Positions 1 to 64,000 of a stretch of DNA of 64,000 nucleotides are shown here, one piece after another. Within the stretch, counting starts at the first letter, position 1. Each line of letters starts with the position of its first letter. The DNA is taken from NCBI GenBank assembly GCA_963514005.1, contig OY740814.1, positions 10,292,001 to 10,356,000 on the forward strand. Direction: 5' to 3'. The position numbers and the translations under genes are program-made. The DNA comes from Raja brachyura. Taxonomy: Eukaryota. The notes beneath the pieces were generated by a model. That model did not search any database and had not been told where the DNA came from. It worked only from the letters and a program-made list of their open reading frames with translations.

Positions 1-345
1 ATTATCTTTGTTACATGCCAATTTTAACTTCAGCTGCAACTTGCTTGGGGCCTGTAGATAACTCCCATTAAGGTCTTTTTACCCTTACAATTTATCAGTT
101 CTATCCACAATGACTACATCTTCTGATTCTACGTCACCCCTCGCAAGGGACTGAATTTCATTCCTTACCAACAGAGCTACTTCACCCCCTCTGCCCATCT
201 ATGTCTTTTCGATAGGACGTATACCGCTGAATATTCAGTTGCCAGCTCTGATCCTCTTGCAGCCATGTCTCTGTATTTCCCATAACATCATACTTACCAA
301 TTTCTAACTGAGCCTCAAGCTCATCCACTTTATTTCTAGCCAAAT
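1..345 (-). mobile_element. CR1-like LINE fragment, ORF2 endonuclease region
   Basis: Minus-strand translation ELEAQLEIGKYDVMGNTETWLQEDQSWQLNIQRYTSYRKD resembles the CR1 APE domain (TETWL motif). Runs off the window start. Confidence 0.8.
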
Positions 346-734
346 ATCTAAAGAATGCTGAAAAATTCCCTGTAATCTCGTTCACCAGTATCTATTATCT
401 CAGTCTCATGAGTCCACTCCCCAAAAAGATTAGTGTATCCATTGTTGGAGTGAAATCAAAATCATTACACTTTGAAATGGAGGGAAAAAATAGATTAGGA
501 AATTTTGTCGGTCGCGACACTGAGCAATCAATTTACTAGTGCTTGAGATTCATGGAAAACTCCAAAAATTCACTGACATTAATATCTGGTATGAACTTGA
601 ATTGATTCATTACAGTTCGCAGTACAAGTGAAAGATTGCCATGGTTATCACACACAAGGTACTGTATATAACCCCTGTGGCAATGGGTTCCAGGCATTAT
701 ATGGATATAGAGACAATGGGTGCAAGAGGCCACA

Positions 735-1410
735 TGGATTTAGGGGAGTGAGAGACATAGTCCTTGAAGGATGAGGCCTGCTGATATAGAGGGCCTGTGA
801 GTTTAAAGGCAGTGCAAATCTCTGCACATCAACATTTAGGAAGGTTGGGTAACATCATTACAGTGGCGAGACATATTCTTGATTTGACGGGTAATGATGT
901 AGAACTGGAATCAATGTGGGTCAAGCCAAGAAGTATCGCAGGGTAGGAGTTATTTGTAAGGCCACAAAATCATTGAAAGATTTGTTGTGGCTTACATCAG
1001 GAAATTAGAGGAGAGTGTAATATGGTAATACTGTAATCATGGAGACTTCAACATACATATACAGAGTGAAATCAGATTTGCTGTTCGAGGAGTTTGGTGA
1101 ATTGATAGAATGTATAAGGGATGTTTTTTTCTATATCACTATGTTGAGGAACCATTTGGAGAAAAGGCCGTGTTGGAGCTCAATTGAACAATTAGAAACG
1201 GCTTACACAAGGAACTGCAGATGCTGCAATGACATAGAAATGGCTAATTGATGATCTTATTGCAAAGGGGCCTTTAGAAACATTGAAAAATAGATGCAGG
1301 AGCAGACCATTCGGCCCTTCGAGCCAGCACCGCCATTCAATATGATCATGGCTGATCATCCAAAATCAGTACTTTGTTCTCGTTTTTCCCCCATATCCCT
1401 TGATTCTGGT
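735..1410. mobile_element. Degenerate CR1-like endonuclease fragment (+) followed by a CR1-type 3' tail in reverse orientation (~1275-1410)
   Basis: Decayed coding remnants on +. The segment gaccattcggcccttcgagccagcacc matches the reverse complement of a typical CR1 3' end. Boundaries approximate. Confidence 0.5.
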
Positions 1411-3309
1411 AACAGAGATTCATTGGGATACAAATCAATAAATCTCTGAAAGTGGTAACTAGAACATGTTACCTGAGGAGATGGGAGAAGCAGATATTCT
1501 CACATTTATGTGGCTTCTTGAAAGCATTGAAATTGCAGTGGCATGGTAGGCAATGGACTTAATGCACTTAAGTAGGTTTAGTATAGATGCTTTCAACGTT
1601 TGCAATGGACATGGTGGGTTGAATGGCTTGTTTCTGTGCTGCACTCATATGTGTGTATGATCGTAAAGTTCAATTGTTATCAATAACCGTTACATTTGGA
1701 TTCCTGTAAAGCATGATCGGTTTCATTTCTGTCCTTCAATGAGCAAAATTTGCTCCTCTAGTTAGCTCACACTTACATTATCTGGTATTTCCAACAGTCA
1801 GCATTTTAAATGTTTCATCTCGTGTCTGGTCTGGAGATTATGTGCTGAAGTAATGAAAAATTGTCAAGTATTTTTCTTATTGGCATTTTACTTGAGGTTC
1901 CCTTCCATTGACCAAGCAAAAGGCTCCAATGGGTCATGTAAATAATTTATCATCCTAACTCTAACCTTAACCCAAAGACCAAATGATCTATATTGCTACT
2001 GTTAGCAGTGTTTCACTGATATGAATGTTGACAGTTGAGTTTACATGCAATATAGTTTTCTGGTTGTCGACAGGCAGGAATGTTGGACATGTTTGCAGGG
2101 CTGACTTGTGTACATTGAGATAATTGTATAGTTGACCTGGATAGCACTGGTTACCAGTACACTGTGGATGTAACTGAGTGGTGTTATTTCCCCTGTGATG
2201 AAGGTAATAAAGCCATAAATCCTGCAGACTACACACAGGAAAAAGCTGTGGTATGAAGGTCTCCTCTGCTGGTCCTCTTGGAAAAAAGCTGCTGATGCAT
2301 TCTAGCAGCTTTTGAACAGTATGGCATTGAACATTAAGTTACAGTCACTTTCCTCTAAATTAGTTGGTGGCAATTAAACTCTGCAGTGATTCAACAATAT
2401 TTAACTCCAACTTAATTTCTGCTATCCTACTGCAGAACACCATGATTGGGGTATTTTAATCTCTCAGCTAATATCCAATTTAAGCAGTTTTTTTTCTGGT
2501 TCCATAAGCTGCTTCCACAAGCTTCCATAATTAATACAAAAATATTTAGCTTATTCTCTTATATGCCTTGTTGTTTGGGTTTTCTAGTAGTTGGAGGAAT
2601 CTCTCTCAGTAATACTCCAGACACTGAAATGAGGATATCAATCTAACCTTCAAGTTAAAATAAGAACACTGCAGATGCTGGAAATCCCAAATGAAACCAT
2701 AAAATGATGGAAGTAGGCAAGTAGAAAGTTAACATTTCAGGTCTGCAGCCCTATATCAGAGCTGGAAAAGAAAGAAATTGAGTCAGTTTTAGGGGATGGG
2801 TGAAACAAGGGGATTAAGGTGGATAATCTAATGAGACAGGTAAGGGGCAGGTAAAAATCAAGTTAAGTTTACACCTGCGACCTGTTGCACTGAGGCCCAA
2901 TACAAGCTTGAGGAACATTTCATCAACTGTCTCAGCACATTGCAGCCTTCAGGTTCTCCAACATTAGGTAACCCATTCGATCTGACTGTATCAAAACTTG
3001 CCATTTTTTCCTGCCATCATTTTAGGTCAGTTTTTTTTAAAATTGAGTCTGCCTTACCAGACTTGCTCCCACAACATTCACAGTTGTAATACAATACATA
3101 GATCAAGGAGTGCAATCTTGGTCTTAACTGCTCCTTGACTGGCACATTAGTAAATACAGTCTCACTTCACCAGAGATAGTTTTAATTCGCCCATTCTATT
3201 CCCCTTTTGTCTGTGTTTGTTTATTTTCTACTTCCCAGTTTTGTTTTTATGAATATTTTATTTTCTTTTATTTTTATGAATATATTTTTGTTTGTCTTTT
3301 ATTATTTTA

Positions 3310-4164
3310 ATCTTAAAATGAACGTATTTGAAATACCAAAGAGTAAAAGAAGATTCAATGAAATAACCTTTCTTTGCAAGGTAAAACTAAGTCTCTATAT
3401 GATACGTGTCAAAAAATCCAACCATTTCGAAAAGGCTATCTTTTTTCAAAACTCTTTTTCAAAATGAAATTTCGAATGAAATTTTCTCCAGTTAGCGAAG
3501 GTCATTGATGTGCAGGAGGATTCAAGCGAATCATTTGAAGAATACGCAGCTGTTATAGGCTTATTAATTAACAAATACAATGAAAGGTTCACTGACTTTG
3601 AAAATCATGACATCACACTCAAATTAGCATTTCAACCTCACCTAGTTGATGTCTTCAAGGCTCCTAAAGAACTACAGCTGGAATTAATTGAGCTCTCAGA
3701 AGATGACATTTTAAAGTCCTTATTTGACGATAACAAAGATCCGATTGAAATATGGATAAATGCAATAGAATACCCACATCTTCAGCAACATGTACAAAAA
3801 ATGCTTTCTTGCTTTACAACCACTTATTGCTGCGAATCTACATTCTCCTACCTAACCCAAATCAAAACGCCCTTAAGGTCACAAATGATGGATACCCATC
3901 TAGAAGATCAGCTTAAAACTGCGTACCTCCATGTTGCAACCAAATATTCAAATGCTATCCCACAAAAAGCAGTCACAGCAAAGTCATTAAAAGGTTAGTT
4001 AACTTCAGAATTAACAATTTTTTTTCATTTTCTTGAAGTTAGTAGTTAGGTTTTTACAAAATGATGTACAATTTGAAGTATATCTAAATGATGTTTCTTG
4101 GATGCAGCCTTATTAGATTACAGCTAACAAGGCGGCATTCCAACATGAAAAGGTTCCCCACCCG
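3310..4164 (+). mobile_element. hAT (Charlie/SPIN; GTF2IRD2/EPM2AIP1-like) transposase C-terminal remnant with right end
   Basis: ORF 3510-3998 contains LQLELIEL, YPHL..KMLSCFTTTYCCESTFS, RSQMMDTHLE (hAT dimerisation domain), then frameshifts. Right-end-like AAAGGTTCCCCACCC at ~4149-4163 is followed by TCCTAGAC, similar to the Charlie target site. Confidence 0.85.
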
Positions 4165-5924
4165 TCCTAGACCCAACACATTGAAAATAGCCAAATTGCA
4201 TTTTTTAAGGCTCTCCATTACACCAATACAAAGAGGAGCTCAGACAAGCAAGGTGGCATCCATGATTCACAATCTGTGAAATAGACTGCCACCAATATGT
4301 TTTCCTTTTCACTCTGCAGCGTTAAGGTATGAAGATACTAACTTTCAGTCCCATTTTATGCACGCTTGTGACACCCAGCTTTCCTGAATTACATGCTAGG
4401 AATATCAGAATCATTTAATTTTGTTCCCCAGTAACTCTGGTCCATTCCCAGCCATTTAATTACCCTCTTGCTAACTATGAGGTTGAATCAGACAGCAGCT
4501 CAGTGTTACATTTGACCTCACTGTCAAAATGTATTGCCATCTCACAGTGAATTATGTTATTTCCCTGTCCCCCACGGCCACAGGATTTCTTGGATTTTGG
4601 TTTGTTTACAATAAAAAAACAATCTGTTCTCTGATTTCACATAGCAAGGCACTTCTTCTCAAGTTCACTGACAAGAACTTGCATCTCACATTTATTTTAT
4701 TTCTTTGGAATGTTAGCTATTAGGTTGAGGTACATTTACTGACCTTTATCTCTTAGAAATGTATTCTTTACAATTCTTTGGGGATGTCTGTTATGTAGCA
4801 CAAACTATGAATTCGGACATGGCGGATGGCAGTGCAGAGACGGATAAGATGAGGCGATAACATTGTTTTAAAAATTGGCTACAACAGCTTATATCTTCAG
4901 AAGTTTGGCAAATGAATGATACATTTAATTTTTATTCACAGCAAGACTCAAATAAACTTAAAAATCTGAAATGTGCAGGAAAGCTTCAATATCCTCAGCA
5001 AACAGAAAAACATCAGAACCATGTTAAACTTGTTGACTGGAACAGAGAGGAAACTCTCATCCCTGCCTCCAACTGAACTTTCTGAACTTGTAAATGTGAA
5101 AACGCAGCAAAATCAATCCCACTCTCACAAGGTGCCAATAAAAGAACAACACAGGGTGCATGGAAATAATTTCTCTAGGAGTGTAGAAAGCTCTTTAGTA
5201 ATTTTGGAGATACTTGAAATTCCTTTCTGGTTAGCGATTGTTCATTATTGATGGGAACTTGCCAAAAGTAGATGCTTCTTTACAAACTATTTGATCTATA
5301 ATCTGGGGACAATAATGGACATGAACGTGTTGGTTTGCAATAAAAGTGTTTATACTTTCGAAATAGACTTGAAAGGTCAAAGCCCTTTAGTTCTGATAGA
5401 ATTAGTTAAACTGTTTAAAATAAAATGAATTACAGATGGGAAATGAGGTCACAAAGCAGAGGCAAGCAACAGATATAGCTAAGAAACAAAGGAACACAAA
5501 TTACTGTTATTTTTCTGCTCATATCAGATTCTGTTTTGCCTCAAGTCAGGGACCCATAGAATGAGCAGTGATGTAGCACCTTTTGAAAACCAACACATAA
5601 TATTGTAAGAATTTTGCAGGTAATGCAGCTCTGATGAACCCTTGTTTGATGAGCAACGAACCACGCCCATGTTGTTCCAGTTTTTAAGAGAATTTGGGAA
5701 TTGTGAAGAAAATAAGTTATGTCATGGCTAGATTTGTATTCCTAGTTGGATCTGTTATTGTTACCAACTATTTCAATCATTTCACCTAAAAGCAGATGTT
5801 CCATATCGATTTATTAACCCCAGCGTTTTTTATTATTCTGCTATCCTGCAGACATGTGAGGGGTTGGAACATATAAAGTGACAGTTTGACCAGAGCTCTT
5901 TAATATCTTCAAAAAAAGATTCAT

Positions 5925-6210
5925 CAGAGTTGTATTACCTGCATTCACCTATCACTTGTCAAGCTTTGCCCCGTCTCCACCTCTCTTACAGATTTCTCTG
6001 CCTTAGTAATATCAGTGTGAAGAAGAGTCCCGACCCAAATCACAGCCCATTCACATTCTCCAAACATGCTGGCATCAGTCTAAAGGATCTAAACCAGAAA
6101 CGTCACCTATTCCTTCTCTCCAGACATGCTTCCTGTCCCGCTGAGTTACTCCAGCATTTTGTGTCTATCTTCGGTTTTAACCAGCATCTGCAGTTCTTTC
6201 CTACACATGC
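5925..6210 (+). mobile_element. Penelope-like element 3' (pLTR) remnants, two degenerate copies
   Basis: gaaacgtcacc...gctgagttactccagca...gcatctgcagttc motif shared with the GIY-YIG-bearing copy at 12.2-12.8 kb. Confidence 0.7.
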
Positions 6211-9200
6211 TGGCTGATCAGTTACTTCAGCAATTTGTGTCTTTTTATGTCTCTTTCTGCAGTTCATTATGTCCATAACATTCATCTGGGTATTTGTGTG
6301 AACACGTTTCCATGTATACATTTGAACTGGTAACTGCAGGATGAAACCAAAAATTCCTCAACAGTAAACGTGCAGTGATCAAACTCAAACTTTACCTGAA
6401 GTGCTCTGAAGTTACAGAACTCTCATTTCTCTGACACTGTGTCGTGAAGGAGTCAGGGAAGGGGTACAAAGTTCATTTACTTACTCTTAAATAATGAATT
6501 TCATACTGAGCTAGTCACTCCAAAAACTGCTGCGGAGAGCAAAAGCATGTCCTCAATGCAGGGAAGTTTAATTAAGTGAAGTTAAAGTTCATTTTGTACA
6601 CTTCCATTCATTTGGTGATGGTAGGCAGACAAATTATGACTAAAGTTCATCTTACAATGCATGTTAGCGGAATTCCCTTAAATTTAACTCATCGACATTT
6701 TCTCCTTCTTCCAAAATACAGAATCTTTTTCAGCATCTCCAGAAGAGACACAAAGTGCTACGGTCAAGGACTCATCAGGAAAACCTGAAGTGATGGATCA
6801 ATTTGAATTCTATCCAGCGGTCAAAACCTTTGTATGGCATTACTAAAACTCTGAAGATACATTGGTATCTCAAAATTGCATTATACCAGGCATATAAATA
6901 TATTGATAATGCACTATTGGTGGCTAAGATCAGTAAACACAGCAATTATAGTAAAACTCCATCAGGCCTGAATACTCAGGACTTTGGCAATGCCAGGCAG
7001 ACTGATGTTTCTGACTACTGGATATTATTCCAATTAATATATCCACACACGTCTTTTTTTTGTGGGAAGATGATATTTTCAGGGAATACACTAACTTTAA
7101 AAGGAGTACACCAAGGCCCTGCTTAGTTAAAGGAAGCATGGAAACTGGGACTGATGCTTCGGTGATCATTGGGAACTGCAGCAGTGTGCAAGATAGAGCG
7201 CAGAAACCAGCCCTCTTGTGTGCTACACCATGTGTGGGAACCAGGGCTCTAGTGTGTGAAAGGGATCACAGGAATCAGCAACTGCTGGACCAGATGCCGA
7301 ACCAACAAGATTTCAAAACAATCAGATAGTGGATTATCAGTCTTCCTGAAAAATGTGTTCCCCACTTCAGTTCATTGGAAATGAAGCAGCTTCCTGTAAG
7401 TTCTTGAAGAAATAAATTGTATTTAACCATCAGCTTTTCCAGTTGTAGGACATCAAAAGGGAAAATGAAGTTATCTTTGTACTGCAGCAAAAATGGCAGG
7501 CAGTGACAATGAAATAAACCATCAGGTGTTTCAGGTATTGGCCAAGTGATGTTTTAGATCGATATCACTTTGTCAGAACTAATGAGAGTGTCAGATCTGA
7601 AACATTAACTCCCCCCCAGATACTGCCTGACCAAGTGATTTTTCCACTTGTTGGTATATCTAGGATCAGGGTAATCATTTCAAAATTGGCAGTTGGGCCT
7701 TCAAGACTAAGTTACGAAGAAATTCCTTCAATCAGCTGGTAGTTTATATTCAGAGTTCTTTACTTAGTAGGTTGAAGAAGCAATTGCTGAATATCAAATC
7801 ATTATTGATAGTTCCTTGGATAATGAAGGAATCAAGGGAAATGTGGATATTGCAGGAAAAGTAATTGAAGTAAAAGTTCTAGCATGATCTCATTCAATGG
7901 CAGAGCAGCACAAATGATCAAATCGCCGATTCTTTTGATAAAATTCAGCAGCTCGGAATATTTTATATTTCAATATCATTACCTAAATACCGTATAAAAT
8001 AATTCTTGTCAGAACATGCTAAATTTGTTTTTCTACATAATTCTCCAATGGATTAAATAAGCAGGGCGTCTCCCAATGTGGGTAACATTTTCCAGTAAGT
8101 TGGCTAAAATTTTCTATGTGCTCATATTGGCCTGGCAATTATGTTTTTTATATAATAAATCATAAAATTTATATAAGAATGGTTTCTGCAAATAGTATTT
8201 GCAGGAGTTTGTGTGCAAATTTTGTGTGTTTCCCCATCAACTCTCTGTGAACTTGCATCCATAGATGTAGAATGCAAATTCTTTAAAAGAGTAATATTTA
8301 TCAACAATTATTTTTGAACTAAATCACAAATTCAGTTCTATGAAATGATGCTCACTTTGGAAGAGTGCAGCTGAAATAAATGAGAGAAGTGTGAGATGGT
8401 GGAATCTCTTGACATGCTGGCAAATCTTCCTGAAATAAGATCTCAATTCCCTTCTGGCATCATGCATGCTTATTTAATCAGATAATGTAGAGTCCATTTT
8501 ACAAAATCCAATGCCTCAGATTGGTAAGCACTTGTTCTGAGTTGAGGCATGAGCTGAGCCAAAGCACTTCATGAGAAGAGACTTACAGAAAAGGATGTGG
8601 ATGCTCTAATACAATGTTACACACAAATTTTAAACTTTTCATGGAACAATTTAAGTGTAAAATGTATATTATCCGCTCTCTGGAATATCCCAGTATTTCC
8701 CAATTTTGCTCATCATGTCACATTTGCTGTACTCCTGGTCTCTTAAAACTCACTTCCAATAAATTTTAGTCCATTTTGTTTCAGAAAATGCAACTTGGCA
8801 ATAGTGCCATAGGCAACGCATGTTTACTGCAACAAAGGGTTAGGGGGAGGGTTTAATTCCAAACAACAGAGAGGAAATGAAAGGACAGATTAAGGAAGAG
8901 AGAGAAAACAGAGACTATTACAAAAAGATTTAAAAAACGAGTAACAGCAAGTGCTGAGACAGTTTACTACCCATCAAAAGGAATGCTTCACTGATTCTAT
9001 TGTTGCTTTGTACCAGAAAAACATTGCAATCACATAAATGTTCAAAGTACAATAGTCCTTATATTATTAAATGCTAATCCTATTCATTGGTAATAGCTTT
9101 AATGTGCTATTATGCCTCAGATGCAGCAATTTTTGAACTCACATGGAAAACAAATTCCAGTTTTAAACAAAATTAATTATTCCAATAATTTGTGGTGAAT

Positions 9201-10794
9201 TCTCATTCTCAGCACATTGATTCTTCACAGCCATCTTCAGGGGGAATGGTGGGTGGTTGTTAGACAGGGGGTGGTGAAATTACCACCCGTAACCATTCAT
9301 GCACTTAACTTATTATTCTAGCAAATTCTGGAGCAATATCTCTGCTTAGATTTAATAAGGATCAGGAGCTTAGAGATAAGATTGAAGAACACAATTATTA
9401 TTTTGTACATTGGAAAGACAAAATCTTGGATTACATAGTTTTTTGTATGTTGGGAAACACTAACTAATGTTAAGACATGATAGTAATAACATTTATAAAA
9501 GTAAATTAAAAATGTCCACCATATCAAATTTGTAATTTTCACTCAATGATGGACTGGTTGCGACTACATTATCTTAAAATCACTGCCAATTGTAAGGGAA
9601 CAATTGTAATGGAAATAAATTGATGCAATCTGACTTTTCAGCTGTTTCATATCCTTTTCCTGTTTCTGATTCCGGATACTTCTATAACATTTCATTTTTT
9701 AGCATATAATTACTATTCAAGAGGGCTTTCCTCTAATTTTCCAATTCCATGGATGTTAGCTTGATATTAACCCATTTGTCATTGGCACATAGTTCTCTAA
9801 ATAAACCACTTTGTAGGTTTTGAGATGCACTATTATGTTCATTTGGTTTAAAAGATTAAGATATTAAAATAAAGGTAATGTTTGTGCATAATGAAACAAA
9901 AATATCAATGAATAGTTAAAGTAATATGATCCATGCTACTCGCATTGGACAAATACATTTTTCCATGTGCCTTTCAACACACATGAAGACAAATCTTACA
10001 AAATATAAGAGGAAAGATAAATATTGTCAAGCAAACCTTTGATAAAATAATAATAGTACCCAAAAGCAATGAGTTTTAATTACTTGGACCAGTTAATTAG
10101 TTGAAAATATGTTGATTTTTTTTCCTGGAATGCTATAAATTATGTTCAATGAATGTCAACCTAATCTACCACCAATCCACTCTATTTGATCCTTCCTGAT
10201 TATCTTCAGAGATGACCATCCCCCAATTATCACAGCAAATTGAATCCTTCTTTCCTTTTCCCCCAATCTTCCTACAATTCTCTCCTTTCTCTTCCCAATC
10301 CATGACCTCTCTCAAGCCCCCTTCTTTCCACAACTACAACCCCTCTGCCATCCTTTCCAATTCTCTTCCCAGAATATGTTTCTCTACATTCCAGTCCAGT
10401 TTACAAAACACTTCTTGTGCAAATTTAACTCTCCACAATAGAAAAGCCTTTTAAAAAATGTCTATATTTTCCACCTGATGGGAAAGAGAAAAGGGAATGA
10501 TCAGGGTGTAAATGGTCCTTGATTATGTTGCCTGCTTTCCCGAGGCAATGTTAATTGTAGATGGAGGAGAGGCTGATTTGTGTGATCGACAAGAGACTTT
10601 GGAGACATGCCAAATTTCCTAAGTCATCTGAGGAAGTAAAAGTGTTGGTGTGCTTCCTTAGCCTTGGCTTCAATGTGGTTGGAATAGAACAGATTAGTGA
10701 TGGTATTTACACCAAGGAACTTGAAGCACTCGACCCTCTCCACTTCAGCATAATTGATTCTGACTGGGGCATGTACACATTTCCCAATAACTAG

Positions 10795-11520
10795 TCAATG
10801 GTCAAGACCCAGGACAGCATTGATACACAGATGGATCTTGGGGTCCAAAACAACAGATCCCTGAAAGTGGCAACACAAGTAGATTGAGTGGTAAAGAATG
10901 TGTATGGTATGCTTGTTTTCATCAGTCAGGGGATTGAACATAAGAGTCAGGAAGTCATGTTGCAGCTTTATTAAACATTGGTTCAGCCACATTTGGAGTA
11001 TTGTGTGCAGTTCTGTTTGCCGGAATGTAGAAAGGATATGGAGGCTTTTGAGAGGGAAATGTTTACCAACCATGCTGCCTGGATTAGAGGGAATTGCCTA
11101 TAAAGAACGGTTAGACAAACTTGGATTGTTTTTTCTGGAGAATCAGAGGCCAAGTGGAGACCTGACAGAAGTTTCTAAAAGTATGAGCGACATGGATAAA
11201 GTAGCAGAACCTTTTTCCCCAGAGTGAAATGGTCAAATATTACAGGGCATAACTTCCGAAGGCAAATTTTTTAAATGAGATGCATTGGGGCAAGTTTTTT
11301 TTTACCCAGAGTATGGGTATGCCTGTAACGTTCTGCCTGGGATTGTTGTGGAAACAAATACGATAGTGGCATTTAAGGGGCTTTTAGATAGGCACAAGGG
11401 TATGCAGGAAATCAAAGGATTTAGAGCATTGGCCGGCAGAGGTTTAATTTGACATCATGTTCGGCATAAACATTGTGGGCTGAAGGGCCTGTTCCTGTGC
11501 TCTGCTGTACTCTATTGTAT
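10795..11520 (+). mobile_element. CR1-like LINE 3' fragment (RT C-terminus plus tail)
   Basis: Frameshifted PHLEYCVQF / MLPGLEGIAYKERLDKLGLF..GDL motifs. Tail gggctgaagggcctgttcctgtgct at ~11477-11501. Confidence 0.85.
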
Positions 11521-12211
11521 GTTCATCTCTTTATGTGCCCCCATAAACCTAGATTCTTCCACCAGTGGGAATAACTTTCCTTTATATTTTGATAAGATTT
11601 TCTGTCATTTTTCAAAACATTTGTGAATACAGATACAATCAAATCAATGCTTCTTCATGTGACAATCTGCCTTCCCAAGAGTCAGTCCTGTGAATGTTCA
11701 AGCCACTCCCTTTAAGGCAAGTACATTCTTTCCCAGGTAAGGAGACCAAATCTGTACATAATGAGTGCTCCAATTGCCTTCTCACCAAGGCCCAATTCAA
11801 TTGCAGTAAAACATCTTTACTTCTATAATTAAACTTGCTCTCATAATTAACATCTTAAACTGACCTCTTAATAACTTGCACCACTTGTATTTTGACCTTC
11901 AGCAACCTGTGTACTAGCGCACATTTCAACAGTCTCTAATCTCTCACCATTTAACAAATACTCAATTTTTACACGATATTCACAAAATTTCTCACAGAAT
12001 TCTCATCTGACAAATCACCCAAAGATGTACAAAACTCTCCAGAAATACATTCAAATCCTATTTTAGCATGTCTGATACTTAGATTCAGCAAATAATCTGA
12101 AAAGTTTTAAAATGCAGAACAGCTAGTCTTGGACATGATGGGTGTGAAACATTACCAGATTGTTGTAAAACCACATTTAGTTCTGTATTTACTTTTCAAG
12201 GTATGGACTCC

Positions 12212-12796
12212 TTGTCGGTGAGACCAAGCGCAGACTCGGAGGTCGTTTGCTGAACACCTTCGCTCTGTCCACCTGGGCCTACGCCATCTCCCGGTTGCTA
12301 AACCCTCCTCCCATTCTCATACTGACCTTTCTGTCCTGGGCCTCCTACACTGTCAAGAGTGCAGCCAAGTGCAAAATGAAGGAATATCACCTCATATTTC
12401 GCTTGGGCAACTTACAACCCAACAGAATGAATAATGATTTATCTAACTTCAAATAACCCTTGCTTTCCCTCACTCTCTGTCCCTCCCCCACCCTAGTTCT
12501 CTGATTAGTTTCATTGTCCTGCTGATTAATTTTACTGTTTGTATGTCACATTGTCACCTTCCCCTCAACCAACATTGAACATCTCCTTGATCATCGTCTA
12601 CTTTGATCTGTCCTTTTCACACCTTACATGCTCTTTGTACCCTTCCATATCTCTAGTTTCCCTCTGCCATGTCTCAGTCTGAACCAGGGTCTTGACTGGA
12701 AACGTCACCCATTGTTTCTCTCCAGAGATGCTGCCTGTCCCGCTGAGTTACTTATATCTTCGGTGTAAACCAGCATTTGCAGGTCCTTCCTACACA
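12212..12796 (+). mobile_element. Penelope-like retroelement 3' fragment with GIY-YIG endonuclease remnant
   Basis: VGETKRRLGGR(fs)AEHLRSV and EYHLIFRLGNLQPNRMNNDLSNFK match the C-terminus of PLE GIY-YIG domains. A pLTR-like tail follows. Confidence 0.85.
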
Positions 12797-12812
12797 TTTA
12801 GATCATCAATAT

Positions 12813-12997
12813 GGGGGTTACACAAAAAGCTGGAGAAACTCAGCGGGTGCAGCAGCATCTAAGGAGCGAAGGAGATAGGCGACGTTTCGGGTCGAGACCC
12901 TTCTTCAGACTCTTAGATGCTGCTGCACCCGCTGAGTTTCTCCAGCTTTTTGTGTAACCCTCGATTCTCCAGCATCTGCAGTTCCTTCTTTAACACA
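12813..12997. mobile_element. Young Penelope-derived short insertion with inverted 5' segment and hammerhead-like motif
   Basis: 14-bp direct repeat TAGATCATCAATAT at 12799-12812 and 12998-13011. Perfect 49-bp inverted repeat 12815-12863 / 12912-12960. CTGAAGA..GAAACGTC on the minus strand at 12881-12910. Confidence 0.85.
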
Positions 12998-13189
12998 TAG
13001 ATCATCAATATCTTTGGAGAAGGAAATAGCAACATACACTCATAAACACCATTCTTATTTGTCCACAGACGAGCAGGAATGTGGTTGATTCACCATGCCT
13101 TTAAGCCAAGTTTAAATTCTATATTTTTAAGAACTTGGAAACTTGAACGATGCAAGATGGTGTTGGAAATATGGTGGCTGATATACATT

Positions 13190-13872
13190 GCCTTAGTGTA
13201 ATCTATTTTTCTTACATATTTGTATTTAAGAATGATTGTGCTTATGTATTCAATGATACTTTATAGTCACATGTACCGAGATACGGTGAAATGCTTTGTG
13301 TTTCATACAACCTGGTAAAATCATACAGCAGACCTCAACCAAGCCACACACAAGAGTCGCCACGTTTCTGCCACCAACAAAGTTACATAAAGTTTATCGC
13401 ACAGTTATCTTCTGCTCGCAATGACGAACCATGCCCCCCACCACATGTGGCAACAGGCAGCCAACCCATCGATCTCGGCCGGGTCCCACGATCGTTCATG
13501 GCAGCCCCCTTATGTTCTTGGCGACGCTGGACCCCCTGTACTTTCGACGTTCCACCTCCCTCTCGACAGTCCCCCACGCTGTCGGTGGTCGTGGCCTGCG
13601 ATGGGTGAGCTAGGCATATTGGGCTGGTCCTCCATCCATGGTGAGCGAGTTCTCAGTCCGTGGTGGGTGAGCCTGGCCCACCGACAGGACCTCCAACCTC
13701 AGTCCGCAGCAGGCAAGCGAGTCTTCCGGGCAATCCTTGGTCCACTGTCCACGGCGAGGTATTTTCCGGTCCGCGGCGGGCGAGCCTGTCCTGCTGGGGG
13801 GCTTGGTAAGATATTTACTGGTGTATGCATAAAAGGATTTTTACTGTACCAAGGTGCATGAGACAATCAAAT
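13190..13872. mobile_element. Unclassified interspersed repeat(s) with retroposon-like tails in opposite orientations around a GC-rich core
   Basis: ttatagtcacatgtaccgagatacggtgaaatgc (~13261) is the reverse complement of a tail like ttttactgtaccaaggtgcatgagacaat (~13840). The GC-rich interior has no credible ORF. Confidence 0.45.
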
Positions 13873-14039
13873 ATCATTTAACTATCTACCCTATGAAAAG
13901 GCCCAGCAAACCATTTGGTTGTGTCATTGAATCCAAAAGAATAAAACTGCGGGATCACCAGGAATTGACCTAAATACTAGCCAGTTGTCACCAGCTCAAT
14001 CAATATTCCCATCCTCTCCTACACAGTGACCAAGTCAGC

Positions 14040-14490
14040 TCACCGGCCCGGGTGTTTTTACCCAACAGTGCTCGTGTGGGATCGTTCCGTGTCTGAACAA
14101 GGGTTCAGTCAGCGTGACAAGCGACTTACTTTGGTGGTGTTTTGGAGGGATTTTCCTGCTGTTGTGAGATGTACCCACGGCAGGCCGGCCGGCCCTCAGC
14201 ACCGACCGGCCGCTGCTGGGTGACCGACCGGAAGTGCTGCCTGGTCGGGAGCGCGGGCCGGGGCCTGGCCTCCTCACGCCGCGGACGGTTTATGAGTGAG
14301 CGGGCGAGTTGGCGCGAGCGGAGGCCGGGCGACACCTCCCCGCGCGCCCCTGCTCATGTGGCCCATTTTACCTGTCGTCAGCGGGCGCTCGCGGCAGTGA
14401 CCGTTATTTGGCGCCTCCGCCGCGCGTGCCCGCTGCCTGGTAACGGGGCCGGGCGGGCGAGCGAGCGCCTGCCTGCCTGCCTGCCTCAGG
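14040..14490 (+). promoter_or_regulatory. CpG-island promoter / 5' UTR of ABHD17C
   Basis: Dense CpG in an otherwise CpG-poor window. ETS-type CCGGAAGTG at 14228-14236, GC boxes, no TATA. Directly precedes the ATG. Confidence 0.8.
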
Positions 14491-14951
14491 ATGAATGGCT
14501 TCTCTCTCAGCGAGCTGTGCTGGCTTTTCTGCTGCCCTCCGTGCCCGAGCCGCATCGCAGCCAAGCTCGCTTTCCTCCCCCCCGAGCCCACCTACACGGT
14601 GCTGGTGGAGGAGGCGAGCAACACTTTGCACCTGTCGGAACGGGCCGACTGGCAGTACACGCAGCGGGAGCTCGACTCGCTGGAGGTCTTCTTCACCCGC
14701 ACCAGCCGCGGCACCCGCATCGGCTGCATGTTCGTCCGCTGCGCCCCGAGCTCCCGCTACACGCTGCTCTTCTCGCACGGCAACGCCGTGGACCTGGGCC
14801 AGATGTGTAGCTTCTACATCGGCCTGGGCTCCCGCATCAACTGCAACGTCTTCTCCTACGACTACTCGGGTTACGGAGCCAGCAACGGGAAACCGTCCGA
14901 GAAGAACCTTTACGCTGACATTGACGCAGCGTGGACGGCGCTAAGGACAAG
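14491..14951 (+). CDS. ABHD17C: ABHD17C depalmitoylase, coding exon 1
   Basis: [35 protein letters not shown]...[25 protein letters not shown]. The ELCWLF and QMCSF residues favour the C paralogue. Donor AG|GTCAGA, phase 2. Confidence 0.96.
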
Positions 14952-15044
14952 GTCAGAGCGTGGAGCAACTGTGCTGGAAGGAGGTTGGGCCCGTGGGGGG
15001 AGGGATTTGGGTTGGGGGACGAGGCAAGGGTGGGGAGAAGGGGG

Positions 15045-17790
15045 AATTGCGGGGCAGATGTGTCGGGTTAGGGAATTAAAGTGAATTGGGGAGGGGGATG
15101 CGTCAGGTTTGAGAATGGGGAGATTGTGGGGCAGATGTGAGGTTAGGGGATGGGGAGATTGTAGGACAGATGTGTCGGATTCAGGGATGGGGAGACTGTG
15201 GGGCAGATGTGTCTGGTTCGGGGATGGGGAGATTGTGGGGCAGATGTGAGGTTCGGGGATGGGGAGATTGTGGGGCAGATGTGTCTGGTTCGGGGATGGG
15301 GAGATTGTGGGGCAGATGTGTCTGGTTCGGGGATGGGGAGATTGTGGGGCAGGTGTCTGGTTTGGGGATGGGGAGATTGTGGGGCAGATGTGAGGTTGGG
15401 GGATGGGGAGATTGTAGGGCAGATGTGTCGGGTTCAGGGATGGGGAGATTGTAGGGCAGATGTGTCGGGTTCAGGGATGGGGAGATTGTGGGGCAGATGT
15501 GTCGGGTTCGGGGATGGGGAGATTGTGGGGCAGGTGTGTCTGGTTCGGGGATGGGGAGATTGTGGGGCAGATGTGAGGTTAGGGGATGGGAAGATTGTAG
15601 GACAGATGTGTCGGGTTCAGGGATGGGGAGATTGTGGGGCAGATGTGTCTGCTTCGGGGATGGGGAGATTGTGGGCAGATGTGTCTGGTTCGGGAATGGG
15701 GAGATTGTGAGGCAGATGTGTCTGGTTCAGGGATGGGGAGATTGTAGGGCAGATGTGAGGTTAGGGGATGGGGAGATTGTAGGACAGATGTGTCGGGTTC
15801 AGGGATGGGGAGATTGTGGGACAGATGTGTCTGGTTCGGGGATGGGGAGATTGTGGGGCAGATGTGAGGTTAGGGGATGGGAAGATTGTAGGACAGATGT
15901 GTCGGGTTCGGGGATGGGGAGATTGTGGGGCAGATGTGTCTGGTTCGGGGATGGGGAGATTGTGGGGCAGATGTGTCTGGTTCGGGGATGGGGAGATTGT
16001 GGGGCAGATGTGTCTGGTTCGGGGATGGGGAGATTGTGGGGCAGGTGTCTGGTTTGGGGATGCGGAGATTGTGGGGCAGATGTGAGATTGGGGGGATGGG
16101 GAGATTGTAGGGCAGATGTGTCGGGTTCAGGGATGGGGAGTTGTGGGGCAGATGTGTCGGGTTCAGGGATGGGGAGATTGTGGGGCAGATGTGTCGGGTT
16201 CGGGGAGATTGTGGGGCAGGTGTGTCTGGTTCGGGGATGGGGAGATTGTGGGGCAGATGCGTCTGGTTCGGGGATGGGGAGATTGTGGGGCAGATGTGAG
16301 GTTAGGGGATGAGGAGATTGTAGGGCAGATGTGTCTGGTTCAGGGATGGGGAGATTGTGGGGCAAGTGTGTCTGGTTCGGGGATGGGGAGATTGTGGGGC
16401 AGATGTGTCTGGTTCGGGAATGGGGAGATTGTGGGGCAGATGTGCTGGTTCAGGGATGGCGAGATTGTGGGGCAGATGTGTCTGGTTCAGGGATGGGGAG
16501 ATTGTGGGGCAGGTGTGTCTGGTTCGGTGATGGGGAGATTGTGGGCAGGTGTGTCTGGTTCGGGGATGGGGAGATTGTGGGGCAGATGTGTCTGGTTCGG
16601 GGATGGGGAGATTGTGGGGCAGATGTGAGGTTAGGGGATGGGGAGATTGTAGGGTAGGTGTGTCGGGTTTAGGGATGGGGAGATTGTGGGGCAGATGTGT
16701 CTGGTTCGGGGATAGGGAGATTGTGGGGCAGATGTGTCTGGTTCGGGGATGGGGAGATTGTGGGGCAGATGTGTCTGGTTCGGGGATGGGGAGATTGTGG
16801 GGCAGATGTGTCTGGTTCGGGGATGGGGAGATTGTGGGGCAGATGTGTCTGGTTCGGGGATGGGGAGATTGTGGGGCAGATGTGAGGTTAGGGGATGGGG
16901 AGATTGTAGGGCAGGTGTGTCAGGTTTAGGGATGGGGAGATTGTGGGGCAGATGTGTCTGGTTCGGGGATAGGGAGATTGTGGGGCAGATGTGTCTGGTT
17001 CAGGGATGGGGAGATTGTGGGGCAAGTGTGTCTGGTTCGGGGATGGGGAGATTGTGGGGCAGATGTGTCTGGTTCGGGAATGGGGAGATTGTGGGGCAGA
17101 TGTGCTGGATCAGGGATGGGGAGATTGTGGGGCAGGTGTCTGGTTCGGTGATGGGGAGATTGTGGGGCAGATGTTTCGGGGATGGGGAGGTTGTGGGACA
17201 GATGTGAAGTTAGGGGATGGGGAGATTGTGGGGCAGATGTGTCTGGTTCGGGGATGGGGAGATTGTGGGGCAGATGTGTCTGGTTCGGGGATGGGGGGAT
17301 TGTGGGGCAGATGTGAGGTTAGGGGATGGGGAGATTGTAGGGCAGATGTGTCGGGTTTAGGGATGGGGAGATTGTGGGGCAGATGTGTCTGGTTCGGGGA
17401 TAGGGAGATTGTGGGGCAGATGTGTCTGGTTCGGGAATGGGGAGATTGTGGGGCAGATGTGAGGTTAGGGGATGGGGAGATTGTGGGGCAGATGTGTCTG
17501 GTTCAGGGATGGGGAGATTGTGGGGCAGATGTGTCTGGTTCAGGGATGGGGAGATTGTGGGGCAGGTGTGTCTGGTTCGAGGATGGGGAGATTGTGGGGC
17601 AGGTGTGTCTGGTTCGGGGATGGGGAGATTGTGGGGCAGATGTTTCGGGGATGGGGAGGTTGTTGGGCAGATGTGAGGTTAGGGGATGGGGAGATTGTAG
17701 GGCAGATGTGTCGGGTCGGGGGATGGCGAGATTGGAGGCAGATGTGTCTGGTTCGGGGATGAAGGGGTTGGGGGGGGTGGGCAGATGTGT
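15045..17790 (+). repeat. G-rich minisatellite, 35-37 bp unit, roughly 75 copies, in ABHD17C intron 1
   Basis: Consensus GGGGCAGATGTGTCTGGTTCGGGGATGGGGAGATTGT (37 bp) interspersed with a 35-bp variant carrying GAGGTTAGGGG. It explains all repetitive ORFs at 15.1-17.9 kb. Confidence 0.97.
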
Positions 17791-17989
17791 GTGGTTAGGG
17801 GGTGATGAGAATGGGGGTGGCATTTGTTGGGATGGGGTGATTGGGGGGGAAGATGTGTTAGGACAGTGGATGGAGGGGATTTATGGGGTAGAAGTGTTGG
17901 GGAGAGTTGGGGTGGAGATGTTGGGTTAGGGGTCTAAGAAGTGGAGCTGGGTTGTGGAACGGGAAGAAGAGGGGTCAGGTTGGAAGGGG

Positions 17990-18900
17990 AGGAGTCATAG
18001 CGTCATACAGCATGGAAACAGATCCTTGGGCTCAATTTGCCTATGCCAACCAAGATGCCCTATCTACACAAGTCCTGTCTGCCTATGTTTGGTCCATATC
18101 CCTAAAAACATTTCCTACCCATGTTCCTGTCCAAATTTAATTTAAATGTTGTTATAGTACCTGCCTTGATTACCTCCTCTGGCAGTTTGTTCGTTGTACC
18201 TACTACCCTCTGTGTAGAAAATGTTGACCCTCGGGTGCCTATTAAATCTTTTCCCTCTCAGCTTAAACCAATGTCCTGAAGTTCTTGATTTTCCTACTCT
18301 GGGTAAAGGCCTTTGTGCATTCACCCTAACTATCCCCCACATTATCTTATATACCTCTATAAGATAATCCCTCAGCCTCCTGCACTCCAAAGAATAAAAT
18401 ATTTGCATGCCCTACCTCCTATAACTCAGGCCCTCAAGTCCTGGCAACATCCTTGTAAGTCGTCACTGCTCTGTTTCCAGCTGAACAACATCCTTCAAAC
18501 AGCAGGGTGACCAAAACTGGACACAATGTTTCAAATGTGGCCTCATCAACATTGTGTACATCAGTGACATAACATCCTAACTTCTATACTCAATACCTTG
18601 ACTGATGAAAGCTAATGCACCAAACGCCCTCGTGACCACCTGATCTACCTGCGACATCACTTACGATATGTATGTGCACTCCAAGATCCCTCCCCTTGCC
18701 ATTCACTGATGGTCCTGCCCTGGTTTGACTTCCCAAATGTACCACCTCACACTTATCTGCATTAAACTTCATTGACCATTCCTCAGCCCACTTGCCCAAG
18801 TGGTCAATAACCTGTTGCAATTTTTGATTATCATCCTCAAATCATCTGTAAACTTACTAATCACCTTATACTTTTTCATCCAAATAATTGATATAAATCA
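17990..18900 (-). mobile_element. CR1-like LINE 3' fragment
   Basis: Minus translations KWAEEWSMKFNADKCEVVHLG and RRLRDYLIEVYKIM. CR1 tail near 18000-18060. Confidence 0.85.
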
Positions 18901-18917
18901 CTAACAACACACTAGGC

Positions 18918-19062
18918 GGGGTGGAAGATTGCAACCTTCACGTGGTCCGCCCTGTTTCGACTAATGCAATCAACTCGACGTGCACATACAGAAGATCAAA
19001 TAGAACAAGTTGTCCAACATCTTTAGGCTGTGCACGCCACACAAAAGAAGAAGAAGAAGAAG
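18918..19062 (+). mobile_element. Short retroposon insertion with (GAA)n tail and 12-bp TSD
   Basis: AACACACTAGGC at 18906-18917 and 19063-19074. The insert ends in (AAG)6. Confidence 0.8.
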
Positions 19063-19079
19063 AACACACTAGGCTTGGA

Positions 19080-21200
19080 TAGAATGGATATGGTGACGAA
19101 CTGAACACAATATTCTAAATGCCGTCTCACCATCGTCTTATATAACTACAACATGACCTCCTAATTTCTATACTCAATACTCTGACTGATGAAGGCCCAA
19201 ATGCCAAAAGCCATTTGGACCACCTTATCTACCTGTGACTCTACCTTCAAGGAACCATACACCTGTACTCCTAGATCCCTTTGCTCAACAACACTACTCA
19301 GATGCCTACCAATGCCCTTGTTTGACATCCCAAAATGCAACACCTCACACTTCTCTGCATTTAATTCCATCAACCGTTCCTTCGACCACCTGGCCAATTG
19401 ATCCAGATCCTGCTGCAATCTTTCACAACCATCTTCACTATTTGCAAAACCAATCACTTTTGTATCATCAGCAAACTTGCTAATCTTGCCCTGTATGTTC
19501 TCATCCAAATCATTGATGTAGATGACAAGCAGTAACGGGCCCAGCACCGAACCATGAGGCACACCACTAGTCACAGGCCTCCAGTCCGAGAAGCACCCTT
19601 CAACCATTACCCTCTGCTTCCTTCCATGGAGCCAATTTGCTATCCATTCAGCTATCTCTCCTTGCATCCCATGCGATCTAACCTTCCAGAGCAGCCTACC
19701 ATGCAAAACCTTGTCAAATACCTTACTGAAATCCATGTACACAACATCTACAGTTCTTCCCTCGTCTACCTTTTTGGGCACGTCTTCAAACAAATCAATC
19801 AGATTTGTGAGACACGACCTCCCATGTACAAAACCATGCTGACTATCCATAATCAGCCCTTGCCCACCCAAATGCCTGTACAACCTATCCCTCAGAATAC
19901 TCTCTAGTAACTTTCCAACTACAGATGTTAAGCTCACCGGCCTATAGTTCCCAGCATTTTCCCTGCAGCCCTTCTTGAACATTTGCCACCCTCCAGTCTT
20001 CCAGTACCTCTCCTGTATTTAAGTACGACTTAAATTTCAACCAGAGCTCCGGCAAATTTCCTCTCTAGTTTCCCGCAATGTCCTCTGATATATCTCATCA
20101 AACCCTGGAGATTTGTCTACGTTCATACACAACAGTACCTTTAGTACTACTTCAACGGTAACACTGTTACCAGCTGCTGTTACTAACGGTAACTGCTCTC
20201 AAGACACTTCCATTGCCCAACTTTGCCCAAAGTTCCTCCATCCTATTGTCTTTCTCCTCGGTAAATACAGAGGAGAGATATTCATTGAGGACCTTGTCCA
20301 TCTCCTGTGGCTCTACACAGAGGTGACTGCTTTGATTCCTGAGAGGTCCCACTCTCTCTCTCTAGTTACCATTTCCCCCCTTATGTATTTATAACATATT
20401 TTGGGATTGTCCTTAAGCTACCCGCCAGAGCTATGTCCTGGCCCCTTATTGCCCTTTTGATCTCCTTTTTCAATGTATTTATTTCCTGAAACTCTTCCAG
20501 GGAGGCACTTGATCTCAGCTGCCTATACCTGCCCCATGCATTCTTCTTGTTTTTGACCAATGCCTCAATTTCCCTCATCAGCTCAGCTTCCTTACGTTGG
20601 CCTGCTTTGCCCTTCACTCTAACGGGGATGTACATATCCTGAGCTTTCGTCAGCATACATTTAAAAACATCCCACTTGGCCAATGTTCCTTTCCCCTCAA
20701 ATAACCTGGCTCCAGTCAACTTGAGCGAGACCTTTCATACCCTCAAAGTTGGCCTTACTCCATTTGAACACATGGATCCTAACCGTCCCTATCCATAACT
20801 ATCTTAAACCTAATCGAACTGTGGTCACTGGTCCCAAAAGGCTCCTCCACAAAAACTTAATTAACCTGACCTTCCCAATTTCCCAATACTAGTTCCAGCG
20901 TTGGCTTCTCACATGTGGGGGCCTCTACATTCTGCTTAATAAAACTCTCCTGAACAGTTTTGAGGAATTTCACCTCATTTGAACCCTTCACGCTATGATT
21001 TTTCCCAGTTTATATTCGGAAAGTTGAAATCCACTACTACAACAACCTTACTTGACCTGCAGCTGTCTGCAATCTACTGGAATATTTGTTCTTCTAATTC
21101 CCGTTGACTATTCAGGGGTCTGTAGTACACCCCCAACAAGGTGACCATCCCTTTTTTGTTCCTCAGCTTCCCCCCTTTAGCCTCACTAGACGAACCGTCC
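19080..21200 (-). mobile_element. CR1-like LINE ORF2 (endonuclease-linker-RT), degraded
   Basis: ORF 19161-19982 has NYRPVSLTSVVGKLLE, QHGF..GRSCLTNL, YMDFSKVFDKV, GVPHGSVLGPLL, KFADDTK. Collinear upstream fragments at 20.1-21.2 kb. Confidence 0.95.
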
Positions 21201-22306
21201 ATAATGTGACCTCTTCAATAGTTGTTATTGAATTCAGGTTTGAGGCACCCTGTTGTTAATGCCCCTTTTAATTGTGACCAGTTATTATTATGGAAAATAA
21301 AATGTTCAGTTTGGCAAGTGTGCATGAATCTTGAGTGCTGGAATTGCATTAATTATGCAAAGTAGAAGATATCTCATTGATGTTGATGAGAATGATCAGG
21401 AGAGGTCCAGAAGGACAAATGTAAGGTGATATTGGATAGGAAACCCCAACAGGCCATAAGGAGGGGATTCCTGTTTAGATGACTCACAGTTCCAGCAAAT
21501 ACAATTCTAACCTAACCTGTAGTGGAGTTCTCTTAAATCACAGAAAGGAAATAGTCACAGCTCTCAAACTTAACTGTAAGGCCAGGGGAAAAAGTAGACA
21601 CACCAGGGGAGCTCAAACATTCTTATGACTCTCTTCATTGTGGCCTCCTTGCTCTTTACCACAGTAAAAGTTCTGGCAAGGGTTCTACCCTTGCCTTCCA
21701 ATGATCAAAGTGATGCTTCTGAATCTGTGTAGATTCTGTCAATCTAAAAGTCGAATGGGCCTGATCGTCATTTGCATGACAACTCCAAGAGAATTGCAGG
21801 GTTTGCTGACTCTTAACTTCATAAAAATGCGAGTAAAATCATTGAATCATATTAAGATCTTCAGGGGCTTGACACGTAGATGTGCAGTAAATATTTCCTC
21901 TAACTGGGGTGTGTAGCTCAAGGCTGTATATAAAAACACGAGGAAAACACTTGCCATGCAGTGTGATTGGAATCTGGAATGCATTGCATACATATGTGGT
22001 GGAGGCTGCTTTCCTTATAGGTTTCAAGAGGGAAAAAAATTAATGGTGAGTAAACATTTGCAAAGCTACAGAGGGAGGTTGAAGGAGGGAGGATGATGTG
22101 CAAATAATGAGTTGCTCTGATGGAAAGCTGGTGGGGGCATGATGGGTTGAATAGCTTTCTTATTCTGTGGCCATTCAATAATTCCATGAAACAGTGTTAG
22201 AGTAGGGTGGTTAAAGGTATAAATACATTTAGCATTGTATTTGGAATAATTGGAACGGAGTTTCATTTACTTTGTTCAAATCTGAGATTTGTCAATTTTC
22301 TTTCAG

Positions 22307-22486
22307 GTATGGTGTTAGTCCAGAGAACATTATTCTGTATGGTCAGAGTATTGGCACGGTTCCAACAGTTGATCTTGCATCCCGTTATGAATGTGCAGCT
22401 GTTATCCTTCATTCGCCTCTTATGTCTGGCCTGCGTGTGGCCTTCCCTGATGCCAGGAAAACATTCTGTTTTGATGCATTTCCAAG
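22307..22486 (+). CDS. ABHD17C: ABHD17C coding exon 2 (nucleophile GQSIG)
   Basis: Acceptor ttttctttcag|G. Encodes [53 protein letters not shown]. Donor AG|GTATGT, 180 nt, phase 2-2. Confidence 0.97.
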
Positions 22487-23539
22487 GTATGTGCTGATAA
22501 AGTTGGTGATCCGAATTACTAAATCTTTGTTCATTTGTACAATTTCAACCCTTAATTAAATAGAGAACACTCAAAATTGGGCACATGCCAATGTACCCAA
22601 TTTTGCGACATGCTGGATTAACTCATTAAGAAAATGCAATCCGTGGTTTAATCACATTTAAGATACAGAAACGCATTTAGTAATTCAAGTAATTTTCTAC
22701 TTCTTTTCCCTTCGACCCTCTATTAAATACAGGTTATCCAACAACATGGCAGGTTGTTCATATTAAGTCACATACAAATGTGTATTAGCAAGAACAGATC
22801 CAAGTAAATTAGCTGTTAATATTCTTATCTGTTTGGGTTTAGTAAAATAACAGGTATGTACAAAAGGCAGTAGATTAAAACACAGATTATTAAATTCTGA
22901 AGAAAAGTTACTTATTTAGACATTTTTTGCTGAATCGAATGATTCCTTGGGTTGCTGTGCTGTGTTTGCCGTGGAGACAAATCCAGTCATCATCGCTGCT
23001 TGTGAAAGAGAGACTACGTAAATGGAATTCTGTTCTTTTCCTTGTTTTACATAAATGAAAATAATCAATGTCAGAAAATCTACTGTTATTTTGCGTTGAT
23101 CCAAAGCTATACAGTGAGTTCTGTTATGAAAAATATTCTGTGAATTGACTGTGTATACCTCATCAAAAAAATGTGGATTCCAGGGCCAAATTCATACTCC
23201 GAACTATGGAATATCCTGGCCAAAAATGGTGCCAGTAGGAAACCCCATGAACTTTAAGCTATACATTCTGGCATAATATAGGCATTTCAGTAGAGACTTG
23301 TTATTTTTATGTAAACAGTCTAATGTTTGTATTTATTGTTCCATAAACCCTGGTCAATACTAAGTATTGCTTGGCTTAGAGCAGCAAATAAGATGTTGCA
23401 GATAACGAAAACTGAAATTTTAAGTTTGCATGTGCTGGAATGTGTGTCACTTTAGGGGAGGAATTCATGAAATGAATACACAACTGTCCAAGGTGGAGTG
23501 ATTAACACTGGACATTCAGCAGGCCAGAGCCTGAGAAGT

Positions 23540-23675
23540 ATTGTGTAGGACGGAACTGTAAATGCTGGTTTAAATGCAGTCTGAAGAAGGATCTCAACTC
23601 GAAATGTCACCCATTCCTTCTCTCCTGAGATGCTACCTGTCCTGCTGAGTTACTGCAGTTTTTTTGTGTCTATCC
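23540..23675. mobile_element. Penelope-derived short repeat with short inverted 5' part
   Basis: gtctgaagaaggatctcaactcgaaatgtcacccattcc...gctgagttact preceded by an inverted tail fragment. Confidence 0.7.
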
Positions 23676-24870
23676 AGAGAAGCATTGATGCTTCCTGGGC
23701 TGGACAAGCAAAACATCCAGGGATTGAAGTCACAGGAATTTGAAAATTGTGTGAATGTTAATATTGAAGAATGCTTAACCATGAACTAGTTTGGATCAGT
23801 ATGTATGTGGCAAGTGGACTGGATATGAATTAGGACATGTGTAGCTTATTGGTAGATTCTGATGAGAGGAAATTTAGTAAGTTAATGAGAAGGAAGAAAT
23901 TGAAATGCAGTGTGATGAAATGGTTATTGACAATGAGAGTCTGTCAGGAAGTTGCAGTGAAAACAAACATGATTATACCAGGAATTAGAGTAGGAGCAGG
24001 GAAAAAAAGAATACAAACAAAAAGTTCTATGTTGACGCATGCAGGATTTGAAACATGAAAAATAACTCATGACCCTTGCAGAAATAAGTGATACTGTCCA
24101 CTAGCCTTTACTGAGTGACAGTGGAAAGTGGCAAAGGTTGGGAACAAAATCTTACAGGATATTGTGAGGAGATGCAAAATGGAAAAGAGATGGGAATTAC
24201 TGATTTGTACAAATGACCTAAAAGCAGTGGAAAGGAAGGATCTTAGTTCAGTAAATCAAGAAGTAGTCACTTTGGATAGAACTAAGAAACAGCCAAGGGC
24301 AGAAAACATTCTGAGTTATCTATAGGCTCCCAAAATGTCATGCTAATGCGGGGCAAAGTATTGATTGAAATTTAGAGATGCATTAACATACAATAATTAT
24401 GTATAACACTAACATACAATAATTGTGGGAGACACTAATTTGCGAAACCAGAGGAATAGTGAAGTTAAATTCATGGTGATTCAAGAGAGAGTTTTTCTGG
24501 TTATGTTTGTTGACGAAGCAACAAAGGAACAGGTTAGTTTTGATTGAGTGACCTCACAGTAGCTGTCCAAAGACTCCTGAAGTTAACATTTGATCCTAAT
24601 CAAGTTTAGCAATGATTCTAACAAATATGAAGTTTAATAATCAATTTATCAACTTTTTCATTTATTTTAAACTATTTTATTGAAAAGTTGCTATTAAAAA
24701 ATGCCAAAGCAGAATTGAGTGAAATGAATTTCATCAAACATTGATACCCATTGGGGAAAAATGTGGGACATTCCCCTTCTCTCATTTCTCCTAACGGGTG
24801 TTTCAAAAGTTGTGAACCTGTGTCCTATGCAATAAATAATTAACTTTTAAATGATGTATCGCAGAGTAAT

Positions 24871-25371
24871 GGGGCTGTCCCACTTGGGCGACCTAATCCG
24901 CGAGTTCTGGCGAGTTTGCCCTCGACTCATACTCGCAGCATGGTCGAAACGAGGTAATAGGAGGTCTTCGTAACTCTCCTTCATGCTCAAGAGTGGTCTC
25001 CGCATACTCGAGGCCTCAGCTAGGTCGCGGCTTTTTAAAAAATATGTTAAAAAATGCCCGCGAGTAAAACAAGGTCACCAAGGAAAAAAATCGATACTTT
25101 TTTTACTCATAGGTTTAGTTGTAGTAGGTCGGCATGTTAGTCGTGGGTAGCCGTAGATAGTCTTCATCATAGTCGAAGGGAGATCGAAGGAGGTCATCTT
25201 CATTCTCCACTATTCGGTGTAAAATTTTCCCGAAGTTAGTCGTAGCTACTCGAAGCTGGTCTTCAACATAGCCGAAGGATGTCTTCTACATAGTTGAAGG
25301 AGATCTTCAACTTGTCATTTTTTCAAACTCTTCTAAACTCCCCAATTAGGTCGCCCAAGTGGGACAGCCCC
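24871..25371. mobile_element. MITE / non-autonomous DNA transposon with 27-bp perfect TIRs (possibly PIF/Harbinger)
   Basis: GGGGCTGTCCCACTTGGGCGACCTAAT (24871-24897) and its exact reverse complement (25345-25371). Internal GTCGAAG/GTCGTAG subrepeats, no ORF. Confidence 0.9.
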
Positions 25372-28300
25372 TTTGAGCATTCTACATCAATGAATGCTGT
25401 GATTTGGGTTTTGTGTCAGTAGTTAAAGAGCTTTCAATTCCTCAGCCTTCACTGAATTCTCTAGAAATGAGGAGTAAAATAGGCTATGGTTATTTCCAGG
25501 AGAAAGCAATTAAAATTTAGAGGATGATAAACTGTAAAACACATTACACAGGCCCAGAGCAGGTTGCATGTCTTTCTCCATGGGAGGGTTGGTGCTTGTA
25601 ATGAAAATAGTAGGCAGTTTAAAATGCAATAAAGGAAAAATTGATACACGTATCACTATTTGTAGGTTTTCTGCAAGATGTACTTTTAAATACCGTATTT
25701 CCCGGCAATGAAGACGCTTTTTTATCCAAAAATGAGGCACAAAATTTACCTGCGTCTTGGAGGCGGAAGGTTAGGTTGTTAGCCAAGAAAGATCGACTTG
25801 CTATCCCTCAGTACAGCAACATCAAGAACAGGTCTATCCCTCATTGCTGGCAGCTGATGGGAAGCGGCTGTAAAAGGACAGCGCCACGGGGGGGAGGGGG
25901 GGGGGGAGTTACTTTCACAGCGTGTGGGGAGTCTGGCCTGGGTCAGCACGCCCTGGGCTGCACAAATTGGCTGAGCCACCGGGGTAATGTTGCAGGGAGG
26001 GCAGGAACATTGAGAAGGAGGGGGTCGTGCCAGCAACTCACTCACTCACCGCTTCCGCGGCGCTCCGGGCACAGAGCCACAGCATTGTGGCCGGGGAGGG
26101 AAGTAGCTCGGGTGGCAGTGAACCGCTGCCACCTCAGCGCCTTTTGCCGGCATGTCCACCAGCCAGCCACGGTGTCCTTTCCAATTATTGTTAATTGTGT
26201 GCAATAGGACAAAAAGGATACAACTTCTTATCTTGACGGTTGTGTTCATGGAATAGCTCAGCCTTCTCCATGGTAATATTTACTTCCCTTTTTAATATCA
26301 GAATGTCTTTACTTAAGGGTATTTCTTTTGAACCAGATGCAAAGAATGCTTCCAATTTCTTGAAAATAATTATTCCGATGGCAAGTTGAACAACATTGTT
26401 CTTTACCCCTTACATTTTCTGCAAGATCTGATTGCAAAAGAATTGCATCTTCTTACATCTGATCCATTCAATATAGTGTGAAATTTGGTGCGAATTTATT
26501 TGAAGAAGCCAACACAACTTATAACTAATACACACAGTAAGTTGTGCATACTACTCAAGGAAGTAATGCGTGTTTAGTTTGACGGAAATAATTCTGGCCA
26601 AGTGAATTACTTGGATAGTGTCCAACAACGATTGTTTTGGAGCTGCTTTCGTCCAAGTGGAGAGTATTTTATGACACTTGATTTGCACCTTGAAGATGAT
26701 GGAAAGATTTGGGGATATCAAGGTGAGTCACTCATTGCAGGATGTTCTCCCTCTGACCTACTTTTGTAGTTGGTGTTCGAAAGCATTCAGGTTTTAATTT
26801 TCATGCTTTCATTTCCTCTGAGTCAATCTGAAATTTGCTGTTTGATGTAAGTTTTACTTAATTTACTAATTTATGTAATCCTGTCATGAGAACATGATAA
26901 CAATTACAAGGGATTTTCTTAATGTTCAAGAAGGAACTGCAGATGCTGTAAAATCGAAGGTGGACAAAATTCCAGGGATTTTCTTAAAGCCGTTTAATTG
27001 ACAGCCTTGAAAAGGAAGCCTCAGCAATTCTACCTATTTGATTATTTTGCATAGATTGAATTTTTGATCAAACTGATTATCATCAAATCTAACAATCAAT
27101 CTTCATTTGCAACTGTTCATGTTGAAATCATTTTCAATAAGCAGAGAATAAGTTTTATTTATCAAATTCTTGAATCGGCTTAAACACCTTAATTAGGTTA
27201 GCTTCCAAATGGGACTTAATTTATCTGGTAGACACACATTATGTTGCAGCTGCGTGCTGGCTCTCTCTGGTCAGCTTAAAATGCACTGTGTAACTATTTC
27301 TAGTTAACTGTAGCTTTGATTCCTTAATACTGAGGTAGAAACTTTTTTTTAAATAAAAAATAAATAGTGGTATCCAGGTGGGTTAAACTGCAATACTAAT
27401 TCATTTACTCTGCCAATTCTTTCAACCTTGAATGCACTAGTACAGTTTGTAATAGCTTCTGAAGACATTTTTGTCTAGATTTTCTGCACTGGAGTTAAAT
27501 GTACAATGCACTAAGGCAGTCCTAGCCAATAGTATGGAGGCTAAAATTTATTATCGCAGTCTTATTATTACTACACCTGTTTGTGATTTCTCTACATATT
27601 TGCATCTCAATTTCCTGCTGATAATTGAGAAGATGGGGGAACTAGCATATCCCTTTCAGAGAGATGAGGTTTTTCATTACCCCTTTTATTATTTTTACCC
27701 AGGTTACTTCACTGGACTTCTTCCCTACTCCCTTCCTGGTTAACTTCTCTAAGTACTTTTGCGATGTTCTCCCTGATCAACAGTGCAACCACCTTCCCTC
27801 TTTTTCCTCCACTCTGTCACTCTAGAGGCATTGATATCCCAGAACAATAAGTTGCGAATCTTGCCTATCTGTCTATCATGTTTATGTTATAACTAAAATA
27901 TTGCAATCATGTGCCATTCCATGCTCTGTTAATCTGTCTTACCTGTGATACTTTTTGTATTAAAGCAAATACAGTTAGGGAAATCAGACCTTGCTTCCCA
28001 GTCTTGCTCCTGATTGGCCTGCTCAATGGATATGCTAGTTTTAACCTCTACGTTGGCTTCAAATTTCTCATCTGCCACACTACTACTATGGGTTTGTTTT
28101 TCCCCTCTCTGTCAGACTAGTTTAAATCCCTCCAAGTAGCATTTACTGCGGATGCAGTAGATGAGGTTAGAGGAAGTGCAGGTGAACCTCTGTCTCGACC
28201 TGAAGCGTCACCTATGCATGTCCTCCAGAGATGCTGCCAACCTGCTGAGATATTCCAGTACTTTGTGGCCTTTTACATATGGTGAAACGTACTGGTAACA

Positions 28301-28946
28301 TAATTTTGAAAGGTAGATTATGTACTGGAGGAGCAAGTGAAATCAATTAATTACTGTAATTCCATGGCAAAACCAACTAATTCCTAAATGCAAAATTGAT
28401 TTAGCACTTTGTTGTGAAAATAAAAAGTTGATATACTGAATTGCACAATTAGTAGACAGACTGGAATTTAGATGGTTGGATTTCAAAACATTTCAAGCAC
28501 AAAGTAATATACTATCAGCCATTAGAAATTGTTAGCAAGCAAATGGCATGGCAAGCATATTTTAGCTGCAATACAAATCTTTGTATGAAGCAATCTGAAG
28601 AAGGGCCACAACCCGAAATGTCGCCCATGTTCTTCAGAAATGCTGCTGACCCATTGAGTGTAGCACTTTGTGTCATTTTTGGTAAACCAGCATCGGCAGT
28701 TCCTTATGTCTCCATACTAACACTCCCACATTACAAGTGAAATACTGTACATTAATTTGCGCATATACTAAATCCTTCAAAGCAAAATACCCTTCCATTT
28801 ATTCACTCAACAAGTGCTTAAATTTATTAAAACAAACCTGGAATGCCATGACAACATAAGCATTGAGACCATTTATCTAACTGGTTTTGGCTTGTTGTGA
28901 ATTGGTCATGTTGAAGGCAGAGATAAAAATATGTACATTGCTTAGC

Positions 28947-29240
28947 AGGCAGCACAGTGGCGCATTAGTAGAGTTGCAACCTTACAGTACCAGACCCAAG
29001 TTCGATCCTGACTATGGGTGTTGACTGTATGGAGTTTGTAAGTTGTTTCTGTGACCAGGTGGGTTTTCTCCGATGCTCCGATTTCCTCCCACATTCCAAA
29101 GACCTACAGGTTTGTAGGTTAATTGGACCTGTAAATTGCCCCTATTGTGTAGAATAGGTGGAAATACAGAACTGAGGCTAAAATGAAATTGGCCATAATC
29201 ATGTTGATTGGTATAGCAGATTGGGGAAGGCGAGTGGTCT
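28947..29240 (+). mobile_element. tRNA-derived V-SINE (HE1-like)
   Basis: A-box-like cacagtggcgca, B-box-like gttcgatcc, then V-domain-like gtatggagtttgta...gggttttctcc...cctcccacattccaaagac. Confidence 0.8.
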
Positions 29241-29578
29241 ACTGTTATTACAAAAAGGAGGACAATTGGCTGCTCAAGCCTCCTCTGTCACAGTAAAATT
29301 ATGGCAAAATCAATCTTGGTTTCAATACTGCTTCCCTACTCTCACGTACACCTTGATCTCTTATTTGTGTGTGATGTTAATGACATCATCAAGATCTTTC
29401 AACTGACAACAGACTTAAAATGAGCTGTTTTTTAGCTTGTAATTCTAAACCAATTGGAGTCTGGTTCACCTTTTGGCTTTTTCACTAATGCATCAATATG
29501 AAAATTGCTATTGCTTTTTAATCCTTTTTTTGTTGTATTATTACTTTTGTATTTCAAACTTTATTTCATCTCTTTCAG

Positions 29579-29798
29579 CATTGACAAGATAACCAAGGTA
29601 GCTTCTCCCGTGCTGGTAATTCATGGTACTGAGGATGAAGTGATTGATTTTTCCCATGGTCTTACAATGTACGAGCAATGCCCAAGAGCAGTTGAACCCC
29701 TCTGGGTCGAGGGAGCTGGCCACAATGACATTGAGCTTTATGCGCAGTACCTTGAAAGATTGAAACAGTTCATTAGTCATGAACTGCCTATTTCTTGA
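29579..29798 (+). CDS. ABHD17C: ABHD17C coding exon 3 (catalytic Asp and His, stop)
   Basis: Acceptor tctttcag|C. Encodes [55 protein letters not shown]. Total CDS 461+180+220 = 861 nt, 286 aa. Confidence 0.97.
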
Positions 29799-31290
29799 AG
29801 ACTCTGTGGATGTTGCCGAGGCAAATGTGAATAGATGAACTGCTTTGATTTGCACATGGTCAAACTGGACTACTGTGGCTTCTGAGGACACAAGAAGCTA
29901 TCATTTTTCAGGCTGATTCATTTGAGAAACAGCACAAAATCTGTCATTTTTATACCAGGAAAAATCCATATGATTTATGTATCTTGCACATGAAATAATG
30001 TTCACCTACTGTAATTTTAAATATTTTCTGATTGTTATTAACGTTTAGTATTTCCTGAATTACAAATTATTGTTTAACTGTCTGGGGATGTAAGCTGTTC
30101 AGCATCCTGGCAACAATTATCCTGAATTTCTAGGAGTAGAAATCTCTCTTTGGTCACTTAATAAATGTATGAGTATGGTGTACTCAGCACATTCAATTCC
30201 TTTTATATTGGATGCTTGATTGAGCTGCCAATACTGAGTTTAGTCGTAATGACCAAAGATTATTCTCAACCCTTTATTTTTTTGCAACTAGTTTATAAAC
30301 TGGAAATTACTTGTACAATGTAACATAACATGACAGAGTATGCGATCGTGAATAAGTAGCTAAAACAGCCTTTCATTGAAAGATGATTAAACCAATGTGA
30401 TTAATTAATCTGAATGTTTATTACCTTCTAGATATTTATAGTATTGTCCCAAAGTATTGTATTTGTAAAACTCAATGAAATTGGAAGGAAACTCCATTTC
30501 ATCACTAATGTTCTTTAAAGTGATCACGGTTCCAACATTTATGGAAGCGCTTTCCATATTAAAATTGTTAAACAATACCTCATACTTCCCTAATGGTGCA
30601 AAACATGGTACATGGCTGCATACTTTTTCACATGTGTAAAGTTATGAACTAATTGACAGTTCTTGTGTATTGCATTTCAGGAAAGGAGTTCCAAAAATAA
30701 GTGTTGTGTCTTCATCTTAAATAGTATTGCTTCTTCTGTGATATCTTTCAAGATTATAGGAACTTTTCAGTTGCAAGTATTGAATTGATGTGATAACTGT
30801 CTAATAGCTTTATCCTGTGAGATGTTTCATTTGTGGATGTAAATGCTTTTATACCCTGAATTATTTACACATTCAACTTTAAAAAATGTACAGCCATTTA
30901 GTTTCAAAAATTTACATATCAATTATCAACATGGGAACAGATGGAAAGACCAGAAATTTGAGGTTGGTTTTGACTTTGGGATTGTATTGAAATATCCAGA
31001 AATAATGCAAGACAATGCTAAACAAACTGATCAAAGCCTTAAATGTAATGAGAACCACTGTATATTTGATTTCGATACTAATTGTTGTAAGTTATGCATA
31101 AGCAACAAATTGTCACAATGGAATGAAAGATGCATGAAATGTAGGGAAAAAAATTAAAGTCAACATTGTGTAAAGCAAGAAACACCAAGAAACCAATTTC
31201 AGCCTATTTTTGGTGTAATCAGTTGAAAAAAAAATTCAAAATATGGATTAAACATAGGAAATATTGTGCATAATAAACCTATTGACGACA
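29799..31290 (+). other. ABHD17C: Probable ABHD17C 3' UTR with candidate poly(A) signals
   Basis: Repeat-free AT-rich stretch after the stop. AATAAA at ~30159 and ~31272, plus ATTAAA variants. The true end is unknown. Confidence 0.5.
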
Positions 31291-31334
31291 TCTATTTTTT
31301 CCAATTATTTTGTCCTATTAGGTTTATAGTAGAA

Positions 31335-33300
31335 AACTTAAAAAGGAGATTGGCCGGCAGGATCAAAGAGAATCCCAAATTATTTTACAAGTATATTAGA
31401 GGCAAGAGGATAGCCAGAAAAATAATAGGTTGCTTCAAGGACGAAAAAGTTTCTTTGGAAATGGATAAAACAGAGTGGAAATGAGATTTGAGTGGGATCC
31501 TAAGTAGGTACTTCTCATTGATATTCAACAGGGAGAAGCATATGGAGGATAGATAGTTAGGGGAGCCATACATTGATTTTCTGTAACAGGAAAGAGAAAC
31601 CTTTCGAGATAGTACCACACATTAAAGTGCGTAAATCCTGAAGCCTGAAAGGATCTATCCAGGGACTCTTAAGAGTTTTGCCACAAGTGAGATAAAAGAA
31701 GACTGGATTGGAAAGGTTTAAACAATATTGCCTGGAATGGAAGGCTTTAGTTGCAAGGAGCGACTGGATAGACTGTGTTTATTCTCATGAGAACACAGGA
31801 AGCTGAAGGATGGTTGTATAGAGGTTAATAAAATGATTAGATTAAGTGCAGACCTATTGGGTCTGCTCCCCCACCGGTGTGCGTTGGGGAGCTGATGAAG
31901 CTATTTTTGAAATGAGGCCCTCCCCCTGACGTCACTGGAAGCTGGTGGGATATTCTGTTTCACTGTATCGTTGTTGGGGGGGCATTGTGACGTCACTGGA
32001 AGCTGGTGTTTTGGGCTTTTTTTGGAAACTTTAATCATGAATAACCCATTGAGGGGGCAGGGATTGTGAATAACCCAAGGGGGGGGTGTGACTAACCCGG
32101 GGAGGGGAGGGTGATGCATGGGTAGGGTAGAGTCCTTTTCCCAGGATGAACAAGTCTAAAACTAAAAGCATAGCTGAGGGGAGGAATTTAAAGGAAAATT
32201 GAATAGCTAGCTTTTTCCATACAGAAGGTGTGATTATACAGAATGAGCTGCCAGGGAAAGTGGTAGATGGAGATACAATAAGAATGTTTACAAATCATTT
32301 GGACAAAGTACCTGGATAGGACAATAATAGAGGGACACATGCCTTAAACGGACAAATGGGATTAGCATTTATAGGCAATAGTTGTGGCATGGATGGGATG
32401 GGCCATTGGTCCTGTTTCTGAGCTATACAACTGCACGACTCGATGACGCCACCATTCATTATGTAAACCCTACCCTACCCAAAGTTGATCACCTGCCACT
32501 TATCTAGAGTAAATTTCATCTGTCATTATTTTGCCATTTTTCCAGCTGAGCAATATAATTCTACAATGTAGGACTCCAACCCCCCCACTCCCCTCACAAT
32601 CAACAGTACTACTGAGTGTTTTGTCATCTGGAAACATCTTGCATATCTAAGCTATTAATGTATATAATGATCACCACGTTCTAGCCTTTTTACAAAATAC
32701 CTCCATCATCACCTTCTCCCTCCTAATCACCAAGCTAATTTTGGAGTCTGAAGAAGGGTCTCGACCCGAAACGTCGCCTATCTCCTTCGCTCCTTAGATG
32801 CTGCTGCACCCGCTGAGTTTCTCCAGCCTTTTGTGTAACCCTCGATTCTCCAGCATCTGCAGTTCCTTCTTTAACACATTAATAATTTTGGATCCCTTGG
32901 TCTCTAACCTTCTGGACTAGTCTTTTTTACTGTAGTCATGTGGACCACATCAACAGCATTGGCCTCAATGCATTTTGTCACTTTGGAAAATTCAGTCAAG
33001 TTGGTCAGGCTGAGTCCTCCCGCAACAAAACCATGCTGATTGTTAATAATTCTTGCTTTTTGAACTAGAGATTAATCTTGTCCCACAGAATTTTTCCCAA
33101 TAACATTCTTGCTCGTGACATTGGACACTCAGTCCCATAATTATATGGTTTATCACTGCTACCCATCTTGAATAAGGATACCACATTTGCTGTCCTCCAG
33201 TCATCTAGTGCTGGAGGACAGAAAATGTGTCCAGGGCCCCAGCAATCTCCTCCCTTGCCTTCCATAACAGCCTTGAATACTTCTTATGAATCCCTGAGGA
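31335..33300. mobile_element. Cluster of degraded CR1-like fragments (+ 31.3-32.4 kb; - 32.5-33.3 kb) with nested insertions
   Basis: IKENPKLFYKYIRGKR on +, DDWRTANVVSLFK on -. An unrelated GC-rich insert lies at ~31840-32120. Confidence 0.75.
32746..32882 (+). mobile_element. Young Penelope-derived short element beginning at a hammerhead-like motif, 10-bp TSD
   Basis: TAATTTTGGA at 32736-32745 and 32883-32892. Starts GTCTGAAGAAGGGTCTCGACCCGAAACGTC. Nearly identical to the 12.8-kb copy. Confidence 0.85.
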
Positions 33301-34299
33301 TTTATACCACCTCAACACCTCGTCTCTCTGTTAATATTAACATGTTCTAGAATTTTGCTGAGCCGTTCTCTCCCTGGGTTCACCAACCAGATAAGACGCA
33401 GCTAGAATACAAATCAACATCCTGAATTTGAATTAGTATTATGTCTATTTGTAATAAGCACACATGGAAACACTGGTCGGGATTGAGATGTTCAGGTAAT
33501 TCTTTCATTAGCGAAGGCTTTACTGCTGTAAATGACAGAATAATTTTAAAAAACAAATTTGTTTTGTAATTATCCCCTGCTCATTAAATTTTAATGCATT
33601 AATAATTCTATCTGAATTTGTGTCACATCTTATATTTACAGTACATGTCAATAATATTGAACGAACAGTATCTGTACCACCTATCTGGTTCTGGTATCAA
33701 TACTGAAACGTCATGATAAGGTGAGTCCCATATTCCAATAAAAAATCACTCGTTATCTGTTTTATTTGTGTGTGTGTGTGGCCTGTGTACCAGCAGGTCA
33801 CATTGTCATACATTACAACTCAAACGTTGATAAAATACTTTGTTTTCTACTTGGAATTATAATTGTTCCAAATAATGAATGCAATAGCCAGAAAGGCAAT
33901 TGACCAAATTATTAGTCACATGGCGGCAGGTATCACAAATACCTCAAGAAAAACTGTCAACTCAAAATAATTGGTGAAAGGTCTTGACCTGAAACATTAA
34001 CTGTTACTCTTTCCATAGGTGCAGTTCGACCTCTGTTGAGTGTTTCAGCCTTTTCTGTTTCGATTTCAGACTTCCAGCAGCTGCAGTTTTGTATTAATTT
34101 CCAACTAATTCACTTACTAGAAAATGATTACACTTTTTAATGGATTTTTTTTAACAGTGATTTGTCTAACAATAATGTCCTTTAATACAATGTTACTGTA
34201 GTGAATGGGACCAACCTCTTTCTCGATATTATTGATTTTTTTAAATAATCAAGTGACTACAAATATCCGAACTGTAATTCCTGGGTCTTTGTCCCTCGG

Positions 34300-34700
34300 T
34301 ACAGGATTTTACCGGCATTGGTTTGCACTCGATGCGATGAGCAAGGCTGTGGAAACGAGGCTGCGATGCGCAGCCTGAACTATTAGGAGCCGGCGACTGC
34401 AGCTCGGTTCCCTGCACATCGACACCGAGTTACCGGCTCGGCTTTGGAGGCGGGTACACCGCATGTGGCCGTGCTTATTTCTCGCTTCAGGTTGGGGATG
34501 CGCTTGAGATCCCAGTGCTTGGCTCGCTGTCCCGAACGTTTCGCTGCCAGGTGATGTCACATGCCACGTGGATTTTGTTTTGGCTCCAGCTGCAATCAAC
34601 GACAACAAAAGCGGAGGAAAGAAAGGTATCAGTTTGACCGGGCGAAAAGCCGAGATTGGTGCTAGGGACCATGCCGCGGTAAAATACAAATATTTCATCT
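34300..34700 (+). promoter_or_regulatory. Small CpG-rich island, candidate promoter of the intergenic transcription unit
   Basis: CpG-dense, not recognisably a repeat. GGAGGCGGG (~34446), TGATGTCA (34552), E-box CACGTG (34565), reverse CCAAT (34655). A consensus donor AAG|GTAAGT lies downstream at 35344/35345. Confidence 0.55.
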
Positions 34701-35747
34701 ACTATTTCTGAGTTTCCAAAGTTTCACATTGTGTGTGTGTTTCCCCATACACTGAAAACCCAAATCATTTTAAATGGAAAGGAACACTGGATTTACGATA
34801 ATCTAACTTTAAATATATTTGCTTCGAGAAAAAAAATGAATGAAATAATCAACTTTGAACCTTGCTTTTATTTCCATGTATTTAAATAATGTAATTAGAA
34901 CTGCACGTTGTTCTTTTACTTAAACGATGAGAAATCCTTCCATCTTTAGTTGAAGTGACCTTTTTCTGCCGTCCTCTCACTTCTGTTGACTGACAGTCCA
35001 ACAACTCCCACCCTTAATCGGCAGTCTCCAGTACTGTGCAACATTACTGGAAACAGTAGAATTCTGCCAGGCAGGTCCTAGTGCGTGGTGGTTTACACAA
35101 ATAATAAATAGACGTTTGTTTCTATTGAAGAGTAAACTTGATGTCAATTATGTTTGTCTGGCCCTAATTTGAAAAGTTCAGACACGGCTAGCCAGCTTGA
35201 AGTTCGCTGCTTGGGATGTTATAAAATTACTTTAACGGAGTATTTGGCAGGAGAATGAGAAGACGACTGAGAGAATAGTTTATCTTCAGTTTTTGGATGC
35301 AAACACATTAAGAGTAACTGCCGTAGGGAATTTATTGGACCAAGGTAAGTTAGATTTGTAGGTGTTGGAAATTGGTGGTTTGACATCTGATAATTAACTA
35401 TGTACAGTGCGGTGGAAAAAAACGAATGTGGTACTTTTGAAGAGCAGAGAGCTTTTCAGATGTAAATGATATTTTGCAACTGCGAAAACTGGAGTTAAAA
35501 TCAGATATAAAAAATATCTATTCATTTTTAACCAAAAGTGGGATTGGCTCAATTAGTGAGGTTTGGAAAGAGATTCAAAGATTCAATTTTAAATGAATTA
35601 GTGCTTGAAAGGCATTCTTTTTTGTGCTGTTAAGTTGTTTCATTTCACTAATTATGGCTTTTATTCCATGGAATATTGCAAAAAATTTGCATATTTAGAT
35701 TTTTGATTTAAGATAAGAAACTGACGTTAATTAAAAAGAGCAGCGTC

Positions 35748-36100
35748 CATAGAGTAATACAGTGGAAACAGACCCTTCAGCCCAACTTGCCCACACCAGC
35801 CAACAATGTCCCAGCTACCCTAATCCCACTTGCCTGCACTTGATTCATACCCCTCCAAACCTGTCCTATCCATGTACATGTCCAACTGTTTCTTAAACAA
35901 TGGGATAGCCCCTGCCTCAACTACCTCCACCCTCTGTGTGAAAAAGTTACCCCTCAGATTCCTATTAAATCTTTTTCCCCTTCACCTTGAACCTATGTTC
36001 TCTGGTCCTCGATTCCTCTACTCTGGGTAAAAGACTCTGTGCATATACCCAATCTATTCCTCTCATGATTTTGTATACCTCTATAAGATCTCCCCTCCTA
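35748..36100 (-). mobile_element. CR1-like 3' end
   Basis: RRGDLIEVYKIMRGID..SRTREHRFKVKG on the minus strand, plus tail. Confidence 0.85.
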
Positions 36101-36474
36101 ACATCCTCATAACAATCAAATGTGCTTGAATGTTGCGTGAAGATGTTGATGACCATTCAAGGAACACAAATTTCCTAGGCGTTCATAGTTTTAGTCACAT
36201 CATTGCTGTGAATTTAGTTTGTCACCTTGCGTCCAACAAGTAACAGCTAATGGAGTTCCACAGGTCAGAAATACATATATTTATTCAGGAAGTAATTTGG
36301 AAGAAAACATACAAATCTTTCAACCTAGCCCTTTTTCTTGCTACCCACTTCTAACTTGATAGTTACTCACAATTTCTATGGACGGTAGGTTAAATGTAAA
36401 TGTTTATCTAATGACTGGGTTATGCAGCAGTTCGGGTGGTATCTGAGGAGACAGAAATTTCAGGCCAAAGGACA

Positions 36475-36785
36475 AGAACAATGGTGCAGCTGGAAGCGCT
36501 GCTGCCTCGCATCACCAGGGACCCGGGTTCAATCCTGACCTTGGGTACTGTCTGTGTGGAGTTTGCATGTTCTCCCTGTGACTGTGTGGGTTTCCTCCAG
36601 GTACTCCCATTTCATGTTGCATCCCAAAGGCGTGTGGGTATGTAGGTTAATTGACCTCTATAAATTTCCCTAGTGTGCAGAGTGGATGGGAAAGTGGGAT
36701 AACATAGAACTAGTGTGAACGAGTAATCAGTGGTTGGCATGGACACGGCCGAAGGGCCTGTTTCCATGCTATAACTCTAAACTAA
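36475..36785 (+). mobile_element. tRNA-derived V-SINE (HE1-like) with CR1-like tail
   Basis: ggtgcagc..gggttcaatcctgacc..gtgtggagtttgcatgttctccctgtgac.. ending ggccgaagggcctgtttccatgct. Confidence 0.85.
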
Positions 36786-37232
36786 ATAATGAACACAAAC
36801 AACTTCAATTTTAAGCAAATACAAGACTTGTAGAAAATGAACAGGAAGAGTGATGAATGGGATGGTAATTTAAGAAGACGTATGTAAACAAAAGGTTTAG
36901 ATTCAAGAAATTAAAATAATCTGATGGCAAGGAAGAGGCTTATGAAGCTTTAAATGTGATAATGGAAAGGCTGATATATTCCATGTATAGATGTTATCCA
37001 AAGGCAGTAATCACTTCTCCCATGTCCTTTCATCCGCCAATACCATCACCACACCCAGTGGCTATCCCGCAATCATCCTTAAGACAAGGTTACAGGGTTA
37101 CAGTGATCATCAAGGACACAAGGAACGACAGATGTTGATTTACAATAATAATTTGATGATTACTGATTGGTTTCACAGTAGTGGGTTATATGATGTTAAT
37201 TTTGACTTTTTATTGTCATTTTCAGATTCAAA

Positions 37233-37578
37233 ATGAAAACAGATGAAACCCCCAAGTTCCAATCTTCCCTCAAAGACAATTGCGACAACTGCATAGCTAA
37301 GAAGTTTTCGCAAAGTACAATACCTCAGTCCCTTCATTTATGGCCTCATCAAAAGCAGTTGCTGTTTCAAAATGTCTCGCCTGCATTGGAAGCTGCTCCC
37401 AGGCTTCTCATGCCTGAGGATCATACACTAAAGAAAAGGAGGAGAGTGTTTTCTAGCCCAGAGATAGCAAGAGAATTTGCACTTCACCTGCTGTATTTTG
37501 CAGTTTTTGCTGTAGCTGTACTGGGTTTACTTCACTGGCATGGCATGATACAGCTATTCCAAGAAGAAAGTTGCAAAG
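37233..37578 (+). CDS. Putative first coding exon of a type II membrane protein (orphan gene, or N-terminal anchor of the CEMIP2-like gene)
   Basis: Acceptor tgtcattttcag| at 37225/37226, ATG 7 nt later (AAAATG), 115 open codons. KKRRR precedes hydrophobic FALHLLYFAVFAVAVLGLLHW. Strong donor AAG|GTAAGC, phase 1. Confidence 0.7.
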
Positions 37579-40500
37579 GTAAGCTAGACAGCATTAAAAC
37601 TACTAAAATAGAAGGGAATATAGATACGGTATGGAAAGATGGTGAACATAAGTAGTGAGAGGTGCCATGAAACCAAAAGGAAAGAATAAAAGTAAATAGT
37701 ACATTAGACTCAGATCTGCGAGAAATTTCAAACTTGACAAAAGATAAAAAGGATAACAGGTTCATTACACATAGATGGATGGGAAATTACAAAGAAAATA
37801 GAGCAGCGGCAGAACATGACAGTAGCAAATGACAGTACATTTGGCATCCCAGGAAACTAATAAAACAAAATCAAAGACTGGAATCAACTAAGTTTAAGTG
37901 GGATAGAAGATGGTACAGGAAAAATAATGGCACTTAATGACTCACAAATCCGCAGTTCTTCGGGAAAAAAAAGCTATAAAAAGCTATTCCATGTTGTCTT
38001 AGTTCAGGAATTAGCTATTTTGATTGGAAAACAACAAACATTTACTTAAAGAAAGATCTGATTGTTTTAACATAATGGATTGTGAAGGATGTGTTAAAAT
38101 ATGTAATAATGCATAATAGTTGAAGAGTGAGATGATTAGAGGGATCTAGTTCAGGGTAGGTCCAGCTGGACAGATTGGATTTTCTTTTGGGAAGGGGGAA
38201 TTAATGTAGAAGATTGTATTATTTATGGATACAGTTTATGCACTTGAAGGCTTTCAATAAGGTTCAATATAATAAACTGGAATAATAAAAATCCACAGAC
38301 TGAGGTGAAGCTATTGACCTGGGTGGAAATTTAGTTTTAAAGTAAAAGGCAGAGATTATTAATAATTGATATGTACAAGTATTTTGAAAAATAACCTTTG
38401 GTGTCCCTTAAGTATCTGTGCTGGTGTAATAAATGTGTATTCATGAATTAGGTTATGCAACAGAGACCATGTAGGGACAATCTTTTGTATTGCTGCACAA
38501 TGTTTAATGATGCTCCTCTGAACAATTTGAAATGTTTGAATGCATCATGATATAATACAAATACAAGTTGCTGCTGTTATGAATATTTATTGTAAATCTG
38601 TTCTGCACAATTTCCCAGGCTATTGCCACTGCTCCAAGTTATTATAAAGTAAAATTATATAAAATAGCCTTGCATTTCCTGTACAGTCAAAGAATAATGG
38701 GTGATTTGAACCAGATTTGAAGGATTTGGAAAGGAATTGATAAGGAGGACAGAGCAAATCCTTTTCTGCTAGTTGGGAGTTCAAGGATGAAGGAATATTA
38801 GTTTTAACTAGAAGGCAGGCCGCTTGGGAAGTAGTTCTTGATATTGCAAGTAATAGAAGGGTGGAGTATTTGCCCACAAAACATTATCTCTATAAATAAT
38901 TGTAAATCTGAGGTTTCTAATTCCAGTCCAGGATATTGACTGATATAAAATCAAGACGGAGTAGATGGAGTTAAGGCACCAATCATACATAATCTCATAA
39001 AATGTAGCAGAATGTCTTATCCCATTAAAAAAATATATATATTTAAATAGTCTTTTCCACATTTTTAGGAGGATATTCCATCTTAGTGGGCTCCAGAAAA
39101 AAACATGCATTATCCATCTATAAAATTAAATTGTTTTCTTCCTGCTATTACATGTAAGATGCACTATTGATTTAATTTCCATCTACTACAGGTGGCAACC
39201 TGGCACCAGTTGTCTTAACCTGAAGAGAACTCTAAACTGGTAAATCACTGACCTCTAGAATGCCAGAAGCACCTGAATGCCTTCAAGCTGTGGGTATTAC
39301 TAGGTGCTCTTATTGTGTCTTCCAAATGTTGATAGAGACATGCAAACCCAACTTGTAAAATCAGTTTGTTTTGTTGCTTTGTATTGGGCACAGGCCAAAG
39401 GGCGTACTACAACAGCTGGGAGCACTTTGTGTGCTCAGTGTAAAGTTTTAGTCTGTGTCTCCGTTGGAGAGTCACCCACCCTAATTAATAACAACACATG
39501 AAAAGGCCAGATTTCAGCAAATAAACGGCATCATTACTTCAAATTCCAAGTGGAAACAAAAACAGGAATTGATATTAGCAGCAACATAAAATCGGCCTAC
39601 ATTGTACAAAGCAAGAGAGGTGCTTTTTAATTGAGGCAGGTGGTAGATATGTAGGAAGTGAATTTGAGCTAAGAACATTGAAGAATTATATAACATGGCA
39701 GGGTATTGCATGGATGTTCCACTGGTGATCTTGACAGAAGCAATGGAAAGTAGACATACTATTATATCCACAGATAATTAAGGAGGTCCATGCTTGAAGT
39801 TAATTCTCAAGAGTTCGTGTGTGGTGTTGGAAGAAGCTCCTTGGTTTCACGCCCTGTAAGTGCTCCTTCAGGTACATTTTCTTACCACGAGCACCATCTG
39901 CCTCGGATATCTCTCAGTGCATACATCCGATCACTCAGCTCCCAACAGTCTGTATTAATCAGGACTTGAATGTTGGATTGCATCTTCATGCTTAGAGGAT
40001 AGCAGAAAAATAAAAATGACATACGATGGGACATTAAGCAACCATCGCTTAAGTCAGGCCAAGAGGAAAGAGAAAAAGAGGGAGAGGTTCAACATTGTTC
40101 TGTTGCAAAGAGCTCATCTGAAGCAATCTAAGGAAGATGCACAATGAATGCATAGTTAGCAAGCATGCTCGAGATCTCCAAAATGGAGTGTACAACTAGC
40201 TATATTGCAGAGTCTAATCTCTGTTGATTTAGACTTTATTGCAACACAGATAGCAGCCATAAAGGAATAAAGAATAGCAGCAATAGGAATAACAAAGTCA
40301 TACAGAAGAGAGGCCATATAATTCCTCCAAGCCTGTCCAGCATTCACTTAGATCAAGTATTAGTTGCACAAACCAACTTTTGCCACCTCAGCCTTTAGGC
40401 CCTTATATCTTAAAATATAGGCCTGTGCATTCTAATTCTAAAGCTGTAAAGACAAACCCACTATTTGACATTTCCTTCCTGTCCATGTTATTTTTATGAT

Positions 40501-42189
40501 CTTATAAAATGAGATCACTATAGTTCTCATAGTCCTTTCACCATAGTTCTTTAGATATGTAAGACGCCACTAGAACATTTTCCTCCTGAGGATAGTGGAT
40601 TGGCCCTTATCCTATTTGTGTTCTTGATACTTACTAACTTTTCACCATTTTTGAGGTACTCTATTCTACTATTTTAGGTACAAAAACATGCGCCTTGTCA
40701 AGATTGCAATCCATTTTTTGCCATTTTTCTTGTTTCCTTAATCTATTAATATCAATTTAATTCATTGCTTCTACCTAAACCACCCTTAATGGCGTGTATT
40801 GCGGTGGTGTAGGCAACATACCTTTTGTAACATCTGAAAATTTGGAGATGTGGCTTTCCACTCCTTCATCCATGTATCAACAAATGTTGGGAGTAGTTGT
40901 GGTTCCAACGTAGATCCCTGTTGGATCTACTTACATTCTGCCATTTGGACCCCATGTCCTGATGACAGTATGCCATCCTCGTTGTAATAAATGTTGATGT
41001 AAAATATTCATGATTTTTTAATATTTTTATATGTTTTCAAGGAATCCTGCTTTGCTTTGACTTTTCCTAATGTTATAAAAAATATTGATGTTCTTGGTTT
41101 TTCAAGCTTTTACTGTTCTGTGGCCATTTATTGTTCTTGCAATCTATCCTAGTTGACAGGTTCTGGGTGTTGGTTCTTGTATTGAAAGATGCATTTTCTT
41201 TTAATTTCATGTTAAGCTCTACAAATTAGTTGCCAACTGAAACTCTTTCCTCTTGAGGAAAGTATACTGGCACTTATCCCATTAAATTCCTTTATGAATA
41301 CTTCATACTGGTCTTTGTCTTTTTTTCCCCATTACAACTTATTGCAAACCGTCAATGTGTCAGTATTGAAGTGGGCTTGTCTAAGTCTAGAATACTTCAT
41401 GGCTGATTTTTCTATTTTTATTTTAATTACTATATTGATCTTGAATATACTACTTTTAAATAAATATCCATGCACTTTCAGGCTGTTAATGAAATCTGAT
41501 ATATAGCTCATTACTAATATTTCCAGCTATGTTGTCAGCTGTAGAAATGTTTTTGTTGCTGACCACTATCATGATAATTCTTGAGAAATTTACTTCCTTC
41601 CTGATAGGGTTTAACTGCATCTGTATGGAAGTTGAAATCCTACTGCTAATGAATTACTCCACCCTTGTTACACGTATATCAAATCTTAGAATTTGAGTTT
41701 TATGTCTTCAAATGCTACCAAAACAATACACAGTTCCCATCAGCATTTAAACTTATTTCCTATTTCATAATTCTACTTGTAAGGCTTCCAGTGCCAACTT
41801 ACCACGGTAACTAGCTTTCCAATTAATTAGTAATTTTATCATTGACCTCACAATCTCCTCCTCTGGGAATTAGATTTTATTTTGTGCGTCCCCCTCTCAA
41901 AATCCTGCACCATTTTTCTTTCGAGCATTCTAAAAAGGAAACCTGCAAATGCTTGCATGTTCTCAATGTCTCAACTCACACTGAACTGCACGTAGGACTC
42001 CGTCATTGAGAAGTGAGTCAAAATGAGCCTCATCTCCATTGACAAGCATGCATGCATAATTGTCGGCACATTTTTGTGTAATGCTCAGAAAATACTCATT
42101 CAAGGCCAATTGAAGTTCTTGTGTTCAAATCTCATTTAAATATATGTTCATAAATAATTTATGTTTAATGGTTATTAATTTTCACTTCA

Positions 42190-42760
42190 CAGTTGCAGCC
42201 TCGCAGTCCATTTCTCAAACTTGCTCTGCAAGTTAGATCTTTACCCATGCTCCAAATCATAGACTATGTACATTGACAAGTACACTTTGTGAACCATTTT
42301 CTCAATGCACTGACCTGCCTCTCTCTCCAAGTCTACCACCATCAACATCCTAGGGGGTCACCATTGATTAGAAAATCTGCTGGGCCAGACACCCAAGCAC
42401 TGTGGCTACAAGAAAAGGCCAAATGCTTGGTTGGTCTTGGCACCCTAATGCTTTCCACCATCTTATGCTTTCCACCATAAACAAAGCGCGTCTGAAGCAT
42501 TATAAGATGCTCTCCAATTGCCCGGATGAGTGAAGTTCTAGCGATACTCGAGATGCCTGACAGCATCCAGGACAAAGCAGGTCACTTGACTGGTGCTTAT
42601 CAAGCAACCTAAATATTTATTCTCTCCACCACTTCCAAACATTTGTGTAGCGTTGGGGCCCTCGAATGCATTGCAGGTGCGTGCCTGGATTACTTCAACA
42701 GAGCCTTCCAAACCTATGAACTCTACCATCAAGAAGGACAAAGCCAATAGCCATGTCACA
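42190..42760 (+). mobile_element. Old LINE (CR1/L2-like) RT C-terminal fragment
   Basis: Frameshifted ILGVTID-like segment (catcctaggggtcaccattga) and downstream LINE-like remnants. Confidence 0.5.
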
Positions 42761-43214
42761 CACAATCCACTCAGTATTACTCTTTCCTGTCTCGTACTGC
42801 TGCAAGAATGAAAAGTAGTGCAGCTTCAAATTTCTACAAATGCTTTGTAAGATTGTCTACCTAAGATAATCCTAATAATTAAGATGAATTCTGGGGCGAC
42901 TGCCTCTTGGTGTTTAAACACAAACTACATCCTGTAGCCAATGATTTCCTCAATGTAATTTTTTAAAATTCTGATTTTGTGGACTGGGCACTATTGGCAA
43001 AGCCATCATTTATTGTCCTTCCTTGATTGCTCATTGAGGTGGTGATGAACCACCATCAACTTAGTGGTTTGCTGGGCTGTTTCAAGTGGCATTTAAGAGT
43101 CAACCACAAGCAGTGATTAAAGTCGTATATTGCCCAGATCAGCTAATCCTGGCACATTTCATCTCCTGAAGGACGTTTATGAAACTATGGGTTGTTATGA
43201 CGCCAATAATACTT

Positions 43215-43930
43215 ATCAATTATGAGGGGGTTAGTGGAGGGGATTTGGAGAGGCAGGATCTATCTGCATTTGGAAAAGCAAGGACTAATTAGGGATAGTC
43301 AACATGGCATTGCGCATGGGAGCTTGTGTCTCATGAATTTGATTGAGGTTTTGAGGGCGGTTACCAAGAAAATTGACAAGGGTGGAGCTGTAGACGTTGA
43401 CTACATGGACATTAGCAGGGTTTTTTGCAATGCCCTGTATGGTAGGCCAGACTGGAAGGTGAGAACACATGGGATCCAGGAATGAGTCAGTGCATTTCAT
43501 ACAAAATTAGCTTGGTGGAAGGAGTCAGATGGTGACAGTGGAGGATTGTTTTTCAGATTGGAAAGACTTGTAACCAATGGTGTGCCACAGGAATGGTGCT
43601 GCATCCCCTGTGTTGTCATATACATTAACAATATAAATGCCTTGATGGTAACTTTGCGAATGGCACCAAGATTGGTGGTGCGATGAACACTGAGAAGATT
43701 GTCTAAGATTATAATGTATCTAGATTAACTGGAAAAGTGTGTAAATGAATGACAGATGGAAATTAAACTCGTGTGAATTACTGCATTTTGGTAGGTTAAA
43801 GCAAAACAGGAGTATAAAATAGGGCCTTGGGGATGTTGTAAAACAGAGAGACCTAGATGCACAGATACATAGTTGCCTGAAAGTGAGAACAAGAGAGATA
43901 AGGTGGTTAAAAGGGCAATAACGCCTTTAA
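43215..43930 (+). mobile_element. CR1-like RT fragment
   Basis: LIRDSQHGIAHGSLCLMNLIE..AVDVDYMD..WKVRTHGIQ, followed by decayed RT motifs. Confidence 0.85.
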
Positions 43931-45047
43931 ATCTGTTCACAAGGAAGCAAAATTCTGCTGTGTGAAGTCTACCAACGCATTAATTCTTAAATTCTCATAT
44001 TTCTTTATTACAAAAAAGGGAAAAAATGTGATTCAAAAGGGAAACAAAAGGCTTCCATTTTTATAACATCTTCACCACCTGGGATGTCCTAAATGACTTG
44101 TATCTAACAAGATACTTTCTGAAGGTCTGTCATAATTTTGATGAAGGAATGCAATGGCCTCTGTAACTCTACACCAGCACGATGGACGCCTGATCTCCTT
44201 AAAGCAACCAAGGATGGTCAAATATATTATCTTGTCAAAAATGTAAAATGCTAATAACAAATTAAGTTCTCTTGTCTGAACACTTCATAATGGGCCAAAG
44301 CAGTGGTGGGGTTGGGAGTACCCTTCAGAGACTGGCCAGTGGTGGAGAAAAAATCTTCCTTAAATCTCTCTAAAGTTCACAACTTTTACTTCAGGTAATG
44401 TATAAGTCTGCCAGGGGTAAACGTTTCTTACTAATTTAATCTATGCTCCTCAGCTTTGTTTCTCAATCAGATCTCTTCTCAGTCTTCTTCATACTGAGGC
44501 AAACATTCCCATTCTTTCCAGTCTCTCCTGTTAGCTGAAACACTCCACCTCAGCCACATACTGGTAAAAATCCTTTTTCACCCTCGCTAGTGTAATCGCA
44601 ACCTTTCCATGATTGTGCCAGCCAAAATTGCATAAAGCATTCCAGCTGGGGTCCAACTGGAATCTGTACTGTCAATCTGATGCAATTATTAATTCAGGAC
44701 CCCAACTACTTTCTCGAGTGAACATGAAATGTTCTACAGTATCATTTTGAAAGTGAAATAAAAAATGTCCTCAGTATCCATGTCAATATTCATGCCTCGG
44801 TAAATTCGTAAATCAGATTATGTGCATATCATAGTGGTACTTATATACATCAAAACAAAATACTGAGCTGGGACTTTGTGTTTTGGGACATCTTGATACT
44901 GACAAAGGTGTGATCATAAATTCAGTCTGCATTGCATTTTAGAATATATAATAATAATAATAAACAGACAAGTATAAGTATTCATTAAGAGTTACAACCC
45001 ATGTAATTTATTTTTTCAAATCTGAATATTTAATTTTTGTTCTTCAG

Positions 45048-45530
45048 ATGGTGATCAAATTCAAAGCACTCGTTGGAAGTTGTCATACTTCACAGCCAAC
45101 TCATCTGACATATACCCACTGCACAAACGATTTGTACGCAGCACAATACCAAGGAAAGACAAACAGGAGAAAAGTTTGCTGACCATCTACCAGAGAATGA
45201 CAGAAGTAAAAGACATACTACTGCAATGTGAATCTCTTGTTAAAGTGACCAATTATGTTCTGAGAGAAGCTTTGGGGAAAACTTTGGAGTTCTTCCCACT
45301 TCCAACCTGTGACCAGAGGCTGACTAATCAGATTACCAAAGTTGATCCACTCATTCTTGTTAGGGTTAAGATAAAACCACAGTTACTTTACCAAGCCTTA
45401 CACTTCCTGAAAGAGCTAGACTTGCTGGTGGATGCTCATCTAGCAAAAGCGTTCTACATTGTGAAAAAGCTAATGGTTATTAAGCAAGAAATGATATTGG
45501 GAAAGACAAGTAAAACCAATAATGAACATG
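45048..45530 (+). CDS. Putative internal coding exon (161 codons, phase 1-1), unknown helical ectodomain
   Basis: Acceptor tttttgttcttcag|AT, 483 nt open in AT-rich DNA, donor ATG|GTATGT. In frame with the 37.2-kb exon. Contains an NSS sequon and KRFVR|S. Confidence 0.7.
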
Positions 45531-45599
45531 GTATGTATTTGTTTATATTTTCTCCTTCCATGTAGATTTGTTGAGATTCTAAATTTAAAAAGCATATGT

Positions 45600-46450
45600 G
45601 GAATTTTTTGATAAATGTGAATCCAAGGAAACACATTACATATATTTATTGTGTGGAAAACTTCCGATATGTAGGAAGCCACCTGTCAATGATGGTAGAC
45701 CCTAATTATGGAATTCACCATTGCCATCACCACACACGTACAATCTTTGGTTATCTGAGGAAAAGGATGTTTGAAGATCAGACCCTTTTACAAAACTCAT
45801 AGTTTCCCAGGCAGCATTAATCCTGCTCTTCCTTATGTTTCTGAGTCTTTGGTTACCTACAAAACAGTCACATCAAAACACTAAAAGGACACCATCAACA
45901 CTGTCTCTGCAAACTGCTCCAGATTCACCAGAAAGGTAAGTGAGTCAATGTTAGCACCCTCTCCCATGTCAATATTCCCAGTGTTGATGCCCTAGTTACT
46001 CAGTTTGCTCCAATTGAGCAGATCCCGTCATTTGCACTCCCAGCATCAGCTTCTTGCAACGGACACCCTTTTCCGAGTACTGTCACAGAGAGAGATTACC
46101 ATCTTGATTAGGGAGAAAGATTCCACAATGTTCTCAAAACCTGGAAAAGATAAAATTATCACATTGACTTCAGGGAATCACTGGCCCATGCTGTTCTACA
46201 AGTAGAGTAAATTCTTTGATTTTAAACTGAGAACCTAGAGTCAATTGTTCAGAACCACATCGAGCCCAATGGCAAAACCAGAAGAAATACATTACTTCAG
46301 AAATTCTCCTCCTGCCCAATCCAAAGGCACCAATTATTGGAACATATCTGTTTGAGTCTATAAGTTTCATACTGGCCTCAGCAATATGACCTTCAGAACC
46401 TGCAGAATTGGAGTAGCAACAAGTCATCCTTGCCCTGCGAGATAAGGGAT
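45600..46450 (+). mobile_element. RTE-like LINE 3' fragment
   Basis: VENFRYVGSHLS...FGYLRKRMFEDQ resembles the RTE post-RT region. Heavily decayed. Confidence 0.65.
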
Positions 46451-46516
46451 ATATCATTATAAGGCTGAGCCCAAAGAGAAACAAATATGAAGCAAAATAC
46501 TATAATGACAGCTACA

Positions 46517-47073
46517 CAATGTAATTCGATACATTAATCCTTTAGAACGCGGAAATATAATGAACTATCCTTTCTAGTTTTATGGACACTTAACCACCTG
46601 TAGATTGTGTAGGAAAGAACTGCAGATGCTGGTTTAAATCGAAGGTAGACACAGAATGCTGGAGTAACTCAGCGGGTCAGGCAGCATCTCTGGAGAGAAG
46701 GAATGGGTGACGTTTCGGGTCGCTTACACTCCAGCAGTATGAACATTGACTTCTAACTTCAAATAGCCCTTGCTTTGCCTCTCTCTCCATCCTCTCCCCA
46801 TCCCATTTCTCCCACCAGTCTTACTGTCTCCGACTACATTCTATCTCTGCCCCGCCCACTCGCCTGACAGTCTGAAGAAGGGTCTCAACCCGAAACATCA
46901 CCCATTCCTTCTCTCCAGAGATGCTGCCTGACCCGCTGAGTTACTCCAGCATTTTGTGTCTACCACCTGTAGATTGTCAGGTTTGTGTGGATACCACCTG
47001 TAGATTGTCAGGTTTGTGAGGATAATTCATTACATTTCCACGTTCTAAATGATTAATTTATCAAATTACATTG
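46517..47073. mobile_element. Old palindromic MITE-like element interrupted by a Penelope insertion (46609-46961)
   Basis: Imperfect 55-bp inverted arms 46517-46571 / 47019-47073. The inner PLE has an inverted 5' part and is flanked by ACCACCTGTAGATTGT (46593-46608, 46962-46977). Confidence 0.75.
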
Positions 47074-48292
47074 CATTTATGGTTTGTACAAAAACTGAAG
47101 TCTCAGACATACTGACAGACATTTGCTGACATTTTATCCACTTGTCTAATGGATAATGGAAACTTCAGTGCAAAGATGTCACTAGTCACAAGGATTTCAG
47201 TTCAGGAATATGCCATAACAGCCTGTCTCAGAATGGACTGGCATGAAAACTTTCTCCATTATTTCAATGCAGTGGATCTGCTCCAAAATATCACAGTAAC
47301 TCTTAAGTTACTGTATAATTCTTTTGAATTCTTTGAATATATTTATAACATTGAATGTATTTAATTTTTAAGTAAAATATTTGTTTTATTTTTGAAACAT
47401 ACACAGCTGGGGATGGATAGCTTACCCAAAGGACATGTTTTTTCAGCAGTATGTAGCTGGGACCTATTCTGGCCCCACCACATAACAAGATATATATTGA
47501 AGAATTCCCGTGTAGCAGAAGGCCTCATCCATTACTTGAAAGATTTTGTGCCACAATTCCTACTTTTCTAAACCATGCAAAGATAATGTGGTTTGCTGCA
47601 GATGACAAATTTGTTGCTTTTGAGTACTTTTAATTATGAAATAGGAATATGATGCCAGAGGTGGCTTTTCCAATTATCCAATACTTTGAATTCCACTGAG
47701 GATTGAGAATGACTTGCTTCCACTCTTCTGTGTGTCCTGAGATGATGATGAGACTAATGATGGGAATTACAGACTCCAATACAGGAGGGCGGTGGTGCTT
47801 GATGCGAATGTAAGTAGTTTGGGATGTGGTTCACTGCTTATGCCATTTACACTGGGTTTCTGTGCAAGTAATGTTTGTGAATGACGGAGACCAAGGTTGA
47901 CCAACATCTGCGACATCTAAAAGAGGATAGTGCAGGCTTACAAATCATAGCTAATCTTTCTGTAAGAGGTGTAAGTGGAAATAAATAATAAATGGGGACA
48001 GAGAAGAGAGGGACAAAACACTGCTGAAATTTTGAAACGTAGAGGGATGAAAAATTAATGTTGAAGGCAACTGGAAGCACACAGCACTCTTGTCGATGGG
48101 ACAGAGGTGCTCTCACATCTGTATTTAGTTTCTCCGCATCATGAGGACAGAACTCAGTAGATCAAATTGGCAGGAGAGCAAATAATACTTTACCTGGAAG
48201 GGGTCCCAGGATGATGGAATGGGAGGTGATATAAGGAAAGGTGTTGTGTCTGTTACTGTCGCGTGGCAATGGTTGGTTACAATAGAATCACA

Positions 48293-48680
48293 ACAGCACA
48301 GTGGTTGGCACTGTTGCCTCACAGTTTGATCCTGGGCTCAGGTGATGTCTGTAGAGTTTTCACCTTCTTCCCATGACAATGCGATTTTATGCCAGGTTGT
48401 TGGGTGTTCCCCTACATTCCAAAAACATGCTGGTTGGTAAGCTGGAGATTTGTCTGTGTGGAGTTTGCACATTCTCCCTGTGACCACGCGGGTATCCTCC
48501 AGGTGCTTCGGTTTCCATCCACATCACAAAGGTAGATTCATTGGCCACTGTAAATTTTGCTTAACGTGTCAGTGAATGTTAGAATCTGGAGGGGAGTTAA
48601 TGTGAATATGAGGGAAATAAAGTGGGTGCTTGATGGTCAGTAAGGTCTCAATAGGCTGAATAACCCATTTCCATGCTTTA
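48293..48680 (+). mobile_element. V-SINE (HE1-like), partially duplicated
   Basis: gcacagtgg..gtttgatcctg head; gtgtggagtttgcacattctccctgtgacc V-domain seen twice. Confidence 0.7.
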
Positions 48681-48859
48681 TATGTCCTACTCATTACAAT
48701 GTTCTGCACTCACAGCCCCAGTATTGTTTCTTTCTTTTTCTCTTTGTCTTCATTTATCGCCATCTATCTGTTGTGGACCTTTATTGTAGGATGCAGCTTG
48801 ATAGAGGAGCTTTGTTCTAAATATGTTTGGTGTTAGGTCCATTCTCTCATATGTTTCAG

Positions 48860-49023
48860 TGATTACATCATCAACAACTTGGAGCTTGTCCTCAGAACAT
48901 GCGCATACACTAGTGCTGACTGCACACAACAGCTCAACAGCTCAAATCAATTCAAGGAAAACAAGTCAAGTTTGCACAACCAGTTTTCAATGCTGGTATC
49001 ATTTTAGTGAATCTGCACTGTAA
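48860..49023 (+). CDS. Candidate terminal coding exon of the intergenic membrane-protein gene
   Basis: Acceptor ctctcatatgtttcag|TG is phase-1 compatible. Ser/Thr-rich VITSSTTWSLSS..NSSTA..SAL*. AATAAA at 49057-49062, just after the stop. Confidence 0.45.
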
Positions 49024-51269
49024 ACTCTGCAAACCCAATATATCCGAAGGTAGTTTAATAAAACTCCATGAGGCATATGTGTTGAATTTCAACATCTACA
49101 AATCCACATACCTCTCAAACTGGAAATATCCTTGATTCTAATGGGTTCACCTTTAAAGGGCTAAAGTACCTGACATCTTAAGTGAAGGGCTTAACTTAAG
49201 GTCAGAGGAAAGGTCCAGAACTGAAAAGTAATCTATCTATTCCTACACATGTTGCCTAACCCGCTGAGTCCTCCAGCATTTATTTTTTGCTTAAGTGAAT
49301 CCTTGTTTAACATATATTTTAGTAGTGCATTCAAAGGACCAATATTAAAATCTAAATAAATCTTAACCATTTTTTTTCAAAGTTATCTCTACAATTAATA
49401 TCAAATGATCTTTCCGTCAAAAATAAATCGGTGCTCTTTATCATTTTAAGAATATCAAGTGGAACTCCTCATTCTACCCTTTTCCGTTGAAAAAAATGAT
49501 TTCCGGATGCTGATAGCTTAAAACTTTGCTCATTTCTTGACCTTCTCCAAGGCCTCAATTTCCGTCATGTCCATCAAAGTGAGTAAAATTGAGATACATT
49601 TCTAACATCTGCTGTGAGGGTCTGAACAGCAAACCTCTACTGTCTTCATGGTTTATTCCTCATATCATGGCTTATACACAGTGACATTCATTGCATGGTC
49701 ATAGCACCTCTGGGTTCATCATTGGCTAATCATATTGTCTGATAGAATTCTTAAAGTTAAATGTTTTAATTGTACGCATCCCATTCACTAAATCCATTTG
49801 TGTATGTTATTTTTCTAGATGATTTGTCAGAATGTCCCATGCTTTTCCATGTTATGTCTATCCATTTGCTTTGTTTTTACAGTCTTAAAATGGCTGAAAA
49901 GGAACAGGACCCACAGAAAGTCCTTTAAAGGTAGAGTTCGGCCGAGGCCCTTACTTGGTCCAGACTGTGTTATATGTTATTAGTGCATGGCAACTCCAGT
50001 GTATAATGACCATTTCACTTGCTCAAACATCTTGATTTGTACCATTTGTTCCCATTTCTTCCCATTTCTTCCAAATTCTTCCCATTTGTTTCGTGCTCCG
50101 TACCGTTGCACTGACAGGATTTGACACTGAGTAGGTCAATGAGTTTCGTGCTACTATTTATCCCGAATAAATAGATTTTGTTGGACAAATCCTGAATAAA
50201 TTATACACTAATCTCAAAGTATTGCCATCTTTGACAGACAAATTGTTTTGAGTTGTGTTGGACATGATGTTTGATAAATGAATAATATAGATAGGACACG
50301 AGATGAAACACATCATTAAATTCATTCAGACTGGCACCAAACCATAGGGTTCCTTTTTTAATGAGAAAAAAGAGAACTTTTTTTTGATAATAAAATCATC
50401 AAAAGCACAATCAAGAAATTATATTTAGTAGGTGGCCATTAATAGAGAATGACGCACATATATTTACTTTAAAAAGAGGAAATTCCACCCTATCATTAGA
50501 TAAGCTTGGGTGTACTGATGATGTTTAAAAGGTGATAGAAAGTTAGTAACATAAAATCAATTGAGGTAGAAATACCTGTCATTGTAATGTGTTACATGGG
50601 CTGTTTAAAAAAAAATGTCATATGGAATCACTGTTAAAATCAAAAGAAAGATAGCCAACTGATTATTTAGTGTATGCAAGGTGCTCGAGGAACTGAGTAG
50701 GCAGCGCAGCATCGGGGGGGGGGGGAGGGGGGGGGGGGTGGATTTGTGGTGTTTTAGATCACGACCCTTCAGCCAAGACCCGAAACATCACATCTATTCC
50801 CTCCCCAGATGCTGCCTGACCCTCAGAGTTCCTCCAGCATTTTGTGTTTAGCTCAAGATTCCATTAAGTAAGTCGACATTATCGACAGTTTCTTCAGTCT
50901 CCTAGTTATCCAATCTATTATTTATTTAGTTATCCAATCTATTATTTATTTATTTCAATTAATTATATATATATAATATTGCCCCAGCAGGAGAGATAAA
51001 TCATATATTACTGTAATTTTAAACACACCCACTGATGGTGTGCTTTCAGCAACTTTCTCTCTACAGTGCTGCTGGTGCTGCCACCTAATGAACAGTCAGA
51101 GTACCTTTTCTGAAATAAATGACATCTGGTAGCTTGGCCGTTGAGATTATATTTTGCTCCACTTTCAGCAGGCTTACATAAAAGCTGCCCTGAGCAAAAC
51201 TGTTTCTCACTTAGTATTTACTTTATCGTCCTTGGTAAATAGATAATTTGATGTTTCAGAAGCATAAAA

Positions 51270-51625
51270 CGCGTATAAGACCATGAGAGGAATAGATAGG
51301 GCAGATGACAGCGTCTTTTACCCAGGGTGGGAGAATCAAGACCAGAGGACATAGGTTTAAAGTGAGGGGGAAAAGATTTAAAAGGAACTTAAAGGGCAAC
51401 TTTTTTACACAAAAGGCAGTGGATATATGGAATGAACTTCTAAAGGAGGAAGTTGAGGCAGGTACTATCATAACGTTTAGAAGATATTTGGACAGATATA
51501 TCGATAGGATCCGTATAGAAGGACATGGGTCAAATGCAGGCAGGTGGGACTACCATAGATGGGGCATCTTGGTTGGCATGGGCAAGATTGACTAAAGGGC
51601 CTGTTTCTGTGCTCCATTACTTAGA
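51270..51625 (+). mobile_element. CR1-like 3' end
   Basis: KTRGHRFKVRGKRFKRNLKGNFFTQKAVDIWNEL, followed by the tail aagggcctgtttctgtgct. Confidence 0.9.
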
Positions 51626-52930
51626 CTGTTCATTCATGACTTACTTAAAACATTTCAATATATAATTTAAACCGTTAATAAATTGGCAATATTAGCAATA
51701 CCGGCCATACTGCTAAGAAATTTAAATTATTTTAAACTCTGCCCTCGACATGTCCAATTCAGTTTTGGCCGGCAAGGGGAAGTTGGGCTGAAGGACCTGT
51801 TTCCATGCCGTATGACTCCATGTCTCTATGACTTGATAAAACAAAATAGAAATCATTTGTCCTCTATGTTTTCAAAATAAAAAATATTTGTTATATTTCA
51901 TGAGGTCATTATACCTGCTAAAATAAGTATAGTTATTGAAAGGCAGTGGATATATCAATGTGTAAAACCCACTGTTTGCAACAAAGCTGTAAATGCTGAC
52001 TCTGCTATTTCCAGCCCAATGGAACCCGCGTTAGATGGCAATTGGGATTCCACTTATTAAATCAAAATTGTATGTGCTTGTAATTTATGAATCCATTAAT
52101 AGCCACTTTTTACTTCGTAATGTTTACAATGATGATGAATGAACAGTTCTTTGTTTTGGTAGTGTCTTCAAACTATATTCAAAATAATTAGTTAGCCATC
52201 GCGTTATAAAAGAGAATCAGTTGTTAATGTAAGGAGATTCCCTCACCAGAACAAAACATAACTATGTAGTGATAAACTTATTTTGCATGTGTCCTACTGT
52301 AAACATATCAATTTCACTGGAAAGTCTATTGATATTAGCGATGAATGATCTGTGGCATCTACTTATCTTTGCTCAGTCAGAATGTTGAATTCATGTTTCA
52401 CTCCTGAGACCTGAGCAAATGATTACGAGTGATGCTTCTGCACATGTCTAAGGAAGTACTACACAGCCGAAGATGCCACTTTTAAATGAGATATTTAACT
52501 GGGGCTCTATCTGTATATCCATCGGCACCAAACAGTGTCACTCATTTCTGTGAATTCTCCTTGTACATTGTTGTTAGTTTGTTGAATGCAGCTCAACATA
52601 AAATGGCTGTGAAGCTATTGGGCATTCTGAATGGATGAAAGCCACATATTAAATGCAAATTTGTTTTTGCTATTGTTTATGTGAGGAGTTTGAATTAATT
52701 TCTGAGAGCAGTTTTAATTAGTCTGAATTTTTAACCTTTTACACTTTTTAAGTATTTACTAATCAGTATTGATTAGATAATGTAGCAATGAAAAATAGCA
52801 ATCTAAAATGGGACATACAAGTTGGTTGAAAATAATACCAAGTTTTAATTTGTAAGCATTTCCCATAACATCACATTGCTTTCTGTGAATATGTTGTGCT
52901 CAAAATATTTTCTGCCTATTCAAAAAATAG

Positions 52931-52984
52931 AAGATTGTGCCCCCTGGATTCCAGAGTTACTAGTTTGTCATCATGGACAAGATG
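52931..52984 (+). other. Possible 54-nt phase 1-1 mini-exon or relic resembling the start of the CEMIP-family G8 exon
   Basis: tag|AA GAT TGT GCC CCC TGG ATT CCA GAG TTA.. encodes DCAPWIPELLVCHHGQD. Splice sites are weak. Confidence 0.25.
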
Positions 52985-54844
52985 GTATCTATCTAAAGAT
53001 ACTAGCAATATAATACACAAAAGTAAAACATTCTGTAAATCTATACATTTCAAATTTAGTCAAAGAGATTAAACAATGTTCTTCACAATCATTTTAAACC
53101 TTTACTTCTGTCTAATATTCCCACAGCTAGTGTTTCTATTTAATATTTATCATCTCCTGTGGAGGGGCATATTTATTATCTACTACTTTAATTTCAGTGA
53201 AAACAAGAACAAGGAATAATGCTATTGTTTTCAATTTCTGTGTTTTTTTTCCCCCAGCATTTACATTTTTTAAATGTTCTACAAATATCAGGTGGTTTAA
53301 GACACATTGAAGAATTTTTGTATACATGCTAAGGATATCTGTGAAGGCATAAAGTTCAGTAAATTACTGCTCAGCCTGCCTGACTGTGCGAGGATTGTGA
53401 GGAATAGCTGTCAGATTTAAAGTGTTTCTGGCAAACCACAAACTTGCTCAAAATGACTACCAAGCAGGCAGAAGGCAGCTTGCAGTTAGAAATGAGGTTA
53501 CTACACTGGAAGAGTAATAGAATGAAAGAACAAACTTGCATTTATAAAGCACCTTTCCCATCAGTGCTAATTAAAACACTGCATAGCTAATAAAGTGTAC
53601 AAGTGCCACTCAGTAGTTTAGTGGTGTAATGGTTACGTTACTGGACTAATCTATTTAGGCAATTTGAAAATGCTGTATGGAATTTGGTACTAAAAGCTGG
53701 TTTCCTGTGAAAGTGACCACAAAACCACTGTCATAAAATCATAACCAACTTACTAATGACTTAACCTGGTATATGAATGCAGCCGTGACTAATGCAAGCC
53801 ACTTGGGTTGTATCAATAACAATGAACTCAAAATGTTGGCACATTCTGAAAATGATTTTTTTAAAATACAGGTAAGAACTAATTTATACTCAAAATGATC
53901 GATATTTCACCTTTATTCATAAAGCTAATGTTTCTATTGAACATAATAGGATATGTGGGCACATTTGTTATCTGGTTCTATAATTAATGAAATTAAGATC
54001 ACAAATTACTGGGGGAAAGAAAGGCTGTTGGTTTGATTGAGAATCACAATGTGATATTAATGCAACAGTGACAGCTGGAAAATCTTCATTTATAGCAACA
54101 TTTCAGTATGTTAAATGTAATAAATGTGAAAAATGATTCAGCATTTTAATCCACATCATATAATATTTATAGGGCTGTTTGTGAGCCGAGTTAAAGCCAT
54201 CCGGTTTTCCCTGATATAAATTTTCCACACTTCTTCCCAATTTCAGTTCTCTTCATAGAATCCCAACTTTGTACTACTCAGCTCAAGAGTCCTGTTCAAC
54301 ATCACATCCCAAATCTTCTGCTGTACAAATCATCAGCCATGGCTTTTGACACCTGCAATCCAGTTTTGTTGGCCTTAGTACCACGGAATAGAAACTTAAT
54401 CCTCATCAATCAGGTTCCGCTCACCCGGCAGCTGTTCCCACCAGCTCTCTCCTTGTTTCCTTTTCTATTTCTATCAAAGTCCCCATTCATAATCAATTTC
54501 CCTTTTCAGATAAATAAAGTTCTATCGTATCATATGGCCTTGTTTTGCCCAACTCGTTTACATTCCAGCAGACACATGCATTCATTCACTGGGCATGGGT
54601 ATTGCGGCCGAGACAAATGTTTATGGCCAGTTGGCAGGAAGTCAGGGGACCTCCTTGCACCTTCTCTCAGGCCGAGCTGTAACAACTGTTTGTAGATCCC
54701 TTGACGAGGATGTGGTGCCTGCCCCTCTTCCTTGGTCTACTGGTATAATTTCAACCTTCTGTAACTTTGATGAATTGGTATGTGTTTAGGTTGGAGCACA
54801 ATGCTGAGATATTAGTTTGACTGGAATATCCATTGATTGAAACA

Positions 54845-55160
54845 TGAGGGCAGTAGAGTGAGATAGCAGGAAGTGCAACTGCCCTCACAGTTACAGCAAC
54901 CTGGGATTGACCCTGACCTCTGCTGCTGTCTGTGTGGAATCTACATATACTTCTGCTGTTTCTAGTTTCTCCCAATCCCATAAACTTGCTGGTTCGTAGG
55001 TTAATTGGCCCCTGTAGATTGCCCCTGGAATAGGTTGGTGGTAAGATATTTTGGTGATGACTCAATGAACATATGGAAAGATTGCAGTGAAATAAATAGG
55101 GTCTTTGGGTTATTTTGTAACATGGCATAGACTTGATCGATGAATGTTCTCCTGTGTCAT
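54845..55160 (+). mobile_element. Degenerate V-SINE (HE1-like)
   Basis: ctgtctgtgtggaat..gtaggttaattggcccctgtagattgccc motifs shared with other SINE copies. Confidence 0.65.
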
Positions 55161-56199
55161 AAAGAAGATTAGTGTATTTCTTTTTAGTGGTGATTTGAAA
55201 TGAGTATGGATTGTGATGATTTTCTTTTTGCTGGTCTGGGGCATCACAGAAGCATCGTTTCAGACCTGCACCAGTGCAAATGTACAGCACTTCTTCATCA
55301 CGGCTTGTCCATTTTTCAAATAGCCTTGGTATCTGTTCCCTATCACTAGAGACCTTCTGGGATAACTTCACCCTTCCTCTCCATCTCCTACTATGCCATC
55401 GTTAACCATTTGGAATCTGAATTTTTACTACTCTCATAAAGTTCCCAGAAACGTTTTTTTTCTAATTTAAGTCTTTTTTATAATGTCATTGGAAAATAGG
55501 TGTCCGTTAATTGGAGAGTATTTAGATTTTAGTTTTGACTTTCAATTGGTTAATATAGAATTTGTTTGAATCGGAATGTTGTCTACAAATTCATATGCCT
55601 GTATGGATCACAATAATTCATATTGATGATATAATGCATTAGCTCTGCAATTGAGAATTAGTTAAATATAATAAAAGGTGTATGAAAACAATTGGAGATG
55701 TTCAAGTAAGCTGCAAGTAGAAGAAACAGCAATGAAACTTGTGATTGCTAAGTCTCTGTTAGAGATTTAGGAACATTGGTATAATGTGTGTTGAGTTACA
55801 GATTTATACATTGCCAAATTAAAACATGTCCTTGGTTCCAATATAAACTCATCAGAAGTAGACTACAATGAAGGGAAATGTGTTGTGTTAGAAACCACCC
55901 ATTCTATGATGTTTATTCTTTGTAACCCTTGTACTCCCTGGTGAGATTTGTAAATTATTTCTTGTTTCCTTTAAAATGCTCAAGGAATAAAATGTAATCC
56001 ACAATGTGTAAAGGGACCCATAAATGGAATCATGAAAAATTCTAGGGCTGTAGGTCAACATTCCTTCACTGAACAGTGGGTGAAACAGCAGCTGATGTAC
56101 ACCATGTGCCCAGAGGTGAAATCTGTTGGGGGGGGGGGGGAGGGGTTAAGTTGAATGTTAAATTTCATGTCAATGCATTGAATGCCAATTAGATTCTCT

Positions 56200-56745
56200 G
56201 AGAGTGAAGAAGAGACAAAAGAAAAGGGAGGGAGTTGAAGAAGGTTTAGCAGGGATAGAAGAAGTGAGACCTCATGAACATGACTGGAGGTGGCAAAAGA
56301 AAGAGATGGGAAGAAGATTGATGGCAAGGCAGGGTGAAGTGAGATTGAGGGATGAAGAGATGGAAGGGAAAAGTGAAACCACTGGGATGTGACCACTGAA
56401 GAGAAAGGAAGAAGGGGAATGAGGAAGTAATGTGGGCTGAATAGCAAAGGGGGGGAGGAAAGGTAGCTAATTGGACAGGGAGCTTGATGGAGGGGTGTGA
56501 AGGACTGAGTAGGTAAGAAAGGATGTGGATGGCAGGAAGAATTAGGACTAGAAAACGACAAAGATTGAAAGAAAGAGGAATGGAAAGAGTGGGAGTGAAG
56601 GATGGAGGGAAGAAAGGAGAGCTGCAAGTAAGGAGGAGTGAAGGATAGAGAATGCTCAGATTATAGGAAGAAGAGGAAGGGAGAGAAGTGAGAATAGTTG
56701 AGAGAATAAGGGAGGGAGGGAGGGTAAGGGCAAAGCATGAACATA
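56200..56745 (+). repeat. Purine-rich low-complexity tract
   Basis: About 550 bp of G/A-rich sequence with no fixed period. It produces the spurious minus-strand L/S/P/F-rich ORFs. Confidence 0.8.
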
Positions 56746-56764
56746 GGTAGATCATTCATCTTAG

Positions 56765-57900
56765 AGTTATAGAGTCATACAGTGTGGAAACAGACCTTTC
56801 AGCCGAACTTGCCCATGATGACCAACATACCCCATTTAAACTAGCCCCACCTGCCTGCTTTTGGTCCTATCCCTCTAAACCCATCTTCTCGAACCTGCTT
56901 GCATTCAATAAGATCTTAGCTGCTCTTTTACTTCAGCACCACTTTTAGAATATAAAACAGTACAGTACAAGAACAGGCCCTTAGGCTCACAATGTCTGTG
57001 CTGAACATGATGCCAAGACCAACTCTTAGCAGCCTGCTCGTAATCCATATCATTCCATTACCTGCATATTCATGTGCCTATCCAAAAGTCTCTTAAATGC
57101 CACTATCGTATCTGCCTCAACCACCACTCCAGGAATTCGCCACCCTCGTTGTAAAAAGACTTCCCCACACATCTTCTTTAAACTTTGCCCCTCTCACCTT
57201 AAAGCTATGCCCACTAGTATTTGATTTTTCCATCCTGGGAAAAAGATTCTTATTATCTATCCTATCTGTGCCTCTCATATGTCCCCATGCAACCTCTGGC
57301 ATTACCCCCTAATCCCAGGCATCATTTTGGTAAACCGCCTCTCAAGAGTCAAGTCAAGAGAGTTTTATTGTCATGTGTCCCAGATAGGACAATCTGTGGC
57401 TGTGGGGAAGATGCTGTTCCTGAACGTGGATGTTTCAGATGTTCACTCTTTCCAAAGCCTCCACATCCTTCCTGACCAGAACTGGATGCAATATTCCAAA
57501 TGCAACCTAATCACCGTCCTATAAAGCTGTATTATGCCTTCCTGGTTCTTATACTCAATGCCCTGAGCTACGAAAACAAGCATACCATATGCCTGCTTTA
57601 CGACTCTAGCTACTTGTGTCGCCACTTGCAATGAGTTGTTCACTTGGACCCCAATATCCCTCTGTACTTCAATGCCATTAATTGTATATTTCCACACATC
57701 ACATTTACTCAGATTGAATTCCATCCACCACAATCCTCTGTCTTCCATCATTAAGCCATTTCTGAATCCATACGACCAAATCATTGTTAATCACATCCAC
57801 CTTAATCTTCTGAGTCAGCCTACCATGGGTGACTTTATTCATATGCCATACTAAAATCCATGTACTAACCCATACCCCTTGACTCCCTCGTCAAAATTGG
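56765..57900 (-). mobile_element. Stacked CR1-like 3' fragments
   Basis: Minus translations SNTSGHSFKVRGAKFKED and LYRTVIRLHLEYCIQFWS. Several CR1 tails. Confidence 0.85.
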
Positions 57901-59429
57901 CACAGATTAGGTGGGCCAGAGGACATTTTCCCGTTCTTTCTGACTCCAAGAATCCAAGCCTCCACACACCTGGGCCCCAGCACCAACCCCTGTGGCACTC
58001 CGTTAGGTTCAGTCTCCAAACCTAGCCCATTAACTAATCTCCAATCAGCAGTATATTACCATAGTATCACATTCCCCAATGAAATCTTATGAAAATTTGA
58101 ATACTGCACAACCACGGGTTTATACTTATGCAATTTTGTTAACTACAATATCAAATCTGATTTCCCTTTCATAAATCTAGGTTGACTGCTGAATCTTATA
58201 ATTTCTTTCAATGTGCCCTTCTATCACTTCCATAATAATAGATTCCTACATTTGCTCTGCAACCAATGTCAGGCTAGCTGGTCTTAAACTGAAAGTTGAC
58301 AATCAATACATCCAATATCTCTACTGCCAGGTTTTACCAAACCTTGAAATGTAAGTCGTGAGTCCCAGGATTTATCGACTTTAAGTTCCATTAATACTTC
58401 CATACATTTTTTGTGTTTTACTGCCTTAAAATTGGAATGTATTTGTCGTAATCTATGTGTTCATTCTCTAAATATCATATTGGTTGTCTACAGTCAGGCA
58501 TTTTTAAAGTAGATTTTCAACTTATCAGAACCATAGGTGCCTCATGCATTCATATTTGGTTTTGTTTAGTTTTAAGATCTGGGTTGCAATAGAACTAATT
58601 CACTTGCAAACTTTTTTAGGTAATATAATCTTTTTTTTTACCCACGTTATTAGTTAGTCCTTTCTCATAGCACATTGAAGTAAAAATAGCCTGTTTTCTA
58701 ATTGGTTCCACAACATAGAACTCTAAAGATCCCATGTTATATGGATACTGTCAATACATCCTCCACCCTACTGCTGCTAATTTGGTTTCCATGGTATATG
58801 CGTAGGTTGAAGTCCACCATGGTTATTGCATTACAATTGCAACATGGAGTGAGGATGAGGGAGGTGTGACAGTGTGATTGAATATGAAGATTGGGGAGGG
58901 AAAAGGATCAATGATCTGAGGTTAATGAGAGGCAACAAAAGGGTTAACTGGAATTGAATGGTGAGAGGTTGTGGTAAGAATGAATGAGGTAGAATGAGAT
59001 GGAACAGCATTTGGCACAACATTTAATGCTGGTGCCTCAATGCTGCAGGGACTTGAGATATATGCTGACCTCGGGTGCTTTCTATAGGAAGTTTGCACAT
59101 TCTCCCTGTGACCACAAGTTTCAGACTAGTGTGCGCTGAAAGGTTAATTGTCTTTTGTAAATTATTCTTATTGGAGGCAAGTAGCGAGGGGGGAGATAAT
59201 GAGAAGGAGATGGGGTGAGGAGGGAAGGGCTAAAGAGGAGCGTGGGTGTGGCGCAGGTGAATAGAAGTGAGAGGGGGCATGAGGTGAGGGTGTAATGGTG
59301 ATGAAAAGGAGATGGGAGAGGTGCGATAAGGATATGGAGGGGGTGGGTGTGAGAGCTGTGGGGGTAAAGTGATGAGGGTGGCGGAGGTGAGCGGTGTGGA
59401 GGGAGGATGAGAAGTGTGCGGGAGTGGGG

Positions 59430-60500
59430 GAGGTGAGGGCTGTGATGGAGATGAGGGGTGTGGAGAGGAGGTGAGGTGCAGGGGTGAGGGGCGTGGATGG
59501 GGGGGATGAGAAGGTGTGAGGGAGGTAAGGTGTGTGATGGATGTGAGGGGTGTGGAGAGGGAGTGAGGGATGTGGATGGGGAGATGAGTGTGAGGGAGGT
59601 GAGGGCTGTGATGGAGATGAGGGGTGTGGAGAGGAGGTGCAGGGGTGAGGGGTGTGGATGGGGAGATGAGTGTGAGGGAGGTGAGGGCTGTGATGGAGAT
59701 GAGGGGTGTGGAGAGGAGGTGCAGGGGTGAGGGGTGTGGATGGGGAGATGAGTGTGAGGGGGGTGAGGGCTGTGATGGAGATGAGGGGTGTGGAGAGGAG
59801 GTGCAGGGGTGAGGGGTGTGGATGGGGAGATGAGTGTGAGGGAGGTGAGGGCTGTGATGGAGATGAGGGGTGTGGAGAGGAGGTGCAGGGGTGAGGGGTG
59901 TGGATGGGGAGATGAGTGTGAGGGAGGTGAGGGCTGTGATGGAGATGAGGGGTGTGGAGAGGAGGTGCAGAGGTGAGGGGTGTGGATGGGGAGATGAGTG
60001 TGAGGGAGGTGAGGGCTGTGATGGAGATGAGGGGTGTGGAGAGGAGGTGCAGGGGTGAGGGGTGTGGATGGGGAGATGAGTGTGAGGGAGGTGAGGGCTG
60101 TGATGGAGATGAGGGGTGTGGAGAGGAGGTGCAGGGGTGAGGGGTGTGGATGGGGAGATGAGTGTGAGGGAGGTGAGGGCTGTGATGGAGATGAGGGGTG
60201 TGGAGAGGAGGTGCAGGGGTGAGGGGTGTGGATGGGGAGATGAGTGTGAGGGAGGTGAGGGCTGTGATGGAGATGAGGGGTGTGGAGAGGAGGTGCAGGG
60301 GTGAGGGGTGTGGATGGGGAGATGAGTGTGAGGGAGGTGAGGGCTGTGATGGAGATGAGGGGTGTGGAGAGGAGGTGCAGGGGTGAGGGGTGTGGATGGG
60401 GAGATGAGTGTGAGGGAGGTGAGGGCTGTGATGGAGATGAGGGGTGTGGAGAGGAGGTGCAGGGGTGAGGGATGTGGATGGGGAGATGAGTGTGAGGGAG
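59430..60500 (+). repeat. 82-bp G-rich minisatellite, about 11 near-identical copies plus degenerate flanks
   Basis: Unit GGGAGGTGAGGGCTGTGATGGAGATGAGGGGTGTGGAGAGGAGGTGCAGGGGTGAGGGGTGTGGATGGGGAGATGAGTGTGA. ORF starts recur every 82 bp (59624, 59706, ...). Confidence 0.97.
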
Positions 60501-60579
60501 GTAAGGGGTGTGATGGATGTAAGGGGTGTGGTGGATGTAAGGGGTGTGGAGAGGGGCGTGAAGGATGTGGTGGTGTCGA

Positions 60580-60790
60580 GGCGGTGTGGAGCTGGGATGG
60601 GGCGGCCGGTTGGGTTACCCCGAGGGCCGGATTCTCCCCCTCGGCGGGCGGGCGGCAGCCGCTCGCTGTCACGGAGGGCGGACCGAGCCAATGAGCACCG
60701 GGAGGCGGGGCGGCGGTGCGGTGTCGCCGGGCGAGGTGAGCGGCCAGCGAGCTGGGTATAAATAGAGCAGTGACTGCCGGCTGCGGGCAG
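60580..60790 (+). promoter_or_regulatory. CpG-island TATA promoter of the CEMIP-family gene
   Basis: GC boxes (60676, ~60700-60713), CCAAT (60688), TATAAATA (60757-60764) in canonical order and spacing. Predicted TSS ~60787. Confidence 0.8.
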
Positions 60791-60945
60791 TCGGCGGCGA
60801 GCGGCGGCGGCGCTGGGACAGACTGACTGACACCAGCCCACAGCGATCAGAGCTTCTCAATCCGCGGCAGACAAATAGACAGACAGACGGACATCAGCGG
60901 CCGGAGCCTGGGAAACGCTCTCTGGCTGCACCCAACTTGCTACAG
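60787..60945 (+). other. Probable non-coding first exon from the proximal promoter
   Basis: GC-rich leader without ATG, ending at donor CAG|GTGCGC. Start inferred from TATA spacing. Confidence 0.5.
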
Positions 60946-61406
60946 GTGCGCACTACCCGGGTGGGTGTTGCGGCGAGCGGGTGGTCGGGACCAGGTTGGC
61001 AGAGGGTGTTGTGCGTGGCGGGAGTGTGTGTGGGGCAGTACTGGTACAGGGAGTTGTGCTGACTGTAGTACGTGCCAAACAGTTTCTGATTTCTAGGCTG
61101 CTAGTTTGTATTTTGTGCTGCCTTCTCCATTGTGATTCTCCATCAACCACCCGCCTGGCCCCTCTACTATAATGTATGGATTATCTATCAATAATCCGTC
61201 GCAAACCTGTCCCTCTTCCGAGGGACATTGACAGCCTTGAAACTAGGATTAAACTCACAGCATCAGCGGCAGGATGAGCCGGAGCCCATTTGTGCACCGC
61301 AACTGGTTTATACAACAGGTGTGTAACTTTCTTGTTATCAACATTTGAACACTATATATTAAGTAATTGCAACCACATGTGATAGTGAATGAGAATTCTC
61401 TTTTAG

Positions 61407-61547
61407 TGGACTGCCCAGATAAGGCCATATATTTATTACCCTGGAACCCTGGACATCATGAAAATAAGAAGGTTAAGATTGGACGGGGAATGTTCCTAAA
61501 ACTGGAGTCTTCTGCCTCGCTACATTCCATTATTATAGAGAACGGGG
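61407..61547 (+). CDS. CEMIP-family (TMEM2/CEMIP2-like) hyaluronidase, first G8-domain exon
   Basis: Acceptor ctcttttag|TG. Encodes DCPDKAIYLLPWNPGH..IGRGMFLKLESSASLHSIIIENG. Donor G|GTAAGT, 141 nt, phase 1-1. Confidence 0.92.
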
Positions 61548-61810
61548 GTAAGTTTAATTTGTTAAATGTCTTTCATACTTGTAAACAATTCCCAAATCAA
61601 ACTGTTTTGCTTCTTTGAGACTCTGTTTTATGCATAGGTTTTCACATTCCTTCCTGACAGAGTAGATACTGCCTTTATTTACAGTTGGAAAGTGTGGGCG
61701 ATGCTAAATGCATCTGAGTTTTGGATTATTTTTGTGATGGGATTTCTGTTCAAGGTAAAAATCACCCCCTGGTGACCATTGGTGACCTTACTATGGACAT
61801 TATTTTGCAG

Positions 61811-62369
61811 GTAAACTCGTGTTCAACGATGCGCCGAGATCCCCTATCACTCTGAAAGCCCGCTATATTCTGATCAGGAACGGCGGCGAGCTGCACATCG
61901 GAGCGGCAAAATGCCCCTATATTTCCAGCGCCACTATTACTCTCTACGGAAAGTCGACAGACGCACTAAACGTGGAGCATTTTGGTCAGAAGTTCATTGG
62001 CGTGGACAAAGGTGGTGTTTTGGAATTGCACGGAAGGAAAACCTTGTCCTGGACATCTTTAGCCCAAACTCTCTACCCCGGTGGCCTGCAGTCTGGGGCT
62101 TACCGCTTTGACAGGTACTGGGGCAGCAGGGGTATCAACATCAGGGTGATCGATCCCGGCACGGCCAAGGTGCTCGCTGCCCACCGTTTCGACACTCACC
62201 TCTGGGCGGATGAGAGCAGGCGGCTGCAGGAGTTTTTACGCCGCCAACCCAGAGGGCGAATAGTGGCCATCGCGGTCGGTGACTCGGCCGCTAGGAGACT
62301 GACGCTGTCTGCCAGGAATGACCTGAGAGAACTGCTGGGGAGCAAAGAGGCGATGCATCTGGGCTACAG
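61811..62369 (+). CDS. CEMIP-family (TMEM2/CEMIP2-like) hyaluronidase, G8/GG-domain exon
   Basis: Acceptor ttttgcag|GT. Encodes YILIRNGGELHIG..CPY..ITLYGKS..FGQKFIGV..GGVLELHG..SWT..RFDTH..ESRRLQEFL..GRIVAIAVGDSAA..LGY. Donor AG|GTGAGC, 559 nt. Confidence 0.95.
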
Positions 62370-63207
62370 GTGAGCCAGCTCGCATCGTGCACGGGTTGTT
62401 GTGCGTGGCCGCGCTCCCACTGCGTTTTGAGGAATGTATTTACATTTTAAATCCAGTTTACTTTCAACAGACAGCAGGACGCGTCCCTGACGTTTACTGC
62501 TCTAATTCAATTCGCGTGATAGATTAAATCTAATCCGGTAAACGAGGCTTTCCGTTTGCTCATTTGTTGCGGCAGTTTTTACCCAAGCCAGTTCCCCTCT
62601 TCCCAATGTTTGCCTGCGTTTATAACTGTGTGACAACAAGATGGAGGAAACCAGAGGCCGGGGCATTCCCTATTCCCCACATGCAGTCGAAAACGTTGCT
62701 TGACGTGCAAGGTATCGATTGTCTTGTCAACTCGGGTGAGATTTTCAACTCGCAGGTTCTTTAGCAGATTTGGATCAAGGCCAAGGGTATCCATTCGCTG
62801 AAGTATATTTTAATGATTGCAATTGGAACCACCATGGACAGCTCCCCGGGTCCTTTCTCGGGCGACTGGTCAGAATGGTTGCAAAGTGACAGCAAAACGC
62901 AAAGTGCTGGAGCTACTCAGCGGGCCAGATAACATCTGTGGAGGGAATGGACAGGAGATGTTTCCTATTGAGACCCTTCCTCGGTTTCCTCCTCCCTCCA
63001 CCAGCACAATAAGTTTTGCTCAGGATTCAAGCATCTGCAGTTACCTGTGTCTCTAAAAAAAATACCATAATTGAAACCCATAATGTGTATGTTTATATAG
63101 TTCACATTATGTATTCATTTGTTTCATACAAGCATATTTGCCATTGTAAATCAATCACAGTGGCAGACAATTTAATTACGATCTTTGCCAATCTTGTCTT
63201 ACTTTAG

Positions 63208-63371
63208 GCAACCATGGGCTGTGATTGGAATTCTTGGTGAATTAATTGCTATGGAAGACAAACAACTGTACCAGCCTAATGGGTCAACCGGTATGGCTGT
63301 AGTAAGAAGAGACTTTCAGACGTATGATGGGATTCATTTCACAGTCACTGCTTTCAGTGAATGGGTGAGAG
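63208..63371 (+). CDS. CEMIP-family (TMEM2/CEMIP2-like) hyaluronidase, GG-domain exon; gene continues beyond window
   Basis: Acceptor tactttag|G. Encodes QPWAVIG..RDFQTYDGIHFTVTAFSEWVR. Donor G|GTAAGT, 164 nt, phase 2-1. Confidence 0.93.
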
Positions 63372-64000
63372 GTAAGTCTAATCAGCAGTTTTGTGTTTTT
63401 GAGGTTTACATTAGGTCTTTTTTAGGGTCATTACTACAGTCTGCTATGACCAGAGATGCATGTAAGCGGAAGGGCATACGATTATAAGACATGGAAGCAG
63501 AATTCAGCCATTTGCCCTGTCGAGTTTGCTGAGCCATTTGATCATAACTGATCTATGTTTCCCTCTCAACCCCCATCTCCTGCCTTCTCCCCATCACCGT
63601 TGACACCCTTACCAATCGAGAATCTATCAATTTCCACTTTAAAAAATATCTATTGTACAGGTATACCTGATTCTCAATTCTGCCTTTTCTCCCTTCACTG
63701 ATTAAGTGAAAACATATTTTATTTGTAGAAGAACACAAGCATTTATGCAAACAATTGAGAAACTTAATTGCAGATATTTGAAGCCAGGTGTCCTGCAAAT
63801 GATTGGAATTTAAAAAGATAACAAAAGTTGAGAAACATATCAAAAAGGGGGTGGTGTGCTGGGTGTGGTATGTGGGCTGATGGCATCATGCTGTATTTCT
63901 TTGATTATAACTATAAGAGTAGAGAGGTTAAAGTTTGGTATGCAGAGTATTGGTGAGACTACGTCTGGGGTACTGTGTGCCATATATGTCTTACTTATTT

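Follow-up and report, generated by a model that had tools for sequence, protein, structure and literature searches.

The 64,000-nt stretch of Raja brachyura DNA analysed here (the window) contains the first exons of a gene with a G8 domain, which runs 19 exons further beyond the window end. A 25-exon model, in which all introns were GT-AG, encodes an intact 1,565-aa protein with about 95% identity to Leucoraja isoform X5. Pfam detected G8 (E 2e-25) and ILEI (E 4e-19) within the window, and the full model had the CEMIP/TMEM2 ectodomain of G8, GG/ILEI, parallel beta-helix and second GG domains. The features discussed below are as follows.

34561..34625, plus strand: alternative upstream coding exon with ATG 34561 and a phase-2 donor, in a CpG-rich region
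35307..35344, plus strand: 3′ portion of another alternative upstream exon, with a GT donor after 35344
37226..37578, plus strand: exon A, with ATG 37233 and phase-1 donor AAG/GTAAGC
45048..45530, plus strand: 483-nt exon, phase 1-1, encoding linker, RxxR and helical domain
45128..45139, plus strand: RFVR (aa 143-146), candidate furin/proprotein-convertase site, from RxxR conservation
45227..45511, plus strand: helical domain of about 95 aa, from alignment and AlphaFold
48860..49062 (best-guess position), plus strand: proposed terminal exon, rejected (weak acceptor, no protein match)
49883..49930, plus strand: 48-nt exon, phase 1-1, encoding a 16-aa basic linker, from homology and splice-site rank
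59424..60531, no strand: minisatellite with 13.5 copies of an 82-bp unit, immediately 5′ of the proximal promoter
60540..61050, plus strand: proximal CpG-island promoter, GC 0.68, CpG o/e 0.90
60740..61318, plus strand: proximal first exon(s), with donors 60945 and 61318 and without an in-frame ATG in Raja brachyura
61407..61547, plus strand: first ectodomain exon, with the CPD motif, the start of G8 and an in-frame internal ATG at 61490
61811..62369, plus strand: G8 and first GG/ILEI (lectin-like) exon, from Pfam, spliced in three runs
63208..63371, plus strand: next coding exon, from the gene model and RNA

A genome search found three G8 genes in Raja brachyura. The one in the window lies between ABHD17C and CEMIP, and CEMIP, its tandem neighbour, has its own signal exon and starts about 6.5 kb past the stop of the present gene. 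TMEM2 proper sits on a separate contig, C3, with an ABHD17 paralogue 126 kb upstream of it that matches in order and strand; the two loci thus share a position next to an ABHD17 gene. A tree separated TMEM2, CEMIP and CEMIP2-like sequences into three groups and placed our gene model outside the TMEM2 and CEMIP groups, as sister to Leucoraja in a CEMIP2-like clade with a support of 94 (quick tree, no outgroup). Like the CEMIP2-like models with which it clustered, the protein has a two-cysteine helical domain before the CP motif. An uncleaved anchor of the TMEM2 type would stand right before that motif; here, about 190 residues containing RxxR and the domain intervene. We thus have neither CEMIP nor TMEM2 proper here, but a third paralogue of the CEMIP family ("CEMIP2-like"). 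The long form is already present in automatic annotation (RefSeq/UniRef). In the open literature searched, neither the paralogue nor its helical domain was described; among the entries listed, "TMEM2-like", "tmem2l" and "cell surface hyaluronidase-like" referred to PKHD1L1, human CEMIP or transcriptome tables.

Exon A encodes a tail of 81 aa, with the basic cluster KKRRR at aa 67-71, and then a hydrophobic segment (aa 82-102; 37476-37538), which includes the 19-mer of highest hydrophobicity in the whole protein (mean 2.43). Its product was identical to that of Leucoraja at 107 of 115 positions and to that of chimaera at 36 of 111. Judged by eye, the hydrophobic segment resembles a type II anchor in skates and rays and a cleavable signal in bony vertebrates. 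Two upstream exons had been omitted from the first-pass annotation. The exon at 34561..34625 adds 22 aa in frame with exon A and matches the N-terminus of isoform X1 of Amblyraja and Leucoraja (22/23 aa identical), and the exon ending at 35344 matches Amblyraja isoform X2 (13/13 aa). CpG o/e was 1.01 across 34250-34700, and we regard the region at about 34.3-34.6 kb as a candidate distal promoter.

The donors at 37578 and 45530 were both seen in the sequence to be phase 1, as required by the acceptor at 61407 and as had been reported, and joins of the donors 37578, 45530 and 49930 to 61407 are all in frame. Such a phase match has a probability of about 1 in 3 by chance and is weak by itself; homology carries the support. 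Exon A, the 483-nt exon and the G8 exon were joined in 45 of 64 chondrichthyan database models, counted among the cluster members listed (e.g. 15 of 24 in the skate cluster), and none of these 64 joined exon A without the 483-nt exon, which was constitutive across all long models listed. The proposed long form was supported in its join to G8 and not in its version lacking the 483-nt cassette. Comparison of N-termini across orthologues, which had been suggested as a check, showed that the same in-frame join recurs from chimaera to birds, and the helical domain stands ahead of the CP motif in sturgeon, paddlefish, gar, coelacanth, lungfish, amphibians, turtles, alligator, birds and one lizard. 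In addition, the anchor or signal exon of skate TMEM2 and CEMIP likewise ends in phase 1 ahead of the CP exon. On the basis of these predicted models, the splice from exon A to G8 is very probably used in Raja brachyura. Within 60540-64000, the stretch to which reads were aligned, none of the reads or contigs listed joined 45530 or 49930 to 61407, and a further 327 loose ends fell outside the listing. Some annotators have split the locus, leaving stand-alone N-terminal models in Narcine, two turtles and Xenopus laevis.

The 483-nt exon had been viewed as a novel stalk; what it holds instead is an RxxR site and a conserved folded domain. RxxR was present at the aligned position in 19/21 chondrichthyan, 10/13 amphibian, 3/4 ray-finned fish or lungfish and 3/13 sauropsid rows (rows from related species, which are not independent), against a background of 101 in 785 windows (13%). 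Neither Chiloscyllium row had the site, nor did gar or either Xenopus row. The helical domain is conserved from chimaera to birds, and its cysteines at aa 176 and 203 were invariant in 50 aligned rows. AlphaFold predicted three main helices with pLDDT of 70-92 per block; when the domain was co-folded with the N-terminal half of the ectodomain, the domain was again predicted confidently and the linker had pLDDT <50. Pfam gave nothing above cut-off for this domain and a PDB sequence search gave no match, while the best fold-search results were E 3.3 (Foldseek), Z 6.5 over 62 residues (VIA) and 0.83 (Atlas), none of them a clear match. A scan of 1.84 billion representatives returned eight matches, consisting of seven CEMIP2-like proteins and one repetitive protein. 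The rest of the Raja brachyura genome contained no second copy, and eel-lineage models had no helical domain. We found no mammalian protein with the domain, a weak negative given that one search scored 8,000 candidates and missed known frog orthologues.

The optional, alternatively spliced exon is the 48-nt exon, which had been overlooked, and not the 483-nt one. Its 16 aa were all identical in Amblyraja and Pristis, its acceptor ranked 4 of 1,079 AG sites, and models both with and without it exist in Amblyraja, Leucoraja and Pristiophorus. The terminal exon proposed at 48.9 kb, from which a truncated, enzyme-less product had been expected, found no support: its acceptor ranked 169 of 1,079 AG sites, 22 sites satisfied the same criteria as 48860, and no database protein matched it. 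This candidate is unsupported rather than disproved. Two short matches to its 5′ part were present elsewhere in the genome. A truncated product would more plausibly arise by read-on past the 49930 donor, as in the Narcine model; conservation past this donor is, however, matched by that of the intron ahead of the 48-nt exon, which fits splicing signals flanking an alternative exon.

The proximal promoter contains CCAAT at about 60688, a GC box at about 60707 and TATA TATAAATAG at 60757. Run X13 gave contigs at 60740-60945 and 60916-61318 and a GT..AG joint from 61318 to 61407; runs X1 and X4 also covered the proximal exon region (three of four runs overall), and run X6 covered almost nothing of 60540-64000. 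None of the runs was recorded as RNA; because the contigs were spliced, X13, X1 and X4 were taken as such. A splice at 60945 was inferred from the contig break, not from a listed joint. The contigs listed leave part of the depth at 60888-61003 and 61352-61467 unaccounted for. The second donor, 61318, was missing from the first-pass annotation; the sequence there is recognisable in chimaera models (8/11 residues in translation). Of the two promoters proposed, the results thus support transcription of the 60.8-kb region, in three runs; the distal one is a candidate.

An ATG scan confirmed the earlier report that there is no intact ATG-led signal-peptide exon from the TATA box to 61407: this interval contained no in-frame ATG-led hydrophobic leader, and the proximal exon had no signal peptide in any frame. 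ATG is absent from the short proximal exon and occurs three times in the long one, where at least one (61274) crosses the splice out of frame; the 61274 leader is in frame in other skates. For the anchor-less form expected from this promoter, transcription was supported, but the sole ORF that the RNAs offer has no leader, is truncated in G8 and begins at a Met that lacks conservation. That Met (ATG 61490) was present in 12/18 chondrichthyans and 0/11 bony vertebrates, and an out-of-frame ATG 32 nt upstream opens an ORF that overlaps the 61490 start. Eleven database models from nine chondrichthyan species begin at an internal Met in G8. A functional protein from the short RNAs is doubtful.

Equivalents of TMEM2 R265 and of two aspartates, which we take to be D273 and D286 of GG1 in TMEM2 numbering, were kept in the gene model and in 18 other paralogue rows (19/19). 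R265 belongs to the GG1 domain of TMEM2, according to PMC10206443. PMC12423501 reports that His248/Ala303 is needed for activity in cell assays; the equivalents in the gene model are Tyr/Arg, so the pair is absent. In shark CEMIP rows His is paired with Arg or Gly, so that the requirement at position 303 may not hold generally, and human TMEM2 is reported to be active without the pair (PMC10474455). The chances that the paralogue would have hyaluronidase activity are about even.

We favour, with a probability of about 0.72, an account in which the locus is one gene, the third vertebrate CEMIP-family paralogue. The distal promoter (~34.3-35.3 kb) would give the full-length 1,565-aa protein, ordered as tail, hydrophobic segment, linker, RxxR, two-cysteine helical domain, optional 16-aa linker and TMEM2-type ectodomain. 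The hydrophobic segment would provide ER entry, as a type II anchor in skates and rays and as a cleavable signal in bony vertebrates, and a cut by a furin-like convertase would then set free a soluble protein that binds or degrades hyaluronan and has the helical domain as its cap. The proximal CpG/TATA promoter would yield shorter RNAs without any leader. Within this account, the exon structure, intact ORF, paralogy, domain conservation and proximal transcription are shown; furin-like cleavage and shedding of the long form are somewhat favoured by the conserved site.

The long form could instead be a type II enzyme that, like TMEM2, stays in the membrane permanently, with the 483-nt exon as a spacer. 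The 21-aa hydrophobic segment behind a basic cluster is like that of skate TMEM2, in batoids a Trp at the third residue ahead of the apparent signal-peptidase position argues (by eye) against signal cleavage, and several lineages do not have RxxR. However, the frequency of RxxR at one aligned position in chondrichthyans far exceeds the background, the bony-vertebrate segments are short and signal-like with small residues at the end, and the exon core is a conserved folded domain rather than a low-complexity spacer. We therefore consider this reading unlikely. Of the "anchored" form initially proposed, the hydrophobic segment is real; permanent anchoring is doubtful, because RxxR follows the segment and the segment is signal-like in bony vertebrates, and the protein is probably shed or secreted.

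It is still less probable that the proximal promoter supplies the main product, as a cytosolic beta-helix protein that has no leader and starts at ATG 61490. The RNA contigs on the proximal exon, the database models starting inside G8 and the chimaera match at the 61318 donor agree with such a product, but the Met is missing in 6/18 chondrichthyans and all 11 bony vertebrates shown, the ORF of the upstream ATG overlaps this start, and the 61274 leader is out of frame in this species. Moreover, G8 is part of a continuous beta-helix according to PMC10206443, so that a start at 61490 would cut the fold. A division into two genes, in which a small secreted or membrane protein precedes a G8 gene driven by the 60.8-kb promoter and the long models are read-through or annotation joins, is very improbable. 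Stand-alone models (Narcine, 313 aa; Malaclemys, 258 aa; Pangshura, 328 aa; X. laevis, 301 aa), Mobula models that join the upstream exons to ABHD17C and the proximal origin of all RNA directly seen would fit it. Against it, the in-frame join recurs across jawed vertebrates from chimaera to birds, the comparable stand-alone models end by read-on past a donor (the Narcine end corresponds to 49931-49974 of the window), proximal RNAs provide no ER route for a cysteine-rich ectodomain, and eel models have a signal-like segment immediately ahead of the ectodomain.

A bolder extension of the one-gene account is improbable as a whole: a third member in non-mammalian jawed vertebrates that is a furin-shed pro-protein, whose domain gates or targets the enzyme, whose 16-aa exon tunes matrix binding and whose ancient internal promoter gives a translated, leaderless intracellular beta-helix isoform. 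If it were true, three forms, anchored, shed and cytosolic, would come from one locus. Studies of TMEM2 and CEMIP take the family to consist of an anchored and a secreted member, and the catalytic mechanism of these proteins is disputed. A third paralogue that has an N-terminal domain of its own and a probable convertase site is a natural point of comparison for their release and control. It is also relevant to studies in chick, frog and shark, where it often goes under the name of TMEM2 or CEMIP. Its interest is bounded by the presence of the gene models in databases and by the putative nature of the function.

Among known systems, the paralogue resembles TMEM2/CEMIP2 (PDB 8C6I) in that aa 300-1565 of the Leucoraja orthologue align to the whole ectodomain (1,637 bits). 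It also shares the two-exon CP and G8+GG1 layout, the phase-1 intron after the hydrophobic exon and the upstream ABHD17 neighbour. Residues equivalent to R265 and to the presumed D273 and D286 are kept. It differs from TMEM2 in its own locus and tree group, in the stretch from the hydrophobic segment to the CP motif, which is longer by about 177-193 residues and carries RxxR and a helical domain that TMEM2 lacks, in a tail without evident similarity and in its internal promoter. With CEMIP/KIAA1199/HYBID it shares the Pfam architecture, a tandem position and, as a likely end state, secretion, whereas CEMIP itself has a short N-terminal signal immediately ahead of the CP motif, no helical domain, G8+GG1 spread over more exons and a long separate branch in the tree. 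The RefSeq/UniRef models named "cell surface hyaluronidase (CEMIP2)-like" from sharks, rays, chimaera, non-teleost fishes, eels, amphibians and sauropsids are its orthologues. These models, which are automatic, carry no domain label on the N-terminal region and are often named TMEM2 or CEMIP, already include both forms, long and short, as well as the 48-nt exon.

The CEMIP2-like gene between ABHD17C and CEMIP is a real feature of the skate window. Its assembled model has 25 exons, every intron of which is GT-AG, with one stop and 1,565 aa, and uses seven 10-kb stretches beyond the window; skate proteins match its exons at 91-97% identity.

Features of the locus
14.5-29.8 kb, ABHD17C, upstream of the CEMIP2-like gene
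37226-37578, exon A, tail and hydrophobic segment
45048-45530, 483-nt exon, RxxR motif and helical domain
49883-49930, 48-nt exon, part of the 25-exon model but overlooked in the first-pass annotation
61407 and 61811, starts of the CP motif and G8 exons

Three G8-bearing genes were found in the skate genome: the CEMIP2-like gene, CEMIP, its tandem neighbour downstream on the same contig, and TMEM2, on another contig (C3). TMEM2 likewise has an ABHD17 paralogue, which we take to be ABHD17B, 126 kb upstream, with order and strand as at the CEMIP2-like locus, so that the CEMIP2-like gene is placed as a TMEM2 duplicate would be. A quick tree of 28 rows, rooted at the midpoint and without an outgroup, with TMEM2 sampled from four tetrapods and CEMIP from five sharks, gave three groups with support of 100 (CEMIP), 99 (TMEM2) and 94 (CEMIP2-like); the window model paired with Leucoraja inside the last.

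The splice phases and the TATA box were as first described, as was the absence of any proximal signal exon, and the proposal that the upstream exons join the G8 exon was largely borne out by predicted database models. With the 483-nt exon as query, eight proteins matched among 677 candidates, six of them full-length CEMIP2-like models. G8 occurs together with exon A and the 483-nt exon in 45 of the 64 chondrichthyan models listed (seven CEMIP models, the ABHD17C models and a 313-aa Narcine model being excluded), 23 with the 48-nt exon and 22 without it. Another 17 have neither exon A nor the 483-nt exon, one begins at the 48-nt exon and one is without G8. Isoform models of this kind are mostly based on RNA-seq junctions. 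Long and short forms are already present in automatic annotation. The postulated anchored form that skips the 483-nt exon is unsupported, as none of these 64 models has exon A without that exon. Also unsupported is a terminal exon at 48.9 kb: with a matrix trained on the gene's own acceptors, its acceptor at 48860 ranked 169 among the 1,079 AG sites in the interval, where the true 49883 acceptor, excluded from training, ranked 4. Twenty-two sites scored equally well with an ORF of 20 or more codons and AATAAA, and the database search returned no protein matching the exon.

In translation, the intron on either side of the 48-nt exon (49819-49981) is strongly conserved among rays, more so than exon A; conserved flanks were seen upstream in Hypanus and downstream in Narcine, a pattern typical of a regulated alternative exon. 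The 16-aa basic linker encoded by the 48-nt exon carries another RxxR, a sequon for N-glycosylation and a heparin-binding-like pattern. The donor of ABHD17C exon 2 (22307-22486) is in frame with exon A at 37226, and this read-through appears in three RefSeq models of Mobula birostris (498-515 aa), where a truncated ABHD17C is combined with the tail, the hydrophobic segment and the helical domain.

The suggestion of two promoters also proved largely right. The proximal promoter region is a CpG island (GC 0.68, CpG o/e 0.90; intron background 0.26). Contigs from four sequencing runs, which carry no information on transcript starts, strand or level, were compared over 60540-64000. In run X13 they were spliced, with no listed letter differences from the window across exons, and a retained-intron piece was also present.

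X13 contigs and joint
60740-60945, contig
60916-61318, contig
61318 to 61407, joint, GT..AG

That the contigs break at 60945 is consistent with another donor there, the joint itself being absent from the list. Runs X1 and X4, from related organisms, covered the proximal region and spliced the G8 exons identically; X6 had next to no coverage of 60540-64000. The long junction from the upstream exons to 61407 was not seen among the contigs listed for this interval. Eleven database models from nine chondrichthyan species start at an internal Met within G8, as expected if the first exon is non-coding; 12 of 18 chondrichthyans have this Met, and none of the 11 bony vertebrates does. An upstream out-of-frame ORF overlaps that start. 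ATG 61274 is in frame in Amblyraja and out of frame in R. brachyura; a base missing at 61301 relative to X1 and X4 shifts it, and X13 agrees with the assembly. The promoter is thus probably genuine and of long standing, but a functional short protein from its RNAs is doubtful. At the 61318 donor, the translation of 61313-61345 matches chimaera models at 8 of 11 residues. Owl and falcon models read through GC-rich sequence immediately before the CP exon, hinting that birds too have an internal CpG promoter. On its upstream side, the proximal TATA box has an 82-bp minisatellite of 13.5 copies (59424-60531), whose end is some 200 bp away.

Other elements in the window
3480-3998, hAT transposase remnant (Pfam Dimer_Tnp_hAT, E 1.9e-6)
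15000-17900, long GC-rich tandem array in ABHD17C intron 1, source of many spurious ORFs
19161-20018 (-), 43210-43485, 51256-51595 and 57443-57854, LINE reverse transcriptase-like fragments, judged by eye
62891-62964 and 63534-63645, short interspersed repeats to which numerous contigs of each of the four runs match

Comparison of orthologue N-termini, as had been proposed, showed that the helical domain precedes the CP motif in bony vertebrates too: sturgeon, paddlefish, gar, coelacanth, lungfish, frogs, salamanders, turtles, alligator, birds and one lizard. The first 55 residues of the 483-nt exon are variable; from the first cysteine on, core identity is 50/85 in chimaera, 41/86 in lungfish, 35/83 in Xenopus and 28/85 in owl, and the two core cysteines are invariant across 50 rows. 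AlphaFold predicted three main helices (block pLDDT 70-92), and the domain stayed confident when folded together with part of the ectodomain, joined by a low-confidence linker. Pfam, PDB sequence and fold searches gave no clear family or fold match, which need not mean a new fold. Eel-lineage orthologues (proteins P0046, P0200 and P0208) keep a signal-like segment and have no helical domain.

The RxxR motif lies between the hydrophobic segment and the helical domain in 19/21 chondrichthyan, 3/4 ray-finned fish or lungfish, 10/13 amphibian and 3/13 sauropsid rows, against 101/785 ectodomain windows of equal size; related species make these counts non-independent. Of the 52 rows examined 49 were parsed, Mobula and two sturgeon-lineage rows were added later, and the coelacanth was not counted. 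In bony vertebrates the hydrophobic segment, judged by eye, is shorter with the small-residue ending typical of cleavable signals, and in eel models the signal-like segment adjoins the ectodomain directly. We infer that the hydrophobic segment gives ER entry and that signal peptidase or furin then releases the protein, so that the common end state would be a soluble protein with a helical-domain cap. The anchored stalk originally envisaged is better described as a probably cleavable front end that carries a domain of its own.

Our literature search, which covered sources other than subscription journals and supplements, found no description of the paralogue, domain or processing. A possible counterpart, matched by name only, is a "transmembrane protein 2-like" gene in tables or lists of PMC6347800, where it is up with CEMIP in chicken shell gland, PMC10398974 and PMC5035141. 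The equivalents of TMEM2 R265, D273 and D286 are all retained in the CEMIP2-like protein, and the His248/Ala303 positions are Tyr/Arg in the window gene. One study linked that pair to activity in cell assays (PMC12423501), another reports the human ectodomain to be active when purified (PMC10474455), and a third found neither activity nor an assignable active site (PMC10206443). The hydrophobic segment of the CEMIP2-like protein in skates resembles that of skate TMEM2, being 21 aa long and preceded by a basic cluster.
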